From positions 19,205 to 83,204 of the forward strand of contig JAFXTB010000171.1 in assembly GCA_017525225.1 (NCBI GenBank): 64,000 bases of DNA, given 5' to 3'. Origin of the DNA: Kiritimatiellia bacterium. GTDB taxonomy: Bacteria; Verrucomicrobiota; Kiritimatiellia; RFP12; UBA1067. Positions 1-64,000 of the stretch are shown here, one piece after another. The notes under the pieces were generated by a model. The model was given only the letters and a program-made list of their open reading frames with translations. It was not told where the DNA came from and made no database searches. Position 1 is the first letter of the stretch. The number at the start of each line of letters is the position of its first letter. The translations under genes were made by a program, and so were the position numbers.

Positions 1-282
1 GCCAGTCCAGGTGGCGTTTATGCGGCTTGCGAGCTCCTCGGCCCCGATGCTGTTGAGCTGGAAGGTCCTGGTAACAAGGTTCGTCGTCTCCACCAGGCGG
101 TGGTCCTTGATCGTCTCGACCATCACGTTGGTCTTCACCACCGTCACCAGGTTGGTGACGACCATCGGCGTAAGCACCGTCAGGACGTTGGTGACCATCG
201 CCGGCTCTTCCTCCGCCCAGGCGCCGACAGGCGCGCCAGCAAGGACGCAAGACGCTAGACATGCGGCTATCGCTCTTTTCAT
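1..282 (-). CDS. Exported protein, N-terminal part only (runs off the window); possibly a secretin/GspD-like N domain
   Basis: Not in the ORF track; translated by hand from ATG at 282: MKRAIAACLASCVLAGAPVGAWAEEEPAMVTNVLTVLTPMVVTNLVTVVKTNVMVETIKDHRLVETTNLVTRTFQLNSIGAEELASRINATWTG. Sec-type signal peptide; TRTFQLNSIGAEELASRI resembles the Secretin_N start motif. Begins 5 nt after the gatA stop. Confidence 0.5.
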   Translation of the reverse strand, partial: MKRAIAACLASCVLAGAPVGAWAEEEPAMVTNVLTVLTPMVVTNLVTVVKTNVMVETIKDHRLVETTNLVTRTFQLNSIGAEELASRINATWTG

Positions 283-287
283 CGTTA

Positions 288-1754
288 TCACCCCTTCCTT
301 GGCATTCCCAGCCTTGGTCCACCGATCGCATCCTCGAAGGCGCGGCCTATGGACAGAAGCCTATCCTCCCTGAACGCGTCGCAGATGAACTGCACGCCAA
401 CCGGCAGCCCGCCGGCCGTGAAGCCCGCCGGCACTGACATCGCGCAGTTGCCAGCGAGCGAAGACGGTATCGTGAACAGATCGTTGAGATACATCGTCAG
501 CGGGTCCAGCACCTCGCCGAGCTTGAAGGCGGGCGTAGGCGCCACGGGCGTAAGCAGGGCGTCCACCTTCGTGAACACGTCCTCGAAGTCACGGCGGATC
601 AGCGTGCGCACCTTGAGCGCGCGCCCGTAGTAAGCCTCCTGGTAACCGCTGGAAAGGACGTACGTGCCCATGATGATGCGCCGCTTGACCTCCGCGCCGA
701 ACCCCTCCGCCCGGCTGCGGGTGTAGAGCGTGAACACATCCTCCGAGCGCTCGCTGCGGTGCCCGTAGCGCACGCCGTCGAAGCGGGCGAGATTCGCGCT
801 TGCCTCTGCGGGAGCCACGATGTAGTACACGGCCATCGCATACTCCGTGTGCGGCAGCGACACCTCCACCACCTCGGCCCCGGCCGCCGCGCATGCGGCT
901 ATCGCCTTGTCGGTGACAGCCTTCACCTCGGGATCGAGCCCATCGATGAAATACTCCCGTGGAAGCCCGATCTTCACGCCCTTTAGCGAAGCCCCGGCAA
1001 GCGCGGCGGAATAGTCCGGCACCGGCTCGGGCGGCGTCGTGCCGTCCATCTCGTCCTGCCCTGCGAGCGCCTGCAGCAGAAGCGCCGCATCCTCCACGCT
1101 CTTCGTCATGGGGCCTACCTGGTCGAGCGACGAGGCGAACGCCGTCACCCCGTAGCGCGAGACGCGCCCGTAGGACGGCTTCAACCCCACGCACCCGCAG
1201 AACGAGGCAGGCTGACGGATGGATCCGCCCGTATCCGTGCCCAGCGCCGCGATGCAGAGGTCGCCGCCCACGGCAGCGGCGCTTCCGCCCGAGCTTCCGC
1301 CTGGCACGCGCGCGGTGTCGTACGGGTTGCGCGTCGGATGGAAGCCGGAATTCTCGGTGGAGGATCCCATCGCGAATTCGTCCATGTTCACGCGCCCGGC
1401 GCAGATGGCGCCAGCCGACTTGAGATTGCGTATCACGGTTGCGTCGTAGGGCGACACATAGCCCTTGAGTATCTTCGAGGCGCAGGTACAGGGCTGGCCC
1501 TTAACATTGATCAGGTCCTTGATCGCGATCGGGATCCCCAGAAGACCCTTAAGGCCGTTAAGGGCCTTGTCGGCCTCGACGGCCGCGGCGAGAGCCCCTT
1601 CCTCATCGAAGGTCAGATATGCGCCGATCTCGCCGTCCCTGGCATGCACACGGTCGATTACAGCCTTGACCAGATCCGCGCTGGAGAATTCACCCTTCGC
1701 CAGTCCCTCTTTCGCCTCCGCGATTCCAAGCTCGTAAAGTTCCATCTGCGGCAC
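288..1754 (-). CDS. gatA: Asp-tRNA(Asn)/Glu-tRNA(Gln) amidotransferase subunit A
   Basis: Amidase signature PGGSSGGSAAAV and GTDTGGSIRQPASFCG; GatA-specific ASANLARFDGVRYG and EVKRRIIMGTYVLSSGY; adjacent to gatC. Confidence 0.97.
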   Translation of the reverse strand: MPQMELYELGIAEAKEGLAKGEFSSADLVKAVIDRVHARDGEIGAYLTFDEEGALAAAVEADKALNGLKGLLGIPIAIKDLINVKGQPCTCASKILKGYVSPYDATVIRNLKSAGAICAGRVNMDEFAMGSSTENSGFHPTRNPYDTARVPGGSSGGSAAAVGGDLCIAALGTDTGGSIRQPASFCGCVGLKPSYGRVSRYGVTAFASSLDQVGPMTKSVEDAALLLQALAGQDEMDGTTPPEPVPDYSAALAGASLKGVKIGLPREYFIDGLDPEVKAVTDKAIAACAAAGAEVVEVSLPHTEYAMAVYYIVAPAEASANLARFDGVRYGHRSERSEDVFTLYTRSRAEGFGAEVKRRIIMGTYVLSSGYQEAYYGRALKVRTLIRRDFEDVFTKVDALLTPVAPTPAFKLGEVLDPLTMYLNDLFTIPSSLAGNCAMSVPAGFTAGGLPVGVQFICDAFREDRLLSIGRAFEDAIGGPRLGMPRKG

Positions 1755-1755
1755 C

Positions 1756-2055
1756 TCAGCTTTCCGCGCCTTCTACGATCTTGGGCAGCACGAACTCGGT
1801 GGCGCTACGCCGCGGGGCGTTGCCCAGCGCAAGATCGCGGTCCATCGACGGCCGCACCACGTCCTCACGCAGCGCGTTGACGATCGCGCGTCCGTGGAGC
1901 GTCGGCGGAACGTCGGAGACGTCCACCTCGGATATCTTCTCTACATACTTGACGATGTTCTCGAGCTGTGGCTGGAATACCGATTTCTCCTCGTCCGTCA
2001 GCTCCAGCCGCGCCAGCTCGGCGACATACGCCACATCGATTACGGCTTTTTCCAT
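1756..2055 (-). CDS. gatC: Asp-tRNA(Asn)/Glu-tRNA(Gln) amidotransferase subunit C
   Basis: 99 aa; VAYVAELARLEL, LREDVV, FVLPKIV motifs; immediately upstream of gatA. Confidence 0.95.
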   Translation of the reverse strand: MEKAVIDVAYVAELARLELTDEEKSVFQPQLENIVKYVEKISEVDVSDVPPTLHGRAIVNALREDVVRPSMDRDLALGNAPRRSATEFVLPKIVEGAES

Positions 2056-2061
2056 GGCCGC

Positions 2062-2070
2062 ATTATAGCA
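2062..2070 (-). promoter_or_regulatory. Putative extended -10 promoter element of gatCA
   Basis: Plus-strand attatagca = TGCTATAAT on minus, 6 nt upstream of the gatC ATG (would give a leaderless or very short-leader transcript). Confidence 0.5.
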
Positions 2071-2097
2071 AAAATCGGAGAGGTAGGGAAGAGGGCA

Positions 2098-2667
2098 TCA
2101 GCCGTTGCCATTGATCTCGCGGAGGATGGCCTCGATCCCGGCCTTGCATCTGCCGCAGCCGCCGCCCGCCTTCGTGAAGTTGGTGACTTCCTCCACGGTC
2201 GTGAGCTGGTTCTCGGTGATTACGCGCCGCACCTCGTTCTCGGACACGTTGTAGCAGGTACAAAGCAGCTTCTCCTCCAGGTTTCTGTCCGCGTTCTCGC
2301 CCGTCTCGTAGTTCCTGATCGCGGCCTCAAGGGCCTCGCGACCCATCACGCTACAATGCATCTTCTGGGGCGGCAGGCCGCCAAGGTAGTCGGCTATCTG
2401 CTGGTTCGTGATCGCCTTGGCCTCCTCGAGCGTCTTGCCGATGACCATCTCGGTGAGGGCGCTGGAACTCGCGATGGCGGAGGCGCACCCGAAAGTCTGG
2501 AACTTCGCGTCGGCGATCCTGCCCTCGGCGTCCAGCTTGAACTGGAACGTCAGCGCATCGCCGCACGCAAGCGACCCAACGGTTGCCGTACCGTCCGGGT
2601 GCTCTATCGTCCCCACGTTCCGCGGGTTGCGGAAATGGTCCATCACCTTTTCTGTATAGTTCCACAT
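2098..2667 (-). CDS. nifU: Fe-S cluster scaffold, NifU/IscU N-terminal domain plus BFD-like [2Fe-2S] domain
   Basis: YTEKVMDHFRNPRNVG, ACGD, FQTFGCASAIASSS, KMHCS; second domain LCTCYNV...AGGGCGRC. Lacks the C-terminal NifU domain. Upstream TGATATAAT at 2700-2708. Confidence 0.9.
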   Translation of the reverse strand: MWNYTEKVMDHFRNPRNVGTIEHPDGTATVGSLACGDALTFQFKLDAEGRIADAKFQTFGCASAIASSSALTEMVIGKTLEEAKAITNQQIADYLGGLPPQKMHCSVMGREALEAAIRNYETGENADRNLEEKLLCTCYNVSENEVRRVITENQLTTVEEVTNFTKAGGGCGRCKAGIEAILREINGNG

Positions 2668-2731
2668 GACGTAGCTCCCTGCTCCTGCAAAGAGCTAGAA
2701 TTATATCAAAACCAGCCCCGCCGTTCAAGTG

Positions 2732-4945
2732 CTACCGGGCGGTGACGGAGCGCAGGAAGAGGTTGGTCGGATGACCGCTACGGGTAAACGTGATGCGAAT
2801 GCCCTCCAGCCGCTGACGTTCGAAGCGACATGTGTTGGGAATGCTGTTCACACCACCCTTGAGACGGCTTGCGTCCTTCACGGACACAAGCATGCGCCAG
2901 GAACCGCCCTCCAGCCCTTCCACCGTGAAATCCTCCGCCGGGCAGCTCGACTTCCACGCCAGATGTCCGGAGCAGACCTCCACCTCCGAGAGCGTGAGAG
3001 GCCGCGTGAACGTCATCGTCAGCACTGAATTGCTCGGCGAGATCGAGATGCCGTCCAGCCGGTCGGCCCCGTCGCCCACAAGCTCGTCGGCGACGAACCG
3101 CCTGCCGGCGGCGTTCTCCATCACCGCGCTTTGCAGGGTGTCTACGGTGAGCAGCCCTGCTGGACGCGTCTTGTACGGCGCGCCCTCCACCGTCGGCGGC
3201 ATCGCCGCAAGAGCGGCGGCGGTCTTCCCGATGGCGGGCCACACGTTGTGGATGTTCATCTCCTCGTAGATGCCGAGATAGTCCACGTCCTCCCTGGCCA
3301 GCGCTGTAAGCTGGCGGTATAGCTCGCCGCCAAGCTCCTTCGCCGGCCAGTTGCGGCAGACGGCCGTGAAGTAGAAGTCGAACCCTACGCCCACCCCATT
3401 CGCGCGGCAGACGTTGATGAGGCGCTTGACGTTGTCCGCCGTGGCGAAATGCCTTGGGTGGTCGCCGTCGCGCCAGCGCGGCTCGATGAGCATGTCGTCG
3501 CAGAGCCGTTCCTCCACGATCCTCTCCGGCGGCAGATACCAGCCACAGGTATCGTTGGCGTCCAGCGACGGATTCGGCGCCTGGAACATGCAAAGCCTCT
3601 TTCCCGCCGAGCCCACCACGGGCTTCACCTCGCGCAGCCATTCCATCACCGCCTCGCCATGGAGCGCGCGCAGCCTGAAAAGCTTGTAGTCGCCATCCGC
3701 AGGCCTGCCCCAGCGCTCGTCGTAGCGCTTCAGGATCGCGGGATGGAAGAGGCATTCGCGCTGCGGAGCGTTGTCCATGCCCCACAGGCTGTTGTGTTGG
3801 TAGTGCGTCTTGAACGCGATCCCCGAAACGCCCTCGTACGACAATATCTCGCGCACGACCGCCGTCTTGTGGGCGCGAACCTCGGGACACGCAAAGCAAA
3901 GAAGCCCCCAGCGCGGACGCCCTTCCCGGTTCCTGCAGCGGAATTCCGGATGCTCCTCCATGAACCTGTCCGACCACATCTTGATCGGCGGCAGGCAGCG
4001 CCGTCCATCGTCGAACGGGTCGTACCAGGCATAAAGCTCGATACCATGCTTTCTGGCGGCCTTCCCGGCGAGAGCGAGCGAGTCGCCGTCCTCCGCCGCC
4101 CTCAGCACGCACGAGCCTATCCCGGAATAGCGCCGGTTGAGGACGTTGAAGCTGGCGATCTGGGGGAACAGACGCTTCCTCTCGTCGGGCGGGATCACGG
4201 TCACGTCGCCGTTGAGCGTCACGAAGCGGGTGCCGTACTGGCTCCAGTCCGCCGGCTCCATCAGTTCGTCGACCTTCTCCATGTCGCCATTCGCCAGAAG
4301 TTCCCTGTCGGGCGAATCGAGCCAGCGCAGCGAAAGGCTGTCGACCACGAACACATGCGTACCCTCGGCGCCCGCAGAGAACACGCCCACATGGAACGGA
4401 CGCTCCGCCGTGAAGCGGACCTCCAACCGCTGCAGATCGTACCCGTGCACCTCTCCGCTCCTTGCAAGCGTTGCACCGGTCTCGGCGTCCTGCACGGCGA
4501 GAAACGCGCCGGACGGCAGGGCGTCGGAGCCGACCATGGCACGGAACATGAACTCACCGCGTCCCTTCGGCTTCACCAGCTGGCGGATTCCGCCGAATCC
4601 ACCCGGGGGATTCGGTCCCACCCCCACCTTCGCCGCGAACGCGCCATCGTGGCAGCGCGCGTCGGCGGCGGAGCGGATGCGCGACACCTCGGCCCTGGAA
4701 TAGTTGAGCTTCGATGGATAGTTGGCGATCTGCGCCATGCAACGCCACGTGACGCGTCTGACGCCGTGCGACCTGCAGTCGGCGAAGAAGCGGTCGATCC
4801 AGTTCGAGCCGCAGTATGGACGCACCCCTCCGAGATTGTCGAAGTAGTCAACGTCGATCAGCAGCTTCGGCTGTTCGGTGCGGCCGCAGGCCGCGCACAC
4901 GCATCCCGCAGCCAGCAGCACGGAAAACACAGGTTTCATTTGCAT
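2732..4945 (-). CDS. Exported (possibly lipo-) protein with GHL10/DUF187-like TIM barrel, inserted beta-sandwich and C-terminal discoidin-like domain
   Basis: Start reassigned to MQMKPVFSVLLAAGCVCAACG (signal/lipobox-like); motifs GIELYAWYDPFDD and LCFACPEVRAH resemble GHL10; C-terminal DFTVEGLEGGSWR...GIRITFT resembles F5/8. Confidence 0.6.
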   Translation of the reverse strand: MQMKPVFSVLLAAGCVCAACGRTEQPKLLIDVDYFDNLGGVRPYCGSNWIDRFFADCRSHGVRRVTWRCMAQIANYPSKLNYSRAEVSRIRSAADARCHDGAFAAKVGVGPNPPGGFGGIRQLVKPKGRGEFMFRAMVGSDALPSGAFLAVQDAETGATLARSGEVHGYDLQRLEVRFTAERPFHVGVFSAGAEGTHVFVVDSLSLRWLDSPDRELLANGDMEKVDELMEPADWSQYGTRFVTLNGDVTVIPPDERKRLFPQIASFNVLNRRYSGIGSCVLRAAEDGDSLALAGKAARKHGIELYAWYDPFDDGRRCLPPIKMWSDRFMEEHPEFRCRNREGRPRWGLLCFACPEVRAHKTAVVREILSYEGVSGIAFKTHYQHNSLWGMDNAPQRECLFHPAILKRYDERWGRPADGDYKLFRLRALHGEAVMEWLREVKPVVGSAGKRLCMFQAPNPSLDANDTCGWYLPPERIVEERLCDDMLIEPRWRDGDHPRHFATADNVKRLINVCRANGVGVGFDFYFTAVCRNWPAKELGGELYRQLTALAREDVDYLGIYEEMNIHNVWPAIGKTAAALAAMPPTVEGAPYKTRPAGLLTVDTLQSAVMENAAGRRFVADELVGDGADRLDGISISPSNSVLTMTFTRPLTLSEVEVCSGHLAWKSSCPAEDFTVEGLEGGSWRMLVSVKDASRLKGGVNSIPNTCRFERQRLEGIRITFTRSGHPTNLFLRSVTAR

Positions 4946-4959
4946 GGCGAGCGCCGATC

Positions 4960-7900
4960 CTACTTGAAGTACAGCGTGGTTCCAAGGAGCGTGCGGCCGG
5001 TCACCACAAGTACGCCCGTGCCGGAGAAATGGACGTCGTCCACCACGTCCACCTCGCCTGCATGGTCGGACGAGCCATAGCGCCGTCCACGCCCGCGCTG
5101 CGGCATGCCGTCCAGCATCAGCGAGTCGATTGAAAGCGTCCCGGTTCCGCCAAGCGCCACGCGTCCGCCGGCATCGACCTTCAGCGCGGTCGTCGCACTC
5201 ACTGCCGGTGCGCTGGCGTTGCATGCGACGGACAACGTGGCATCTGCCGCGACCGTCACGTTCGTGACGTTCCTCAACCGGCCGGAGATCTCAAGCGTTC
5301 CCGCGTCCACGCTCGCCGACCCGGTCATGAGGGAACCGGTCGAAGATACGGTCATGGTGCCCTTGCCGGTCTTCTTGAGGAGCCCCGCCCCACGCAAGGG
5401 ATTGTCCAGCGTGAACGTCATCGTCTTGCCTTCATCGACCTCGATCTCGCCGACGCCTGCAAGGTTGAAGTATGCCGTGAACGAAAAGGCCGTGGCGAGC
5501 GGGTTGAACACGCCTCCAGTGAAAGTGAAGGCCCGGTTGCCAGACATCGCGTTCAGCCGCATGCGGCCGCCGTTGAGGAATATCTCGCCGTTGCCTGTCG
5601 AAGTTGCAAACGTGCCGTTGCATTCGAAGAGTCCACCATCCTGGATGAAGACTCCATAGCCCTTGTTGCGCCTTATCTCCAGCGATTTATTGGCCTTGAT
5701 GCGCAACGTACCGTTCACCAGGTGGTACGTACCAGTACCGCCGGCCGTAGCGGCCGCAGCGGCGAATCCGAGGATGCCGTGCACACCATAGCTGTGGTTC
5801 GGCTCCACAACGCCACCTTCCTGCCTGAACCGCCCGTTGCCAGGATCGGTCGCACTCGAATTCATCGCGTAGAGCGCCGTGGTGCCGCCGACCGACGCGT
5901 TCTCACCGCGAATGACGAATTCCGGCGTATGGTCCGGATCGCTCCGGTCCGGTGCGGAGGGGACGAGCATGACGTTTTCAACGCTTCCCTCGGTGATGAC
6001 ACGTCCAGACTCCACGTAGAGGTAGTTGTCCCTGCTGGCGGTGCCGCTCATGCCGCGCCGCAGCACAAGCGTACCCCTGCCGCGCTTGTACATCTTGCTT
6101 CCACCTCCGTCCAGATGGACAAGATGGTCGAGGACGAGCGTCCTCCCCTCCTCCACGAACACCTCGCCGCCGTTGAAGATGTTGAGGGTGTTGGACGATT
6201 CCGCGGGGGACGAGTTGGTAAGCACACCATCCACGGCCGTCGGCGCGTACGTGAGCGACCTCAGCGTATGGCTGGCGAGGTCGAACTGGAGAGTTCCCGC
6301 GGCAAGCGAGAGATCCGCGTCCGCGTTGCTGCCGGAAGGCAGGACGCCGTTGACCCAGTTGCCGGACGACGACCATTGCCCGTCGGAGGCCTCGCCCGTC
6401 CAGCGGCCGAGGACCACCTCGCCCACCGCAAGGGATCCTTCGCCCGTGATGAAGGCGCAGTTGTTGGACGTATACAGCAGCCCGGCCTGCATCTGCGTGT
6501 CGCCGTACGTCAGGCCGGTTGCCGTGCTCGTACCTGTCAGATGCAGCGTTGCGCCATTCGACACCACTATGTCCCCGACGAGCGCCCCGGGCAGCTGGAG
6601 CGTACCGGCGACGACGGTGACGTCGTTGGAGTGCGCCACCGGGATGCTCAAAGCGCCCGCGCCCGCCTTCGTGAAAGAGCCTTCCCCTGTCGGCGAGCCG
6701 TTGAACGTGATGCTGGAGTTGGCGGGCACGTCGAACGTGGTGTTCCCCAGAAGCGACCAGGCCACCGGCACGACCAGCGCCGAGGCATGCGTGGTGAACG
6801 TGCCGCCGGAGAGGCGGAACGTGTAGCTGCTTGCGGCGGCGCCGGCCAGGGACATCGTACCCCCGTTCAGCTCCAGCCAGCCCACGCCATAGTTGACGTT
6901 GCCTATCAGGCTCGTGCCGCCATCCTGGCGGAATATGCCGACCGAGGGCGAGGATCCCATCGTCAACGTCTTGTTGGAGAAGTTCAGCGTGCCCGACACC
7001 AGATGGTACGTGCCGGTGGCGACACTCTGGCCGCTAGGCGCATCGCAGAGCTGCATGGCGGTACCCCAGCTCGAAGCTGGCGTCACAGTCCCGCCCAGCT
7101 GCGTGTAGATTCCACAGCCGGGATTCGGGAACGCCTCGGTGGTCCTGTTCGGCCCCGCGACGTATGTAGTGCCGTTGTAGACGGCATTGTCGAGGAATAC
7201 CGTCTCGGCTACGCCTTCATCGCGAATCGACCCCAGCTGCGCCGTGACGATCGATACGCTCGACATGGCGCAATCGATCTCGCAACGCCCTTCCTGCACG
7301 TACAGATAGGCATACGGTCCGCTGTTGACGACCGCCGTCGAGACCCCGCCGCAGAATACGAGCGTGCCCTTGCCGCGCTTGTAGAGTGTCGCGCCATCTA
7401 TGACGACAGGACCCGCCAGCGCCAGCGTGTCGCCCTCGCCCACGGTTATGACCGCACCTTCTGCGAAGTGCATGGCCGTGGCGGCCCTGTTGGTAAGCAT
7501 GGCGTCGCCGGCCGCGTCATAACTGAGCGATGAGACGACAACCCCGCCATCCTGCGTGATCTCCCCCGATGCCGCCGAAAGGTCTATGCCGACACTCTGC
7601 CCCAGAGGCGATATGCCCGCCTGCCAGTTGCCCGGCGAAGACCACAGGCCGTCGTCCGCAAGCCCAGACCACGCCATCGTACCGACCAACAGCGTGCCGC
7701 CGCCGGTGACGAACGATCCCACTCCAGACACGTAAGCGCCATCGGCTACGGCGACGCCGCCAAACGTGACGTTCCTGAGGCTGCGCACCATGCCGGACGG
7801 AATACGCACCTTGCCGTCATCTTCGATGACAAGTACGGTGTCGTCCGTGAAGCCAAACCCGTTCGACATGTCTAGTACGCCATTGTCGCGAACCGTCACG

Positions 7901-9249
7901 ACACGCGCGTTGGCGGGGAGCGTCATCACGGACGCCGCCGCCACCACACCCGTCCCGCAGATAGTCATCGACTTGATGTTCGCAGGCACCGTGGCGTTGA
8001 GCGTGCCGCCGGCCACGGTGAAGTCGTTCTGCCCGGAAAGAGCGATCCCTATGGAGAACGTGCCGTTGCTGACCACGACCGGACCGGTGAACTGCTTTGT
8101 ATGGCCACCCAGGACAAGCGACCCCGTGCCCGTCTTGATAATTCCACCCGCGCCGGGGGCATGGTTGCCGAACGTGCATGTGAAGGAATCCAGTACGTTG
8201 AACTCCACGGTTCCTTCAATGTTCAGCGGGCTGCCTGTAGAGATCGTCATGTCGCCGAAAGCCCCGATCAGCGCATTGCTCGCCGTCATCGAACCCGCGC
8301 CCGCATACAATGTAAGCTTGCTGCCCAGCCACAGCTCTCCGCCCAGCAGCTCGTATGCTCCATTCCCGATATTCGTCTTGCTGTCCCAAAGATTGACGGT
8401 ATTCCACTTCGCCTGGCCACCGGTCTGGTGGACGACACCAGTGCCGTAGAACGATACGTAGAAGGTCTTGGTCTGTCCATCGATCACGCCGCCGGATATG
8501 TCGACCAGACCGTATGAACCATGGCCATGCGCATTCAGGAAGCATCCTGCACTCCCGAAATTGGTGGCTACGAGAGTGCCGCCCCGCATGTCGATGATAG
8601 AGCGTGAGCCGTCACCAAACGCCGGCTCCCAGTCGCTCACCACCTTGCTGCCGACCAGCGGGTTGGCTATGCACCCTTCCTCCATCACGAACCTAGCGAT
8701 AGGCTTTGATGGATCGGAGCTGGTACGAAGCGACATTCCCTGCATGTTGCCGGTAGACGCCAGCGTTACAAGCCCCTCCTCATGCAGGAAGTTCCGTGCA
8801 GCATTGCCATAGCCCTTCAGAATAGCGGTAATGCGCCATTCGCCCGCACCGGACTTGTAGAGAGCGGGATATCCGGCCACCACGTTGCAGGCGGTATCCA
8901 GCAAGGCCTGTTCGCCGACAGCCACCCTGGTTATGACGCTCAGCTGGCTGCCGGTGAAGGTGAGCTTGTTGGTGGCGCCAGCCGTGACAGCCGGGATGTA
9001 GACTATCTCGGAGACCTCCTGCGCAGAACCGAGGTTCACGGTCTTGTCGCCGGTGATCACGGAGAAGTCGGCGATGTCGCCACTTCCCGGCTTGCTGCCT
9101 CCGACCCAGTTGGCGCCGGTCTTCCATTCGCCGCCGACATCCTCCTTCCAGTAGTATGTGTCGGCGGGGAGCATGCCGGCCGCCATCAGCATGATCGCTG
9201 CCAGGCATTGCCTCATCGAACGAACGAGGGATGATTCCGGTGTTTTCAT
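4960..9249 (-). CDS. Large secreted autotransporter-associated beta-strand repeat protein with three tandem modules and no beta-barrel
   Basis: ATG at 9249 with AAGGAAGGA RBS; signal peptide; repeats LYKSGAGEW, IIKTGTGSLVL, LYKRGKGTLVF, FTKAGAGAL, MYKRGRGTLVL, LKKTGKGTMTV; ends ...LLGTTLYFK. Confidence 0.85.
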   Translation of the reverse strand: MKTPESSLVRSMRQCLAAIMLMAAGMLPADTYYWKEDVGGEWKTGANWVGGSKPGSGDIADFSVITGDKTVNLGSAQEVSEIVYIPAVTAGATNKLTFTGSQLSVITRVAVGEQALLDTACNVVAGYPALYKSGAGEWRITAILKGYGNAARNFLHEEGLVTLASTGNMQGMSLRTSSDPSKPIARFVMEEGCIANPLVGSKVVSDWEPAFGDGSRSIIDMRGGTLVATNFGSAGCFLNAHGHGSYGLVDISGGVIDGQTKTFYVSFYGTGVVHQTGGQAKWNTVNLWDSKTNIGNGAYELLGGELWLGSKLTLYAGAGSMTASNALIGAFGDMTISTGSPLNIEGTVEFNVLDSFTCTFGNHAPGAGGIIKTGTGSLVLGGHTKQFTGPVVVSNGTFSIGIALSGQNDFTVAGGTLNATVPANIKSMTICGTGVVAAASVMTLPANARVVTVRDNGVLDMSNGFGFTDDTVLVIEDDGKVRIPSGMVRSLRNVTFGGVAVADGAYVSGVGSFVTGGGTLLVGTMAWSGLADDGLWSSPGNWQAGISPLGQSVGIDLSAASGEITQDGGVVVSSLSYDAAGDAMLTNRAATAMHFAEGAVITVGEGDTLALAGPVVIDGATLYKRGKGTLVFCGGVSTAVVNSGPYAYLYVQEGRCEIDCAMSSVSIVTAQLGSIRDEGVAETVFLDNAVYNGTTYVAGPNRTTEAFPNPGCGIYTQLGGTVTPASSWGTAMQLCDAPSGQSVATGTYHLVSGTLNFSNKTLTMGSSPSVGIFRQDGGTSLIGNVNYGVGWLELNGGTMSLAGAAASSYTFRLSGGTFTTHASALVVPVAWSLLGNTTFDVPANSSITFNGSPTGEGSFTKAGAGALSIPVAHSNDVTVVAGTLQLPGALVGDIVVSNGATLHLTGTSTATGLTYGDTQMQAGLLYTSNNCAFITGEGSLAVGEVVLGRWTGEASDGQWSSSGNWVNGVLPSGSNADADLSLAAGTLQFDLASHTLRSLTYAPTAVDGVLTNSSPAESSNTLNIFNGGEVFVEEGRTLVLDHLVHLDGGGSKMYKRGRGTLVLRRGMSGTASRDNYLYVESGRVITEGSVENVMLVPSAPDRSDPDHTPEFVIRGENASVGGTTALYAMNSSATDPGNGRFRQEGGVVEPNHSYGVHGILGFAAAAATAGGTGTYHLVNGTLRIKANKSLEIRRNKGYGVFIQDGGLFECNGTFATSTGNGEIFLNGGRMRLNAMSGNRAFTFTGGVFNPLATAFSFTAYFNLAGVGEIEVDEGKTMTFTLDNPLRGAGLLKKTGKGTMTVSSTGSLMTGSASVDAGTLEISGRLRNVTNVTVAADATLSVACNASAPAVSATTALKVDAGGRVALGGTGTLSIDSLMLDGMPQRGRGRRYGSSDHAGEVDVVDDVHFSGTGVLVVTGRTLLGTTLYFK

Positions 9250-9278
9250 GGTTCTGTCCTTCCTTTGCAATGTGTTCA

Positions 9279-10247
9279 TTAGACCGCTTTCACCTTCACG
9301 CACACCTTGCGATAGCCTTTCGGCGGCGTGGCGGCGATCGTGCAGCCCGGACGGTGCCCGCCGTACGGCGGGAAGAACGCCACGAATTCCCCGACCTTGA
9401 GCGAAAGCGGCTCGCACCTCGCCTTGTATAGCACGTAGTCGTCCTTCTCGTCGAACGGCAGCGACAGCTCGCGCTTAGTCATGGTGAAGGTGCCTATCGT
9501 CTCCTCGCCGCAGATCGGGGCGTGTATGTCGATGTACCTGCGGTGGGCCTCGGCCTTGCCGTCGTCGCCGAACGGTGTCAGCGTCGGCGAGGAGATGTTG
9601 GCGAACACGTTCTCGCCGTCGATCACGACCTTGCCGTCAGGAAGCGAGGCGAGGTCCGTCTCGCGGAGGAACGCGAACGCCTTCGGGAAATGCGGATTCA
9701 TGAACTCGAAGCGCCTCGAATCGGCGATGCGGTTCGTCAGGAACGGCGGAACAACATCGAGGTTCGTACGGATGAGGTCCGGTCCCCTCTTCGCCAGCAG
9801 CTCCTCGTATTTCCTGCGGCATAGCTCACGGTCCGTGTAGATCCATTCGTCGCAGACGGGTTCCGTACGGCTTTCCAGATCGTACACCTCCCAGAATCCG
9901 GCGGCGGACAGCACGCGCAGGCACCATCCGGGGCAGTGGTCGCAATAGACCGGGCTCGCGCCGCCGTCGGAATCGAGCGCCTTCGAGAGCGACGGGCATT
10001 TGTTCATGCGCAGCCGCAGGTAGTCAGGCTTCAGGTCGAGGTCCAGATCGCAGTTCTCCTCCACCCGGATGCGGCAGTAGTAGGTGTAGACTCCCTTGAG
10101 CCCTTCGCGGCGGTACTGGTCGAGCGTGAAGTTGCCCTGCCGCGCCGCTACACGGGCATAGTAGCGGTCGAGCGCCTGCGGATCCTGCTTCGCGAGGAAC
10201 TTGAACATCTCGTTGTAGAACATCACGAAATGGTCTGAAGGCATCAT
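9279..10247 (-). CDS. V4R/ATC-hydrolase-like Cys-rich domain fused to a YhcH/YjgK/YiaL (NanQ, DUF386) domain
   Basis: N-half MNKCPS...YCDHC...C; C-half FPKAFAFL...LPDGKVVIDGENVFA...EAHRRYIDIH...FFPPYGGHRPG...KVCVKV, typical of YhcH. Confidence 0.7.
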   Translation of the reverse strand: MMPSDHFVMFYNEMFKFLAKQDPQALDRYYARVAARQGNFTLDQYRREGLKGVYTYYCRIRVEENCDLDLDLKPDYLRLRMNKCPSLSKALDSDGGASPVYCDHCPGWCLRVLSAAGFWEVYDLESRTEPVCDEWIYTDRELCRRKYEELLAKRGPDLIRTNLDVVPPFLTNRIADSRRFEFMNPHFPKAFAFLRETDLASLPDGKVVIDGENVFANISSPTLTPFGDDGKAEAHRRYIDIHAPICGEETIGTFTMTKRELSLPFDEKDDYVLYKARCEPLSLKVGEFVAFFPPYGGHRPGCTIAATPPKGYRKVCVKVKAV

Positions 10248-10780
10248 GACGCGGCCTCCTTCCTCCTACGCAGGACCTGGCGGCACGAGAAGCCGCCCGT
10301 CTCCTCCAGGACGATCTCGAACGGCGAGCCCTTGCAGAACGCATCGTTCATGATGCGCGTGGCCCAGCACGTGCGTTTGCCGCCGGGTATGCCGCGCTTC
10401 TCGAGATGGCGGAGGGCGGGACATTCATTGACGGTCAGCGTGGCCGTCCCGTCCGCATTCTCCTCGAGCCTGAACGCGCCCTTCTCGCGTCCCAGATAGT
10501 ACCGCCACCATTCGATGAGCTCGGAGGTGTCGCCCGCCACGAGCTTTCGATGCATCTGCCGGTAGACCTCGGTGCCGGTGCTTTCAAGGACCTCGCGCGC
10601 CGCCGCCTCGCCGTATTCGTCGATGAGGTAGTTCACGCCGTCGAGGAACGACGCATGGAAGTCCTTGTGCACCTCGCCCTTGCTGACGTAGCGCATAGTG
10701 CCACCGGCTGCCCACGCGCATGGCGCGGCTGCCGCGCAGCCCGCCATCGCCGACAACCTTATGAAATCCCTTCTGTCCAC
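10244..10780 (-). CDS. Tat-exported V4R/ATC-hydrolase-like protein
   Basis: GTG start, MDRRDFIRL Tat motif; HKDFH, LTVNECPA, TCWAT, SCRQ cysteine pattern; 4-nt overlap with the downstream gene. Confidence 0.6.
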   Translation of the reverse strand: MDRRDFIRLSAMAGCAAAAPCAWAAGGTMRYVSKGEVHKDFHASFLDGVNYLIDEYGEAAAREVLESTGTEVYRQMHRKLVAGDTSELIEWWRYYLGREKGAFRLEENADGTATLTVNECPALRHLEKRGIPGGKRTCWATRIMNDAFCKGSPFEIVLEETGGFSCRQVLRRRKEAAS

Positions 10781-10801
10781 GATCCCTCCTTTGAAGCCCT
10801 T

Positions 10802-13800
10802 CTACCGTCCGCGCACCGAAAACAGCCCGTTGATCGCCTTTGTGAGCGAACGCACCTCCACTGCCAGCACCTCGCCGATGCGCTTCTGCCCTTCCGGCGC
10901 GAGCAGCCTGGGCACCTCTTCACGCGGAACCGCCGCCGTGGCATCGGCCACGATCACGTTATGGCTGCCCTGCGGCAGATACGGATAGCAGAACGCGGGA
11001 CCGGGAAGGAAGTGGCCGTCCTCCATCGGCGCGCCGGTCTCGCGGCAGATGCGCCCGTCGCCCGTGGCGTCGAAGACTACCATTCCGCGCACCGCGACCT
11101 CGCGACCGTCCTCCATCCGCACCACCACGCCCGTGACGAACCCGGCGCGGCCGCGCTCGACCCGGAGCACCTCGGCATTCTCCACAAGGACCATGTCCAT
11201 CCTGCCGTAGATGGCGCGCGTGGCGTCGGAAAGCTTCGCGCCCGGCACCACCACCGCGCAGTTGCGGCCTCGCGGATAGGTTGTACGGGCAGTCATGGCG
11301 GCCGCGATGGAGTCGCCCACCACCAGCAGAGGACGGTCGGCCAGGACCGGCGTGCTGCGCGGCGGCGGGAAGTTGACCCCTTCAACCTTCCTGCCGAGGC
11401 ACTGGTCAAGCGGACGCGTGTCGTGCGAGATGTACGCGCAATGCGAATCCATGAACACCACGAGCCGGCGCATCTCCTCGTCGGTCAGGCGCACGCCCTT
11501 GTGCCCGGCCTTGAGCTTCGCGTAGAGGGGCGACGCGAGCGCGCCAGCCTTCCCCGGCTCAGAATACGGCTGCACGAAGTCGTCGCCCTGCACGCTCTTC
11601 GCCCACCAATCCGCGCCAACGTACCGCCGCGTGTAGTAGTGCACGAGGCCGCGCCCCACAAGCTCGATGAACGACGTGTTGAAGCAGTAGGGGTTCAACC
11701 AGATGTCGCCGGCCCGTAGGTCCGGCATCTTCGCGGGGTCGCGCTTCTCGCCGTGGCAGGCTACGCACCTGGCGTCCAGCACAGGCTGTACGAGCGTAGG
11801 ATAGTTGAATGGCCTGGAGCCTTCCGGCTCGGGCTTCAGCTCCGACGGCGGACGGCGGAATGCCATCGGCGCGGCGGCGGACGCGGCGGCGGCGCGACCG
11901 TGGCGGGATTCGTGACAGCCGTTGCAGGTGAGCCTCTCGCCGGCCTGCGCGTAGGCGACTGTGCGCATCGTCTGCACGGCGCACCCGTTCTCGTCGAGCG
12001 CCTGGAAGTACACGGGCGTCTTCACCGGCACGTTGAAGTGCGCGCTGCCGTCCAGCTCCACGGGGACCGTCCCAAGGCACTGCCTGCCGCCCATCTGGTC
12101 CACTGCGCCAAGCCGCGGATGTCCGTCCATCGGCTCCAGCTTCGGGAACACCTGCCACACCCGCAGCGCGGATATCTTCGTGCCGGGCGGGAACGGGTAG
12201 CGCGAATTGTAGACGTTCACAAGCCCGTAGGCGGCGGTCTGCGGCAGCTGCGACTCGGGGATCGCCTCCGGGCGCCTGCCGTCCGCGTCCGCAGGGCGGC
12301 CGAAGAGCGTACGATGCGGTATCACCGGCGGCATTGGCCGCGCCTTCAGCGGCATGGCGTCGGCGCAGGAGATCGTTGGATGCTCGAAGATGCATATCTT
12401 GTTGCCGAACGCGTCGAGGAGCGTGAGGCGGTACTTGCGCCGCTGGTAGTCGATGAGGCGCGAATACTGGTCGTTAGCGCCGCCGTCGTACGTGCAGATG
12501 TAGTATTTCTCGGAAAGCGGCCAGGGCGCGCCGTAGCAGCCAGACGGCCTGAGCGGCCAGCGCACGAGCTTCTCCGATTCAGGCAGGAGCTCGTCCGGCG
12601 TGAGACGCTTCACCTGGCTCATCTCGCCGTCGTCCGGGACCGATGGATCCAGCAGCACAAGCGAGCCTCGGTCGGGGGTGTGGTGGCCGCCCGATACCCC
12701 CACGTACCTGCGCGAGCCGGGGATGGCGCGGATGGACTGCACGAGATGCGGCGCGCGCCGCTGGCTCTTGCGCGTATTGCCGTTGAGCTCGCGCGGGTCG
12801 CGTCCGTCCGGATACGTTATCCACGCATGGTGCGCCTGGTTGAAACCACGGTCGGTGTAGTCCCAGCGCGTGTATACGACCATGCCGTCGTTGTCCACTG
12901 AAGGTTCCCACTCGTTCGTCTCGTGGGGCGAGAGGCATACCATGTCCGTGCCGTCGGGGAACATCGAATGCAGCGTGAAGTTCGGCACCTCGCGCATGTG
13001 GCAGCGGCCGTATCCGCCGCGTCTCTCGGACACGAACATGATGCGTCCGTTCGGCAGCCAGCACGGGAAGAGGTCGTTGACGCCGCCCCATGTCAGCATC
13101 TCCAGGTGCGATCCGTCCGCGCGCATCTTCATGATGTGGAAGGTAGTCTTCTCGTCCCATTCGCGCGTACGGTGCTCGCCGGGCGTCCAGCAGAAGAGTA
13201 TCTCCTTGCCGTCCCAGCTCACGTCGGGCGCGAGAAAGCCGCCTTCTGCGGTGATCTTGAGGTTGTTCCACTGCGGGTTCGCGGAATGTATCACCGTGCC
13301 CGCCGGCGCCATCTCCACGAGCCTTGGCTCGTCGCCGAACGGATCCTCGAGCGTCCACAGTCCGTTGCCGTGCGTCGAACCCTTGAGCGTCGCATGGAAG
13401 CCGAAGTACTGGTCGCACATGTGCGTGCCCCAGACCTTCTCCTCGGCGGTGGGCGTCTCGCGCGTGATGAAAAGGAGCTTGTCGATGTCCTTCAGCAGCG
13501 GATTGGAGAAGGCGATCCTGCGCCTGAGGCGCATGGCGCGCTCGAAGAGGGCGAACCGGGCATCCTCGTCCGCCACGGGCACGGCCTTCGCCTCCGACTC
13601 CAGCGCCGCGATCGACGAGCGGAGCGTCGCGAACGCGGCGGCGTCCCCTTCCTTCTCGACCACGCCCGCCAGATCGTCGGCAAGAGCGCGCGTACGCCTG
13701 AGCAGCACGTCGAGCGGATCGCGGTCCTGCGGCCAGATGAGGGCATGCTCGTTCACCACCTCTTCCGCCGGAGGCTGGAAGAACGGCACGTTGGTGTTAC

Positions 13801-13999
13801 CGTTGATGTCGCGCTCCTCGCGCGGCTGGGCATGGTAGCGTATGTCGCGCTCGAGCAGACGGAAGGTATCCAGCGTCTCCATCCGCTGCCGCACCGTCCT
13901 CGAAGGCGGCTCAGGAAACACCCGTTCCGCGGCAACCGCCGCGAATGCCGCGGAAACGGCGACCGAAAGTGCAAGGGAGAGGCAGTCTGTATGATTCAT
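10802..13999 (-). CDS. HzsA-related (hydrazine synthase alpha-like) beta-propeller protein with two c-type heme motifs and a C-terminal FAD-oxidoreductase-like fragment
   Basis: Signal peptide; propeller motifs PDVSWDGKEILF, PCWLPNGRIMFVSER, YTRWDY; middle domain LGTVPVELDGSAHF...YFQALDENGCAVQTMR; CNGCH and CVACH; tail LLVVGDSIAA...VFDATGDG. Confidence 0.8.
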   Translation of the reverse strand: MNHTDCLSLALSVAVSAAFAAVAAERVFPEPPSRTVRQRMETLDTFRLLERDIRYHAQPREERDINGNTNVPFFQPPAEEVVNEHALIWPQDRDPLDVLLRRTRALADDLAGVVEKEGDAAAFATLRSSIAALESEAKAVPVADEDARFALFERAMRLRRRIAFSNPLLKDIDKLLFITRETPTAEEKVWGTHMCDQYFGFHATLKGSTHGNGLWTLEDPFGDEPRLVEMAPAGTVIHSANPQWNNLKITAEGGFLAPDVSWDGKEILFCWTPGEHRTREWDEKTTFHIMKMRADGSHLEMLTWGGVNDLFPCWLPNGRIMFVSERRGGYGRCHMREVPNFTLHSMFPDGTDMVCLSPHETNEWEPSVDNDGMVVYTRWDYTDRGFNQAHHAWITYPDGRDPRELNGNTRKSQRRAPHLVQSIRAIPGSRRYVGVSGGHHTPDRGSLVLLDPSVPDDGEMSQVKRLTPDELLPESEKLVRWPLRPSGCYGAPWPLSEKYYICTYDGGANDQYSRLIDYQRRKYRLTLLDAFGNKICIFEHPTISCADAMPLKARPMPPVIPHRTLFGRPADADGRRPEAIPESQLPQTAAYGLVNVYNSRYPFPPGTKISALRVWQVFPKLEPMDGHPRLGAVDQMGGRQCLGTVPVELDGSAHFNVPVKTPVYFQALDENGCAVQTMRTVAYAQAGERLTCNGCHESRHGRAAAASAAAPMAFRRPPSELKPEPEGSRPFNYPTLVQPVLDARCVACHGEKRDPAKMPDLRAGDIWLNPYCFNTSFIELVGRGLVHYYTRRYVGADWWAKSVQGDDFVQPYSEPGKAGALASPLYAKLKAGHKGVRLTDEEMRRLVVFMDSHCAYISHDTRPLDQCLGRKVEGVNFPPPRSTPVLADRPLLVVGDSIAAAMTARTTYPRGRNCAVVVPGAKLSDATRAIYGRMDMVLVENAEVLRVERGRAGFVTGVVVRMEDGREVAVRGMVVFDATGDGRICRETGAPMEDGHFLPGPAFCYPYLPQGSHNVIVADATAAVPREEVPRLLAPEGQKRIGEVLAVEVRSLTKAINGLFSVRGR

Positions 14000-14024
14000 G
14001 GGGCTATCGCATCGCTAGCGCGGA

Positions 14025-16169
14025 TCAACGGAAGTTCAGCTGGAAGCCGGGGATGAAGTAGTACTCACAGCATCCGGCGTCGGCGGAAGCTCCACTCAAC
14101 CGCCGCGACGCGTTGTTGCGCTGGATCGTGACGCCGTACTTGCCGGAGCTTGCGATGGTGTAGCCCGAGCCGAGATCCTGCGGGCCGTTGCGCTTGCCCG
14201 TCCCCATCCAGGTCTCGACAGGCGCCCTGTTGATGGCCTGCGAGTGCTCGGCAAGCCTGTAGTCGCGGTTCGCTGCGTCAAGGAAGAGTGGCTTGGACGA
14301 GTCGGGGAAGCTGTTGCCTTCCGTGCGGGGATCGATCTCCCATGTCGTCTGCTTGCCGAATATCGAATAGTTGACGTTCGTTGTCGTAGAGTATGTACGG
14401 CCATATATCTGCCCGTAGCCGCCCGTGTTGTTCACCACGATGCTCGACCTTACATATATGTTGGACGGCGCGGCATGCCCCCATGCACCTTCCTCGTAGC
14501 CGTGGATCATCCAGGAACTTTCTCCAATGGTGTTGTTGGCTATGGTGCAGTTCTCGAACAGCAGTTCGATGTTCGAATCATAGCGTGCACCTGTGTGCGC
14601 ATATACCGATGCGGCGTTTTTCCCGAAGGAGTTGTCTGTGCAAAGGCAGTTGCGGAAACGCACCGTCCAGTGCCGGCCGGCGTTTGAATTGACCAGCCAC
14701 ACCCATCCACCCCATGTACAGACGGATGTGTCGTTGTCGGTGAAGTAGCAGTCTACGAAGTCGACCAGGGACTCCGCCGAGATGTTGCTGATCCAGAACA
14801 AGCCGCCATGGATGGCATTCGTCTGACGGTTGGCGCGGAACACGCAGTTGGAGACAAGGAACTTGGATGTGTCGTCATCCTTGAAGATGATCCCTATCTT
14901 GGTCTTGCCAACGTTGCCGACGACCGCGCTGTCAACAAGCGTGCTGTTCCCCGCCATGTAGATGGCGGGCGATCCCCCTTGCCACGTATCTCCGGTATTC
15001 CCTATGTTGCAGGTTATGAGACAGTTCCTCGCATTGCAGCGGCTGCCGAGATGAAGTCCCGTGGCATTGTTGTACTTGGTATCCGACAGGCACGCATCGT
15101 AGTTGTTGGACGAAGTGACGTTCAAGACATCGATGTTCCTGTAGCAGTATATGGCCCCGCCATAGTGGTTGGTGCAATCGTGGACCAGGCAGTCTTCAAG
15201 GTACGCCTGGTACTTGGTTCCGTCCGCACCGTCGGCCAATCCGCTTCTGGCGTAGATTCCGGCACCAAGCCCACCGCCGGTGTGAGGCATGTCGATCACG
15301 CACCCCGATACGACCGTATCGAACACGCCCATCCTCGGGCGCGAAGATTCGTATTTGGTGTTGTCGTCGCAGCCTACATAGATGCCTGCCCCCACCGGAA
15401 AGCAATCTCCTGCATTCATCCTGATCGCGCAGTTGCGTATGACGCAGTTCGACACCATGCCGTAGTAGTCGAAGATGCCAGCGCCGTACGCGTTTTTTCC
15501 GGCGACGCCGGTGGCGTTGGTGATGGAACAGTTCTCGATCGTGCAGCCCATAATCCGAGACCAGAATGCCGCTATTCCGGCCCCATTCGCGCTAGAGGCA
15601 CCACCGTCCATGGTGATGTGGCAGTCGCGGACGATGCAGTCCACCACACGCCCCGTGGATCTAAGGAAAATGCCGGCGCCGGATGAATTCAGCGCCACGC
15701 AGTTCGTGACGGTAAGTCCCTCGGCGGAGCTGCTCCATCCTCCGTACACCTGTATGCCCCTGCATTGTCCCTGCCCGTCCAGGACCACATCCTCCGGGTT
15801 GCCTGTCAGCGAACGGATGTGGATCTCACCGACCTTGTAGGTACCATCGTTGTCGGAAAGCCTTATTTCCTTGGTGAGCCGGTAGTATCCATTGGAGATG
15901 ATAAGCGTATGCTGGCTTACGTACTCCGCGCCGGCTTCTGCCGATGCCGCGATCATCTTGGCAGGCACCAGCTCCGGTGACTTCATGGCTGTGGCCCAGC
16001 TAAGGCCGTCGTTTTCATCGTCTCCCCATGGAGCCACGTACCAAGTGGTGGCTGCGCCGACCATGCGGACCACGCCCGCCACTGCAAGCATCGCCATCAG
16101 CATGGCTTTCGAGCCGCCATGAACCAGGCGTGCGCACCTGGACTTTCCATCGTCGCTTGTTCTTGCCAT
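14025..16169 (-). CDS. Secreted right-handed parallel beta-helix protein
   Basis: ATG at 16169 with AGGAG RBS; WYVAPWGDDENDGLSWATA start motif; repeated NC/SNC/GAGI turns; DYRLAEHSQAIN; ends ...YYFIPGFQLNFR. Looks lower in GC than neighbours. Confidence 0.8.
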   Translation of the reverse strand: MARTSDDGKSRCARLVHGGSKAMLMAMLAVAGVVRMVGAATTWYVAPWGDDENDGLSWATAMKSPELVPAKMIAASAEAGAEYVSQHTLIISNGYYRLTKEIRLSDNDGTYKVGEIHIRSLTGNPEDVVLDGQGQCRGIQVYGGWSSSAEGLTVTNCVALNSSGAGIFLRSTGRVVDCIVRDCHITMDGGASSANGAGIAAFWSRIMGCTIENCSITNATGVAGKNAYGAGIFDYYGMVSNCVIRNCAIRMNAGDCFPVGAGIYVGCDDNTKYESSRPRMGVFDTVVSGCVIDMPHTGGGLGAGIYARSGLADGADGTKYQAYLEDCLVHDCTNHYGGAIYCYRNIDVLNVTSSNNYDACLSDTKYNNATGLHLGSRCNARNCLITCNIGNTGDTWQGGSPAIYMAGNSTLVDSAVVGNVGKTKIGIIFKDDDTSKFLVSNCVFRANRQTNAIHGGLFWISNISAESLVDFVDCYFTDNDTSVCTWGGWVWLVNSNAGRHWTVRFRNCLCTDNSFGKNAASVYAHTGARYDSNIELLFENCTIANNTIGESSWMIHGYEEGAWGHAAPSNIYVRSSIVVNNTGGYGQIYGRTYSTTTNVNYSIFGKQTTWEIDPRTEGNSFPDSSKPLFLDAANRDYRLAEHSQAINRAPVETWMGTGKRNGPQDLGSGYTIASSGKYGVTIQRNNASRRLSGASADAGCCEYYFIPGFQLNFR

Positions 16170-16491
16170 TGTCGTACTCCTATTCCGTCCAACTTTCAAG
16201 ACAACATGCAGGCAATCTTTGAAAGACGCTGACATAATACCAAATCGCCCCGCCCATTTCAAGTGGAACGACATCTGTAATATTCCCATCAACCTCCAGA
16301 AGGTGATTATCTGCCAATCGTATTATAGATTCTCAGACCTTGACACTAGCAAATCGTCGTTACACCGTATTCCGGAAAACGATAATCGCGCAGACATGCT
16401 AGGCGTTCTCCCAATCGGATGATTCATCTGCGAATAGGTCGCAGTTTATCTGTCCGGCAAGTTCAGGCTGCGGTTCGGTGGTACGACTTCA

Positions 16492-17034
16492 TCAGAACAC
16501 CTCCTCGTAGATTATCGACTCAATTGCGTCGTGCCGTGCAAAGTGGGCTAGATAATCGGCTATCTTGTATGCCTCCAGCTCGGACGACTTCCTCCGGAAG
16601 GAAAGTACAACCTCCTTGTACAGATCCGGTGCAAGCTTTCCCTTCATTCTCGCTGTCTCTATCAGAAGCCGTTCAAGGTCGAAAGTCCTCACCCTGTCGC
16701 CACAGTAGTCTATCGTTGTCACGCCGATACCTTCGGTACCACTTGGCATATAGAACTGCTTCACCAGCGGATCCCGAATCGGTCTTGCGCCGTGGGCTGT
16801 CGCCATGTAGTAGAACTCTGGTACCACGTCCGTAAGGTCATGGTAGAAGTACGCGCTGTCGAATGTCATGACGGCATTCGGATGCCGCCACTGTACAATC
16901 TCAAGCTCGTTTTCCGCACCCGTGTCCGAATACACGCCGACGTCTAGTTTCCAGAGAATGCCAGACGCGACCGCCTTATCTATCTGATAAGGCGACCCGA
17001 ACTTCTCCTTGCACTCTGCGAACGAATACAGCAT
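16492..17034 (-). CDS. AbiEi-family (type IV toxin-antitoxin) antitoxin-like transcriptional regulator, orphan
   Basis: Start reassigned to MLYSFAECKEKFGS; N-terminal wHTH ending LDVGVYSD; SAYFYHDLTDVVP and RTFDLERLLIE match AbiEi patterns; no AbiEii gene follows. Confidence 0.7.
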   Translation of the reverse strand: MLYSFAECKEKFGSPYQIDKAVASGILWKLDVGVYSDTGAENELEIVQWRHPNAVMTFDSAYFYHDLTDVVPEFYYMATAHGARPIRDPLVKQFYMPSGTEGIGVTTIDYCGDRVRTFDLERLLIETARMKGKLAPDLYKEVVLSFRRKSSELEAYKIADYLAHFARHDAIESIIYEEVF

Positions 17035-17042
17035 TTTACCAC

Positions 17043-17073
17043 CCGTCGGCATTTTCCCTGTTTTTGCCGACGG
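17043..17073. promoter_or_regulatory. Inverted repeat upstream of the AbiEi-like gene (putative autoregulatory operator)
   Basis: CCGTCGGCA-N13-TGCCGACGG with perfect 9-bp arms, followed by near-palindrome TGGTATAATACCA. Confidence 0.55.
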
Positions 17074-17149
17074 TTGGTATAATACCACAATCCGATCTTC
17101 ACCGCAACTGGAAATGTCCCCGAAGTGTGATAGGCGCACTATTGTGCCA

Positions 17150-18019
17150 TTAGGCACATGAGGCGTATGCAGCCTTGATCTTGGGAAGCAGGTACTTGGC
17201 AGACTCTATGCACGGCATGAGCGTATCCGCCACGCGTTCGCATTCGATGACGTACCACTTGAAGTCAGGCTCCGTGGCCATGTAGGCCAGGACCTCGTCC
17301 CACGGCACCATCTTGCCGCCGTCCGTCGGCGGCTGCCCCAGTATGCCGTACGGTGAAGGGATGTTCTCCTTGGCGTGGATGGAATGGTGGCGGTTCCTGT
17401 ACTTCTTCAGGACGGCCATGAGGTCGGCACCGGGATGTACGACCTGGCAGGTGTCTATCTGCTGCAACAGGAGCGGAGATGCGTTCTTGTAGATGCAGTC
17501 CCAGGCGGTGACGCCGTCGTAGGTCAGCTTGAACTCCTGCTCGTGGTTGTGCATGGAGAACGGCAGGCCGTACTTCCTGGCATCTTCCGCGACGAGGCTC
17601 ATCTCCTCGCCCAGCTTCGTCCATTCCTCTGCGGTCTTGCGCATCGCCCACGGACATGTAAGCGACTCGAAACCCGCCTCGGAGCAGAACTCCAGGGTCT
17701 TCTTGAGGTCGTCGCCCTTCCAGCCAAAGGCGGTATGCGTGCCGCTGGCAGCCATCCCGGCGTTCGCAAGCATCTTCTTGAGCTCCTTTGGCGTGAACCA
17801 CTTGTCCTTCGACGGACCGTACTGGAAGAACTCGATACCGTCAAAACCGGCGGCGTGAAGACGTTCAAGGTTCTTCTCGGGTTCTTTCCAGAACACCTCG
17901 CGAATCGAGTACATCTGCACGGACAGGCGCGGCATCTTCGCGCGCGGCGGCACGCCAAGAGAGGCGGTGCAGGCAGCGGCGGTCGTGGTGGATAGGAACG
18001 ATCTACGTGTAACAGTCAT
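17150..18019 (-). CDS. Tat-exported sugar phosphate isomerase/epimerase (xylose-isomerase-like TIM barrel)
   Basis: TRRSFL Tat motif; SVQMYSIR, GFDGIEF, MHNHEQEF, QIDTC, IHAKE, WYVIECE. Confidence 0.88.
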   Translation of the reverse strand: MTVTRRSFLSTTTAAACTASLGVPPRAKMPRLSVQMYSIREVFWKEPEKNLERLHAAGFDGIEFFQYGPSKDKWFTPKELKKMLANAGMAASGTHTAFGWKGDDLKKTLEFCSEAGFESLTCPWAMRKTAEEWTKLGEEMSLVAEDARKYGLPFSMHNHEQEFKLTYDGVTAWDCIYKNASPLLLQQIDTCQVVHPGADLMAVLKKYRNRHHSIHAKENIPSPYGILGQPPTDGGKMVPWDEVLAYMATEPDFKWYVIECERVADTLMPCIESAKYLLPKIKAAYASCA

Positions 18020-18092
18020 GGCTTCTTGTTTCTCCTTTTCTTCTGTACTTCTGTACGCGGGCTGACTCGCCAGCGGGGTTTGATGATAAAGG

Positions 18093-19370
18093 TCAGACTC
18101 TCGGCTCCAGGCAGGCCCTTACGCGCATCGACTCGTCACGGGCGTCGACAAGGTAGATCCTGTACCTTTCACCACCGGGCGCGACCTTCACGACAACGTG
18201 TACCCCTTCCTTCGTCTCCGGCGGCACATTCCGCATGAACGGCATGTCGCAGAACTCCCTGGCGCGGTCCGTCGGCATGAAGTTCGGAATGATCAGCGGA
18301 TCGAAGTCCGGATGCAGATCGCGCGACGCCATGCGTTCCATCGTGTCCTTGACTACGTGCCAGTGGCTCCACACGCAGGTGATGTACGCCTGCGCACGGA
18401 CCGAGCGGATGAAATCCGCGCTCATCGCATCGATGCAGCTGTGGTGGTTCGTCTTGCAGACCGTCACCGGACCAACGCGCCTGCCGACCTCCGCCTCGTA
18501 GTTGATGGGACCATCCTTGGTGGCGAAGCCCTGCTTCATGAAGCTCGGCTGGACGTCGCCACCCGTCCAGAACCTGAACTTGCCGTACTGGATGACGAAT
18601 CCCATCGAGAGCATGTTCTGGGGCAGATAGTCCTTGCCTGTCGCCGTCACGGTCTCGGCGGCGAAGTCGCGTTCGCCGTCCCTGCCGTCCCAGAGCCGCC
18701 CGTTCGCGCAGATGTTGCGGATCGAGAACACGCCCTTGTACTTCCCGGGGTCGCGCAACAGCGCGATCTGGTCGAGCGCGCCGACCTTGAACGGCTCCAC
18801 TGCAAGCCCCTTCCTCTTCTGTTCCTCCACCCACGGCGCTACGAGATGCATGCACATTCCATGCGACCCGTACGTCCCGCGCGCCGGATACTGATGGTCG
18901 AAGTAGCGCTTGAAGGAGAAATCCTCCGCCACGCACAGAAAACCGTCGATCTTGCGTCCGTCGGCCGTCGTCCTGTATCGCCAGTCCATCTCCGGCGTGC
19001 TCTTCTGCCCGAATCCAGCGTGCCCTACGTGGTCTGCATGCCAATGCGAGAAGATCAGGTAGTCTATGGACTTCTCCGGGTACACACGCCCGATGTAACG
19101 GCTGACCCACTCGCCGCCGAGCCGTTCTGACGAAGGCAGCAGCGGGGTATAGGCGACATCCTTCGGACGATAGGCATCGCCAACGTCGTTCAGGATCGCC
19201 GTGCCGTCTGGCAGACGGTAGAACATGTTCTCTCCACATCCCGTGTAGATGAAGTGCAGTTCCAGCTCGCCCTGCTTCCAAGGCGGCAGAGGGGTCCCTC
19301 CCACGGCTCCGTCTGCCATGCCTACGATCGGCACGGCCAGCGCGGACTTGACGAAATCGCGCCTGTTCAT
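18093..19370 (-). CDS. Tat-exported metallo-beta-lactamase-fold (ComEC/Rec2-like) hydrolase
   Basis: Start reassigned to MNRRDFVKSALA; ELHFIYTGCGE, SHWHADHVGH, FWTGGD, KTNHH. Confidence 0.8.
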   Translation of the reverse strand: MNRRDFVKSALAVPIVGMADGAVGGTPLPPWKQGELELHFIYTGCGENMFYRLPDGTAILNDVGDAYRPKDVAYTPLLPSSERLGGEWVSRYIGRVYPEKSIDYLIFSHWHADHVGHAGFGQKSTPEMDWRYRTTADGRKIDGFLCVAEDFSFKRYFDHQYPARGTYGSHGMCMHLVAPWVEEQKRKGLAVEPFKVGALDQIALLRDPGKYKGVFSIRNICANGRLWDGRDGERDFAAETVTATGKDYLPQNMLSMGFVIQYGKFRFWTGGDVQPSFMKQGFATKDGPINYEAEVGRRVGPVTVCKTNHHSCIDAMSADFIRSVRAQAYITCVWSHWHVVKDTMERMASRDLHPDFDPLIIPNFMPTDRAREFCDMPFMRNVPPETKEGVHVVVKVAPGGERYRIYLVDARDESMRVRACLEPRV

Positions 19371-19407
19371 GTTCGTTCGATCCGGTTGAAGCGCTGCGAG
19401 ACGCATC

Positions 19408-22400
19408 CTATTCAGCGACGACCAGCACGCCGGCATTGGATTTGAGCGGGACGGACATCGTGCCGTCGGCGCGCTTTTCGACGGCGACGGCGCCGTTTCC
19501 GTCAAATGCCTTGACGATGCTCGTTGCCGACACGGGCCGGAAGACGATCACGTGCGTCCTGGGCGCGACATCCTCGGAATCGTCGCACGCGGCTACATAG
19601 GTCGCATAGCCGCCGGAGCCATCGCGCGACGCGAAATGTCCTACCGCCAACGCCGCGCCGTCGGTCGCCTTGACATCCGCGAATCCAACGCCCGTGGATG
19701 CCGCCAGTACGGGCTGGGCGACCTTCCCGGCGAATTCGGCGGCATTGAACCCGACGAGGTCCGTATTGATCCTGCGGTATTTCATGTACTGCGGCGAGAT
19801 GCGATGCAGCTCGGCGTTGACCGTCTTGAGCATGTCGTAGGTGGCAGTCTTCATGCCGTTGGTGTCGACTGCGTTTTGCGCCCACCAGCCCTTTGTCCAG
19901 CAAGCCCACGAGATCACCTCCGCGCCATACGCGAGCGCGGTGTTCGCCTGGTAGCGGAGCGTGTTCACCGTCATCGCCCTGTTCTTCCTGCTGCCTTCCG
20001 CGTACTGGTTGGCCTGCAGGACGATCCAGAGGCTGCGATGCGTGGCCGTGCAGGCGTCGGCGACAATGCGCAGGTTCTCGAACATGCCCGGCACCTTGTT
20101 CTTCCAACCCCAGAGATAATGATCGTAGCAGATGTAGTCGAGCGGGACGTTCTTGCAGTATATCTCGATGTGCGTGCGATAGTCCTTGCAACCCAGCTGC
20201 GTCTTGGAGAGGTCCTGGCCATCCTTGCCCGGCAGCGCGTAGTTCGGGAAGAGGTTCAGGTACGGGAACTGGTTCGGGAAGTTCTCCGCCGTGCAGCGCA
20301 CGACTTCGCCGTAGTGGGGGAAATCGAGCGCGGACGGCTCGTCGCCGATGTCGATGGCCCACACCGCCGGATGGTCCTTGAACTGCCTGGCGGCGTTTTC
20401 GTACTTCCAGATCGGATTGTACTCGTGCATGTGCCCGTTGCGCTCGTAGCTTCCGCCGCCCCACCATCCGGGCGTGACCCCGCCGAGGATCACGCCGACC
20501 TTGTGCTTGAGGCAGAGGTCCAGGGTCTTGCGATCCAGATTCTCGATCACAAAGTCGATTCCGCAGTCCGCAATGTCCTTGATATGCGCCTCGGTGCGGG
20601 CATACGGCTTGAGGCAGTATGTTCCGATGTTGAGCTTCGTACGATCCATGCGCTTCGCGGGCTTCTTCGCCTTGCGCCACCTCGCGGCCATGGCCTCCTC
20701 GTCGAAATCAAGCGGAATGAACGTGCGATAGCTGTTGCCGGGACGCCAGAGGTTGCCGGCGGACGCATAGTCGCAGAACCGGATGCGGGCCGGACGGCGC
20801 CCTTCCGGATTCTCGGCATGTCCGCCGATCGGCAGCGCCGCCGAGACGATCATGCGCATTTCGTCAGGACGCTCGGGCTGTTCGAGCGTGAAAGCAGGGA
20901 GCCTGTCGAAATTAAAGCAGTAGCGACGCAGCTCGGCGGAGATATCGCCGTCGCCAAAGCGCGAATCGCGGGCCAGCAGCACGGGACCGCGCGTGAACGC
21001 CACGTGGTCATGGCTCACGTGCGCCTTCACAGGGAGACCGAAATCGAGCGTCACCACGTCGCCAGGCTTCCACAAGCGTTCATGCATCGTATAGCGTGGT
21101 CCCACGAGGTAGCGCGCCTCGACAGCGCACCCGTTCACCGTCATCCTGTTGTTGGCCGTGCATCCTGGAATTCGCACGGAGAACTTGAACTTCATCGGCT
21201 TGTCCAGACGGAAGCGGATGTCGACCTTCCCGTCGCGCGGATATGTCGTATGCACCTCGAAGCACGCCTTCTTGCCGAGGGATGGAACCAGCACCGATGC
21301 GTAGCCGGAAGCATACCAGTTCATGAACACCTCGTCGTTCTTCGCCTGGAGGATCGAACGGAGAAACGCGAGGAAACCGCGCGGGCCGTTGGCGTTGCAG
21401 CAGTTCGTGTGCATGCGGCAATGGAGATGCCCTTCCGACCTGTAGCCTGTAAGGGGGGTGTAGGCGGCGAACAGCGAACCGTCATGGTTCAGCGAAGCGA
21501 GATAGGCGTTGTAGAACGTCTTCTCGAACTCTTCGGCATACGACGGATCGCCCGTTATCGCCAGCAGCTTCTCGCAGAGCCGCATCCATGTGATCGTCAC
21601 GCACGTCTCCTGCAGCGCGCTGTACGGTTCATGCTGATGCTCGGCGCCATGGAACCAGAACTCATGCGAGGCGGCGCTGCCGGCCAGATTGATCTCGTCG
21701 CGCACTATGCTCGCCACCGTTGCGATCGTCGCGGAAAGCAGATCCTTCCTCCCCGTGACCTCGTAGTACTCCAGCAGCCCCTGGTAGCAGCTCATCATCT
21801 CGTATGCCTTGTTGCGGCTCTTGATGAAGTCCTGCCAGAAGGAGTTGGGGGCTGGCGCCGGCGAACGGTTCGCCACAGGGCACGACGCCAGCTCCAGAAG
21901 CCGGGGACCGTCCTTGCGCTCCGTCATCTCCTTCACGATGAAGGCGGCAAAATCAAGGTACTTCTGCTCCTTCGTGCGGCGATAGAGCCACATCACAGGC
22001 TCCAGCACACTGCAGCTGGGCATGCCGGAATAGTTGCCGGTGCCGCCGATCTTCAGCTTTGAATCCGGCCCGACGCTGCCAATCAGATAGTCGCAGAGCC
22101 GCCGGCAGGACGCCATCGACTTCGCGTCGCCAGTCGCGTCGTAGTAGTGCAGAAGCCCCATCATCGTGTACTTGATCCCCCACACGTCCCACGTTCCGTG
22201 CGCGCTGCGGCGGGATTCGATGTAGTTGCCAAGATAGCCATCCGCCTGCTGCGCAGACAGCAGATTGGCAATTCCCGCATCGAGCTTGCGCTTCAGGACG
22301 GGGTCCTTGGTCATCGACCAGAACGGCGCGGCGGAATGCATGTACTTGCCCCAGAACTCCGTCTGCCACAGGCCCGTCTCGGTGCGGTGCTTGAAGCATT

Positions 22401-22578
22401 CCGTGAGGTACACGGGGTCCTGCTCAAGCACGTGGTTGCGATACATCGCCTCAAACGTCTTCGCCAGCGGTCCTTGCAGCGATACGTCTCCGTCCGCAAC
22501 GCCGACCCTTGGCGTGACGGCCTGCGCGGATGCCGTCAATGCGGCGGCGAGTGCAACAAGTACGATCCTTTTCATCAT
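19408..22578 (-). CDS. GH127-type beta-L-arabinofuranosidase fused to a second uncharacterised GH-A-like domain
   Basis: WQTEFWGKY, KAYEMMSC, ETCVTITW, CCNANGPR (GH127 Cys/Glu pattern); C-terminal ~415 aa from RMDRTKLNIG is paralogous to 27897..29246. Confidence 0.85.
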   Translation of the reverse strand: MMKRIVLVALAAALTASAQAVTPRVGVADGDVSLQGPLAKTFEAMYRNHVLEQDPVYLTECFKHRTETGLWQTEFWGKYMHSAAPFWSMTKDPVLKRKLDAGIANLLSAQQADGYLGNYIESRRSAHGTWDVWGIKYTMMGLLHYYDATGDAKSMASCRRLCDYLIGSVGPDSKLKIGGTGNYSGMPSCSVLEPVMWLYRRTKEQKYLDFAAFIVKEMTERKDGPRLLELASCPVANRSPAPAPNSFWQDFIKSRNKAYEMMSCYQGLLEYYEVTGRKDLLSATIATVASIVRDEINLAGSAASHEFWFHGAEHQHEPYSALQETCVTITWMRLCEKLLAITGDPSYAEEFEKTFYNAYLASLNHDGSLFAAYTPLTGYRSEGHLHCRMHTNCCNANGPRGFLAFLRSILQAKNDEVFMNWYASGYASVLVPSLGKKACFEVHTTYPRDGKVDIRFRLDKPMKFKFSVRIPGCTANNRMTVNGCAVEARYLVGPRYTMHERLWKPGDVVTLDFGLPVKAHVSHDHVAFTRGPVLLARDSRFGDGDISAELRRYCFNFDRLPAFTLEQPERPDEMRMIVSAALPIGGHAENPEGRRPARIRFCDYASAGNLWRPGNSYRTFIPLDFDEEAMAARWRKAKKPAKRMDRTKLNIGTYCLKPYARTEAHIKDIADCGIDFVIENLDRKTLDLCLKHKVGVILGGVTPGWWGGGSYERNGHMHEYNPIWKYENAARQFKDHPAVWAIDIGDEPSALDFPHYGEVVRCTAENFPNQFPYLNLFPNYALPGKDGQDLSKTQLGCKDYRTHIEIYCKNVPLDYICYDHYLWGWKNKVPGMFENLRIVADACTATHRSLWIVLQANQYAEGSRKNRAMTVNTLRYQANTALAYGAEVISWACWTKGWWAQNAVDTNGMKTATYDMLKTVNAELHRISPQYMKYRRINTDLVGFNAAEFAGKVAQPVLAASTGVGFADVKATDGAALAVGHFASRDGSGGYATYVAACDDSEDVAPRTHVIVFRPVSATSIVKAFDGNGAVAVEKRADGTMSVPLKSNAGVLVVAE

Positions 22579-22608
22579 GTCCTTCTTTCTTTGCTGTGTT
22601 TATGAAAA

Positions 22609-25600
22609 TCAAAGCTCGACGATGCCGGCGGGGAGCTGCTTCTCCACCTTGATCCGACCGTTCTCCAGCCTCCATGAAACCAAGATGCGTCCCTTTGGCG
22701 TATCGAGATGTCCCTTCGCCCATGTGACGCCGGCGACGGCATACGGCGCGATGCGCACCTTGTCGCAGCCCACCGCGTCCTCCGCGACCTGGATGCCTAG
22801 GATGCCGCGCATCAGCCAGGCCGCGCACGACCCGAACATGGGATGGTTGTGCGAATATGTGTTGTCCGACGGCGCCCACGTCTCCCAGAGCGTCGTGGCG
22901 CCGTTGTCGAGCATGTTGAACCAGCCGGGGAAGCCCTTGTGCGAAAACACCCGGCCGGCGATCTCCGCATCGCCACGAGCCGTAAGTATCTCAAGAATAT
23001 ACTGCGTGGAGAAGATGCCGGTGGACATCGCGTAGTCGTGGCCGGCCACGTTCTCCTTCAGGATGCGGTAGGCGGCATCGAGATCTTCCGGCGGCAGCAT
23101 GCCGTGGTAGATCGCGAAACATTCCTCGCCCTGCCTGCCGTCTCCGACGAATCCCTTGGCCGGCACATATCGCGCGGCGGCGGCAAACGCCGCCTCCAGC
23201 TCCCTTGCCGTCGCTTCGAACTTTTCCGCGTCAGGCGTCTCGCCGAGAAGTCGTGCGAACTTCGCCGTCAACTTGAGGAACTGGTGGTAGTGGCACTGCG
23301 CAGTCAGAACCTTGTCCGCCTTCTCCAGCGCCTCATGGTCGCCGATGCACGGCGGCACATGTCTTGTATCGAACGTCTCGGCGCAGCGGAACAGGAAGCG
23401 CCGCAGGAAGGGATAGGCCTCACGCATCGTCCGCCTGTCGCCATAGTAGCGCAGAAGCAGATCCACTACGATCGGCGCGTCCACGGCCCAGCCGAAGCGA
23501 CAACGTTCGACGCACTGATTCGGAAACACCGACGGCGACGTGGTCGAGAACACGCCGTGCAACGCTTCCATGTCGCAGCGGTCGCGCACGACCTTGCGGT
23601 AGAACGCAGACATGTCGTAGTTGAGGACGAACGACTCCGCCGTAGCCGCCAGATCGCCGCCATATCCAAACCGCTCGCGCGCCGGGCAGTCCGACTGCAC
23701 ACCCTGCATGTTGGACCGGAAAGTCCGCCTGCACACGTCGCGGAGACGGTTTATCTTCGGATCCGAACACTCGAACGACGTAGAATCCTTCACGTCCGCA
23801 CTCCAGGCAAGAGCCTCGAAATCCTCCGGCGACGGAGCTACGCGCAATCCCGCCACCTCCACATAGCGGAAGCCATGGAACGTGAAACGAGGCTCGTAGA
23901 CGAACCGTTCCGCCTCAGGGCAGATGACGGTGTCCTTCTGTTCCGCGATCCCGGGTGGATCGATCTTGGCCTTCTTCTGCTGTCCGCAGACGCTGGTCAT
24001 CACGTTCAGCTTCCCATCTGGATACAGTATCTCCCCATATCTGAACGTCACCACGTCGCCGTCATGCGAGCCCTTCACCGTCGCCCTGATCGTACCTGCG
24101 AAGTTGACGCCCATGTCGACGATCCACTTTCCGTCCGGCAGCGGCTTGACGTCCTTCGCCTTCCACCGATCGTACACAATCACGGGCGGCGCGTCGCCGC
24201 GCGGCAGCACTGCGCCCTTGGGCGCATCCGACACAACCCGCGCCGCCTGGCGGGGCGCACCGGCCCCGGCGCGCCGCCGCATGTCGCGCTTCTCGCCAAG
24301 ATAGAGATTGTTGCGCAGCACCGGTCCGTCCGACGCGCTCCAATCGCGATCCGTGACGATGCGTTCCGTCGTGCCATCCGCATACGTCACCTCCAGTGTC
24401 GCCTTGGCCGTAGGCGTTCCGTGCGGAAGGGTCTTGCGCAGGTTGAAGCGCCCCCACATCTTCATCGGGAGCGGATTCCACCAGCCGTTGCCCAGTTCGA
24501 TCGCAAGCGTGTTCCTGCCTTCCTTCACAAATGCCGTGACGTCGTATTCATCCTCCAGAACACGCCGGTCAAAGGCAGTCCAAAGCGGCAGGGCCACGAC
24601 ATTTACGCGCTTCCCGTTAACCGAGGCATCGTACATCCCCGGCGAAGCGATGCGCCACACCGCACGCTTCACCGGCTTTGCCGCGAGCGTGAACTCACGC
24701 TCCAGCACGGGAGCCGGAGCATCGGCGAAATGCGCCGCATAGTCGTCCTCGCCCGGCACTACGTACTGGCCAGTGATCCACTCCGCCTGTCCTGTGCCGG
24801 TCGAACGCGGACATTCAAGCATCAGTTCCCTGAAGCGCGCGATTTCTTCGTCGGTGATGCCACAGGCTTTCGCATATGCGACGCATTGCCTCTGAACCGG
24901 CATCTTGGGGAAGGTCTCGTTCAGATAGCGCTTAAGACCGTCTATGTAGTTCCAGTGGTTGAACTTCACCAGATCATAGTTGAACACGGTAAGTTCCCAA
25001 TCCTTGTCGAGATCATCTTCGGCCACGCCCAGGATGCCGCCCAGCAGCCAAGCGAGCGAACCCGTGCGATCCGCACCGCCGGCGCAATGGAATATCGCCG
25101 GCAGATTCGCCGGATTGTTCAATTCGCGGAAACACTTCGCGAACGCGGCCTTGGCCGTTTCAGTCTTCATTCCGTCATAGTTGGAAGAACTTACGTTCAC
25201 CCATCTCGTCGATGGTCCTAACGGAGACGATGTCATCCCGTAGCTTTCCCAGTCGGTGCGAAGGTCAAGTTCCAACCGTATCCCAAACGTCGCCTCGGCC
25301 TCTTTCCTGGCGGCATCCGTAAGCAGGGATTCGCCGACCCGCCATTCCGACCTGGGCTGTTCCTTGCGCCCGTGCGCCTGACGGTTCAGGGCCGCCGAAC
25401 GGTACAGCATCCCCTGCTTCACACGCCTGCCATCCAACGTCGCGTAGCCACCGATGTCGCGTACGTTGCCTACGCCGTCCATCCTGCAGATGCGCGGCAC
25501 TCCGGCTTCGGTTTCGAACGTGCCCGTCCCGACCGTCTTGCCGCCACGCCGCGCGGTCCAGGTATAACGCGTTCCCACGAGAAGATTGTCGATGACGGCA

Positions 25601-27876
25601 ACGCCATTCGCCACCTTGATCGTGCGTACACGGTCACGCGAGACGCGTGACCCTACCGACACATCGCCTGCCAATGCGCGCAGCTCCACTTCGGTCGCGT
25701 CGCCGACTTTCAGCTCGAACGGCTTCGGACACGAACCCACCTTCTTTGCCGACACCCTGAAATCCTGATCCAACATGAGACCCATGCGTTCCCATTTCGG
25801 ACGTTTCAGAAATTCACGCATGGCATCGGTAATTATCGGCACCTTCCTATCGCCCGCCGCCTTGAACAGCACCACCTTGGCCGTGCACGGCTTGTCGGCG
25901 CGGATCTCGAACGATCCGTCACCGGGAATCGTCCAGTTCTCCGAGGTGTCCACATCCGTGAACACATACATCTTCGCGGGGTCCAGTCCGCGCGGCCTGA
26001 CGACGAACGCCGTCGTCGGGGTGTGCTTGCGCCTGAAGAGCTGGATGAAACCGGAACCGTCGTCGGCATCGACGAATTCCCATCCGCACCACAGGTCGCT
26101 TCCATTGTCGGAGCGCGTGAGCGGATAGAAGTCCTTCACGTAATAGCGCCTGATCTTCTCCCACAACAGGTAGTTCGCCTTGAGGTTGTCCCAGTTCACG
26201 TTTGCCGGCGCCAGGCCGGTCCCCACGTTGAGATATGGCATCAGACGGCTGCGCAACTCGTAGGGATCGGCGGTTTTCGGACGCCCACCGCCATAGAGCG
26301 GCACCCACAGGGATATACCCTGCGTCTGCATCTGCTGCTCGTCCAGGGGACCACTCGTGTCTGTGCGCCATAGCGGCGCCGAATAGGAAAGCGACTCCAC
26401 GTCGTTCCTACAGCCGCCCTGCGAGCAGTTGTCGATACGCCTGCAGGACGGATTCGACGCCAGCACGGCCTCATACAGCCGATAGAAGCCTTCCACGTGC
26501 TTCATTTCGGAAATGCCCACGCGGTTCTGTTCGCCGTTCCGCGCATCGTGCTTGCGCCAGAAGTGCAGAGGCGGGAAGTTGAAGTCGAGCCGGAAGTAGT
26601 CCGCATGCTCGCGCTTCAACACGGAATCCACCGTCTTGAACCCCCATTCCCACGCCTTGGGATCGCCAAGGTTGAGGAACGCGCCGCGCCCGGTGTTGCC
26701 GGCGTAGAAGTATTCGGGGTGCGCCTGATATACGCGGGCGGAAGGCACTACGCGCTCCAGCTCGAACCACAGGATGCCATCCTTCGCGCCAAGCTTCTCG
26801 CGGGCGTAATCGAACACCTCGCCAGGTCCCTTCGGGAAACGGACGGGATCCGTGTCGTAGTTGCCGGTCCAGCGCCAATGCGCCTCGCCGCCTTTCTTGT
26901 TCCACTGGCTCTTCCATTCGTACCATGCCGCATCTATCCACCAGTAGTCGATCTTGAAGCCATGCGCGGCATACGCATCCACACCTTCCTTGTGCGTGGC
27001 GCTCGACCAGCTGTCGCTATCGAAGCCGACGCTTCGGGCCGAGCACATTGTCTGGTACGGGATGACTTTGCCGTTCAGACGCGGCTCGTTGCATTCAAGA
27101 AACCACTGGCGCCAGATGTTCTGCCCCTCGATCCAGTCGCCACGCCTGTAGAAAAGCACCGTCGCGCGCGGACCGCGCACGGCCTCGCCGGGATTCAGGT
27201 AGAACCGGCTGTCATTCATGCCTGCCGTGAATCTGAGCGTCCCATCTTCCTGCGCCAGGAAATCAGCCTGCCACTGCCCGGCCCAGCCGATCGCGGCGAT
27301 CATGCCCCGTCCGGCGTCTGGCGTCTCGACGTTGAAATAGGGCCAGGCCGTTTCACACGCCCTCCCGCCGGTAGTCTCTACATGGAGGCGATGGCTTTGA
27401 GGCCGAAGCCACCATTCGCGCGTCACCGGCGTGGTGAACTGCTGGTAGTCGTCGAGCGACTGCATCGCCCCAGCGGCATGGTGGACGACATGATGCTTGC
27501 GCTTGGACACGGCGGGAAGCAGGAAATCGAAATTGCGCACATTGGAGATGATGCCCGATTTCGCCGTCGACACGTTCCTGAAGCGCAGCAGCCAGGAGAG
27601 CGCTGGGAAGCCAGGATATTTCCGTATCTCCAACATTGCCTCGACCGTTCCGGACGGCTCGCGGAAGACATAGCCGGCATCGGTCTTCGTCCGAGTCCAG
27701 CCGCCGGCACGGAAATCCTTTCCGTTGTAGGAGAACGTGAACGGCAATTCCTTCAATTCGCCGCCAAAAACGTGAGCTGACCACTCCTCCGCCTGCTTAA
27801 GTTCGTCAGCGGTCGGTACGAGCGCATACGCCGCGGCAATGGCAAAAGCCACCGATAGAACGATCGTCTTTTTCAT
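22609..27876 (-). CDS. Triple fusion: GH36 alpha-galactosidase + tyrosine-phosphatase-like domain + GH78 alpha-L-rhamnosidase
   Basis: GH36: WWIDAAWY, YFRLDFN, IDNCSQGGCRND. PTP: NVRDIGGY, LYRSA, DLRT, HCAGGADRTG. GH78: VDMGVNFAG, FTFHGFRYVEV, SDCPARERFGYGGD, TTLWETW, SHNHPMFG. Confidence 0.88.
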   Translation of the reverse strand: MKKTIVLSVAFAIAAAYALVPTADELKQAEEWSAHVFGGELKELPFTFSYNGKDFRAGGWTRTKTDAGYVFREPSGTVEAMLEIRKYPGFPALSWLLRFRNVSTAKSGIISNVRNFDFLLPAVSKRKHHVVHHAAGAMQSLDDYQQFTTPVTREWWLRPQSHRLHVETTGGRACETAWPYFNVETPDAGRGMIAAIGWAGQWQADFLAQEDGTLRFTAGMNDSRFYLNPGEAVRGPRATVLFYRRGDWIEGQNIWRQWFLECNEPRLNGKVIPYQTMCSARSVGFDSDSWSSATHKEGVDAYAAHGFKIDYWWIDAAWYEWKSQWNKKGGEAHWRWTGNYDTDPVRFPKGPGEVFDYAREKLGAKDGILWFELERVVPSARVYQAHPEYFYAGNTGRGAFLNLGDPKAWEWGFKTVDSVLKREHADYFRLDFNFPPLHFWRKHDARNGEQNRVGISEMKHVEGFYRLYEAVLASNPSCRRIDNCSQGGCRNDVESLSYSAPLWRTDTSGPLDEQQMQTQGISLWVPLYGGGRPKTADPYELRSRLMPYLNVGTGLAPANVNWDNLKANYLLWEKIRRYYVKDFYPLTRSDNGSDLWCGWEFVDADDGSGFIQLFRRKHTPTTAFVVRPRGLDPAKMYVFTDVDTSENWTIPGDGSFEIRADKPCTAKVVLFKAAGDRKVPIITDAMREFLKRPKWERMGLMLDQDFRVSAKKVGSCPKPFELKVGDATEVELRALAGDVSVGSRVSRDRVRTIKVANGVAVIDNLLVGTRYTWTARRGGKTVGTGTFETEAGVPRICRMDGVGNVRDIGGYATLDGRRVKQGMLYRSAALNRQAHGRKEQPRSEWRVGESLLTDAARKEAEATFGIRLELDLRTDWESYGMTSSPLGPSTRWVNVSSSNYDGMKTETAKAAFAKCFRELNNPANLPAIFHCAGGADRTGSLAWLLGGILGVAEDDLDKDWELTVFNYDLVKFNHWNYIDGLKRYLNETFPKMPVQRQCVAYAKACGITDEEIARFRELMLECPRSTGTGQAEWITGQYVVPGEDDYAAHFADAPAPVLEREFTLAAKPVKRAVWRIASPGMYDASVNGKRVNVVALPLWTAFDRRVLEDEYDVTAFVKEGRNTLAIELGNGWWNPLPMKMWGRFNLRKTLPHGTPTAKATLEVTYADGTTERIVTDRDWSASDGPVLRNNLYLGEKRDMRRRAGAGAPRQAARVVSDAPKGAVLPRGDAPPVIVYDRWKAKDVKPLPDGKWIVDMGVNFAGTIRATVKGSHDGDVVTFRYGEILYPDGKLNVMTSVCGQQKKAKIDPPGIAEQKDTVICPEAERFVYEPRFTFHGFRYVEVAGLRVAPSPEDFEALAWSADVKDSTSFECSDPKINRLRDVCRRTFRSNMQGVQSDCPARERFGYGGDLAATAESFVLNYDMSAFYRKVVRDRCDMEALHGVFSTTSPSVFPNQCVERCRFGWAVDAPIVVDLLLRYYGDRRTMREAYPFLRRFLFRCAETFDTRHVPPCIGDHEALEKADKVLTAQCHYHQFLKLTAKFARLLGETPDAEKFEATARELEAAFAAAARYVPAKGFVGDGRQGEECFAIYHGMLPPEDLDAAYRILKENVAGHDYAMSTGIFSTQYILEILTARGDAEIAGRVFSHKGFPGWFNMLDNGATTLWETWAPSDNTYSHNHPMFGSCAAWLMRGILGIQVAEDAVGCDKVRIAPYAVAGVTWAKGHLDTPKGRILVSWRLENGRIKVEKQLPAGIVEL

Positions 27877-27896
27877 GGGTTTACTACTTTAACCTT

Positions 27897-29246
27897 TCAA
27901 TCTTTGACGCTGACAAGCATCACGGCAGAATTCTCCGCAAGCTGGATGGTATATGTCCCATCTGGTCCTCGCGCCAACTCAACCGGACCATTCGCGCCAT
28001 ACGCCTCTGCGCGTCTCTCGTGCGGCACGCCGAAAGAGAGCGTGCGCACGGCGGGCGCACTGTCGTACGGATCGCCCGATGCCACCACGAAGAGAGCGCG
28101 CGAACCGTCACCCTGGCATCGTGGAGACATTTCACCTACGACAAGCGGAGTGCCTTCCTGTGCGCGCAATCCGAAGAAGAAGCCAGTGTCCAGCCTGTCC
28201 AGCAGCGGCATGCCTAGCGTTTCCAGTCCATTCGTGGCGGCAAATCCGACGTAATGCGTGGCGGTGCTTCTGTAGCGCATGTAGCGCGGGCCGAAGTTGC
28301 GCAGTTCCATGTTGACAGTCTTGAGCCTGTCGTACTGGGCCGTCTTTCCGCCGGACGCCGTCAGCACGTTGTTGGTCCACCAGCCGGGCGACCAGCACGC
28401 CCAGGTGACCACCTCCGCGCCAAACGCCATGGCGGTGTATGCCTGAAAGCGCAAGCGGTTCTCCGTTGTGGGCTCGAAGTCTTCGCCCTTGGGTGGAACC
28501 TGCGAGTTGACCTGCGGAATGTACCAGAAGCTTCGGCCCGTGCGACGGCAAGCCTCGGCTACGACGTTGAAGTTATCGTACATCTTTACGTAGAATTTCC
28601 TGCGCCGCGCGGGCCGCGTCTCGTACGGATAGAAATCGTAGGCGATGTAGTCGAGCGGCACCGTGCGGCAGTAGACATCGATGTGTTCCCTGTATGTTGC
28701 CGTACCGAGCTGGTTGCGGGTTTCCTTTTCTGTGTTTTTGGACACGGAAGCGTAGTTCGGATACAGGTTCAGGTACGGCGGCGACTTCGGCGCGCGTTTG
28801 GCCAGCAAGTCGCAAAGCTCGCCAAGGTACGGCAGATCGAGTGCGCTCGGCTCGTCAGCGAGATTGAGCATCCAGATAGCGGGATGGTCAAGCCCCTCCG
28901 CCAACGCCGCCAGATCGCGCTCGTAGTCGGCTCTCGGACGCTTCTCGCGCATCTTTCCCGCCTCGGATCCGTTTCCGCCCCACCAGAACTTGCCGACCCC
29001 GTCGCCGATTACGCCTATTCCGTACTTGGCAAAAAGATCCAGCGTCTTTCTGCTGCGAATGCCCACGCCGACGATGAAGTCCACGCCGCATTCCTTCACG
29101 TCGCGTATGTGCGCCTCGTCCTGCGCCACCCTGTTGAGGCAGTAGGCGCCTATCAGCAGCCTGGATCTATCCATCCGCGGTGCCTCAGCACCAGTCGTCA
29201 TGGCCATGCATGCGGTTGCAACAACCATGGAACACATTGTCTTCAT
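27897..29246 (-). CDS. Exported uncharacterised GH-A-like (TIM barrel) protein
   Basis: Start reassigned to MKTMCSMVV; HPAIWMLNLADEPSALD, PYLNLYPNYA, DYIAYDFYPY; paralog of the C-terminal domain of the GH127 fusion. Confidence 0.65.
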   Translation of the reverse strand: MKTMCSMVVATACMAMTTGAEAPRMDRSRLLIGAYCLNRVAQDEAHIRDVKECGVDFIVGVGIRSRKTLDLFAKYGIGVIGDGVGKFWWGGNGSEAGKMREKRPRADYERDLAALAEGLDHPAIWMLNLADEPSALDLPYLGELCDLLAKRAPKSPPYLNLYPNYASVSKNTEKETRNQLGTATYREHIDVYCRTVPLDYIAYDFYPYETRPARRRKFYVKMYDNFNVVAEACRRTGRSFWYIPQVNSQVPPKGEDFEPTTENRLRFQAYTAMAFGAEVVTWACWSPGWWTNNVLTASGGKTAQYDRLKTVNMELRNFGPRYMRYRSTATHYVGFAATNGLETLGMPLLDRLDTGFFFGLRAQEGTPLVVGEMSPRCQGDGSRALFVVASGDPYDSAPAVRTLSFGVPHERRAEAYGANGPVELARGPDGTYTIQLAENSAVMLVSVKD

Positions 29247-29275
29247 GAAACACCTGCTCTCGCCGCGATGACGTG

Positions 29276-32200
29276 CTACCTTAGGATTATCTGGAATCTC
29301 GGATAGGCCATGCGTACCTTCCTGCCGTTCAGGCAGATGACCCACGGCGGGGGAACGTCCGTGACCGTCGGGATCTGTCCGGAATAGTTCTCTGGCAGGA
29401 ACAGCAGCGTATAGCCGCGATCGGCCTTCTCCGCAAGTTCGCCGTTCAGAAGGTTGAACGAGCTTGGAAGCGTCATCGCGGACGTCACGGTGGTGGCGTT
29501 ACCAGCCTTCGCGGCGGCGATATCAAGAGCGCACTTGTTCGCGGGCAATGTCACGCTGCCAGCGTCGTTGACAACCGTGCCGCCCGCAAGCACCACCTGC
29601 TCCACGGCAGTGAGGTCGGGGATGTCCTGCGTAGTCAGGTCGAGCGTACCACCCTCCAGCCTTAGCGCGCGTGTGGAAGTCAACGCGGCGGCGTTCGACG
29701 AGACGAGCGTTCCGCCTGCCACGACGGTGGCGCCCGTGTAGCTGTTCGCGCAGTCGAGGACGAGCTTACCCGCGCCTTTCTTCGTGAGACCGCCGGAACC
29801 ATTCGCGGAAAGCGTGCAGGCTACGGTGAACGTATTCGTGTAGCCGCCCTTCGAGATCGTCGCCGTTGCGGACGTGTAGTTCTGTCCACGATTCAGCACG
29901 CGGAAACCCGTCACCTTGCCGGTCGTCGTATTGTAGATGGCAACGGCTGTCGCGCCGGTACCGGTGCCGGTTGGATCGGTGATCGTCACCGCCGGGGCCG
30001 CGATGTAGTCCCAGGCCTTGAGCGAAGCTATCGCGTTTGGAAGCGGAATGGATTCCACGCCGTTGCCCGTCGGCGCCTCCAGAGGCATGCCAACGGCGTT
30101 GTCGCGTCCGGCGGTGTCTATCGTCGCACCGCCGGAATGGATATAGACATGATCCGTCCCCGCCGTGAAGTTACGGAACAGCTTGCCCTTGCCGGTTGCG
30201 CTGGTATAATCTACCGACGTACGCAGAATGCCGTTGTTGAACGACACCAACGCCTTGTTGCCGGTCAAATCCGTCGAAACTTTGTTAAAGGTGGATTTCA
30301 ATATCTTGCTGAAACCGTTAGCTGCGATCGTTCCACCGTTGTTGATGTCGACCTCGCCGATGGAGTTGAACTGGCCGGCGAGCGCAATACCACTTGTCCA
30401 CTGGATCGAGTTCGTCGCCGAGGCGTTCTCTCCGTCCACGGCGAAAATGGCATGCGATCCCCCCGTCTTGTTTTCGCCATCCTGACGCGGGAAATACAGT
30501 ATCGAGGATGAAGTGAGCGTACCGCTGCCCGATACGCAAATCGTCGCCTGGGCGCCAGCCTGGCCGGCGCCTATGTCCTGTGTCGCGAACACGCCGCCCT
30601 TGATGTCTATGAACGACGTCACGCCTACCCTGCGCCCCATGCGGCAGTTGTTGTTGTTGTTGACGAACCTGCCGCCCTCTATGCTGGCATACATGTTATG
30701 GTAGCTACCGAAATACTGGTAACCGCCCGGCGTGATGAACGTCCCGCCATGCTGGAAGTACGATCCCTGCCAGTCCGAGTACTTAGCAGGGAGAGAGGGG
30801 TCTAAGAGATGCGACGATATCCTGTTGACGGTATCGCCGCCATCGATCCTGTTGGTCACGACCGCGCCTTCGTACAGTTCGATGATCCCTCTTCGCGTGT
30901 TGGACGAGTCGAGATAGTTGCGGGCGGCATACAGACCCGCATAGTTGCTCACGGCAACACCGTTCGTCTTGCTCTCATTCACGTAAGTACCCTTCACCAC
31001 GAAGCGCGCCACTTCAGGATAGTCGGCCGCGACGAACACGCAGTTGGAGCCTTCCGCCTCGGCATACGTTCCGGCGGGAACCGTCACCGTGCCGCCGCGA
31101 ACATCGATCCAGCCAACGCTCATCTTCTCGCCGGGCTGGCCCGCAAGGATCAGTTCGCCGCCTTCGTTGATGTAGTTCTGCCGTCCGTCCCCGGAAGATG
31201 CGATCGTGAGCGCATTCGTGCCACCGTGGTAGATCATAAGAGGCTCGTCGAGTGTGCGCGAAAATGTCCTGTCGGCCCCAAGCTCGTAGTTGAACGCAAA
31301 GAACTTGGTGCCTATCACGGTCGGCCACACGAGATTGTCGCTTACGCCCTTCCACATCGCATAAAGGGCATTGTCGGTGAGGTTCGTCGACGAGAGGTCG
31401 ATGTTGAGGACGCTATTCGTTCCACCCGTCACCCTGCCGTCAAGGACGCCGTATAACGGACCTGCGGCGTTGACCGTCACGCCTTTGTTGATCGTCAGCG
31501 CACCGGTGGTCGTGTTGGTGGTACAATTAAGGTTGAGTGTCGCGGGATAGTTGGCTCCGCTGGTGGCAATGATATCGGCGCCGCCGGAAATGACGTTCGG
31601 GACATCAAACGAGCAGAAGATCCCCAGGTTGTTTGCCTCTCGCAGGTCGAAAGTCAGCGTCCCGCTCGCCGGGGTGGTGAGAGTACCCCAAATGCCGTAG
31701 CTGCCAGTCCACCCCTTGCTACTTGCTTGCGAAGTTGCAGACGAGCATATCGTGGCATCGCCTTCGCAGACAACGTCCCATTCACACTTTTTAGCAGTCT
31801 GTATGCGCTGAGGACCCTCCTGAATCTTCGCGTTTGGCCCAAGGCGGATGACCGCCTTGTCGCCCTTCCAGACATAGCCGGAAGGCGCCCTGTTCATGTT
31901 GCCAGGCGTACTGTTCTCGAGATGCACCTTGCAGCTGCCGGTTGCATATATCTCACCCGGACCGTATATCGTATCTCCGCACAGTTCAAGCGTTCCGCCA
32001 TCTGCGGTCAGCTTATGGCCGTTGAAATACATGGCTTGTGTCGCACGCGGTCCCACCGTGGGCGAACACTTGAAAAGCGTATCGGCCGTGAGATGTACGG
32101 TACAGCCGTACATGATCTGGTTCTGGCTGTTTCCGATAGCACAGAGGGCGCCAGCACCCCCTACGCCCGTGCCGCCGATGTAGATGTTGTGCTGCCGGAG

Positions 32201-32602
32201 CAACGACCTGTTGGCGGCAACGCCACTTCCACCCAGTTCTATTGTCGCACCCGGTTCAAGGCGTAGCGTACGCGTACGAGTATTGTCATTGGTGCCGTCC
32301 GCCCATGACGTCATGAGGCGCACGTAGCCGTTGGATATGCCGAAATCCCCTTTCCAGTGCGACAGATCCCTGTTCATGACCAGGCGTCCGCCGCCTTTCT
32401 TTATGAGGGCATTCGACGTAGCGAGCGCATTCGCGTCGGCAGCGGTTATCGTATAGTCGCCTTCATTGTCCTCGACGGTTATCGTCACCTGCCCGGCGAC
32501 CGAGGTATCGACCATCGCCGCAAGAGAATGTAAAGTGAAAGATGTAGAATGTAAAATGGCGAGCACGGCGAGCAATGGATACGTTTTCACGAATTTCATC
32601 AT
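29276..32602 (-). CDS. Large secreted autotransporter-associated beta-strand repeat protein, no beta-barrel
   Basis: Start MMKFVKTYPLL; LIKKGGGRLVM, GGATIDTAG, GGLTKKGAGKLVLDCANSYTGATVVAGGTL; ends ...MAYPRFQIILR. Confidence 0.85.
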   Translation of the reverse strand: MMKFVKTYPLLAVLAILHSTSFTLHSLAAMVDTSVAGQVTITVEDNEGDYTITAADANALATSNALIKKGGGRLVMNRDLSHWKGDFGISNGYVRLMTSWADGTNDNTRTRTLRLEPGATIELGGSGVAANRSLLRQHNIYIGGTGVGGAGALCAIGNSQNQIMYGCTVHLTADTLFKCSPTVGPRATQAMYFNGHKLTADGGTLELCGDTIYGPGEIYATGSCKVHLENSTPGNMNRAPSGYVWKGDKAVIRLGPNAKIQEGPQRIQTAKKCEWDVVCEGDATICSSATSQASSKGWTGSYGIWGTLTTPASGTLTFDLREANNLGIFCSFDVPNVISGGADIIATSGANYPATLNLNCTTNTTTGALTINKGVTVNAAGPLYGVLDGRVTGGTNSVLNIDLSSTNLTDNALYAMWKGVSDNLVWPTVIGTKFFAFNYELGADRTFSRTLDEPLMIYHGGTNALTIASSGDGRQNYINEGGELILAGQPGEKMSVGWIDVRGGTVTVPAGTYAEAEGSNCVFVAADYPEVARFVVKGTYVNESKTNGVAVSNYAGLYAARNYLDSSNTRRGIIELYEGAVVTNRIDGGDTVNRISSHLLDPSLPAKYSDWQGSYFQHGGTFITPGGYQYFGSYHNMYASIEGGRFVNNNNNCRMGRRVGVTSFIDIKGGVFATQDIGAGQAGAQATICVSGSGTLTSSSILYFPRQDGENKTGGSHAIFAVDGENASATNSIQWTSGIALAGQFNSIGEVDINNGGTIAANGFSKILKSTFNKVSTDLTGNKALVSFNNGILRTSVDYTSATGKGKLFRNFTAGTDHVYIHSGGATIDTAGRDNAVGMPLEAPTGNGVESIPLPNAIASLKAWDYIAAPAVTITDPTGTGTGATAVAIYNTTTGKVTGFRVLNRGQNYTSATATISKGGYTNTFTVACTLSANGSGGLTKKGAGKLVLDCANSYTGATVVAGGTLVSSNAAALTSTRALRLEGGTLDLTTQDIPDLTAVEQVVLAGGTVVNDAGSVTLPANKCALDIAAAKAGNATTVTSAMTLPSSFNLLNGELAEKADRGYTLLFLPENYSGQIPTVTDVPPPWVICLNGRKVRMAYPRFQIILR

Positions 32603-32757
32603 GACACTCCTTTGGATTGAACCGTTGGTAGAGGACAACGCGTTATATTATGCCAGATTCTCGTCCCTGTCGCAAGCGGAAATCAGACGAACCTGTTTTA
32701 TCACAGCCGCCACATTTCGTCCCCCGCATCCTTGGCGCATCAAGCGGAAACGGTAGG

Positions 32758-32889
32758 TCACTTGATCTCGATGACCGTCGGCGGGGCGAAGTAGCGGATC
32801 TCAAGGGTGGGCGAACAGCCGACGAAGACGCTGTTGGACGATATCGCGTCCTGGAGATGGACGGGAACGAACGCGATCCGCAGGCCCGG
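32758..32889 (-). pseudogene. 3' remnant of a secreted-protein gene, truncated at the intergenic repeat
   Basis: Hand translation: PGLRIAFVPVHLQDAISSNSVFVGCSPTLEIRYFAPPTVIEIK*. Gene-like GC3-rich codons; no start; upstream the frame runs into repeat copy A and meets TGA within about 12 codons. Confidence 0.6.
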
Positions 32890-32989
32890 GCGAATAGCGG
32901 CGGAACGGTGACTCCCCTCGCATCAGAAACGGTTTCCGCTCAACGCGAAAGTCCGAACCAGCATGTCTCGCCAGCGATGAGCTCCAGCG
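32887..32989. repeat. Intergenic dispersed repeat, copy A
   Basis: CGGGCGAATA...ATCAGAAACGGTTTCCGCTCAACGCGAAAGTCCGAACCAGCATGTCTCGCC...ATGAGCTCCAGCG; 51 bp (32922-32972) identical to 35170-35220. Confidence 0.92.
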
Positions 32990-33032
32990 GTAATGAATTT
33001 CAGGAGTCCGGCGGCAAAAGCGCCTCCAGGCA

Positions 33033-34445
33033 TCAACTGTCCAGCGCCTGGCTGCAATCCAACTTGAACTCGGCAAGGTTGGCATCAAGGTTGAACTTGC
33101 CGTTCGCGAACGGCTTCATGAGCGCATCGTACTCCACCTTGCCGGTCGTTTCGCGCTTTACGTCCCAGTTCAGCGAAAAGCCCTCCTTCCTGCCGCGCCC
33201 GAGCTCCATGCACATCATGCCGAGCGAGGAAAGCGCCGTGGAAAGATGCCCTTCCTCCGCGTTGGTGGCGGTTTGCGCCGGATCGTTCGCCACAATCGCC
33301 TCCAGCCAGTCGTCGACATGCAGCTGCAGGCAGCTCTTCTCCATCTTCCACATCTTCGGCATCAGCTCCGGACGTGAGGCCTCCAACGGCCCCATCTCGC
33401 CCGGCTTGACGACGGGATCTGGATCGGTGGGCGTCACCTTGAACGCACCTCTCGTGCAGAAGATCCAATCACCTTTCTCCCCGATGAATTTCACGCCAAG
33501 CTGGAATTTGTCGGACACATGCACGTCCGTCTTGCCGCCGTTGAACGCAAAGTGGAGGTCGTAGGTGTCATGGACGTTCCAGAGCTTCCCGCCGCTCGTG
33601 TCGAGCCACGTGCACGTACCGGACACCGATTCCGGACCCGCCGCGCCCAGTCCCCATCGCGCGATGTCCAGATGGTGCGCGCCCCAGTTCGTGATCATGC
33701 CCCAGCCGTAGGGCATCAGCTCTATCCAGCCGGGACGGGCGCGCTGGTTCGTCTGGGAATGGCAGCGCGATTCGCAATAGGGCGCAGACGGATCCGTCGG
33801 CCCTAGCCAGGTCTGGTAGTCGAAGGTGGACGGAACCTTCTGCGGTGTACTCGATCCACCCGCAGGGTCTGTCCCCAAACCGACCTCCACGCGCCTGATG
33901 TCACCCAGAACGCCAGCCCTCACGGCCTTGACGGCGGCCTGGAACTGGCTCCAATTGCGCTGTTGGGAACCGACCTGGAAAACGGTGTTGTACCGCTTGG
34001 CCAGATTGGCGAGAAGCCGGCCTTCCCTTATCGTCTGCGCAAACGGCTTCTGCAGCCATACGGCCTTGCGCGAGCAGATCGCGGTCGTCGCCACGAGCGC
34101 ATGCCAGGAGTCCGGCAGGCAGATCATCACCGCATCGACATCTGTCTGCGCACAGACCTCCTTGTAGTCCCGATAGATGCGAATTTTCGTGCCGTCGGCA
34201 TATTCCCGCTCGACGCGCGATGCCGTCAGCTTCGCCCGTTTCATGTCAAGGTCGCAGACCGCAACGATGCGGGCGATGTCCTTTCTCGCCAAAACACCTG
34301 GCACCTCGAACTCGGTTGATATCCGTCCACACCCGATGATCGCCACGTTAATTTTGGAATTACCGCGGAACGTACGGCATCCGCCGAACAGGAACGGCAT
34401 GCCAGCCGCCATGGCCGCCGTCTTGATAAATTCACGTCTTTGCAT
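33033..34445 (-). CDS. Tat-exported Gfo/Idh/MocA family oxidoreductase
   Basis: MQRREFIK; INVAIIGCGRI, DAVMICLPDSWH, WLQKP, QVGSQQR, GMITNWGAHHLDIARW. Confidence 0.92.
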   Translation of the reverse strand: MQRREFIKTAAMAAGMPFLFGGCRTFRGNSKINVAIIGCGRISTEFEVPGVLARKDIARIVAVCDLDMKRAKLTASRVEREYADGTKIRIYRDYKEVCAQTDVDAVMICLPDSWHALVATTAICSRKAVWLQKPFAQTIREGRLLANLAKRYNTVFQVGSQQRNWSQFQAAVKAVRAGVLGDIRRVEVGLGTDPAGGSSTPQKVPSTFDYQTWLGPTDPSAPYCESRCHSQTNQRARPGWIELMPYGWGMITNWGAHHLDIARWGLGAAGPESVSGTCTWLDTSGGKLWNVHDTYDLHFAFNGGKTDVHVSDKFQLGVKFIGEKGDWIFCTRGAFKVTPTDPDPVVKPGEMGPLEASRPELMPKMWKMEKSCLQLHVDDWLEAIVANDPAQTATNAEEGHLSTALSSLGMMCMELGRGRKEGFSLNWDVKRETTGKVEYDALMKPFANGKFNLDANLAEFKLDCSQALDS

Positions 34446-34475
34446 TGTTGGTTTCCTTGTGATTTCAAATTGGTT

Positions 34476-34550
34476 TAGGACTTAGGACGTCAGACGTCAG
34501 GACTGAGGATGTCGGACATGAAGAGGTTGGAAGTCTTAAGTCCGAAGTCC
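34476..34550. repeat. Degenerate heptamer-repeat tract with inverted symmetry
   Basis: TAGGACTTAGGACGTCAGACGTCAGGACTGAGGATGTCGGAC...GGAAGTCTTAAGTCCGAAGTCC; roughly 7-nt periodicity; ends are imperfect reverse complements. Confidence 0.55.
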
Positions 34551-34965
34551 TTCGTAGAACTTTTCGTATCTCGGCATCGGTTCGAGGATGCCGCCGGATT
34601 TGGCGTAGTAGTCGGCGTCGCACTCGAAGACGCCCTTCTCCGTGCGCGTCCAGTGCGCGTCGGGATAGGCGAGATCCTTGCGCATCGTCTCCCAGTTGCG
34701 GAAGTTCATGTGGCCGTTCGTTTCGACGAGCCCGAGATCGCCGATGCCCGGATGTCACGCGCACATAGGCGGAGACGATCCACTCTTCCGTCATGTATCC
34801 ACCCTTGAAGCCGAACGGACGCACCATCGGCTCGCGCTCGAAGCCACAGCTGGTCTTCGCTATGGTGATAGGTCTGGCGGCGGTCTGTGGGCTGGCGGCC
34901 GCAAACGACATCCTCGGCGCGGCGGCGGCGGCAAGCCCTGTCACGACAAAATCCCTTCTGGTCAT
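34536..34965 (-). pseudogene. Tat-exported enolase-superfamily (L-Ala-D/L-Glu epimerase-like) gene with large internal deletion and frameshift
   Basis: N-part MTRRDFV...FEREPMVRPFGFKGGYMTE; C-part in another frame (hand translated) PGIGDLGLVETNGHMNFRNWETM...YYAKSGGILEPMPRYEKFYEGLRT*; junction near 34750; total 430 nt, not a multiple of 3. Confidence 0.75.
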
Positions 34966-35039
34966 TTATGCAGTTCCTTTCTGGTTTGGGCGCATGGCCA
35001 CATGCGGACGCCCCAGATGTGGCAATTCACCGAGGCAAG

Positions 35040-35090
35040 ATTATATAGCACAGAAGGCTGTCGAGCAATATACCCAAATGGCACCATTGC
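35040..35090 (-). promoter_or_regulatory. Sigma70-like promoter with adjoining 26-bp operator-like box (copy 1)
   Basis: Minus-strand TATAAT (35040-35045) and TTGCTC (35063-35068), 17-bp spacing; GCAATATACCCAAATGGCACCATTGC at 35065-35090 is identical to 42350-42375. Confidence 0.75.
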
Positions 35091-35098
35091 GGACATTC

Positions 35099-35237
35099 TA
35101 CGTCACGAAATATGTAAATGTCAGATTTCGTGACGGGCGAATAGCAGCGGAATGGAAATGATGCCCAGTATCAGAAACGGTTTCCGCTCAACGCGAAAGT
35201 CCGAACCAGCATGTCTCGCCCGCTATGAGCTCCAGCG
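35099..35237. repeat. Intergenic dispersed repeat, copy B, including an 11-bp inverted repeat
   Basis: CGTCACGAAAT-N13-ATTTCGTGACG (35101-35135) followed by the core shared with copies A and C. Confidence 0.92.
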
Positions 35238-35349
35238 AAAGGATTCCGTCTGCTGTCGGCTCCAGTTTCCCGGTCTTGAGATTCACTATAGTGGCGGAAT
35301 ACGGCAAACGGAACTCGTATCGGCCAGGTGCCAGGCAATGAAAGTGTTT

Positions 35350-36792
35350 CTATATGCCAAGCAACTTTCGCGCGGGAATCAAGGCGGCGAAATATCCGTC
35401 CGCCTCGACTCTTGGACTGATCTCGCCGTCATAGACCAGCACGGGGCGCTTGCTGACATTCTTCCTGACGTGCAGCAGCTTCATCTTCTCCTCCACATCC
35501 TTCTCGACACCGCCATCGATGTCCTTCCTTTTCACTTCCACGACATACGCCGTACGCGGAGTCTGGACCAACAGGTCGATTTGGCAAACCCGACGTCGAC
35601 CAGATCGGTCTTTGCGCACGCTTCGGAAAGGTGCGGCAGATTCGATCGTAGTTCCGCCGATACCGAGATGCGGGTACAGCTCCACGGCATTGTTCACAAT
35701 GAGATTCTCGAACGCGAGCCCCATGACCGCGCTCCATTCCGGGAGCGCCGACAGCGTTGTGAAGCGATACGCCCCGCGCTTGATCTGAGCCTTTCGCGGC
35801 TCGATGAATTTGAGATAGAACCTCGAGTAATTGTCGCGCAGCCGATATCTGGACACACGGGACTCCTCGCCTGTTTTAGGGTTGATGCCCGGATCCGAAT
35901 CGACAAAGCCGCCTTCGGACAGTTCACGAAGCATCTCGGCGATGCGCCCGTTACGGTCTTCGCCCATCTTCTCGGCAATCTCGGCACCGCTCATTGCTCC
36001 ATTCGCCAATAACGACAGAATACGCCGCTGTTTCATGACCCGTTCGCCGAAAATCGGGTTGAAGATGGCGTCGAAATCATTATAGAGTTCCCCCTCTTTT
36101 CTGAAACACAGTCGCCGGATGTTTTCCTCGGATGTCAGCCCAGGATCAACTTCCTCAAGATACCGCGGCACACCTCCAGTCACCGAGAGGACGTCGAATA
36201 TCTCGCGCGGAACAAGATTGTCGACATGAGGTCGCCAGAATTCCGCGCATTCCGCCAGCGACAGCTCCGTCAGCACATAATCCCGCGAAAAACGTCCCGT
36301 GAACCCGGTGCTGCCAAGGATGTTCTCCTTTATCCACGCCGAAACAGAGCCGCATATCACAAAGATCAACCTGTCGTGACGGTGAAACAACGATTCCCAG
36401 GCATTGCGAAGGATGCCGGAAAAGTTTGAATCCCCGCTGCCCATCCAGGATATCTCGTCCAGCATGACAACCGTCTTTCTTTCATCGTCAATCGCCCGGT
36501 CCAGCCAGAAGAAGGCGTCGTTCCAACTCAGCATGTTCTGCACCGGCGAATTCGTAAGCCGGGCGAGACGCGCCGCGAACTCACGCAGCTGGTCTTCGTT
36601 CGTCACGGGTTTTTCGGGATTCGGCGGCAACCCCTCGAATTCGTAATACACATCCGCAGTTCTGCGGGCAAATTCCCGGAAAAGCGTCGACTTGCCGATG
36701 CGCCGTCTGCCGCGGCACGCTACCAGCGATGATGTTCGCTTGCGCCAAAGCGATTCCAAGTCACTTAACTGATCTTCTCTGCCTATAAACAT
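35350..36792 (-). CDS. AAA/archaeal-type ATPase with winged helix and C-terminal PD-(D/E)XK-like domain
   Basis: MFIGRE, Walker A GRRRIGKSTL, Walker B VMLDEISW, ICGS, TGGVPRYL, wHTH SGAEIAEKMG, GLAFEN, QIDLLV...YVVEVK. Confidence 0.9.
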   Translation of the reverse strand: MFIGREDQLSDLESLWRKRTSSLVACRGRRRIGKSTLFREFARRTADVYYEFEGLPPNPEKPVTNEDQLREFAARLARLTNSPVQNMLSWNDAFFWLDRAIDDERKTVVMLDEISWMGSGDSNFSGILRNAWESLFHRHDRLIFVICGSVSAWIKENILGSTGFTGRFSRDYVLTELSLAECAEFWRPHVDNLVPREIFDVLSVTGGVPRYLEEVDPGLTSEENIRRLCFRKEGELYNDFDAIFNPIFGERVMKQRRILSLLANGAMSGAEIAEKMGEDRNGRIAEMLRELSEGGFVDSDPGINPKTGEESRVSRYRLRDNYSRFYLKFIEPRKAQIKRGAYRFTTLSALPEWSAVMGLAFENLIVNNAVELYPHLGIGGTTIESAAPFRSVRKDRSGRRRVCQIDLLVQTPRTAYVVEVKRKDIDGGVEKDVEEKMKLLHVRKNVSKRPVLVYDGEISPRVEADGYFAALIPARKLLGI

Positions 36793-36860
36793 AACTTCCC
36801 CTTCTCAGCAAGAACAATAAGTATTATTGCATATTCCCCGTCGGAAAACAACCATAAACT

Positions 36861-36893
36861 GTCACCGAATTACAAAAAGTAAAATTCCGTGAC
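36861..36893. promoter_or_regulatory. Second inverted repeat upstream of the ATPase gene (putative operator)
   Basis: GTCACCGAATT-N11-AATTCCGTGAC (one mismatch); related to the IR at 36914-36948, which starts about 54 bp further on. Confidence 0.6.
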
Positions 36894-36911
36894 GGACGCC
36901 ACTGTCGATTT

Positions 36912-37039
36912 TACGTCACGAAATATGTAAATGTCAAATTTCGTGACGGGCGAATAACGGCGGAACGGCGACTTCCCTCGCATCAGAAACGGCACCTGGT
37001 CAACGCGAAAGTCCAAACCAGCATGTCTCGCCCGCTATG
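36912..37039. repeat. Intergenic dispersed repeat, copy C, including an 11-bp inverted repeat
   Basis: TACGTCACGAAATATGTAAATGTCAAATTTCGTGACGGGCGAATA...CATCAGAAACGG...TCAACGCGAAAGTCCAAACCAGCATGTCTCGCCCGCTATG; direct repeat of copy B, 1813 bp away. Confidence 0.92.
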
Positions 37040-37043
37040 CGAA

Positions 37044-38975
37044 CTACCGTGCGGCTGGGGCGAGCCGCAAGAAGGATACACCTATTGGATCCAAGTAGAG
37101 TCTGATTTTCGACAGACCATCCATTGTGGCTGGGCTACCGACTTCTGGGCCGACCATGCGCCACTCGCCGCCGGAAAGGTCTATCGCCGCATAGAGGGGC
37201 TTGTCGTCAATGTTACACGCGAGCACGTACAGGTCACCGTCCTTGATCCATGTTCGGCATACGAGCGAGTCCGAATCCGGCTTTGCGCTGGGGGCGCGAT
37301 CAATGGAGAGCAACACTGGAATCATACGCGCAACCTCACGATAGGATTCCACGGTAACCGCCCAGAGTGGACGCCAGTCTTGACGGTTCAGGGGGTAGAA
37401 GAAACAATGGTAGGCGAATGGCATCAGACCATTTGCGCCAAGCGCGATATGTTGCCAGTTGATGGAACGCAACTCCGCGAGGGTCGGAAATCGGCCATTA
37501 ACCTGAGTAAGATCAGCATTATACCACAACCAGGCGAACGACTGAGGTACACTCCAATGTGGGAGTGTGTCAAACACTGCCTTGCGCCCATCACGCATGA
37601 ATTCCGTAATCCGCCTCACCGGAAGTTTTGGTACCGGATACGGGTCAAGACCGATGACATCTGCCGCAACGGCGAAGGCATCCAGATCATATACGCGATC
37701 CTGTACAAGATACGTGGGATGGTCGGGATCACGTTCGGCGATGAATCTGTTGAGCGCGGTCACGTTCTTGGCCTTGCGTACATCATATTCGTCACCAAGG
37801 TACCAGCCAAGGAGGGCAGGATGCCCTTTGATGGCGGCGATGGCGGTTTCGAGTTTGGCCTTTGCGACATTGGCTTCTGGCATCTGTGCCGTAGCGGCCA
37901 CGTTCCACAGTTTGTGGTCGATGGCGGAGAATGACATCAACCCAGCCTTTTGGCAGAAGTCCAGCCGATTCGAGGTCATCATCTCGTAGTGGATCACACA
38001 ATTGAACGGACCGTTCGTGTAGGCCGCCATCTGCTTCTCGTTCGGATTCCAGTACATGCCGAGCGGGAAGAATGGTTTGCCGTCCACGATGCAGCGCCGG
38101 TAGCTGTCGATCCAGACGCGCCTCCTGGGAAGCGCCGCCACGCGCGTGAAGTCGATCGAGGCGGCCCCCAGCGCCTTGCCGTCCGCAAGGAGTTCGAAGA
38201 CGATCGTCTGCCGCCCCATCGTGAAGCGCGAGACGTCCAGATCGACTGCGGCCTCACGGTCGGTGAGCCGCGTGGCCGGCGTGCGCACCTTCCGTCCGTC
38301 GGCATCCGTCCAGATGAACGCGGCGGAGATCGCCTTGCCCTTCGCATCGTTCGGCATGTGGATGCTGGCGTGGAAATCAGCCATGCCCTCGGCGGCGGTG
38401 TTGCGATAGACCGAGGTACAGACGAAGGCGACGGGATCACCACGCTTGAACTTCCGCACCACGATGTTGTCCCAGCTCACCTTGCCATCGCTGTCGCCCG
38501 AGACGTAGATTACCACAACGGGATTCTTGGTCCCTTCTGGGACTTGGCCCGACGACTCGATGAGCGTCCATTCGCCGTCTGGCTGGGTCTTCTTCATCGT
38601 CGCATAGAGCGCGAGGATCCACTTGTTCGTCTCGTCGCGCATCTCGATGCTGAACACCGATCCCTGGTTCGCGGCCGTCTTGAACCCATCCTTCTTCACG
38701 AGCGCCTGATACTCCAGGATGTCGCCCGGATTCACGCCCTCGAGCCGTTGCCTCGCCACATGGAGCTTTCCGCAGGGTTTATCCGACTCCCACACAAGCC
38801 CGTCCGAACCGTTATGCCCTGCGCCCTTGGCGATGCGGAAGTTTCCGGACACGATCCAGCCGACCGGCTTCCCCTTCTCGTCGAACTCATCGAACGACGT
38901 GTTCTGAAGCAGCGTCTCCTCGGCCATGGCGGACATGGCGGTGACGACGGCGAAAGCGAACGCGATCTTTTGCAT
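37044..38975 (-). CDS. Exported protein with N-terminal carbohydrate-binding-like domain and GH-A-like catalytic domain
   Basis: Start reassigned to MQKIAFAFAVV; LLQNTSFD...WDNIVV (CBM4-like); VDGKPFFPLGMY, HPALLGWYLGDE, IGLDPYP. Confidence 0.65.
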   Translation of the reverse strand: MQKIAFAFAVVTAMSAMAEETLLQNTSFDEFDEKGKPVGWIVSGNFRIAKGAGHNGSDGLVWESDKPCGKLHVARQRLEGVNPGDILEYQALVKKDGFKTAANQGSVFSIEMRDETNKWILALYATMKKTQPDGEWTLIESSGQVPEGTKNPVVVIYVSGDSDGKVSWDNIVVRKFKRGDPVAFVCTSVYRNTAAEGMADFHASIHMPNDAKGKAISAAFIWTDADGRKVRTPATRLTDREAAVDLDVSRFTMGRQTIVFELLADGKALGAASIDFTRVAALPRRRVWIDSYRRCIVDGKPFFPLGMYWNPNEKQMAAYTNGPFNCVIHYEMMTSNRLDFCQKAGLMSFSAIDHKLWNVAATAQMPEANVAKAKLETAIAAIKGHPALLGWYLGDEYDVRKAKNVTALNRFIAERDPDHPTYLVQDRVYDLDAFAVAADVIGLDPYPVPKLPVRRITEFMRDGRKAVFDTLPHWSVPQSFAWLWYNADLTQVNGRFPTLAELRSINWQHIALGANGLMPFAYHCFFYPLNRQDWRPLWAVTVESYREVARMIPVLLSIDRAPSAKPDSDSLVCRTWIKDGDLYVLACNIDDKPLYAAIDLSGGEWRMVGPEVGSPATMDGLSKIRLYLDPIGVSFLRLAPAAR

Positions 38976-38986
38976 GGTCCCTCCCA

Positions 38987-41900
38987 TCAACGGAAATTCA
39001 CGGTGAACCCCGCCGGCACAAACGAGATTCTGTCCGTCTCCACCTCCACATACTTGCGCGTCGAGCCGCCGCCGCGCAGCCACATGGTGCCGGTCGTCTG
39101 CACGCCGCCTCCCGCCGTGAGAACCGTGACCGGCGCGCCGGTCACGGGACCGATCCCTGACGGCGCGAAGTAATGCATCACCGAAGCCAGCGTGGCCACG
39201 CCGCTCACCGGCAACAGCGTCGCGCCCGAGGTGGCCAGCGTGGCGCCCTCGGCGAACGTAATCGCGCCCACGGTCGTGTTGGCCGCGTCGAACGGCGCGG
39301 AATCGTAGGTGCCGTCCGCACGCACGCTGATCGCGTTGATGGTGAGCGCCTTGGGCGCGCCCACCGCGTCGGTCGCCCGGAACCCGCCGCCCGGTGCGCC
39401 CAGCGTGAGCGTCGCGAGCGTCGCACCAGTCGCGTTGGTGTTCACCACCACGCCCACGATGCCGTCCGCGACGACCTCCGTGAGCTGGCCGTTCGTGAAC
39501 GCGTTCATCACGAACGACTGCGCCCCATTGCCCTTGATCGTGAGCGGCCCGTTAAGCTCCCAGCGCGGTCCGCGGCTCGGCACCGTATCGCCAGAGAATC
39601 CGGCGGGGTAGGTTGTCAGACTCGCCGGGTAGAGCGAATCGGCGACCATGTTCGAGTACACGGAGCAGACCGTCTTCGCCTCCGAGAAGTCGAACGTACC
39701 GCCGTTCGGGCCGATCGTCACCTTCAGGTCAACCGTGTAGCCGCCGTCGAACGTATCGGTCCGGCTCACGTTGGTCGCCCTGCGCCCCACGAAGAGGCGA
39801 TTGCCGGTCGAGCCGCTATGCGCATAGTCGGGATCGTATCCAAACCCGCTGCCCAGCTTGTAGGTACCGCCGTCAAGCGTGACGAACGTCCCGGATTCGT
39901 ACGGCACACCATAGTGAGCGGAGGAATCTAATGTGTGCGTAACGGGTGCCATCACATATGCGCGATCCGTCTCTAGCACGCCGCCGTTCACGACCTTGAT
40001 GTCAACCATCGGGCAACGGTCTGCCGCATCGTTCTTGAGCTGGTTGGCCGGCCATGTGCTGAAGATGAACCGCCCGTCGGGTTCCTTCAGCGTCACCGTG
40101 CCGCCGTTCACGAGAAGCGTGGAATGGCTGCGCCAGTAACCACCACCGATCGAGAACGCACGGTAGCGTTCAAGTGTGAGACTTGCGCCGGACGCCACCT
40201 CTAGCGTGCTGGGATCGGTGCCTCGCGTGGCCACCGAGACGCCTGTGCCGTCTGTCCCAGAGGAGAAAAGCACCTCTACGCCATCCGTGAGCAGCGCATG
40301 ACGAGCTCGTTCGATGATGGTCATCGTGGCGTTGCCCTCGAACTTCCACTTTTTGCCCGCGCCGGAAAGCACAAGATTGCCGAAGTGCAGGTACAGATCC
40401 CCAACATCCTCCTGTACGTCCGCCGCCTTCACAGTACCGCCGCCCGTGAACTTCACGCAGCCGGACGGCCACACGTCTTTACCATCGACCAGCACGGCGT
40501 CCGTGACTTCGTTCGTCACTGACAGTCTTCTCTTCAGCAGAACCGCGCCGGCGACCTCGCCGGTGACGTTCAGCGCCGAACCGATCCGCGAACTAGAATC
40601 GACCGTCAGGGAAGACGAGATCGTGCACGGACGGGCAAAGTAGATCATGCCACCGTCGAGAACGAGATCCGTTGCGGCAGTGAAGCCGTCACCGCCAACG
40701 ACAAGCGTCTCGCCGACGCCCACGGTGATCGTCCCGGCAGGCTCCGTGACGAGGCCGCGAACACTCGCCCGGTAGTTGCCCGTGCCGAGGATGCGCGACG
40801 CGTCAACGACCGAGCCGCTCGGCAGATAGAGGATCGCGCCGTCCGTCGTGGTGACGGTCATGTTCGCGTTCCAAGTGTTCATCGCCGGCAGAAACAGCGT
40901 ACCATTCCCGGATACCGTGATGTTCCCCGTATATCCGGAAAGGTCGTCGATCTTGATCCGCCTCCCGGAGAACACCACCGCGCCAGTGATGCCGGCCGGC
41001 ATGGCGGAGAGGTGCTTGTCGTCGCCCGTCACCTTCACCGTACCGGAGAAGCCGTTGAAATTGATCTCTTGCGGGGAACCTTCCGCGATCTCCACCGTTC
41101 CCGCGCCAGACACGGAAAACCGCCCAGAGGCAGGCAGGCTTGCCAACCTCACCGTCGCGCCGCTCTTGACTTCAAGCGGCTGCGTACCGCCGTTGGCGAC
41201 GTAGTAGGCCTCGCAGTCGCCGATCGTGCTCGTCGTGCCGTTGCCAGTGACGGTGATGGAACCGAGATCGAGCGTCACACCCTCGAACGTCTGGGAGGCC
41301 TTGAGCGAGGCGCCATTGGCAAGGATGAGGTGATCCGTGTAGTCCGCGCCCAACGTAAGCGCATGCGTCGCCGAATCGAAGATGATGTACGTTTTCGCGT
41401 CGGCCAGGGTGATGGACTTCGCCTTCACCGAGGCAACGGATGCCGAGAGCTGAAGCTTCGCGCCATTGGTGAACACCATGTCGCAACCAGAAAGGTCGTT
41501 CGCTTTCGAGAATCTGTATTGCCCGAGCGCGGCGGTGGCGTCATACTTGAACGTCCACGTCACATCGTCCTCGGTCGTCACGGGAAGATTGAAATTGACG
41601 CCCGTGTTGGAATCCCACATCTGCGACGCGGTGATATGCAACCCGCCGGAGAAGAACATGGACATCACCGCGTCCCACGCTCGGGGCGCGGTGAACCCTC
41701 CCGCGCCAACCTCCATGCGCCCATTGCCGGTCCAGTTGCGTGCGCCTGAGGCATACTTGATGCCATAGGGTTTTATCGTGATATCAGCATTGAGCGTACC
41801 AGGATCCATCCCCGTCACGGCCGGCGTGAGCCAATCAGGAGTGTAGGCAGTATAGACGCAGAACCAGTTGCCGTCCACCCAATCCACGCCCGTGCTGCCG

Positions 41901-42046
41901 TCTGTCGCAAGACGATACGCACCAGATGCGGAGATCGCGTTGTTCCTCGCCCCGTTCACATTCGCCGTGAACCAATAGTCAATCGGATCGGCGCGAAGAC
42001 CGACCGTGGACAACAGTACCAGCGCAAACAGTCCCATCTTTTTCAT
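38987..42046 (-). CDS. Large secreted beta-helix/passenger-like protein, no beta-barrel
   Basis: Start reassigned to MKKMGLFALVLL; Gly/Thr/Val-rich beta-strand repeats (SGAGTVEI, LVLDGG, VNGGTVTL, GPNGGTFDF); ends ...SFVPAGFTVNFR. Confidence 0.75.
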   Translation of the reverse strand: MKKMGLFALVLLSTVGLRADPIDYWFTANVNGARNNAISASGAYRLATDGSTGVDWVDGNWFCVYTAYTPDWLTPAVTGMDPGTLNADITIKPYGIKYASGARNWTGNGRMEVGAGGFTAPRAWDAVMSMFFSGGLHITASQMWDSNTGVNFNLPVTTEDDVTWTFKYDATAALGQYRFSKANDLSGCDMVFTNGAKLQLSASVASVKAKSITLADAKTYIIFDSATHALTLGADYTDHLILANGASLKASQTFEGVTLDLGSITVTGNGTTSTIGDCEAYYVANGGTQPLEVKSGATVRLASLPASGRFSVSGAGTVEIAEGSPQEINFNGFSGTVKVTGDDKHLSAMPAGITGAVVFSGRRIKIDDLSGYTGNITVSGNGTLFLPAMNTWNANMTVTTTDGAILYLPSGSVVDASRILGTGNYRASVRGLVTEPAGTITVGVGETLVVGGDGFTAATDLVLDGGMIYFARPCTISSSLTVDSSSRIGSALNVTGEVAGAVLLKRRLSVTNEVTDAVLVDGKDVWPSGCVKFTGGGTVKAADVQEDVGDLYLHFGNLVLSGAGKKWKFEGNATMTIIERARHALLTDGVEVLFSSGTDGTGVSVATRGTDPSTLEVASGASLTLERYRAFSIGGGYWRSHSTLLVNGGTVTLKEPDGRFIFSTWPANQLKNDAADRCPMVDIKVVNGGVLETDRAYVMAPVTHTLDSSAHYGVPYESGTFVTLDGGTYKLGSGFGYDPDYAHSGSTGNRLFVGRRATNVSRTDTFDGGYTVDLKVTIGPNGGTFDFSEAKTVCSVYSNMVADSLYPASLTTYPAGFSGDTVPSRGPRWELNGPLTIKGNGAQSFVMNAFTNGQLTEVVADGIVGVVVNTNATGATLATLTLGAPGGGFRATDAVGAPKALTINAISVRADGTYDSAPFDAANTTVGAITFAEGATLATSGATLLPVSGVATLASVMHYFAPSGIGPVTGAPVTVLTAGGGVQTTGTMWLRGGGSTRKYVEVETDRISFVPAGFTVNFR

Positions 42047-42324
42047 GTCATGGCAGATTCGAGCCAAGACAGGCAACGAACATCTTGCGACATCAAGGAT
42101 AGATGCCACCATGTGCATTGCGTTCCTGAATAGGCAAGAATGCGAAGTTTGCGCGTCGTGGGATAGAGTCCAGCGACTCGGTGCTGTTGATGCAACTTTT
42201 CCCTCATCAAACCGACCTGTGTCATCGTAGCATCGCGGAAACGCAACGTACGGATTTCCCGCATGCGGCGTCACGTGATGGACGGTTTGGGCGTTGTGCG
42301 AAAGGCTATTCATACGTGGCCTCA

Positions 42325-42401
42325 ATTATACACCACGTTTGGTGAGCGGGCAATATACCCAAATGGCACCATTGCCGCAGGCCGGCGTATTATGATAAAA
42401 T
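42325..42401. promoter_or_regulatory. Back-to-back promoters sharing the 26-bp box (copy 2)
   Basis: Minus: TATAAT 42325-42330 and TTGCCC 42348-42353 (17-bp spacing). Plus: TTGCCG 42372-42377 and TGATAAAAT 42393-42401. Box at 42350-42375. Confidence 0.7.
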
Positions 42402-42408
42402 ACAGGCT

Positions 42409-44472
42409 ATGCTTGCTGGATGCCTCGCTTCCATAGCCATCCTGACGAATCTTCTGGACGTCATCTCCGCCGTTTCCGCCGGCGATACGAATGTGCATTT
42501 TGACGTCACCGGCGCGATAACTGCGGTCAATCGCTCCCAAAGCGCCCTCTTCAATCTGAAAACGGATACCGGCTTCATGGTTTTCAGGGACGCTACGGAA
42601 AATCGCCGGAGTCTCTTGTTCAAGCCAGGGAACATTGTCCGGGCAAAAGGGCGTGTATTCCTCAACGAATACGACTACCCCGCCGCCAATTGCCAAGAGC
42701 TGTCGTTCCTCGGCGAAGGCCGTTCGCCACGAATAACCGATGTGTCCGCAGACGACCTCTCGAAAAATGCAAGGGAATTGAACGGCGAGCTTATACGTGT
42801 AAAAGGCATCGTCAGGGAGGTGTTTCGCGACGAAATCGACCCGAAGTACGTCTATCTGACGCTTGTCAACAACGGCTTCTTATTTACCGTGTCAATCTGC
42901 GACGACATGGAGAACGAGACATTCCTGAATTCGCTGATCGACGCCGAAATATCCGTCGTCGGACACTATACGTCCGACAGAATCGGGCTGCGCAGGATGC
43001 TGCGCTGGACACTGGCAACCTACACGACGGACAACATCACCGTCCTGAAGCCCGCCCCGGCAGATCCATTTGACGCACCCTTGCTTTCCGGACGGGAACC
43101 GGCGTCCCCGCCCGAGCTCGCAACGCTGGGGAAGAGAAGGATCTCCGGCAGAGTGATCGCCACGCGAAACGCCAAGGATTTTCTCGTCGTCGATTCCCAG
43201 GGTTCAATTAGGCGCATAAGACCAAGAACGCCAGAGTATCCGCGCTACGGCGACATCGTCGAAGCCGTCGGCTATCCAGAGACGGATCTCTACCGGCTCA
43301 ACCTGGGCGACGCAATCTGGCGAAAGACCGGGGTGGCGACAAATGGACTGGATGCGCCCGTCGCCACGGACATCCGGCGCATCCTGACGGACGGCAAGGG
43401 GAACCGCAAGATCAACCCGCTGTTCCACGGCAAGGCGATCCGCGTTGCCGGAATCGCCATAGACGCTAGCGGCACCGGACAAATGGAAACCATCACTCTC
43501 AAATGCGGCGACCTCTCGATTCCGGTGGACATCAGCTCCCATCCCGACCTCGCCGCCGCCATGGCCATCGAGAGCCGTCTGTCCGTCGCCGGAACCTGCA
43601 TCGTCGAGACGGAAGACTGGCGGCCCTGCTCGGCTTTTCCCCACGCCACCGGCATCACGCTTGCGGTGCGCGTGCCAGAAGATGTGACGGTCGTATCGCG
43701 TCCGCCTTGGTGGACGCCGGCCAAACTGCTCTTCGTTGTCATGTCCCTCCTGTCGGCCTTGATCGCATTCTTCGTCTGGAACAGGATGCTGAACAGGCTT
43801 GTCGCCAAGAAAAGCCGTGCGCTGGTCAAAGAGCAGCTTGCGCTTGCGGAAGCGGAACTGAAGATCGGCGAACGGACGCGGCTGGCCATCGAACTGCACG
43901 ATTCGCTTTCGCAGAATCTTGCCGCCGTCGCGTTCCAGATCGTCGCCGCAAAGAACGCCGCCGCCGTCAGCCCCGGCGAGACGGCCGACAACCTGAACAC
44001 CGCGGAACGCATGCTGCTTTCCTGCCGAACGGAACTCAAGCGCTGCCTCTGGGATCTGCGGAGCGACGCGCTGGACATCAAAAACATGTCCGACGTGATC
44101 CGCCGAGTGCTGGCGCCGGTAAAAGGGAACGCCGATCTGAGCGTGCGCTTCAACATCGCGCGGTCGCACTTTGACGATTCGACGCTGCATGCCACCATCT
44201 GCATCATCCGCGAACTCGTATCCAACGCCATCCAGCACGGCCACGCCACGCATGTCGGCATCGTTGGCGCGCTGAAGAACGACGTACTCTCCTTTTCCGT
44301 AAAGGACGACGGGACCGGTTTCGACATCGAGTCCGCGCCAGGCCCGGCAGACGGCCACTTCGGCCTTGCGGGCATCTCCGAACGCGCAAAGAGACACGGA
44401 GGAAAAATGGCAATCGAATCTTCACCAGACCAAGGAACGCGCGTATCCGTAAACCTAAAAATCAAACATTAA
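42409..44472 (+). CDS. Sensor histidine kinase (HisKA_3/NarX-like) with repeated OB-fold-like extracytoplasmic domains
   Basis: PPWWTPAKLL plus TM helix; ERTRLAIELHDSLSQ; ELVSNAIQHG; VKDDGTGF; GHFGLAGI. Confidence 0.93.
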   Translation: MLAGCLASIAILTNLLDVISAVSAGDTNVHFDVTGAITAVNRSQSALFNLKTDTGFMVFRDATENRRSLLFKPGNIVRAKGRVFLNEYDYPAANCQELSFLGEGRSPRITDVSADDLSKNARELNGELIRVKGIVREVFRDEIDPKYVYLTLVNNGFLFTVSICDDMENETFLNSLIDAEISVVGHYTSDRIGLRRMLRWTLATYTTDNITVLKPAPADPFDAPLLSGREPASPPELATLGKRRISGRVIATRNAKDFLVVDSQGSIRRIRPRTPEYPRYGDIVEAVGYPETDLYRLNLGDAIWRKTGVATNGLDAPVATDIRRILTDGKGNRKINPLFHGKAIRVAGIAIDASGTGQMETITLKCGDLSIPVDISSHPDLAAAMAIESRLSVAGTCIVETEDWRPCSAFPHATGITLAVRVPEDVTVVSRPPWWTPAKLLFVVMSLLSALIAFFVWNRMLNRLVAKKSRALVKEQLALAEAELKIGERTRLAIELHDSLSQNLAAVAFQIVAAKNAAAVSPGETADNLNTAERMLLSCRTELKRCLWDLRSDALDIKNMSDVIRRVLAPVKGNADLSVRFNIARSHFDDSTLHATICIIRELVSNAIQHGHATHVGIVGALKNDVLSFSVKDDGTGFDIESAPGPADGHFGLAGISERAKRHGGKMAIESSPDQGTRVSVNLKIKH

Positions 44473-44480
44473 CCTTCACC

Positions 44481-44550
44481 CCCTTCCCACCCTTCCCACC
44501 CTTCTCACCACTCCCCTTCATTCTACATTCTACATTCTACATTTTACACT
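44481..44550 (+). repeat. Short tandem repeats between kinase and regulator genes
   Basis: About three CCCTTCCCA units, then CATTCTA x3 and CATTTTA, ending just before the regulator ATG. Confidence 0.75.
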
Positions 44551-44551
44551 C

Positions 44552-45172
44552 ATGAAAAAGACCCGCATCCTCATCGCCGACGACCACACACTCGTGCGTG
44601 TCGGACTCAAAGCCATGCTCCACTACCAGCCGACCATGACCGTTGTAGGAGAGGCGACAAACGGAGAAGAAGCCGTAGCGCTTGCCGGCAAGCTCAAACC
44701 TGATGTCATCATCATGGATCTGATGATGCCTGTCCTCGGCGGCGCAGAGGCGACAAGACGCATTCTTGAATCCGATTCGGCAACAAGGATCATCATCCTT
44801 ACTTCATTCGGAGCGGCGGCGGACATGGCACGTGCCCTGAAATACGGCGCACGCGGCGCACAGTTGAAGGAAGCTCCGGCCGAGACGCTCATCACCGCCA
44901 TCCATACCGTGATGTCAGGCGGGACAGCCATCTCGCCGGAAATCCAGCAGACAATTGACCAAGATTCCGATATCCCCGTTCTGACAGAGCGCCAGCAAGG
45001 AATTCTCGATTCAACCGTCCGCGGCCTTACGAACAAAGAAATCGGCGTTCAGTTCGGACTCTCGCCACTCAGCGTCAAGAAGTACCTCTCGATCATATTC
45101 GCCAAGCTCGGCGCCGCCAACCGCGCCGAAGCCGTGGCCATCGCCCTCCGCAAGCACTTGCTGAAAATGTAA
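44552..45172 (+). CDS. NarL/LuxR family response regulator
   Basis: ILIADDH, PDVIIMDLMMP, LTSF; HTH LTERQ...GLTNKEIG...KLGAANRAEAV. Confidence 0.95.
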   Translation: MKKTRILIADDHTLVRVGLKAMLHYQPTMTVVGEATNGEEAVALAGKLKPDVIIMDLMMPVLGGAEATRRILESDSATRIIILTSFGAAADMARALKYGARGAQLKEAPAETLITAIHTVMSGGTAISPEIQQTIDQDSDIPVLTERQQGILDSTVRGLTNKEIGVQFGLSPLSVKKYLSIIFAKLGAANRAEAVAIALRKHLLKM

Positions 45173-45176
45173 AACG

Positions 45177-45203
45177 GTCGGCCAGACGATGAAAGTGGCC
45201 GAC
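45177..45203. terminator. Hairpin between convergent genes
   Basis: GTCGGCCA-N11-TGGCCGAC, 5 nt after the regulator stop; AAAA on the left gives a short U-tract on the minus strand. Confidence 0.35.
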
Positions 45204-45214
45204 ATCGGCACCGA

Positions 45215-45272
45215 CGGCCGCGATGGGGCGCGACCCTCCCGGACGGCGGTCGCGACGGGGCGCTACCCTCCC
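45215..45272. repeat. Two tandem REP-like palindromes
   Basis: CGGCCGCGATGGGGCGCGACCCTCCC (45215-45240) and CGGTCGCGACGGGGCGCTACCCTCCC (45247-45272); on minus they read GGAG + GC hairpin; same family as 60105-60163. Confidence 0.8.
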
Positions 45273-45295
45273 ATGCGGTCACGCGGGACGGGAGA

Positions 45296-47509
45296 TCAGG
45301 CAAAGCATCTGACGTGGCCCATGAAGTCAGCGACATAGAGCCTGTCATCGGCGACAGTCGCCGAAGCCACGTACGGCACACCGGTGAAGATGCGCTCGCG
45401 GCGTTCGCCGGTTGCGGGATCCCATGCGTACAGCGCGCCGTCCTGGCAGGTCGCCCAGATGAGTCCCTTCCAGACGACGGGACACGACGAAAGGAGCTTG
45501 GCCGGGGGATACTGGTAGTGGACCGTCACCAGCAGCGCATCCTCCACAGGCGCCGTCCACGCCACAGTAAACGTCTTCAGGTCCAGGCATACGAGCCCCT
45601 TCGTCCGGGAGCCGAAGTATGCGCGATCGCCCATGAAGGCCGGCTGCGTGTAGCAGTTGACCGAGAACTTGAACTTGATCCTGCGGACCGGTTCGCCCGT
45701 GTGCGGATCGACCTCGAGGAATTCGTTTGCGGAGGTGAGGTACAGCTTGCCGTCCCTGAACACCGGGAAACCGACCCTCTCGAGCCACGGCAGGCCGGAC
45801 TTGTACCACTCGCTTGTGATACGGCTGGGCTTGCGCGTATGGCGCCAGAGTTCCTTGCCGGTCTTCTCGTCGTAGCCGTAGAGTCCCTGCCAGAACGAAC
45901 CGCTGACGACCACGCCCTCGCCCACGACGACTGCGGACGGCGTTCCGCTATAGCCGCCTTTCTGGTCCTGCGGCCGCCAGCAGATCGTGCCGGTATCGGG
46001 ATCCAGCGCGAAAAGGGCGCGCTGTATGGTGCCGGCATAGAGGCGGTTGGACTTGGGATCGTACGTCATCGCCGTCTTCGACTCCGCCGATTTGCCGTGG
46101 CCCAGCCGTGCGTTCAGGAGCCCCACCGTGTCCAGTGCATTGAAATGCCATATCTCCCGACCTGTCGCCGGATCTAGCGCCTGGAAGTTCCAGTCCACGT
46201 CATGCACGATCACCTTGCCGTTGGCGTGCAGGATGCGCGTCAGAATGTTCGCCTTCGTCGGGTGGGACCAGAGCCTTTTGCCGGTGGCCGCATCGAACGC
46301 GAACACCCCTTCGGTGTTGGTTCCGGCCCAGTCCAGCGTGCCGACGAATACGCGCCCGTCGGCGACGCACGGCGCGCCGTAGAACACGATCCCGGGCACC
46401 TTGGCGTACCACCCGCCCGGCGGCGGCGTCTCGACGGGCTTCCAGGTTTCGCTCTCGGCGTAGCGGTTCTCGGCGTAGAGGCGGTGATCCTTGTCCACGT
46501 GAATGACCTGCAGCGTCGCGAGCTGCATGTAGGGCGGCGCCACGCTCACGACCTCGATCTTCCCGTCGTTGGAGCGGAGGAAGTAGTTGTCGTGCAGGTG
46601 GCCGTGTATGATGGCCTTGAAGTCGCAGGCCGCCCTGAGATCCAGCGGCTCCTTCGTCATCGTGACAATCTTCGACTCGGTATAGATTCTTCGCGTGTCG
46701 TAGATATACGTGTCGTATGCGCCGTGCGTGAGCAGCATCACGGGCTGACCCTTGCGCTTGGCGATCGCGAGGTCGTTGCGCAGCCAGGCGACGATCTCCT
46801 CGACCGTGTACGAGGGCTTCCCGTCGCCCCACGTCATTGGCGTGACGATGAAATGTACCCCACCCGCGTCAAGCGAATACCAGCATGGTCCGTAGTACTT
46901 CTCGAAGGTAGCCTCGCCGTACTCCGGCGCGATGATGTCGTGGTTGCCCTGCACGTAGAAGACGGGCCGGCCCACCGTCTCGAAGTTCATTATCCTCCTG
47001 TGCGCCTCCATGCCCTTCGCCGCGCAGATGTCGCCGGTATGCACGAAAAAGGCGCAGTTGCGCTCGTCGGCGAACCTCTTCGCCCGCGCGATCCAGACGC
47101 GTTCACGCGCGGAGTCGTCGCGTATCTCGCTGTCGCCGATGTGCATGATCGTGAACGGGCCGGGCTTGGAGGCCGCCCACGGCAGCAGATTGAAATCGTA
47201 TGGAGCGCCAGCCCCGGCGAAGCGGATGTAGTGGCACGGCACGCGCCAGCCACTAGGCGGTGTCACGGATATGAAGCGCACACCCTCGCGCGCAGGCAGC
47301 GACCATGAACCGTCCTCCGCCGTCTCTGTGCAGTTGAGCCCGTCGGTCACGACCACCCCGGCCATGCCCTTGCCGTCTGCGGTCACGCGGCCCTTGACGC
47401 TGGCGGCATCCGCCGCCAATACGCCGCCCGCAAATGCCGCCGCGCCTCCAGCAGCGGCGTTCTTTATGAAGGACCTTCTGTTGACGTAGCACGCTTTTTT
47501 TGCTTCCAT
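45296..47509 (-). CDS. Tat-exported calcineurin-like metallophosphoesterase with C-terminal PQQ-like beta-propeller (paralog 1)
   Basis: NRRSFIK; GVVVTDG, HIGDSE, HTGD, GNHD, LTHG, HGHLH; propeller repeats AFDAATGKRLW, ALDPATGREIW, YDEKTGKELW. Confidence 0.88.
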   Translation of the reverse strand: MEAKKACYVNRRSFIKNAAAGGAAAFAGGVLAADAASVKGRVTADGKGMAGVVVTDGLNCTETAEDGSWSLPAREGVRFISVTPPSGWRVPCHYIRFAGAGAPYDFNLLPWAASKPGPFTIMHIGDSEIRDDSARERVWIARAKRFADERNCAFFVHTGDICAAKGMEAHRRIMNFETVGRPVFYVQGNHDIIAPEYGEATFEKYYGPCWYSLDAGGVHFIVTPMTWGDGKPSYTVEEIVAWLRNDLAIAKRKGQPVMLLTHGAYDTYIYDTRRIYTESKIVTMTKEPLDLRAACDFKAIIHGHLHDNYFLRSNDGKIEVVSVAPPYMQLATLQVIHVDKDHRLYAENRYAESETWKPVETPPPGGWYAKVPGIVFYGAPCVADGRVFVGTLDWAGTNTEGVFAFDAATGKRLWSHPTKANILTRILHANGKVIVHDVDWNFQALDPATGREIWHFNALDTVGLLNARLGHGKSAESKTAMTYDPKSNRLYAGTIQRALFALDPDTGTICWRPQDQKGGYSGTPSAVVVGEGVVVSGSFWQGLYGYDEKTGKELWRHTRKPSRITSEWYKSGLPWLERVGFPVFRDGKLYLTSANEFLEVDPHTGEPVRRIKFKFSVNCYTQPAFMGDRAYFGSRTKGLVCLDLKTFTVAWTAPVEDALLVTVHYQYPPAKLLSSCPVVWKGLIWATCQDGALYAWDPATGERRERIFTGVPYVASATVADDRLYVADFMGHVRCFA

Positions 47510-47531
47510 GGTTTTCATCCTTCTCGTTCGT

Positions 47532-48806
47532 CTAAGTGAGCATGTATGGCTGTGAGAACAGTTCCTCGCCAGAGCCGTCGAGCGCATACGCCTTGACCCT
47601 TGCGAACACATGGGCGCCTTTACGCGGCGCACTTGATCCGTAGATACCCTCCATCGTCCATTTGATGGAAGTCGCCCGCTTTTCCTCCTTGACCGTTCCA
47701 CACCCTGTGATGACCACGAGTCGCGCCGGCTTGTCGGTTTCCGCCTCTACCGTGGTGCCTTCGAAATTGATGCGCGTGAACTTCAGCTCGTTCAATCCGC
47801 GTTTCGCGCCGTAGAAGTTGCCGTCGCGGTACGCCTTGAGGCATGCGTGCGCGCTGCGTTCCGGCGTCACCAGAACGTTCACGCCAAACGAATTGTCCTT
47901 GCGCCGTATGCTGTGGTCCGGTACGAAGAAGCCGAAGCATTGCCGACCTGTCGCCAGGATCCAGTCCCAGTAGGATTCACCGTTGACGTTTCCCCCTTCT
48001 ATGACCTCCATGCCCAGGACGCGCGAATCATGGTCGAGTATCTTCAGGAGAAGGTTCCTGTCGTACGACGACCATACCGGGTGGTTGATGGTCACACCGC
48101 CGCCGTCCGGATACATGAGGCCTTCGATCATGCGGTCTACGGCCACGTTCCACGGCTCGCCCGATCCAAAGCAATAACCGCCGCGTTTCCCCGTCTGGAA
48201 GCGCCTTCTCTGCCACTGGTCGAACGTGCCGGAAGAGAAAAGAGACCCCGGCGAATTCATGTGCAGATAGATATGGTGACTTCCATCGACAACGAACATG
48301 TGGTGTTCGGCGTTCGGAGCCTCCATTACGCCTTCCGGCAAGGGACGGAATATCTTTCCGCCTTCCTTGAACGGATACTCCTTCTGCAGTTCCGGCGGAA
48401 GTTCCTTTATCCACTGCCCTACGATCCGGTTCCAGTCGAACGGCCCTTCGACGCGCTTGCCGTTGACGGTCACCGGGAAGTCGTGATGGACACGGTAGTA
48501 GTTCTCCGTCATCTTTTCGAGCGGATACCAAGGCGCGCTCGGGTAGTAGTTGGAGAGCGTAAGGAACTCGATCCGTCCGAGAATGGCGTCGAGGTCCTGC
48601 TGCGTCCTGCAATGCACGTGCGTAGTACCCCGTACCTGATGCGCCGTCGTCCAGTCCAGCCCCTTGTACGGGTGCCTGTTCCGGGGCGGAACGGACGGCT
48701 TCCGATCCGCCGCCGCCTCGGCCGGTGCTTGCAAAGCAGACGCCCCGACCGTTCCCACGGCGGCGATTGCCGCCCCCGACGAGATGAATTCCCTTCTGTT
48801 GACCAT
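47532..48806 (-). CDS. Tat-exported PHP-like metallohydrolase
   Basis: MVNRREFI; GTTHVH, NAEHH, INHP, GMEVIE, VPDH, AYRDGNFY; C-terminal FARVKA...FSQPY. Confidence 0.6.
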   Translation of the reverse strand: MVNRREFISSGAAIAAVGTVGASALQAPAEAAADRKPSVPPRNRHPYKGLDWTTAHQVRGTTHVHCRTQQDLDAILGRIEFLTLSNYYPSAPWYPLEKMTENYYRVHHDFPVTVNGKRVEGPFDWNRIVGQWIKELPPELQKEYPFKEGGKIFRPLPEGVMEAPNAEHHMFVVDGSHHIYLHMNSPGSLFSSGTFDQWQRRRFQTGKRGGYCFGSGEPWNVAVDRMIEGLMYPDGGGVTINHPVWSSYDRNLLLKILDHDSRVLGMEVIEGGNVNGESYWDWILATGRQCFGFFVPDHSIRRKDNSFGVNVLVTPERSAHACLKAYRDGNFYGAKRGLNELKFTRINFEGTTVEAETDKPARLVVITGCGTVKEEKRATSIKWTMEGIYGSSAPRKGAHVFARVKAYALDGSGEELFSQPYMLT

Positions 48807-48836
48807 CTACCTCTCCTTGCCCCGCGACATCTCGCA

Positions 48837-49715
48837 TCAATGGCACTTGTATTCGGTAACGTTGACCAGACGATTCCCGGCACGATCGTACTCGATGAAA
48901 TCGATCAGCGCATAGATCGGTTCACGGTCGCGATCCTTGACGAAACGGTTCATCGTGCGAAGACGCATGAAGAGGTCGCGCCCCCCGGCGCGCGACGCCG
49001 GCACGCGCTCGAACCCTTCGCCGCCGATGCCATGCAAGGCGGAGACGTCCGGAGTCGAAACGATGCCCACGTTCCTGTCCAGGACAACCAAGGGCTTGGC
49101 GCCGTTGTAGAATATGGCAAAGAGGCTGTTGCCGTCCGTGGCGGCGTTCTGGCAGCCAAACGCGGTCTTCACGCCGTAGCAGAGCTCCTTGATGTCAATC
49201 ATTTTGAGAGTCTTTGCATCGACGCGGATGAAGCGGTTGGTGTAGTGCCCCTCCATCGGACTTGGCCCGAAGCCTGCGTACAGCACGCCGTCTATCGCGG
49301 CTATGCCGTCGAGGCCCTCGTCGAATTCCACCTTGCGGATGAAGTTGAGGTCCGTATCGTATTCGTAGATACCGCTTTTAGGTGCTACATTGAGAGCCTT
49401 CGTTCCCCACTTCGCGACGGTGGCATAGATCCTGCCGTTGTACACGCAGATGTCGCCTGTGTGCGACGGCACATCGACCTTCTTGATGAATTTGCCATTC
49501 CAGTCGAACTTCGTCAGCTGGATCATCTGCGAGAGGTAGATGGCGTTCTCGTCCGCACAAAATCCCTGCACGTGGTTGCCGTTGCGTACGCCAGGCACCG
49601 TATGCACAAGTACGGCCTTCTCCGTCTCGAGCGCAGGCAGGTTAGACGGCTTGCCCGCCCCCGCCGCCTGCAGGAACGCCGCGGCGGCCATGAACGCGAA
49701 TGTCAGACGAAGCAT
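48837..49715 (-). CDS. Exported hypothetical beta-propeller-like protein
   Basis: Start reassigned to MLRLTFAFMAAAA; HVQGFC, HTGDICVYNGRIY, DGIAAIDG, GCQNAATDG. Confidence 0.65.
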   Translation of the reverse strand: MLRLTFAFMAAAAFLQAAGAGKPSNLPALETEKAVLVHTVPGVRNGNHVQGFCADENAIYLSQMIQLTKFDWNGKFIKKVDVPSHTGDICVYNGRIYATVAKWGTKALNVAPKSGIYEYDTDLNFIRKVEFDEGLDGIAAIDGVLYAGFGPSPMEGHYTNRFIRVDAKTLKMIDIKELCYGVKTAFGCQNAATDGNSLFAIFYNGAKPLVVLDRNVGIVSTPDVSALHGIGGEGFERVPASRAGGRDLFMRLRTMNRFVKDRDREPIYALIDFIEYDRAGNRLVNVTEYKCH

Positions 49716-51892
49716 CTCACACCTCCCGTGAAATCGGCGGCATACAGCCTGTTTTCGTGGATCGTTGCGGATGCCGTGTACGGCACTCCCGTGAATATGC
49801 GCTCCTTGCGCTCGCCTGTCTGCGGATCCCATGCGTAGAGTGCACCGTCCTGGCAAGGCGCCCATATAAGCCCCTTCCACAGCACCGGACACGAAGAAAG
49901 CGAACGTATCGGCGGATACTGGTAGTGGAGCGTCACGAGCAGGGCCTCTTCGACCGGGGCCGTCCAGACAAGGTCGAACTTCTTCAGATCGAAGCAGATC
50001 AAACCCTTGCGCTGCGAACCGAAGTATGCCCTGTCGCCGATGAAGAGCGGCTGCGTGTAGCAGTTCACGGAGAAGTCGAACTTCTTTCTGCGGATCGGCT
50101 CGCCGGTATGCGGCTCGACTTCGAGGAACTCCTTGTCGGAGGTGAGATAAAGCTTGCCGTCCTTGAACACGGGAAACCCGAACCGTTCGATCCATGGCAG
50201 GCCGGACCTGTACCATTCCTGCGTGACGGAACTGTTGTTGCGCGTATGCCGCCACAGTTCCTTGCCCGTCTTCTCGTCGTAGCCGAAAAGCCCGACCCAG
50301 AAGGAACTGCCCACCACTACGCCTTCGCCGACCACTGGTGCGGACGGCGTACCGATGAACTGTACTCTTTCATCCTGCGTGCGCCAGCATATCCTGCCGG
50401 CGTCGGGATCTATGGCGAAGAGAGACTTCCTCGCCGTGCCCACGTAGATGCGGTTTGAACTGGGATCGTAGGTCATCGCGGATTTCGAGGTGCCGGAATT
50501 GCCGCCTCCGAGCCTGTTGCCTATTAGCCCTATGTCGCCGCGCACGTCAAGTTTCCAGATCACCCTGCCCGTCGCCGGGTCGAGGGCGCGAAGTCCCCAT
50601 TCCATGTCGTGCACGATAACCTTGCCGTTCACATGGAGGATGCGCGTCATCACGTTGGCCTTGATTGAATGGAACCAGAGTTCCTTGCCTGTGGCGGCGT
50701 CGAGCGCGAATACGCCCGCCTTGTCGGTGCCGGCCCAGTCAATAGTGCCTACGAACACGCGTCCGTCCGCGACGCACGGCGCGCCGTAGAATACTATCCC
50801 CGGTACATTTGCAAGCCAGCCACCCGGCGGCGGAGCAACCACCGGCTTCCAAGGCTCGCCATGGCCGTAGCGGTTCTCGGCATAGAGGCGGCGATCCTTG
50901 TCCACATGGATCACCTGCAACGTGGAAAGTTGCTTGTACGGCGGCGCGACGCTCACGACCTCGATCTTCCGGTCCTCGGAACGGCGCAGGTAGTTCTGGT
51001 GCAGATGCCCGTGGATGATGGCCTTGAAGTCGCAGGCGGCCATAACATCGAAAGGCTCCTTGGTGAGAGTGACTATCTGCGAATGCGAATAGAGCTTGCG
51101 CATGTCGTAGATCTTGGTGTCGTAGCAGCCATGAGTGAGCAGCATGACGGGCTGGCCCTTGCGTCTCGCTATCGCGAGGTCGTTGCGCAGCCAGGCCACT
51201 ATCTCGTCGGCGGTGTACGAGGGCTTGCCGTCGCCCCACATCATGGGCGTCGCCACGAAATGCACGCCGCCCGCGTCGAGCGAATACCAGCACGGGCCGT
51301 AGAACTTCTCGAACGTCGCCTCGCCGTTCTCGGGCGTGATGATGTCGTGGTTGCCCTGCACGTAGAACACCGGCCTTCCCACCGTCTCGAAGTTCATTAT
51401 CTGGATATGGGCCGCCATGCCCCTCGCCGCGCAGATGTCGCCGGTATGCACGAAGAAGGCGCAGTTGCGCTCGTCGGCGAACTTCTTCGCCTTCCGTATC
51501 CACACGCGCTCGCGTTCGGAGGTGTCGCTTATCTCGCTGTCGCCGATGTGCATGATCGTGAAAGGACCAGGCTTGGAGGCCGGCCACGGCAGGAGGTCGA
51601 AGTCGTACGCGGCATCGGCGCCCGCGAAGCGGATGTAGTGGCAGGGAACGCGCCAGCCGCTCGGCGGCGTAACGGAGATGAAGCGCACCCCTTCGCGAGC
51701 CGGCAGCGACCAGGATCCGTCCGCAGCGGTCTCAACGCAGTTCAGCCCGTCTGTGACAACCACGCCGCCCATGCCCTTGCCGGCTGCTGTGACGCGCCCA
51801 CGCACAGTACCCGCCGCAGCGAGCGCATTGCCAGTCCATACGACCGCGCCACCGGCGGCGGCATTCTTCAAGAACGATCTTCTGTTGACCAT
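49703..51892 (-). CDS. Tat-exported calcineurin-like metallophosphoesterase with C-terminal PQQ-like beta-propeller (paralog 2)
   Basis: MVNRRSFLK; same motifs and long identical peptide blocks shared with 45296..47509. Confidence 0.88.
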   Translation of the reverse strand: MVNRRSFLKNAAAGGAVVWTGNALAAAGTVRGRVTAAGKGMGGVVVTDGLNCVETAADGSWSLPAREGVRFISVTPPSGWRVPCHYIRFAGADAAYDFDLLPWPASKPGPFTIMHIGDSEISDTSERERVWIRKAKKFADERNCAFFVHTGDICAARGMAAHIQIMNFETVGRPVFYVQGNHDIITPENGEATFEKFYGPCWYSLDAGGVHFVATPMMWGDGKPSYTADEIVAWLRNDLAIARRKGQPVMLLTHGCYDTKIYDMRKLYSHSQIVTLTKEPFDVMAACDFKAIIHGHLHQNYLRRSEDRKIEVVSVAPPYKQLSTLQVIHVDKDRRLYAENRYGHGEPWKPVVAPPPGGWLANVPGIVFYGAPCVADGRVFVGTIDWAGTDKAGVFALDAATGKELWFHSIKANVMTRILHVNGKVIVHDMEWGLRALDPATGRVIWKLDVRGDIGLIGNRLGGGNSGTSKSAMTYDPSSNRIYVGTARKSLFAIDPDAGRICWRTQDERVQFIGTPSAPVVGEGVVVGSSFWVGLFGYDEKTGKELWRHTRNNSSVTQEWYRSGLPWIERFGFPVFKDGKLYLTSDKEFLEVEPHTGEPIRRKKFDFSVNCYTQPLFIGDRAYFGSQRKGLICFDLKKFDLVWTAPVEEALLVTLHYQYPPIRSLSSCPVLWKGLIWAPCQDGALYAWDPQTGERKERIFTGVPYTASATIHENRLYAADFTGGVRCFV

Positions 51893-51986
51893 GTGATTTT
51901 ATCTCCTGTATGAATCGTTAGGATACGAACGCTGTCATAGCCGATATTGGCACGGGCGGTATTATACCTTCCCCATTTCCGTTTTG

Positions 51987-54437
51987 TCAATTACGGAGGG
52001 GCGCATTCGCGCATCGTGGCGAAATGGTGTTTGTACCGGGATGGAGCGGCATCGTGCGCCCCTTCCATACGAACTCGCCATCGACGGAATCGGGAAGAAC
52101 CACGGTTCCCGAAACCGAGTCACCCTCAAAGTGCAGGTTCTCCTCGATGAATCCCCTGGGATGCGGAGCTCGGACCTTCATGGAATGCAGGCCGCCAGGT
52201 TGAGGCGCTATGCGAACGCGCCCGTAGAACGGTGCCGCGGAATCGATTCCCGCAAGCCCACGCTGCATGAACACGAGAGGATGCGATCCCCATGCGTGAC
52301 AGTCGCTGCGCGCCTCCTTTCTGCCATCCATCTCTCCATCGGGGGCCTCAAGCGGCGTCTTCAGGTCCTGCTTGACATAGTCCCGCCAGAGATCGAGACG
52401 TTTCAGGAAGAGATCGGGACGCCCGAACTTGAAATACGAATCAAAGAGATAGTACGAGAAATATACCGAGCAACGAGCGAGGCCAGGGGCGGAGACGAGT
52501 CCCTCGAACACGCGACGGGCACGGTCCTTTTCAAGCCTGCTGCATGCGAGGGCAAGGCACTGCGCATGTTCAGAGAACACGTCGTGGCGCAGCGTGTCGG
52601 CAAACATTCCGCGGGATTCGTCCCAGAAAAGACGCTCCACTGAAGCGAACGTCCTGGCGGACTGTTCCATTCGCAGATCCGCAAGCGCTTCATTCCCCAT
52701 CGCGCGTTCGACCGCTGCCATGCCCTCCAACGTCATTGCCCAGTACAGGTTGTTGACCGCAGACGGAGAGGATGAATCGCCATCAGGCGCATTGCCGCAA
52801 TCCCATTCCGGCACCCAGTCCACAAAGCTCCAGCCTGGCAGCGAAGCGAGAAGCCCGTCGCCATTCTCCAGCAGCGCGATTCCATCGACCACGTGCCTCA
52901 TCCCGGGCAGACGCGCCTTCAGCCATTCGCGATTGGCATGGTAGCGCACGTAGTCGGCATACATCATCAGATGGCACATGGAGTATGTCACCGACTCCTG
53001 CAGACCGCGCGAAGGATAGTTCATGGGAGCAAGGCCGCTGTCCCTGCGGCCATAGTCAAAGAACTCTATCGCACGGCGGATGAGACGGTCATCCGCGCTC
53101 ATCGCCGCAAGGACGCGCAGTTCGACGCGGGAATCTCCAGGATACATCTGCTGCTCGTAGAACGGACAGTCGAAGAGCATCTCATGCGCACACATCTGCA
53201 TGCCTCGCGCGCAGATGCGGCGCACGGGCTGGATGGTCGGATCGTCGCAGGCAAAAACGCTCTCGTCCTCCACTGGATAGCGGGATTCCAAGATGGCAAT
53301 GTCGTTCACTTCGAGCGGCGAATCCGCCGTCTCCACCACGATTCTCACCCAGCGCCCACTACGCCACCACGGCGTAGAGAACTCGGCGTCGTCGCGCCCG
53401 TCCGGCAGGAAGAGATCCGTGAAGCCCTTGAACATCTTGCCTCGCCACTCGGCACGGTTACGCGTCTTGAGCCCGTTCTTTTCGCGCACGGCCTCGCTCC
53501 ATCCCCAGGTTATACGGGCTCCGGCGCCTCCGGACGTCTTCAGGACAGGATAGGCGCAGTAGTAGTCCTGAAGATCCCATAGAATCTCCTTCTTCGATTG
53601 CGGCGGCACCGTGAAACCTTCGCCGATCTTCACATCGCCCGTCTTGAACTCGCCGGGACGAACCAGGATCTCCGTCTGGTCTGGCAGCTGCGCAGGATAA
53701 AGAATCCATCCGGGACGTCTCGTGCCGACACGGTTGATTCGCTTGGTCCGGACTGCGTCGCGTACTACGGCCACGTTTCCCCATCGCTCGGGCATTTCTG
53801 TCGCAAGGCCCGTTCCGCTGACCCGGAATGGCGCGCCGCACCCCCACGAACGCGCCCTTTCCAACGTCCCGTCGCTATGCGTCCCCTTCAGCGCCCCAGC
53901 CTTCCATGGCGCCTTGCCTGTAGTGAGCAACGCGTCAAACGGCCCGTCGGCCTTGAGGACAAATCCTCCTCGCCACGACAGCTGCGCCAGCGGTGCCGCT
54001 TCCCCGATGCGCCAGACGACCGCGTCAAGCGTGTGTGGACCTGCCGGAAGATCAATGTCATACGTGTGGCACATCCAGTTTTCCACTAGACCGCGATTCG
54101 GTCCGCGCGCCACGATGCGTCCGTCCAGAATCAAGATGAAACGTTCATCGGCGCTTACATCCACCCGTGCCGTCCCGCCTGGCGATACGAATTCGCGCCG
54201 GAAACGAAAATACCTTTCCGGAGCGGTGGCGATTTCATTCCTGAATTCGGTAGGCCATATCCACTTCGCCTCGTCGATCGGCAGCAGGACATGCACCCCC
54301 GCATCGCCACGCGAATATCGTTCCGGACGGAACACGCGTCTTACCGACGCATCGGCGGAAGCCTGGCCGCAAACGGCAGCCGCAACGAAAGCGCAGGCAA
54401 GGTTCTGCCGCAACCATGAGATTCTTGAGGACTTCAT
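51987..54437 (-). CDS. GH78 family alpha-L-rhamnosidase-like protein
   Basis: Signal peptide; VSADERF, DCPFYEQQMYPGD, WSFVDW, SEHAQ, RSDCHAWGSHP. Confidence 0.88.
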   Translation of the reverse strand: MKSSRISWLRQNLACAFVAAAVCGQASADASVRRVFRPERYSRGDAGVHVLLPIDEAKWIWPTEFRNEIATAPERYFRFRREFVSPGGTARVDVSADERFILILDGRIVARGPNRGLVENWMCHTYDIDLPAGPHTLDAVVWRIGEAAPLAQLSWRGGFVLKADGPFDALLTTGKAPWKAGALKGTHSDGTLERARSWGCGAPFRVSGTGLATEMPERWGNVAVVRDAVRTKRINRVGTRRPGWILYPAQLPDQTEILVRPGEFKTGDVKIGEGFTVPPQSKKEILWDLQDYYCAYPVLKTSGGAGARITWGWSEAVREKNGLKTRNRAEWRGKMFKGFTDLFLPDGRDDAEFSTPWWRSGRWVRIVVETADSPLEVNDIAILESRYPVEDESVFACDDPTIQPVRRICARGMQMCAHEMLFDCPFYEQQMYPGDSRVELRVLAAMSADDRLIRRAIEFFDYGRRDSGLAPMNYPSRGLQESVTYSMCHLMMYADYVRYHANREWLKARLPGMRHVVDGIALLENGDGLLASLPGWSFVDWVPEWDCGNAPDGDSSSPSAVNNLYWAMTLEGMAAVERAMGNEALADLRMEQSARTFASVERLFWDESRGMFADTLRHDVFSEHAQCLALACSRLEKDRARRVFEGLVSAPGLARCSVYFSYYLFDSYFKFGRPDLFLKRLDLWRDYVKQDLKTPLEAPDGEMDGRKEARSDCHAWGSHPLVFMQRGLAGIDSAAPFYGRVRIAPQPGGLHSMKVRAPHPRGFIEENLHFEGDSVSGTVVLPDSVDGEFVWKGRTMPLHPGTNTISPRCANAPLRN

Positions 54438-54527
54438 GCTATCACTTTTCCTTCACATCGATTTCGCCGAGCGCATAGCGATGCCGCGACGATGGCTGTT
54501 GCTGTTAGCTTTCTCATTTTCACTTCC

Positions 54528-57500
54528 TCATTTGACTTCCGTGGACTGAACATGTTCCTTGCCGTCTTTACCCTTCCATGTCAGGCGGTACCGGCCCTTG
54601 AATCCGCGGAAGGCCGCCTTCCCGCCATCGGCCTTCACCGTCAGTCGCGTCTTCCACTCGCGGTTGAGCAGATTGTCCATCATGTGCCACACCGCCTTCT
54701 TCTTCATGTCCTTCGTGTAGAAGCCGGAGGAAAGCGATTCCTTGTGATTCGTGTAGTCCACGAGATTCCAATATGTGATGCGGTAGACGCTCGGCCAGGA
54801 GAACCAGAGCCGATACAGGTCGCGGAGAGCCTGCGCCTGGACTTCATGTCCCCATGCGGTGTCCTCGGGTGCAGGTATGGTGATCTCCGAGATGTGGATC
54901 GGGCGTCCCAGCCGGTCCGCGTCGGCCAGCGTCTTCATGATGCGCTCCGGCGTGTAGCAGTATCCGCGCCGGCCCTTGTGCTCTCCGCGCGCGAGGCCGC
55001 GCATCTCATTGGCATTGAAGATGTGGAACTGGATCCCGACGATGTCTATCTTCGCGCCGCGATCGATGAGCGACTTCACGAACGCGAGATACACTTCGTC
55101 GATCGTGCAGGCCTCGTTGATCGCCGCCTTCACCGACGGATCGAGGTATTTCTCGGCAGTCTTGAAGCAAGGAAACGTGTAGTCGGCGGGTACTGGGAAC
55201 TTCTTCGGTTGCCCCCAGAACTCCGTATCGTCCGGCGCCGACGGCGAGGCGTCGCGGCGGCAGGATTCGTTCACTATGTCCCACTGGCCGATGCGCCGCC
55301 CGTAGTGTCGCGCGAGCTCGCGGATGTGCGCCTGGTATTTCGCGATCACCGCCGGGCTCTTCGGGTCGTCGCCCTCGACCCACTGCGGATGGAAGCTGCG
55401 GTACACCATCACGTGTCCATGCATTGCGATTCCATTGCGTTCGCAGAAGTCGACTACCGGGTCCGGCGCCGGACGGCGGTATTCCAGAAACCTGTCGTAC
55501 TTCTCCGCCGGCGTGAGCGAGGATACGGAATTCCAGAACGCCGCGCCGTCGTGGGGTCCCGGCGCGAAACGGAACTTCCCCTGCACCGGCTCGTAGGACT
55601 TCCAGTAGAACGCGATCGTCGCGGCGTTCCAGAGATTCGTGAACGTAGCCTTGTAGATGTCGTTCCAGTCGTCGCGCCCGAGCTGGTCGAAGTTGAAGAT
55701 GTGCGACCCGAACTGGAAGGCGTGCGAGACCTGCTCGACCTTCACCTCAGTACCGTCCGGCGCATCGACTTCCACCACCGCGTCCGCCTTGCGGCACTTC
55801 TCGATACGCGCGTCGATCTGCGCCTGGACCTGGTCGTTCCACAATTCCCTGTACTTCGCGGACATCGCATCCGCGCATTTCGCCGCCGGGACGAGCAGCC
55901 AGCTGCGGGGCGGGATCTCTCCCTTTGAGGAAACATCGGGCGTTGAGAGCGCGTACTTGCGCGGGGATCGCGTCCAGTTCACGAGCACTGCCGCCTTACG
56001 TCCGTCCGGCGCGCGCCAGACGGAGTGCAGGATGGCTGGTATCGTGTAGCGCGTGGTGGTGCGGTATTCCCCTTCTCGGGCGTACGTGCCGCGCACGAGG
56101 AAGTCGATCTTCGGCGTGTCGCATTCCATCTTGCCTGGCGCGCACATGTCGCCGTCGAAGAGGAAGTCGCGGTTGCTGTGGTAGAAGCGCGCCGTGTCAA
56201 TCATCAGCCGGTAGTCGTCCGCGAAGCGCGGGTCGGTGTCGTCGCCGGGGCGGAAGTTGTGGACCATCGGCTGCATACCCCACGTCACGCCACGCACTAG
56301 CTCGAGCGCGAACTGGTCGGGGAACATCGCCTTCCAGTCCTTCTCGATCTTCCATTTCTTGTCCGTAGGCCACTTCGAATCGAACGGCGGAATCCCGTGC
56401 ACCATGGCATACGAGCCGAACAGCACCTCGCAGCCGTGATAGACGGCCTGGTTCACCGGCACGGTGTAGCGGCGATCGTTGTTGTAGCCGTAGCGCTCGG
56501 AGTTGCACGCGAGGCAGATGCCGGCGTCGAACACGTCCAGATATGGCTCGGTGGCGTCCTCCGTGCAGAGCAGGATGCCGGGGTTGTCCGCCTTTATCTG
56601 CGCCGCGAACTTGCGGTATCCCTTGATGCCGTGCGTGCCGCCGCCGGGCGCGTGGACGTGGTTCGTGGCGTAGCACGGGTCGTATGAGGCGTTGCCGATC
56701 ATGTCCATGTAGATGCCCGGCATGCCTGTGGACGCGAGAGTGCGGTAGAGCTTCCTCATACGCGTCTGGTATTTCTCCGCCGTACCGCACATGTAGGCGA
56801 GCCGATGCGGGAGGAATCTGTTGAACGCCGTCGCGCGAAACGTGCCGTCCTTGCTGATGCGTACGCCCTCCTCCCCACCCTCGGACCAGGAAGGATCGTC
56901 AAGGTCCCAAGTCATGCCGTTGGTGTATACCTGGATGAAGATCCCTGCGTCGTTGCATCGCTTCACGGCGGCTCGGAAGACCTCTTCGCCCTCACGCGGC
57001 GGCCAGAAGTTCGGGAATCCGGTGTCATACGGGATGTCGTGCCACCAGTACCAGTCGAGCGCGGCTGGAACGCCGGACGCCTTCTGGAACCTCTCCACCG
57101 GCGTGATCACGTGGTCGGCTGCGCCACGGTTCCAGAACCACATGGCGATGTCGCGCATCTTCCCGAAGTTGCGCGCCCGTGCCGCGCTGTACCACGGCTG
57201 GCGCCGCGCCCAGTCGCGGTAGCGCGCCGCCGCCGCAAACCAGTCCGCCCCCGGCAGCGCGGCGATCGTGCCGCCGAACGGCATCTTCCAATTGCGCGGC
57301 GAGGCGGCGGGCGGTTCGCAGACAGCCTCGAGCGACACCGTACCGGCCTTCTGTCCGGCCTTCGCACTGAACCTGCCGGTGTAGAACCTCGCCTCGTCAC
57401 GCTGGTCCAGATACCAGCCCGTGCCACCCTCCGTCAAGGCCGCGATGAAGTGGAACGTCTGCGGCCTTGCGGATGCCACCGTCGCGCCCGGCTTGAGTTT

Positions 57501-57998
57501 CGCCCACTCCGGCCAGACGAGCGCACCGATGGACATGGGATACAGGATCGCAGTCTCCGGACCGCGCGGTACTGTGACGATCGGGAAGCGGACCTCCGCC
57601 ACGGGAAGCGGGCATTCGCAGTTCTCGTAGCCGAACTTCCAGCCGATGGATCCGTCCGGCAGAGTCTCGAACACGGCCGTCACCGTGAAGTCGGCACCGA
57701 ACGTCTCGCATCCGCGCCAGGTGACGATGGTCTTTCCGTCCTTGCCCGCCTTGACGTCCACCGTCTTCATGTTCGACGGCGCGGCCACCTTCAACGCCCT
57801 GTTGGACGAACCGAACTCCTCGGCCAGGATCCTGAACGACACCTCCGCACCGGACAGCCCCGGCAGCGGCACGCCGTCCGCCGCACTGGCCCCCCGCGCC
57901 ACCGAGAACGCGACGACCGCCGCCAATGCAAATCTACACCATTTGTGATTTGTGAACATTTGTGTCATTTGCGATTTGAGAACGTTCAAAGACATCAT
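54528..57998 (-). CDS. Fusion of a DUF6259-like glycoside hydrolase domain and a GH10 endo-xylanase-like domain
   Basis: Start reassigned to MMSLNVLK; N-part WFWNRG, WYWWH, YDTGFP, GIYMD, HAPGGG; C-part HAFQFG, MHGH, WDIVNE, GIQFH, IHISEITI, YWNL. Confidence 0.8.
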   Translation of the reverse strand: MMSLNVLKSQMTQMFTNHKWCRFALAAVVAFSVARGASAADGVPLPGLSGAEVSFRILAEEFGSSNRALKVAAPSNMKTVDVKAGKDGKTIVTWRGCETFGADFTVTAVFETLPDGSIGWKFGYENCECPLPVAEVRFPIVTVPRGPETAILYPMSIGALVWPEWAKLKPGATVASARPQTFHFIAALTEGGTGWYLDQRDEARFYTGRFSAKAGQKAGTVSLEAVCEPPAASPRNWKMPFGGTIAALPGADWFAAAARYRDWARRQPWYSAARARNFGKMRDIAMWFWNRGAADHVITPVERFQKASGVPAALDWYWWHDIPYDTGFPNFWPPREGEEVFRAAVKRCNDAGIFIQVYTNGMTWDLDDPSWSEGGEEGVRISKDGTFRATAFNRFLPHRLAYMCGTAEKYQTRMRKLYRTLASTGMPGIYMDMIGNASYDPCYATNHVHAPGGGTHGIKGYRKFAAQIKADNPGILLCTEDATEPYLDVFDAGICLACNSERYGYNNDRRYTVPVNQAVYHGCEVLFGSYAMVHGIPPFDSKWPTDKKWKIEKDWKAMFPDQFALELVRGVTWGMQPMVHNFRPGDDTDPRFADDYRLMIDTARFYHSNRDFLFDGDMCAPGKMECDTPKIDFLVRGTYAREGEYRTTTRYTIPAILHSVWRAPDGRKAAVLVNWTRSPRKYALSTPDVSSKGEIPPRSWLLVPAAKCADAMSAKYRELWNDQVQAQIDARIEKCRKADAVVEVDAPDGTEVKVEQVSHAFQFGSHIFNFDQLGRDDWNDIYKATFTNLWNAATIAFYWKSYEPVQGKFRFAPGPHDGAAFWNSVSSLTPAEKYDRFLEYRRPAPDPVVDFCERNGIAMHGHVMVYRSFHPQWVEGDDPKSPAVIAKYQAHIRELARHYGRRIGQWDIVNESCRRDASPSAPDDTEFWGQPKKFPVPADYTFPCFKTAEKYLDPSVKAAINEACTIDEVYLAFVKSLIDRGAKIDIVGIQFHIFNANEMRGLARGEHKGRRGYCYTPERIMKTLADADRLGRPIHISEITIPAPEDTAWGHEVQAQALRDLYRLWFSWPSVYRITYWNLVDYTNHKESLSSGFYTKDMKKKAVWHMMDNLLNREWKTRLTVKADGGKAAFRGFKGRYRLTWKGKDGKEHVQSTEVK

Positions 57999-57999
57999 C

Positions 58000-60900
58000 T
58001 TATTCTCCTTTACTTTCTCCCACAAGCACCAGCTCCTGGAAACCGTATGGCCACTTGCCCTTGACAAGTATCCCGGGCGCCGTCTCCAGCGCGCCGTAGC
58101 GCCTCTTGCCATCGTTGAGGTTGGCGAGAACGGCAAAGCGCATCGACTCGCCGGCATTGAGACGGAACGGCGAGACTGCCTGCGGGGCGAAGCGGATCGT
58201 GTAGATGGTCTTGCGGCCTTCGCTCTTGATGTCCAGCGCGACATCCTCCACCACGCCGAGCGGCTTGTGGAGCGAATCGTGGTAGGCGAGCGACGCGTTG
58301 CGGCGAAACACGGTGGGCTTGCCGCCGAACATCGCGAGGTCGTATTCAAAGTCGTCGTCGTCATACCCTGAGGCCACCTTCTGCGCGTTCTTCGTCGTGT
58401 CGAACGCAATCTGGAGCCCATCGCCCTTCCATGTGTTCATGACGTCTCCTTCGGGATGGAAACCGTCCTTCTCCACGACGACGCGCATCATGAGCCCCGT
58501 CCTGTTCCACGCGAGGCGTACCTCGAGCGCGTCGCCCGGCTTCGGTTCGTAGGAAGATCTCGCCCTGCTGCCAGGCTTCGCGCACGGATCAGCCTTCCTG
58601 CCGGCCACGACCACTGCCTTGGTCCAATCGACATCATTCTCGAAGTACGGTACCTTCAGCTGTTCGCGCCTTTCCGCCACTGCGTCCTTCTCAGCCCCGA
58701 AATCAAGCGTCGCGAAAAGTTTCTCGATCTGATCGACAGTGTCTTTCGTTACAAGATACTGCGGGAACACGTCGAGCGTCAGTTCCGCCTTCTCTGAGTA
58801 CGTGCCCATGAAGTCGTACACGTCCGTTTTCCTGGGCAGCGTCACCTTCATGGGATCGCCGAGAAACTTCCACAACGCTACCACGCGCCTATCGCCGCGA
58901 TCGAAGACGTATGCGCGGGAAGCGACGCCGACAGGAATCTCCTTCACGCAGGGTGCCTCATCGATCAGGTCCATCAGCGCGCGCTGCGCATACGGGAGGC
59001 AGCTAGGACGCGCCATGTAGTCGTTGTCCGGGTTTCCATTGTGGATGTTGATGTAGCTGATCATGCTGTTGTGCGTACCGAACTGGAAGTCGAAATAGCG
59101 TTCGCTCCCGCCGGCGAAGCCCACGATCATCGTACGGACGATCAACGCCGCGCCCTGGGCGTCTCTGGGATAGATGCAGCCGTGCTCGGGGTTCGACGGC
59201 GTCGTCTTGCCGCGTTCCGTCGCCCAGCTGGGCATGTGCCGGCCCTTGATGCGCGTGCCTTCCTTCACGAGCGTCTCCACCTGTCTGCGGTAATCCGGCA
59301 TCTCCGGCATCGCGCAGTAGGGATGTTCGGAGATCACGTCAAGATACTTCGCCGCACCGCGCTCAAGAACGTCAAGCGTCCAGCCGAGATCGGTGTGGCA
59401 CGTTGTCGGGCCGACGATCAGGGCCTTGCTGTCGTGCCAGCGTATCGCCTCGGCGGCGGTCTTGATGCACCACACGTCCGTCTCTGGGGTGATGAGGTCG
59501 TATTTCTCGGGATCGGGGTTGCGCCCCATCCCAGAGCGGGCATTCGGCTCGTTGAGGATCTCGTACGCGCAGATCTTCCCCTGCATGTTCGTGACGACGT
59601 CCGAGATGTGGTTCTGCCACTCGGTCGGATCCTTCACTACGAGATACCGCAGATTGTAGGGAAGCACGCCCGCGTTCGAGAAGCAGTAAAGAATGTCCAC
59701 CCCGGCTTCGTGGAGACTGGACATGGCCTTCATCCTGCTTTCGCCCCAGGTCTTTGAGTCCCAGATCCTCGTCGACCCGACACGGAAGTCCTTCATTAGC
59801 TCGATCATCCGGGGGACATTGAAGCTGGCCGGCAGATTGTAGCCCATGCGCTTCAGCAGGGGCTTACGGGCGTCGATGACACCGAGATTGAACCCTGCGT
59901 CCTGCAGCACCTCGCCGGAACCGTCGGCGGCACGGCCTTTGACCGTGAAGAGCCACTGGACAGGCCCCCTGAAGCGATCAGGCAGCTTGAGCTCCTCGGA
60001 GAGTTCCGCCCCGCCGTCCTTCAAAGCGACCTCGCGCTCCGACGTCTCCGCCACTACCTTCCCCCGGAAGTCCAACGCCTTCGAAGACACGCGGCAGCTG
60101 CGCAGGGAGGGCCGCGCCCCGTCGCGGCCGATGTCTGGGGAGGGCCGCGCCCCGTCGCGGCCGAGCCCCTGTAGAACCTTGATGTTCGCGCCGATTCTTT
60201 CGCCCGGGTAGTAGACCGCCGACTTCTTGTTTATCGCCCCGCTCACGCAGATCGGTTCAAGTTCATAGTCGCCGTCCTCCGCATAGAAGACGCCGCAGTC
60301 ATCGACCCAGAATGTTCCGGGGGAGACGATGTCGATCCGCGGCGTGATGAGGCCGAAGCTCGCCTGGAGATCGCCGTAGCAGCCGTTCTGTTTCTGCCCG
60401 ACGTTCTTCACCAGCAGTCTGTAGCGTTTCCACTCGGTGGTGAGCCTAAGCGATATACAGTAGGCGCCCACGTTCCCGTTCCCAGTATTGAGGCGCAGGT
60501 TGAGGCAGCGCCCTTTCCTGTCCGCCTTCGCCCAGCATGTGAAGACGAGCGGCTTGCCGGAGATCACCGGTATCTGGTTGAACTCCATGTTGTACGGGCC
60601 CCACGCCGGGATCGACTCGCGGTCGTGGTCGACATGGAAGCGGAACGACGCGCGGCCCGAATGCTTCTCCTCAATATCGATCGCTGGCTCGGTGGAGGTG
60701 GTGAACCAGTGTCCGTCCTGGCCAAGGTACTTGCCGTCTTCCGAGAATGTTATCGTGTTCGCCATCGCTGTGCCGTACCATCCGCGCTCCGCGCCGCCGT
60801 TGATGAGCAGGTTCTTCCTGGGGTCGACCTTCTGTTCGGACACATTTGCAAGCTCCCAGGATATCCTGCCGAACTCGAACACGCCGGAAGTCTCAAGGCG

Positions 60901-61509
60901 CACGTCGAACTGCAGGCTTTTCAGTCCGGCCGGTACGGTACGGGAATAGGCGTATGGCTTTACGGCGGCATCTTCCGACATCACCTGTCGGACGTTCCAG
61001 TAGTGGTGCATCTTCTTCTGGTGCAGTTTGTTCACAGGCGCGGCCTCATCGGTGTATCTGCCGTTGTGGCCCATCTCCCAGCGCGCGCCGGGGGGCGCCT
61101 TCATCTCCGCGATGAAGTCGATCGTCGGCCCGTTTGGGATGTCCGCCAAAGGTACCGCGAAACAGACACGGATGAATGAATGTGGCTGCGTCAGGTCGCA
61201 GTCCGTCGTGTCCACGACGAGGCGGCCCTCGTTGAAGCCCAGTTTCACCTTCGAGAGATCCGACAGCTTGCAGCCGAACATCCCGAGGAATCGGCCTTTC
61301 TTCCGTCCCTTCTCGGGCGCAGCATGGATCCATCCCTGCTTTCCGTCTGCGTCGATACGCGTGGTCGCGGTCTCCGCCGACCAGTTCTCGAACAGGACAC
61401 CCCCTGCTTTGTTCTGCGCCGCAATCCCATCGCTCAGCGGCATGTTGGCCAGAAGCGACGAGGGCGCCGCTCCCCCGAAGATCACCATCACCAGAAACAC
61501 CATCTTCAT
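58000..61509 (-). CDS. Exported multidomain glycoside hydrolase-like protein (CBM4-like, clan GH-A barrel, CBM9-like)
   Basis: Start reassigned to MKMVFLVMV; NLLINGGAE...FWVDD; YEILNEP, SEHPY, WATE; LAWNRTGL...WKGDGLQIAFD. Confidence 0.72.
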   Translation of the reverse strand: MKMVFLVMVIFGGAAPSSLLANMPLSDGIAAQNKAGGVLFENWSAETATTRIDADGKQGWIHAAPEKGRKKGRFLGMFGCKLSDLSKVKLGFNEGRLVVDTTDCDLTQPHSFIRVCFAVPLADIPNGPTIDFIAEMKAPPGARWEMGHNGRYTDEAAPVNKLHQKKMHHYWNVRQVMSEDAAVKPYAYSRTVPAGLKSLQFDVRLETSGVFEFGRISWELANVSEQKVDPRKNLLINGGAERGWYGTAMANTITFSEDGKYLGQDGHWFTTSTEPAIDIEEKHSGRASFRFHVDHDRESIPAWGPYNMEFNQIPVISGKPLVFTCWAKADRKGRCLNLRLNTGNGNVGAYCISLRLTTEWKRYRLLVKNVGQKQNGCYGDLQASFGLITPRIDIVSPGTFWVDDCGVFYAEDGDYELEPICVSGAINKKSAVYYPGERIGANIKVLQGLGRDGARPSPDIGRDGARPSLRSCRVSSKALDFRGKVVAETSEREVALKDGGAELSEELKLPDRFRGPVQWLFTVKGRAADGSGEVLQDAGFNLGVIDARKPLLKRMGYNLPASFNVPRMIELMKDFRVGSTRIWDSKTWGESRMKAMSSLHEAGVDILYCFSNAGVLPYNLRYLVVKDPTEWQNHISDVVTNMQGKICAYEILNEPNARSGMGRNPDPEKYDLITPETDVWCIKTAAEAIRWHDSKALIVGPTTCHTDLGWTLDVLERGAAKYLDVISEHPYCAMPEMPDYRRQVETLVKEGTRIKGRHMPSWATERGKTTPSNPEHGCIYPRDAQGAALIVRTMIVGFAGGSERYFDFQFGTHNSMISYINIHNGNPDNDYMARPSCLPYAQRALMDLIDEAPCVKEIPVGVASRAYVFDRGDRRVVALWKFLGDPMKVTLPRKTDVYDFMGTYSEKAELTLDVFPQYLVTKDTVDQIEKLFATLDFGAEKDAVAERREQLKVPYFENDVDWTKAVVVAGRKADPCAKPGSRARSSYEPKPGDALEVRLAWNRTGLMMRVVVEKDGFHPEGDVMNTWKGDGLQIAFDTTKNAQKVASGYDDDDFEYDLAMFGGKPTVFRRNASLAYHDSLHKPLGVVEDVALDIKSEGRKTIYTIRFAPQAVSPFRLNAGESMRFAVLANLNDGKRRYGALETAPGILVKGKWPYGFQELVLVGESKGE
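60105..60163. repeat. Two identical REP-like palindromes inserted in frame in a CDS
   Basis: GGGAGGGCCGCGCCCCGTCGCGGCCG at 60105-60130 and 60138-60163 (33-nt period), translated as GRDGARPS twice. Confidence 0.88.
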
Positions 61510-61522
61510 CGCCTGTCTCCTA

Positions 61523-62932
61523 TCAAGCACGGAACAAATCGTCGGCGGTAACTTCCGATTGGACAATCGATGCATTTTCGTTGCGTTTAACGCCATTCAT
61601 CGTCACAAGCGTCAGATGCACGGCACACTCCGTGCCAGTTTCTTCCTTGAAAATCGCGACCTTGTTCGCAAGTTTTCCGGCATAGTCCGGCGTGATCGCA
61701 AACTGACCCGTTGAAAACTTCATCTCACAGACATTGATCACGCCATCGCGTCTTGCCAGCAGCATGTCGATCTGGGCACCGCCTTTTTTCCTGTCACTCC
61801 GCCATGAACACAATTCCGTTATCACACCGCCGATGCGCAACGCCTCCTTTATCTCGCGGCTATGCATGAAACAGACCCTCTCAAACGCCAGGCCTTCCCA
61901 GGCCCGACGTTCGGGCAGGTCGGCCGCCATTGACCAGAAACCGTTCCCGACGGTCTGTGCGATACGCATGAATCTGAAATGGAAAAGGGCAAAAGCGTCT
62001 ACAAGCTGATAAAGGGCCCCTTTCTTTCGTCTACCAAATGGAAGGAACACCTTTATGAATCCACTTTGCTCCAGTTCATTCAGCCACCTCGTCAGCTTGC
62101 CGGCGTTACTGACATTTGCGGCATGCGCGAGTTCTTCGCGCGTCATTCCTCCTGACGACTTCCCAAGAACGGTAACAAGCCTCAGATAAAGATCAGGACG
62201 CCGAAACACGGATTCAAACAGACGCCTGAACTCCGGAACAAGCTCCCCGGACGGCGAGAAATACAGCCTATCGAGGTTTTGCGCGAAAGAGAATCGCCTG
62301 TCGAGAAGACTCCAGTAATATGGAACACCGCCAAACACCATGTAGGCCTCAACCACTTCCCGCCGACTCATGACAATCCCTTTTTCCCGAACATACGCCT
62401 CGCAGTCATGCAATGTAAAGGGTTGGAGATTGATGGTTCTAGAAGCGCGGTTGAAAAGGCCTCCTTTGTTACGCAGAACCTTCTGCGTCATCCAGGACGT
62501 CGCACTTCCGCAGACGATGAGGACGATATCCTTTCGCGCCGAACACCAACCATTCCAGAAGTGTTCGAACGCACACAGAAAAGACGACCTCGGCGTATCC
62601 ATCCAGGGCAGTTCATCGATGAACACGATCTTGCGTCCGTCGCCACGGCCAGCGAGAAACTTCTTCAGTAGCGAAAACGCCTCAATCCAAGTCTTGGGGA
62701 CTGGGCAATCCGCCCACCCATGATCAACCAGAGACTCACGGAACTGATGCAGCTGCTCTGACAACATTCCCTTTTCCATCCCCGTATGCGAGAACGCAAA
62801 AGAATAGTTAAACGCCTCTCGAATCAGAAACGTCTTTCCAATACGGCGACGGCCATAGACAACGACAAGACTGGAACGATCACCCGCCGCAATCGCCCGC
62901 AGTTCCTCGATTTCTTCATCTCGACCGACCAT
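61523..62932 (-). CDS. AAA/archaeal-type ATPase with winged helix and C-terminal PD-(D/E)XK-like domain (second copy)
   Basis: MVGRDEE, GRRRIGKTFL, VFIDELPW, VCGSATSW, FGGVPYY, MTREELA, GLAFE, AQIDML...VCEMKF. Confidence 0.92.
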   Translation of the reverse strand: MVGRDEEIEELRAIAAGDRSSLVVVYGRRRIGKTFLIREAFNYSFAFSHTGMEKGMLSEQLHQFRESLVDHGWADCPVPKTWIEAFSLLKKFLAGRGDGRKIVFIDELPWMDTPRSSFLCAFEHFWNGWCSARKDIVLIVCGSATSWMTQKVLRNKGGLFNRASRTINLQPFTLHDCEAYVREKGIVMSRREVVEAYMVFGGVPYYWSLLDRRFSFAQNLDRLYFSPSGELVPEFRRLFESVFRRPDLYLRLVTVLGKSSGGMTREELAHAANVSNAGKLTRWLNELEQSGFIKVFLPFGRRKKGALYQLVDAFALFHFRFMRIAQTVGNGFWSMAADLPERRAWEGLAFERVCFMHSREIKEALRIGGVITELCSWRSDRKKGGAQIDMLLARRDGVINVCEMKFSTGQFAITPDYAGKLANKVAIFKEETGTECAVHLTLVTMNGVKRNENASIVQSEVTADDLFRA

Positions 62933-62960
62933 TCATGACTCCTCTTACAAGTTTTAGCGG

Positions 62961-63073
62961 ACGAAATGATATCATTTTTAGACGATTTGGTCAACTCTAA
63001 ACGAATACGGGTACGAAATCTATTGTTTTCACATAGATTTAGTGCGGTGATGTGTCATCTGGGTACGAAATCT
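62961..63073. promoter_or_regulatory. Phased operator-like array upstream of the second ATPase gene
   Basis: ACGAAAT at 62961, 63013 and 63065 (52-bp period); GGGTACGAAATCT repeated at 63009 and 63061; IR AAATCTAT...ATAGATTT at 63016-63040. Confidence 0.6.
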
Positions 63074-63123
63074 TTTCATCAAGGCATTGCCACTTCATTA
63101 CTTCGTGGTGTTCATCTTTGATT

Positions 63124-64000
63124 TCACGCGAGTTCGCACGTGGCGATCAACGGACGGCCAAGCGCGCCGAAGCTTGCACCGGGGCGGATTGAAACCGATA
63201 CAATCCCCTTCGGCAGACCCTCGCGCGCCAGAACGCAGCACGAAGCGCCGTTCGCCGCCTTAGAGTCCACGCCCAGCTCAACGCCCTGCGCAAGCACCGC
63301 GCGCGTGAGACTCTCGCCGCTGCCGCCTTTGATCTCGATGAGATAGTCGAATGGCCTCGCCCCCTTCACCGCGTTCGCCGCCGGGAACGACAGCCTCACC
63401 GCTGGAACCCTTTTTCCGGCGCGGTTCTTCGCATCCGTCCGCTCGATCGTCAACCGGGCGTCCGACGGGAACTCCGGAGCGACAGACTCCTTCTCGCGCC
63501 TGTCGTAGGCAAACGGGCGTGACGTTGCCGTCGGCAGCGGTATCACCCAGTCGTCACCCACGGGACGATCATTTGTGAATTCACGACGCTCGATCACTAT
63601 CCGATCGTCATAGACGCGCACGAGCGAACCATGGTGGCATTCAAAGGACGGTGGGTAGTGCGGCATCGTCTTGGCTTCGTCGATCAGCAAGGCCGCAGGC
63701 TTCTTCTTCCGTACGCCTGGCGTCCGCCAGTTCTCATAGCCCATGGCTCCGTTCCTGGTACGGCAGAAGCCCGTACGCCGCAGACATCCGAGGTTGATGG
63801 AGGTGAAGGCGCCCTGCCAGATCGAGCGTTCGTCGGTGATAGACCAATGGGAATGTCCTGAAAACACGACGGCATTCGGGAACTCCGCCAGCGCCGCCGT
63901 AACGGTGCCGTCGTCCGCAACCCCGCTATGGGCCAGCCAGCTCCATCGACTCTCGTCGAACACCGTTCCCCTGGGATGCGGATGTTGCACGTAGAAGAAC
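63124..64000 (-). CDS. Metallophosphoesterase, C-terminal part (5' end outside the window)
   Basis: FYVQHPHP, FSGHSHWS...DERSIWQGAFTSI, LVRVYDDRIVIERREF. Confidence 0.75.
   Translation of the reverse strand, partial: FFYVQHPHPRGTVFDESRWSWLAHSGVADDGTVTAALAEFPNAVVFSGHSHWSITDERSIWQGAFTSINLGCLRRTGFCRTRNGAMGYENWRTPGVRKKKPAALLIDEAKTMPHYPPSFECHHGSLVRVYDDRIVIERREFTNDRPVGDDWVIPLPTATSRPFAYDRREKESVAPEFPSDARLTIERTDAKNRAGKRVPAVRLSFPAANAVKGARPFDYLIEIKGGSGESLTRAVLAQGVELGVDSKAANGASCCVLAREGLPKGIVSVSIRPGASFGALGRPLIATCELA

What the first reader, a model, noticed from the sequence alone, without database searches (positions are those of the whole stretch)
4960..42046. Shared C-terminal motif on barrel-less passenger-like proteins: candidate undescribed secretion/sorting signal
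Seen: four large, mutually dissimilar signal-peptide proteins end in LLGTTLYFK* (4960), IPGFQLNFR* (14025), YPRFQIILR* (29276) and PAGFTVNFR* (38987). The remnant at 32758 ends APPTVIEIK*. Common pattern: Pro/Gly turn, F/T, x, hydrophobic, x, hydrophobic, terminal R/K. Most catalytic enzymes in the window do not end this way. Known: autotransporter-repeat passengers normally need a C-terminal beta-barrel, a TpsB partner or a sorting tag such as PEP-CTERM or the T9SS CTD; none is present on these proteins, and a BAM beta-signal ends in an aromatic residue, not R/K. Inference: this short amphipathic strand is a lineage-specific export or anchoring signal, and I know of no named family for it.
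Basis: partly seen in the sequence, partly recalled or inferred. Interest (0 to 1): 0.8.

Follow-up and report, generated by a model that had tools for sequence, protein, structure and literature searches.

The report
New C-terminal tag on secreted giants
About eighty large secreted proteins of an uncultured gut Kiritimatiellia bacterium end in the same eight-residue tail, which looks like an undescribed address label standing where related bacteria carry known surface-sorting signals.

Summary
All four window proteins and the remnant end as stated. Genome-wide (4.2 Mb, gut/rumen-type Kiritimatiellia), G-x-x-h-x-h-[R/K]-stop closes 69 proteins of 400 aa or more, against about 2 expected. A position matrix finds 80 of 2530 proteins against 2.5 expected.

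Carriers fall into 29 unrelated sequence clusters (PATR/beta-helix, LamG, PKD, PA14 and others). By eye, 67 of 69 have Sec signal peptides. The tail sits strictly at the C-terminus and follows different last domains. It is conserved in orthologues down to 30% identity. Two AlphaFold models leave it unstructured, so it is not a capping strand.

No Pfam or NCBIfam sorting family matches. Real outer-membrane proteins here, BamA included, keep the classical aromatic end.

In sister lineages PATR proteins end in PEP-CTERM or in autotransporter barrels instead. The tail was found only in part of class Kiritimatiellia.

Best reading: a lineage-specific C-terminal sorting or surface-retention tag, read at the free C-terminus by an unidentified partner. 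The function is inferred, not shown. My searches found no receptor.

The parts
4960..9249 (-). Carrier 1. A 1429-aa PATR/beta-helix protein with signal peptide MKTPESS...AGMLPA. One of 8 paralogues in the genome.
   Evidence: AF2 of the last 450 aa.
4963..4989 (-). Tail LLGTTLYFK, followed by the stop at 4960-4962.
   Evidence: Matrix score 14.4 bits. pLDDT 39 and no secondary structure.
14025..16169 (-). Carrier 2. A 714-aa right-handed beta-helix protein (weak DUF5123 and beta_helix_1 matches) with a signal peptide.
   Evidence: AF2: pTM 0.86, body pLDDT above 90.
14028..14054 (-). Tail IPGFQLNFR. It comes 4 to 5 residues after the conserved DAGCCEY end of the beta-helix domain.
   Evidence: all 15 aligned sequences end in R or K, and 14 of 15 have G at -7. 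Matrix score 18.3 bits. pLDDT 36-48.
29276..32599 (-). Carrier 3. A 1107-aa PATR protein with signal peptide MKFVKTYPLLAVLAIL...
29279..29305 (-). Tail YPRFQIILR, a variant without Gly at -7.
   Evidence: Kept as YP[RQS]F..[IV][ILF]R in 9 of 10 close homologues. Matrix score 12.2 bits.
38987..42046 (-). Carrier 4. A 1019-aa secreted protein with no Pfam or NCBIfam family and signal peptide MKKMGLFALVLLSTVGLRA.
38990..39016 (-). Tail PAGFTVNFR.
   Evidence: Matrix score 17.7 bits.
32758..32922 (-). Remnant frame ending ...EIRYFAPPTVIEIK*, behind an internal stop. It resembles the end of a 194-aa protein elsewhere in the genome (C152:29349-29933, ...APPTVIEVK).

Best explanation
The tail [P/R/K]-x-G-[T/L/M/F/I]-x-[L/I/V]-x-[F/L/I]-[R/K]-COOH is a lineage-specific C-terminal sorting or surface-retention tag.

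Its carriers are about 75 to 80 large proteins, mostly without recognisable enzyme domains. They are exported by Sec and look like adhesins or glycan binders (PATR/beta-helix, LamG, PKD, PA14). Many are encoded inside polysaccharide-degradation loci.

The tag is a short, flexible, amphipathic strand that must be the very end of the chain. I infer that a partner reads it there, with the free carboxylate next to a basic side chain. The most likely mode is beta-strand augmentation onto an outer-membrane or secretion-apparatus protein. That would take the cargo to the cell surface or hold it there.

In this branch of Kiritimatiellia the tag stands where PATR proteins of sister lineages carry a PEP-CTERM (exosortase) signal or a type V beta-barrel.

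Shown: the motif exists, is enriched, is anchored to the terminus, sits on secreted proteins, is independent of the cargo fold, is conserved, has a restricted lineage distribution, and alternates with other tags.

Inferred: that it sorts or anchors, the beta-augmentation mode, and which partner reads it (unknown).
For: 1. Enrichment and strict terminal position: 69 observed against about 2 expected, 1 to 6 at shifted positions, and 80 of 2530 by matrix against 2.5 expected.
2. Carriers are secreted: 63 of 69 by heuristic and 67 of 69 by eye. Only 8 have a lipobox-like signal, so most have no lipid anchor.
3. The tag is independent of the cargo family. The 69 carriers fall into 29 sequence clusters. 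Complete LamG, PKD and Gly_rich_2 domains end 11 to 16 residues before the terminus, and beta-helix domains end at DxGxxE[YF] 4 to 5 residues before the tag.
4. Selection acts on the protein, not the DNA. The last R/K uses 8 different codons. Orthologues of two window proteins at 30-72% identity keep the tail: 15 of 15 end in R/K in alignment A3, and 9 of 10 close homologues of the third protein do.
5. It is not part of the fold in the models: pLDDT 36 to 48 and no secondary structure, next to confident beta-helices.
6. It is distinct from the BAM signal used in the same cell. BamA ends ...GYDF, and 17 SP-like proteins end h.h.h.[FWY]; 4 of 14 scanned carry outer-membrane families, 4 are glycosidases.
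7. Tags alternate on the same cargo class. PATR reading frames end in the tail in G029, G095, G052, G064, G082, G059 and G041. They end in PEP-CTERM in G088, G084, G047, G069, G062, G089, G050, G079, G048, G124, G106, G101, G129 and G127. They end in autotransporter barrels in G132, G110 and G116. G000 itself has only 2 small classical PEP-CTERM proteins and no autotransporter barrel.
8. Whole-genome DNA pattern for the commonest variant, against the built-in reversed control: G029 48 vs 3, G095 41 vs 3, G041 27 vs 9, G000 14 vs 5. The PEP-CTERM lineages give 0 to 4 hits, no more than their controls suggest.
9. Random samples: G022 3 of 73, G029 2 of 34 and G095 4 of 16 proteins of 500 aa or more carry it. 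G084 gave 0 of 49, and G088 gave one unconvincing regex hit in 33.
Against: No function was measured. There are no proteomic, localisation or genetic data for this uncultured lineage.

No partner emerged:
- No gene family other than regulators and enzymes is enriched within three genes of the carriers.
- Secretins (several copies each) were found in all 61 class genomes searched and exosortases in all 10 checked, with or without the tail.
- A FadL-family outer-membrane protein does not follow the tail. It was not found in tail-rich G095 and is present in G088, G089 and G050.

Seven or eight residues is very short for a specific signal.

In G022 the last residue varies (R, K, H, F, L, Q, Y), and two distant homologues end in L. 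The basic end is therefore preferred, not obligatory.

Low pLDDT can also come from shallow alignments (15 and 8 sequences).

My gene caller and signal-peptide test are home-made.

The sampling of relatives is partial and partly aimed at PATR frames.
Confidence: 0.6

Rival explanations
1. The tail is a shrunken PEP-CTERM that the resident exosortase still processes. On this view the ancestral tripartite signal (PEP motif, membrane helix, Arg cluster) collapsed to P-x-G-h-x-h-x-h-R, and the exosortase-EpsI fusion protein cleaves or transfers it.
For: - The same cargo class carries PEP-CTERM in sister lineages.
- All 10 genomes checked, tail-rich ones included, keep at least one exosortase.
- G000 has one exosortase-EpsI fusion but only 2 classical substrates.
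- Pro is enriched at -8/-9 and the tail ends in Arg.
- One G082 PATR frame has VVPEP 24 residues before a GTIVIVR end.
Against: - After the Gly the tail has six residues, with polar residues common at -5 and -3. It is an alternating strand pattern, not a helix that could span the membrane.
- Known exosortase-type signals need a transmembrane segment to present the motif to an intramembrane enzyme (passages of 10.1101/2023.06.07.544157).
- No PEP-CTERM model matched 30 tails at E<=10.
- Exosortases are equally present in genomes without the tail, so there is no co-distribution.
- The G000 enzyme reaches only the general exosortase model, not a subtype cut-off.
Confidence: 0.12
2. The tail is a recognition signal for one of the several type II secretion systems. 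It would mark folded periplasmic beta-helix and lectin-like proteins for passage through a secretin.
For: - G000 has 6 secretin genes, one of them straddling the start of the window.
- Apart from BamA, no other outer-membrane translocon family that I searched was found: no autotransporter barrel, ShlB, SprA or PorP.
- T2SS is the outer-membrane export route named for Kiritimatiella glycovorans (passages of PMC5148204).
- Beta-helix pectate lyases are classical T2SS cargo (recalled, not from a call).
Against: - All 61 class genomes have 1 to 7 secretins, whether or not they use the tail.
- None of the 15 prepilin-like genes lies within two genes of a carrier.
- Secreted glycoside hydrolases in the same loci, which also need export, lack the tail.
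- T2SS signals known so far are conformational, not linear (recalled).
Confidence: 0.1
3. The tail has no sorting role. It would be a structural or folding element, such as an edge strand that caps the last domain or seeds folding from the C-terminus, shared through convergent or common ancestry of the terminal modules.
For: - The pattern is that of an amphipathic beta strand, and a hydrophobic stretch often lies at -11 to -16, which suggests a hairpin.
- Passenger-type beta-helices are known to need C-terminal folding elements (recalled).
Against: - It follows complete domains of different folds: LamG, PKD, Gly_rich_2 and beta-helix.
- It is unstructured in both models.
- It must be exactly terminal, which a cap does not require.
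- It is replaced by PEP-CTERM or by barrels, which are sorting devices and not caps, on PATR proteins elsewhere.
- It is nearly absent from the cytoplasmic proteins of the same genome.
Confidence: 0.12
4. The pattern is an artefact. Candidates are chance, the general excess of C-terminal Arg/Lys in this genome, shadow reading frames in GC-rich DNA, or a DNA repeat at gene ends.
For: - 428 of 1164 (37%) of all proteins of 400 aa or more end in R or K.
- The gene calls are my own.
Against: - Shuffle, offset and shadow-ORF controls give 1 to 7 hits against 69 observed.
- Codons differ between copies.
- Independent protein predictions in a public database show the same ends.
- Carriers have signal peptides and Pfam domains.
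Confidence: 0.01

Closest known systems
PEP-CTERM / exosortase sorting signals, and the wider tripartite class (LPXTG, GlyGly-CTERM, PGF-CTERM, MYXO-CTERM)
   Same: - Extreme C-terminal position.
- Dozens of copies per genome.
- Found on otherwise unrelated proteins that have N-terminal signal peptides.
- Ends in a basic residue.
- Found on the same cargo class (PATR proteins) in sister lineages, so probably the same job.
   Different: - No PEP or other three-residue signature.
- No hydrophobic stretch long enough to cross a membrane.
- One basic residue instead of a cluster of two to five.
- Total conserved length about 8 residues against about 25 to 30.
- No NCBIfam model matches.
BAM beta-signal of outer-membrane beta-barrel proteins
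   Same: - A terminal amphipathic strand with Gly, then alternating hydrophobic residues. G-x-x-h-x-h resembles the recalled consensus.
- It must be at the chain end.
- It suggests binding by strand pairing.
   Different: - It sits on proteins that have no barrel.
- The last residue is Arg or Lys, and the aromatic or hydrophobic residue is one position in.
- BamA and porin-, FadL- and DUF481-family proteins of the same genome keep the classical aromatic end.
T9SS C-terminal domains (type A TIGR04183, type B TIGR04131) with PorV or PorP/SprF shuttles
   Same: Sec-exported cargo carries a C-terminal signal that both exports it and fixes it on the surface. Many different large adhesins and enzymes share that signal (passages of PMC12618676; PMC9143113 seen only as listing and abstract start).
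   Different: - Those signals are folded domains of about 70 to 100 residues with several motifs. Here only about 8 residues are shared.
- No CTD model matches.
- No SprA_N or PorP_SprF match in the genome (the named control genomes did not ring either).
- T9SS is known from the Bacteroidota side of the tree, not from PVC bacteria (recalled).
Type V (autotransporter) passengers
   Same: PATR repeats and beta-helical architecture of many carriers. In other Verrucomicrobiota the same repeat proteins do end in barrels.
   Different: No PF03797 barrel in the carriers or anywhere in the genome. There is one Omp85 (BamA) and no ShlB/TpsB match.

Membership tests
PEP-CTERM / tripartite C-terminal sorting signals | Signature motif of at least three nearly invariant residues (PEP) at the start of the domain | tested here: not met
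   Only Gly at -7 and R/K at -1 are near-invariant. No PEP in the tails. A regex finds only 2 classical PEP-CTERM proteins in G000, both small. No NCBIfam hit for 30 tails at E<=10.
PEP-CTERM / tripartite C-terminal sorting signals | Hydrophobic segment long enough for a transmembrane helix | tested here: not met
   Five residues lie between the Gly and the terminal R/K, with polar residues frequent at -5 and -3.
PEP-CTERM / tripartite C-terminal sorting signals | Cluster of 2 to 5 basic residues at the end | tested here: not met
   A single terminal R (54) or K (15). Positions -8/-9 are sometimes R/K, but there is no cluster.
PEP-CTERM / tripartite C-terminal sorting signals | Many copies per genome, on proteins with N-terminal signal peptides, at the extreme C-terminus | tested here: met
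PEP-CTERM / tripartite C-terminal sorting signals | Strict co-occurrence with a cognate sorting enzyme | tested here: inconclusive
   An exosortase is present in all 10 genomes checked, with or without the tail. The subtype is not resolved.
BAM beta-signal | Last strand of a transmembrane beta-barrel | tested here: not met
   No barrel family in the carriers. The models are beta-helices with a loose tail.
BAM beta-signal | Aromatic (usually Phe) C-terminal residue | tested here: not met
   The terminal residue is R/K in 69 of 74 G..h.h.x ends. BamA of the same genome ends in F.
BAM beta-signal | Recognition by BamA/BamD | not testable with these tools
   Needs binding or cross-linking experiments.
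Type V autotransporter | C-terminal 12-stranded barrel (PF03797), or a TpsB partner for two-partner secretion | tested here: not met
   PF03797: no match in the carriers or the genome. PF03865: no match, though the controls were silent. A single PF01103 protein.
T9SS CTD | Folded CTD of about 70 to 100 aa matching TIGR04183, TIGR04131 or the Pfam equivalents | tested here: not met
   No such hit in 30 tails of 100 aa at E<=10. Conservation fades beyond about 9 residues.
T9SS CTD | T9SS machinery (SprA/Sov, PorP/SprF and others) in the genome | tested here: inconclusive
   No PF14349 or PF11751 match in G000. The families rang in none of the 14 control genomes either.

The most novel reading that the evidence does not exclude
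The tail defines a previously unseen surface-display pathway of diderm bacteria. In this reading a minimal signal of about 8 residues, with no barrel and no membrane helix, is read at the free C-terminus by a dedicated outer-membrane or periplasmic receptor that belongs to no known secretion system. It would have displaced both type V barrels and PEP-CTERM/exosortase sorting for about 3% of the proteome in gut Kiritimatiellia. It would position large glycan-binding proteins next to the secreted glycosidases.
Probability: 0.3. Interest if true: 0.85.

Novelty: new variant of a known kind. Interest (0 to 1): 0.7.

Why it matters
C-terminal sorting tags are how bacteria decide which exported proteins stay on the surface. 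Each new class found so far has led to a new processing enzyme or secretion component.

- This tag is far shorter than any described class, and it lacks the membrane helix those classes share.
- It marks roughly 80 of the largest proteins of a gut and rumen lineage that specialises in complex polysaccharides and has no cultured close relative that I could name.
- It gives a simple, countable genomic trait: tail-rich against PEP-CTERM-only genomes within one class. Phylogenetic profiling on that trait could identify the missing machinery.
- It flags the tagged proteins as the probable cell-surface glycan-binding or adhesion layer of these bacteria.
- It also helps annotation. These proteins are currently left as 'autotransporter-associated repeat' proteins or as hypothetical proteins.

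Tried and rejected
A 2-sequence alignment found 65 pattern matches but no relative. I then spent the second scan on GatA, for taxonomy only.
- Homologues of the fourth window protein among relatives: matches in 3 of 41 genomes counting G000 itself, that is 2 others. These cargo genes evolve too fast for homologue-based tracing.
- Loose DNA patterns for the motif: signal no better than the controls. A stricter pattern worked, but it sees only the G-T-h-h-x-h variant and also admits H, Q, N or S as last residue and TGG in place of a stop.
- Neighbour enrichment: only a chained 'family' of mixed enzymes, AraC- and GntR-like regulators and TAT enzymes. No conserved partner.
- Prepilin or pseudopilin link: 15 genes, none within two genes of a carrier.
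- Secretin copy number across 61 class genomes: no relation to tail use.
- Exosortase subtype and presence: not diagnostic.
- FadL-family outer-membrane protein, as a PorV-like candidate (PorV being FadL-like is recalled): its distribution does not follow the tail.
- Complex prediction of the BamA barrel plus POTRA5 with the last 60 residues of the second window protein: the tool's verdict was 'no answer'. It counts neither for nor against binding.
- Literature: searches combined Kiritimatiell*, sorting, C-terminal, secretion, PEP-CTERM, 'autotransporter-associated beta strand repeat', 'passenger-associated transport repeat' and outer membrane. No paper describing this tail turned up. This covers only the held open-access library.
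- One search failed on a formatting bug and was repeated.
Full report
**What is in the window.** The frame ending at 32758 reads ...APPTVIEIK behind an internal stop, so it is a remnant. With the likely starts the proteins are 1429, 714, 1107 and 1019 aa, and each begins with a Sec-type signal peptide.

Pfam and NCBIfam find the following in these four:
- PATR / 'autotransporter-associated beta strand' repeats in the first and third.
- Only weak beta-helix matches in the second.
- Nothing in the fourth.
- In none of them a beta-barrel, a TPS domain, a PEP-CTERM or a T9SS domain.

Between them lie GH127, GH78 rhamnosidase, melibiase and GH10 enzymes, an oxidoreductase and a two-component system. 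The setting is a polysaccharide-degradation locus. Those enzymes do not end in the motif.

**Is it more than chance?** The window is G000:C69:19205-83204, in a 4.2-Mb, 180-contig genome of 61.5% GC. No gene caller was available, so I wrote a codon-usage caller (2962 genes, 85% coding). C-termini depend only on stop codons.
- G..h.h[KR]$ closes 79 proteins.
- Among signal-peptide-like proteins of 500 aa or more it closes 63 of 517, against 0.86 expected from its internal frequency. It closes 50 of the 249 proteins of 800 aa or more.
- For proteins of 400 aa or more the count is 69. Shuffled tails give a mean of 1.9 (maximum 7 of 200). Windows slid 1 to 100 residues upstream give 1 to 6. Rejected shadow frames give 2 of 1038.
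- The motif must be exactly terminal. With one residue after the last hydrophobic position there are 74 cases. With none, two, three or four there are 9 to 18.
- That last residue is R in 54 and K in 15 of the 74.
- A 9-position matrix recovers 80 of 2530 proteins against 2.5 expected, including Gly-less variants such as the window's YPRFQIILR.

The logo, counted from the end:

| Position | Residues |
|---|---|
| -9 / -8 | P, R or K |
| -7 | G |
| -6 | T, L, M, F or I |
| -5 | variable |
| -4 | L, I or V |
| -3 | variable, often polar |
| -2 | F, L or I |
| -1 | R or K |

Acidic residues are almost absent.

**Who carries it.**
- The 69 carriers fall into 29 clusters at BLAST E<1e-10.
- Of 28 representatives, 4 have PATR and 5 have LamG. 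Others have PKD, PA14, Flg_new, Gly_rich_2, DUF1565/DUF5123 or Chlam_PMP. Twelve have no family at all.
- Two (DnaX, aconitase) are cytoplasmic chance hits.
- 63 of 69 pass my signal-peptide heuristic. By eye, four of the six failures are mis-started or truncated secreted proteins. The heuristic over-calls in general (1444 of 2962), so the contrast of 63 of 756 against 6 of 408 (p = 3.5e-7) understates the difference.
- Only 8 carriers have a lipobox-like signal.

**The tail is an appendage, not part of a fold.** Complete LamG, PKD and Gly_rich_2 matches end 11 to 16 residues before the terminus. Beta-helix proteins end their domain with D-x-G-x-x-E-[YF], then 4 to 5 residues, then the tail.

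AlphaFold2 on the second window protein with 14 relatives gives a confident beta-helix (pTM 0.86, body pLDDT mostly above 90). Residues 695-714 have pLDDT 36 to 48 and no secondary structure. The last 450 residues of the first window protein, with 7 paralogues, give a beta-helix, a small hairpin, and then ten terminal residues at pLDDT 39. The alignments are shallow, so this is an indication and not proof.

**It is under selection as protein.** The terminal R/K uses eight different codons, and Gly uses all four.

Metagenomic orthologues of the second window protein at 30 to 59% identity, plus one paralogue, all end G/A-x-x-h-x-h-R/K. All 15 aligned sequences end in R or K, and 14 of 15 have G. 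Of the ten close homologues of the third window protein, nine keep YP[RQS]F..[IV][ILF]R and one ends in F. Four more distant homologues end RGVMLILR, NGMLLKLL, DGTLIRVL and DGTMISLR. One still more distant PATR protein ends in a PEP-CTERM.

**Not a known signal.**
- The last 100 residues of 30 carriers hit no sorting-signal family in NCBIfam (release of June 2026) or Pfam at E<=10.
- The published criteria for the tripartite class are a signature motif, a helix-length hydrophobic segment and an Arg cluster (passages of 10.1101/2023.06.07.544157). These are not met.
- The genome has one Omp85 protein, BamA, which ends ...FTIGYDF.
- Seventeen SP-like proteins end h.h.h.[FWY]. Among 14 scanned, 4 carry outer-membrane families (BamA, BBP2_2 porin, FadL, DUF481); 4 are glycosidases. 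The cell therefore still uses the classical aromatic beta-signal, and the R/K tail is something else.
- No autotransporter barrel, ShlB, SprA_N or PorP_SprF match was found. For the last three the control genomes were silent, so those negatives are weak.

**Who the organism is, and where the tail occurs.** GatA is 74 to 86% identical to MAGs titled Kiritimatiellae or Kiritimatiellia from goat, sheep, deer, yak, horse and human-gut samples. Some records carry older Lentisphaerae or Verrucomicrobia labels, and a few are clearly mislabelled bins.
- In a complete genome of the same family (G022), a 400-kb sample has 3 of 73 large proteins ending GTM[IV].F[RK]. Five more end GT.[IV].F or V plus H, F, L, Q or Y.
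- In G029 (same order), 2 of 34 proteins in a random 200 kb, plus four PATR-region frames, end [GA]T[LIV]L[LF][LV]R.
- In G095 (another family), 4 of 16 end G[TA][LV][IM].[IV]R.
- Further PATR frames end in the tail in G052, G064, G082 (two), G059 and G041.
- By contrast, PATR frames end in textbook PEP-CTERM in G088, G084, G047, G069, G062, G089, G050, G079, G048 and G124 inside the class.
- Outside the class but in the same phylum, they end in PEP-CTERM in G106, G101, G129 and G127, and in autotransporter barrels (...GFRIGF, ...LDYRF, ...LNRKF) in G132, G110 and G116.
- Outside the class the tail was seen in 0 of 15 sampled PATR-region frames.
- Random samples of G084 (0 of 49) and G088 (one unconvincing regex hit, GPGADVR, of 33) agree.

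A DNA pattern for the commonest variant was run over 61 class genomes, with the tool's reversed-pattern control:

| Genome(s) | Pattern hits | Control hits |
|---|---|---|
| G029 | 48 | 3 |
| G095 | 41 | 3 |
| G041 | 27 | 9 |
| G000 | 14 | 5 |
| G091 | 9 | 2 |
| G077 | 9 | 1 |
| PEP-CTERM lineages (G047, G048, G050, G062, G069, G079, G084, G088, G089) | 0 to 4 | 0 to 7 |

These samples are partial and partly aimed at PATR genes. I therefore write 'not found in those searched', not 'absent'.

G000 itself keeps one exosortase-EpsI fusion and just two small classical PEP-CTERM proteins.

**What this means.** One cargo class, the large passenger-like repeat proteins, carries three alternative C-terminal devices across the phylum. 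Two of them are known sorting devices. The third is this tail, which:
- is terminal and exposed;
- is confined to secreted proteins;
- does not depend on the cargo fold;
- is conserved.

That is the profile of a sorting or retention tag. I put 0.6 on that class of explanation.

The requirement for the chain end, together with the amphipathic strand pattern, suggests recognition of the free C-terminus by strand pairing. That step, and the partner, are inference.

**Rivals.**
- A collapsed PEP-CTERM still served by the exosortase (0.12). For it: the evolutionary neighbourhood and a possible relic in G082. Against it: there is no membrane segment, and exosortases are everywhere.
- A type II secretion signal (0.10). 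For it: six secretins. Against it: secretins are universal in the class, and the co-encoded secreted enzymes lack the tail.
- A purely structural end (0.12). Against it: the different last domains, the models, the strict terminal position and the alternation with sorting devices.
- An artefact (0.01).

**The search for the machinery failed.**
- Nothing but regulators and enzymes is enriched beside the carriers.
- Prepilin genes are not adjacent.
- Secretin number, exosortase presence and a FadL-family protein do not follow the tail.

What remains is listed under decisive next steps. The first item is a proteome-wide phylogenetic profile against tail abundance, which these tools could not run.

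**Novelty.** Six searches of the held open-access library and two curated family libraries gave no description of this tail. Supplements were closed. I file it as a new variant of a known kind, the C-terminal protein-sorting tags. There is a 0.3 chance that it marks a genuinely new surface-display pathway.

Noticed in passing
window 1-198, continuing upstream (G000:C69:17933-19402, minus strand): A 489-aa secretin gene straddles the start of the window. It is one of six secretin genes in the genome.
   Followed up: partly
genome-wide (G000): Motif genes stop with TAG in 33 of 69 cases, against 343 of 1164 for all genes of 400 aa or more. Separately, 428 of 1164 (37%) of all such proteins end in R or K. 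Neither bias is explained.
   Followed up: no
window 10802-13999 (-): A 1065-aa secreted protein with a hydrazine-synthase-alpha middle domain (PF18582, 70 bits) and two CxxCH haem-binding motifs visible in the translation. This is unexpected inside a glycan-degradation locus.
   Followed up: no
window 22609-27876 (-): A 1755-aa fusion protein of a melibiase-like domain, a Y_phosphatase3 domain and a complete GH78 alpha-L-rhamnosidase.
   Followed up: no
window 2732-4939 (-), with paralogues at G000:C40:44480-46687 and C92:7037-9268: A 735-aa family with no Pfam match, always next to a member of the 1410-aa PATR family. Its members end L.[LIV]R.[VI][TS][AG]R, a different R-terminal pattern.
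   Followed up: partly
L216 (G082:C116:1500-6500), 597-aa PATR frame: The frame ends ...VVPEPYQVVHKGNSLVLTIIPDGTIVIVR. A PEP-like motif lies 24 residues before the short tail. It could be a relic of a PEP-CTERM ancestor.
   Followed up: no
G029:C2:390002-390589, G052, G077 and G091: Exosortase domains lie inside open frames of 1000 to 1800 aa in several tail-using genomes. In G000 and G022 the exosortase is fused to an EpsI domain, while in G088 and G084 EpsI is a separate downstream gene.
   Followed up: partly
G000, several contigs (for example C169:7607-7924, C94:31065-31343, C73:6027-6278); window 32758-32922: Short ORFs of 53 to 200 aa carry a good tail. They are probably 3' remnants of decayed carrier genes, or frames cut by contig ends.
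   Followed up: no
L038, L051, L080, L092, L112: GatA loci 56 to 83% identical to this Kiritimatiellia gene sit in records titled Clostridiales, Anaerovoracaceae, Methanomethylophilaceae, Desulfuromonas and Desulfobacterium. These are probably mis-binned or mislabelled MAGs.
   Followed up: no

Follow-up and report, generated by a model that had tools for sequence, protein, structure and literature searches.

Prophages e14 and 21 form islands at the 3' end of icd, where their integration leaves repeats of the displaced gene tail. The locus described here resembles these islands in that its repeats represent the last codons and trailer of a gene, flank accessory DNA, and include one dead tail. 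It likewise resembles integron attC arrays, in that same-strand genes are split by a repeated spacer of ≈100-130 nt with inverted repeats, and MITEs or REP elements, in that the repeats are short, seemingly non-coding, and located between genes. The gene between two of the repeats matches the profile of PADLOC PDC-S27, an ATPase fused to a PD-(D/E)XK domain, which is called a putative defence candidate awaiting validation in the available text of one paper (PMC12988326). In the literature covered on PDC-S27 and on DUF234 with an ATPase, no mention surfaced of palindromic operators private to a gene, of limits of the module, or of repeats flanking it.

Three direct repeats and their parts

The window is the whole 64,000-nt stretch of DNA analysed here, which comes from the 4.2-Mb genome of a Kiritimatiellia bacterium. 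A first-pass annotation of the window had claimed three copies of an element in direct orientation, and three direct-repeat copies are present: A (32887-32995), B (35095-35243), and C (36908-37039). Compared to the earlier description, the edges of B and C are now placed at 35095 and 36908, and the sequence common to A and B continues for another 13 nt on the right. A repeat search returned a three-copy direct family of 93 nt (32887-32979, 35135-35227, and 36947-37039; spacings of 2248 and 1812) and a 61-nt family restricted to B and C (35095-35155 and 36908-36968; 92% identity, spacing of 1813). The run of 51 bp identical between A and B was seen as described, and the B-to-C spacing of 1813 bp agrees with the proposal that B and C enclose the ATPase gene as a unit of this length. 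By contrast, the inverted ends of the CGGGCGA/TCGCCCG type proposed for the core are a 7-nt pair at chance level, the right one of which lies inside gene-relic codons.

The copies are composed of a tail of a gene, here called X, followed in B and C by a palindrome, pal1, that belongs to the ATPase gene. In order along the minus strand, the features are:

37044-39083, minus strand: complete 679-aa ORF; the copy C relic begins 4 nt after its stop
37003-37039, minus strand: gene-X relic of copy C, last 12 codons (IAGETCWFGLSR); relic stop codon at 37000-37002
36949-36999, minus strand: gene-X trailer (≈51 nt) of copy C
36908-36948, minus strand: pal1 of copy C with a promoter-like site, TTGACA-18-TAAAAT (11/12 matches); 5' terminus of the ATPase module
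36861-36893, minus strand: pal2, an imperfect palindrome with 10-nt arms (9/10 complementary) and a 13-nt spacer
35350-36792, minus strand: gene of ATPase_2 - HTH - PD-(D/E)XK type, 480 aa, PADLOC PDC-S27
35188-35349, minus strand: gene-X relic of copy B, 53 codons and stop, immediately past the end of the ATPase gene and in frame with it
35136-35187, minus strand: copy B trailer of gene X, hairpin arms kept, loop replaced by a 12-nt patch
35095-35135, minus strand: solo pal1 of copy B with a promoter-like site, CTGACA-18-TAGAAT (10/12 matches)
35065-35090, minus strand: 26-nt box, 17 nt upstream of TATATAAT (ORF166-GFO promoter)
34465-34965, minus strand: ORF166, remnant of a longer gene
32943-32995, minus strand: gene-X relic of copy A, ≈17 codons (LPLELIAGETCWFGLSR), 44 nt after the stop of a GFO/IDH/MocA gene; relic stop codon at 32940-32942
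32887-32939, minus strand: copy A trailer of gene X, with the same end nucleotide as in B and C; followed by a truncated LRR-like gene tail, with no pal1
32706-32886, minus strand: relic of an LRR-like gene (label by eye), last 42 codons and ≈55 nt of trailer

The homology between B and C reaches exactly to the last base of a -10 hexamer (at 36908 and 35095), and similarity of B to a metagenome copy described below reaches further in the other direction, to ≈35253. The copies differ from one another by 12-15%, in patches, and are therefore old or diverged before they were joined; by pairwise distance, B and C are not the youngest pair.

The assembled arrangement is supported by contigs from independent samples: three runs, each of a different study (X2, X3, and X6), provide contigs that span copy C, and both flanks of copy B are covered. 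The first-pass annotation had suggested a search for collapsed B-C alleles and circular junctions. Neither form, nor a tandem array, appeared in the contigs of 4 runs compared to 31500-40000, a result that holds for the covered parts and for variants common enough not to be dropped from contigs, and no empty site was found for the window locus. The joints listed among reads and contigs had sides shorter than 40 letters that fit paralogs of other organisms.

Gene X and the core of the copies

The core, previously taken for an intergenic element, reads as a relic of gene X that comprises its last 12-53 codons, stop codon, and a trailer of ≈52 nt. In all copies the minus-strand reading frame ends ...AGETCWFGLSR and then a stop, with 53 open codons in B. 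A 21-nt motif corresponds to the C-terminus of ORFs open for at least 510 aa at the locus edge (L035, L037, L039, L040, L042, L043, and L044) and also to that of a 333-aa ORF in L029; L042, with its X-type C-terminus, belongs to the same genus as the window genome. The B relic shares 37-58% identity with the C-terminal ends of the five intact X genes tested and ends at the homologous stop. We describe gene X (at least 510 aa) as enzyme-like and secreted. Related genomes carry it intact, and tblastn found no intact X in the window genome. A donor arrangement of intact X followed by the ATPase module was not found; intact X occurs at 10 loci with unrelated downstream sequence and without the ATPase. 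No Pfam family was found for X, the 679-aa ORF, or a 1112-aa ORF elsewhere in the window. We rejected the possibility that the X relic of copy A reaches further upstream across an internal deletion, since its local alignment was equalled by 146 of 300 shuffles.

In the window genome the core occurs at this locus only (blastn, word size 7, all 180 contigs). Blastn found it absent from 60 relatives and from 400 genomes of the class, and returned two weak matches in 220 genomes of the family, both of them coding ends of intact X genes; an exact-pattern scan of species-representative genomes gave 0 matches. A fourth copy, with 91-93% identity, is present on one metagenome contig, the proteins of which reach only 31-53% identity with their best homologs in the window genome. 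This single outside copy adjoins another ATPase-nuclease gene, and in the genomes searched the core is otherwise restricted to the window locus. Because the core occurs only at this locus and reads as X codons, the situation named in the first-pass annotation as incompatible with its own reading, copies occurring only here, is largely what we found.

The core folds no better than shuffles (copy A, z = +0.54 and +0.64); in single-strand folds of all copies on both strands, the palindrome alone adds stability. Rfam cmscan of 30000-40000 gave 0 matches at E ≤ 1, and no target-site duplication or duplicated flank was found around any copy. A MITE is ruled out by occurrence at a single locus, lack of true terminal inverted repeats, and lack of target duplication. 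An integron cassette with an attC site is not supported, given the lack of a nearby integron integrase and the shuffle-level folding of the core, nor is a structured RNA family, given the lack of an Rfam match and the variable patches that break the hairpin of C. The suggestion of a MITE-like or cassette-like element is thus not sustained for a sequence that is confined to one locus, lacks terminal inverted repeats, and reads as C-terminal codons. We conclude that the three repeats are real, but that they are gene-tail copies joined to an ATPase control palindrome and not mobile elements themselves.

The 91-93% identity of the metagenome copy could also be explained if the X tail and its hairpin trailer acted in cis as a terminator, insulator, or 3'-end RNA behind the 679-aa, ATPase, and GFO genes. 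All 4 copies follow a complete same-strand gene, 0-44 nt past its stop, A and B retain both arms of the hairpin, even though the loop of B is replaced, and the copy in L016 lies between convergent genes and has a T-run after its hairpin. We consider such a function improbable: the core alone has a folding energy no better than that of shuffles, the window copies lack a T-run and a terminator scan found nothing there, and absence of the element from the 220 family and 400 class genomes would be odd for a useful module. Moreover, copy C is without one hairpin arm; the arm present in A, B, and L016 is replaced in its trailer by a 6-of-8-nt patch, so that the hairpin is broken and not compensated.

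The ATPase module and its palindromes

The product of the gene between B and C matches PADLOC profile PDLC04984 (E = 9.4e-80; residues 2-438 of 480, profile positions 4-428 of 474) and is a candidate anti-phage ATPase-nuclease; a second ATPase in the window matches the PDC-S27 profile at E = 5e-187. The module, made up of pal1, pal2, and the ATPase gene, spans 1598 nt (36947 to 35350). L049 (G088:C56), from another genus, has 87.6% identity to it across these 1598 nt, and its flanks are unrelated; the match begins precisely at the edge of the palindrome and ends at the stop codon. Compared to the same genome, other genes of a 20-kb stretch are 66-77% identical over alignments longer than 400 nt, the exceptions being three short stretches (101-189 nt) at 81-87%. 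No flanking repeat of the module is present in G088. Judged from these alignments, the ATPase gene is a discrete, horizontally shared module that moves between genomes as a unit.

The additional palindrome that had been claimed for B and C was located in both copies: pal1, CGTCACGAAAT-N13-ATTTCGTGACG, lies at 35101-35135 and 36914-36948, coincides in each with the promoter-like site, and forms the 5' edge of the 1.6-kb ATPase-wHTH-nuclease module. Pal2 also belongs to the module; it is missing from copy B, and a homologous stretch is found in L049. Private palindromes occur family-wide, as all nine paralogs of the genome have their own upstream palindrome (best with at least 11 matched arm bases), compared to 12 of 400 control regions. 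The half-site of pal1 is common to the 62%-identical paralog C125 and L051. As predicted operators, pal1 and pal2 are probable binding sites of the wHTH domain, through which the ATPase gene would be autoregulated. This gives a testable regulatory hypothesis that each paralog reads its own palindrome.

Copy B holds just the first ≈41 nt of a module, and the 26-nt box of the next operon's promoter follows 4 nt on. The operator box reported near B, and its twin at a divergent two-component operon, were both found, and the box occurs exactly twice in the genome (35065-35090 and 42350-42375). The 1112-aa gene is divergent from a histidine-kinase/LuxR pair, and the twin occupies the gap between them, 18 nt upstream of the TATAAT of the former. 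Transcription from the solo pal1 promoter in B may also enter the decayed ORF166-GFO operon.

Probable recombination at the locus and comparison with known systems

The claim that a gene is truncated at the left edge of A is supported by a 94% match: 32706-32891 corresponds to C152:29800-29985, which contains the last 42 codons and trailer of a 314-aa leucine-rich-repeat-like ORF (labelled by eye, not by Pfam), and therefore the truncation is real. ORF166 consists of two halves that are adjacent in the window and separated by ≈965-975 nt in five relatives, and a GFO paralog elsewhere in the window genome is 88% identical. A Pfam scan of 44 ORFs found no integrase or transposase, in agreement with the earlier statement for the window, and PF00589 matches in the genome fall on contigs C53, C16, and C37 only. 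With regard to a site-specific islet, flanking repeats are present, and neither a recombinase on the contig nor an empty site for this locus was found.

Bracketing by direct repeats recurs in the family. The repeat around the window ATPase is 133 nt with a period of 1813, and that around paralog C110 is 84 nt with a period of 1815 and is the tail of the neighbouring gene; these make 2 of 9 paralogs in the window genome bracketed by direct repeats of local sequence. The same criteria were passed by 4 of 29 and 3 of 40 loci of relatives, with at least 4 clean cases among these 69 loci. Among control genes, drawn from the window genome only, 2 of 300 were bracketed, one being the window locus itself. 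Two genomes share one repeat-module-repeat unit at 99% identity between flanks that differ, and a solo copy of that family member's repeat also occurs in one of them (G132:C35). No repeats were found around the two AAA_14-DUF4143 paralogs of the window genome. Three of the nine bracketed cases (L051, L128, and L110) have dispersed or locally reiterated repeats, and their bracketing may be coincidental. The L051 repeat is partly a dispersed REP-like element, and consequently its empty-site case is ambiguous.

We favor the interpretation that the repeats are a composite scar, probably left by recombination, in which two unrelated pieces are combined: the tail of X and, in B and C only, pal1 of the module. 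The first piece is the X tail (12, ≈17, or 53 codons), its stop, and the ≈52-nt hairpin-bearing trailer, and the second is pal1, the outermost operator-promoter of the 1.6-kb module. The 1946 nt from 37039 to 35095 would then amount to ≈1.07 times a unit that is 1813 nt long and made up of pal1, pal2, the ATPase gene, X53, and the trailer, which runs back into pal1. The origin of this sequence would be either a tandem duplication or the integration of a form derived from a circle or concatemer, with the X tail as a passenger. An insertion or duplication of 1.07 units accounts for the abrupt start of C after a complete foreign gene and the end of B after a -10 hexamer. It also places the trailer/pal1 junction in two positions and the ATPase stop against X53; in a test of terminal redundancy, the first junction indeed occurs twice, and the second is the single novel junction. 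Copy A, the third and shorter tail copy, would stem from another such event. This additional event counts against the interpretation, as does the one needed for the ORF166-GFO segment to replace a putative second module. So do the lack of intermediates in the contigs and of a donor arrangement, the divergence of the copies, and the module without a flanking repeat in G088.

Local history alone could also have produced the copies, if an ancestral X followed by the ATPase underwent ordinary tandem duplication and, during decay of the locus, deletions that left three tails; the repeats would then carry no information on the movement of the ATPase gene. This account is possible, if rather doubtful. 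It fits a locus full of other relics (the LRR-like tail, the internally deleted ORF166, and the 88% GFO paralog), copies at one locus, lack of a recombinase on the contig, and an arrangement fixed in independent samples. Yet the body of X is absent everywhere in the genome, the duplication endpoints fall within a few nt of the independently defined 3' end of the module, a 91-93% identical tail lies in an unrelated context (contig proteins at 31-53%), and bracketing repeats recur at other family members.

A site-specific cassette system seems very improbable. It would use pal1 (11-nt arms and 13-nt spacer) as the recombinase core, with the ATPase-wHTH-nuclease cutting and joining and the ATPase and ORF166-GFO segments as units. 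It would explain why all three copies share an end nucleotide at the trailer/pal1 junction, why both units begin with pal1 and finish with the X tail and trailer, and why the 5' edge of the module is exactly the outer edge of pal1, and it would suit a protein with an HTH and a motif of nuclease type. But we know of no PD-(D/E)XK ATPase that acts as a recombinase, the repeats of other bracketed family members exclude the palindrome, the pattern occurs at one locus only, no circle or empty site was seen, and a palindrome over -35 and -10 hexamers looks like a plain operator.

The earlier proposal of a link to ATPase-nuclease genes and of module gain and loss holds in another form, as a mobile module with recurrent bracketing, but not as mobility of the element itself. 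More speculatively, single-gene ATPase-wHTH-PD-(D/E)XK candidates of PDC-S27, and perhaps PDC-S01, might be self-contained mobile modules bounded by a private palindrome and a stop. Moving by circular or concatemeric intermediates and with no classical recombinase, they would integrate with a long, variable redundancy of 37-250 nt at their termini and drag along tails of former neighbours. We think this generalization unlikely; were it true, the window would preserve, as a fossil, a pair of such insertions at a single point. On the composite-scar interpretation, an apparent new repeat element would become an explained scar, and a widespread, uncharacterised defence candidate gains sequence-level boundaries. 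The recurring long flanking repeats hint at movement of single-gene defence modules that leaves neighbours truncated, and if this is so, such scars could trace defence-gene traffic in gut metagenomes.

Unlike MITEs and REP elements, the repeats occupy one locus and have neither significant terminal inverted repeats nor a target-site duplication. In contrast to integron arrays, the core is a coding relic in place of a folded attC and has only three copies, the spacer folds no better than chance, IntI is absent, and the cassette is provided with a promoter of its own. Finally, the locus differs from the icd islands in that there is no integrase, the gene body before the first copy is missing, one repeat includes part of the insert (pal1), and the insert is a single 1.6-kb gene.

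A three-copy repeat built from the end of a gene

A repeat search of the window recovered a 93-nt direct family with three members (32887-32979, 35135-35227, and 36947-37039) and a 61-nt family found in copies B and C only (35095-35155 and 36908-36968, spacing 1813). Both agree with the three-copy direct repeat claimed by the first-pass annotation, and the sequence also bears out the claimed 51-bp identity between copies A and B. Copies B and C each contain a palindrome, pal1, with perfect 11-nt arms and a 13-nt spacer (35101-35135 and 36914-36948). All genes in this region lie on the minus strand and, read in that direction, each copy comes after a gene stop codon.

Gene neighborhood of copies A, B, and C, in order of minus-strand reading
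37044-39083, minus strand, 679-aa ORF with its own complete C-terminus
36908-37039, copy C
35350-36792, minus strand, ATPase_2/HTH gene
35095-35243, copy B
34465-34965, minus strand, ORF166, a 166-aa ORF
33033-34445, minus strand, GFO/IDH/MocA oxidoreductase
32887-32995, copy A
29276-32638, minus strand, 1120-aa PATR-repeat protein

Judged from its sequence, the core common to the three copies is the tail of a lost gene, here called X, and not a stand-alone repeat element. The minus-strand reading of copies A, B, and C ends in ...AGETCWFGLSR followed by a stop codon. In copy B, 53 codons remain open; they continue in the ATPase reading frame directly beyond its stop. Copy A retains about 17 codons, and copy C retains 12, starting 4 nt past the stop of the 679-aa ORF. 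Among 220 other genomes of the family, 18 contained a 21-nt core motif (≤2 mismatches), compared to 4 for the reversed control pattern. At ten loci (L028, L029, L035, L037, L038, L039, L040, L042, L043, and L044; L042 is from the same genus as the window genome), the motif closes an ORF or a shorter ORF fragment at its C-terminus, and copy B aligns with the final ≈50 residues; in 7 of these 10 loci the ORF is open for at least 510 aa to the locus edge. In tblastn searches, the copy B fragment was 37-58% identical to five X tails and 39% identical to a sixth, the last over a stretch running past the ATPase stop. The same method found no close intact X homolog in the window genome, where the only other matches were 23-29% identical, and no Pfam family was found for X. 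Locus L038 (G239:C18) holds a second apparent X relic, with merely 50 open codons ahead of the conserved C-terminal motif.

The remainder of the core is a trailer of ≈52 nt past the X stop codon, whose short hairpin is intact in copies A and B and broken in copy C. A fold check proposed at first pass found that the core alone was no more stable than shuffled sequences (copy A, z = +0.54 on one strand and +0.64 on the other), and the core region had no Rfam matches. By blastn of 180 genome contigs, the core occurs at the three window sites only. It was absent from 60 relatives and 400 class genomes searched, its exact pattern was absent from the species-representative collection, and the 220 family genomes gave two weak matches only, both of which are coding ends of X. 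The earlier reading of the core as a MITE or cassette site is therefore unsupported: the core is a gene tail, at one locus in the genome, that folds no better than shuffles.

A fourth core copy was found on a metagenome contig (L016), where about 21 X codons and the trailer, 91-93% identical over 80-91 nt, occur without the palindrome. An intact DUF4838 gene precedes this copy, and a convergent gene for an AAA_14-DUF4143 ATPase ends facing it, with a hairpin and then a T-run at the locus. Proteins of this contig are only 31-53% identical to their best homologs in the window genome, and thus the tail is far better conserved than its surroundings.

A discrete ATPase module and its palindromes

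The repeats are composite, consisting of the X tail and trailer, to which pal1 is added in copies B and C. In both copies pal1 holds a -35-like hexamer in its spacer and has a -10-like hexamer behind it; the two sites so formed outrank all other promoter-like sites of the region, and the homology between copies B and C stops exactly where the -10 hexamer ends. A second, imperfect palindrome (pal2, 36861-36893) follows copy C and is missing from copy B. The palindromes, promoter, and ORF make up a discrete module, and the X tail lies outside it. In another genus, G088 contig C56 (L049) encodes an ATPase that is 95% identical, and the DNA match of 87.6% over 1598 nt extends over window positions 36947 to 35350, so that it starts at the outer edge of pal1 and finishes with the stop codon. 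Beyond this match the flanks are unrelated; the module boundaries are sharp. By contrast, other genes in 20 kb of the window are 66-77% identical to G088 over alignments >400 nt, with three short stretches (101-189 nt) reaching 81-87%. This boundary-exact similarity implies that the module shares more recent ancestry with G088 than its surroundings do.

The genome contains nine ATPase paralogs (46-62% identity), and every one has a private palindrome 42-121 nt upstream of its start codon, followed by a TATAAT-like box. The best upstream palindrome had at least 11 matched arm bases in 9/9 paralogs compared to 12/400 control upstream regions (Fisher test). These palindromes, on C125, C27, C6, C53, C73, C70, C110, and C58 and at 36861-36948 of the window, have arms of 11-16 nt and spacers of 7-15 nt and adjoin or overlap the TATAAT-like promoter; C58, C70, and the window gene have two each. 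C125, the closest paralog, has the pal1 half-site, as does L051 from a relative (each 62% identical), and half-sites differ in more distant paralogs. This pattern suggests that each ATPase paralog may read its own operator.

The ATPase protein matches PADLOC family PDC-S27 (E = 9e-80), and a D...EVK motif is visible near its C-terminus. PDC-S27, in which an ATPase and a PD-(D/E)XK domain are fused, is described as a widespread, unvalidated candidate (PMC12988326). A second ATPase gene in the window (61523-62932), 29% identical to the first, has a much stronger PDC-S27 match (620 bits), a weak upstream palindrome of 10 matched bases, and no flanking repeat.

Direct repeats around the ATPase family

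Direct repeats were sought in the 1.5-kb flanks of ATPase genes and control ORFs, and a case counted as strict if the repeat was at least 37 nt long and neither copy was more than 400 nt from the gene.

Genes with strict flanking direct repeats
Close paralogs, window genome: 2/9 (2/14 including distant paralogs)
Relatives, first set: 4/29 (L051, L058, L065, and L077)
Relatives, second set: 3/40 (L110, L115, and L128)
Control ORFs of 400-560 aa, window genome: 2/300 (C119 and the window's own GFO gene)

Any repeat at E ≤ 0.01 was found for 29/300 controls, of which only two were strict cases. The passing paralogs are the window gene and C110, whose 84-nt repeat (93%, period 1815) consists of the 28 final codons of a neighbor gene in convergent orientation; one flank has the real gene end, the opposite flank a dead copy. 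For paralogs against controls (2/9 versus 1/299), Fisher p = 0.002, with controls drawn from one genome. We set apart L051 and L128, which have a dispersed REP-like repeat, and L110, whose repeat is reiterated within the locus. The remaining six clean cases among 78 (window, C110, L058, L065, L077, and L115) compared to 2/300 gave Fisher p = 0.001, where controls again come from one genome and related genomes are not independent samples. Flanking repeats are thus enriched around the ATPase family, as measured against one-genome controls and among relatives that are not independent. The first-pass link of the repeat to ATPase-nuclease genes and breakpoints is real in another sense, through the module and the flanking repeats that recur around family members, but not as a MITE or cassette site.

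Set in different flanks, G132:C250 carries the L077 unit (repeat, module, repeat plus 12 nt) at 99% identity, and G132:C35 has a solo copy of the L077 repeat. The repeats of this unit in L077 (G166:C38) and L082 (G132:C250) are 37 nt and the flanks are unrelated; in L083 (G132:C35), the solo 37-nt repeat adjoins an 89%-identical flank, the nearest to an occupied and empty site pair found. The ATPase paralog of L115 (G134:C13) has a 187-nt repeat (98%) on both sides, enclosed in turn by a 42-nt repeat (95%) that covers a promoter and start codon. The resulting succession, promoter-repeat ... repeat-promoter, resembles a circular permutation.

Assembly support and a possible origin of the arrangement

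Contigs from four sequencing runs were aligned to window positions 31500-40000. Copy C was bridged with 0-3 differences in three studies, by runs X2 (36177-40000), X3 (36271-37539), and X6 (36820-37139). The left junction of copy B was covered by X2 (34689-35142) and its right junction by X2 (35191-36121) and X6 (35208-35568), with contig breaks falling inside the repeat, as expected. Since copy C is bridged and both flanks of copy B are covered, misassembly is unlikely. Neither a B-to-C joint nor closure of a 1.8-kb circle appeared in contigs of the four runs across this interval. The arrangement is common to animal-gut samples of several studies.

The segment from 35095 to 37039 would hold an 1813-nt unit about 1.07 times over, with the trailer of the unit leading into pal1 and the ATPase stop leading into the 53-codon X relic. 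Tandem duplication could have produced such a terminally redundant piece, as could the integration of a concatemer derived from a circle or Campbell-type recombination of a circle with a passenger X tail. A redundant unit would account for both junctions, and likewise for copy C beginning abruptly behind a gene that is foreign and complete and for copy B breaking off at the -10 hexamer. It also fits the absence of the X body from the genome and the presence of the same tail beside another ATPase-nuclease gene in the unrelated contig L016. No intermediate was found in the four-run contigs across 31500-40000, and no donor arrangement was found at the ten X-tail loci.

The end point of copy A is, to the nucleotide, that of copies B and C, and behind it lies the relic of an LRR-like gene, confirming the truncation noted at first pass. 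This copy would need a further event; for example, the ORF166-GFO segment could have taken the place of the interior of an older insertion at this point. The locus has otherwise decayed: 42 codons of the LRR-like gene are left at the copy A edge, and ORF166 lacks about 970 nt (965-975) present between its two halves in five relatives. ORF166 is the remainder of a longer gene whose ends are unusually conserved (82-89% nucleotide identity across genera). An 88%-identical GFO/IDH/MocA paralog (C25:46249-47747, aligned to window 33058-35078) has a related promoter and signal-peptide start fused straight onto it, without an intervening ORF166, and its last 8 codons are unlike those of the window gene. 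As also reported at first pass, the 26-nt operator box has an exact twin at 42350-42375, and no integrase or transposase was present among 44 scanned ORFs or on the contig. The genome has two exact copies of the box, each with a minus-strand TATAAT 17-18 nt downstream, and they precede ORF166-GFO (35065-35090) and a 1112-aa gene (42350-42375). A divergent histidine-kinase/LuxR pair faces the latter copy and may be its regulator.

The repeat itself is best filed as a scar, left by insertion or duplication, around a mobile defense-type gene; of more interest are two features of this PDC-S27-like family, its private operators and the long repeats that recurrently flank its members.
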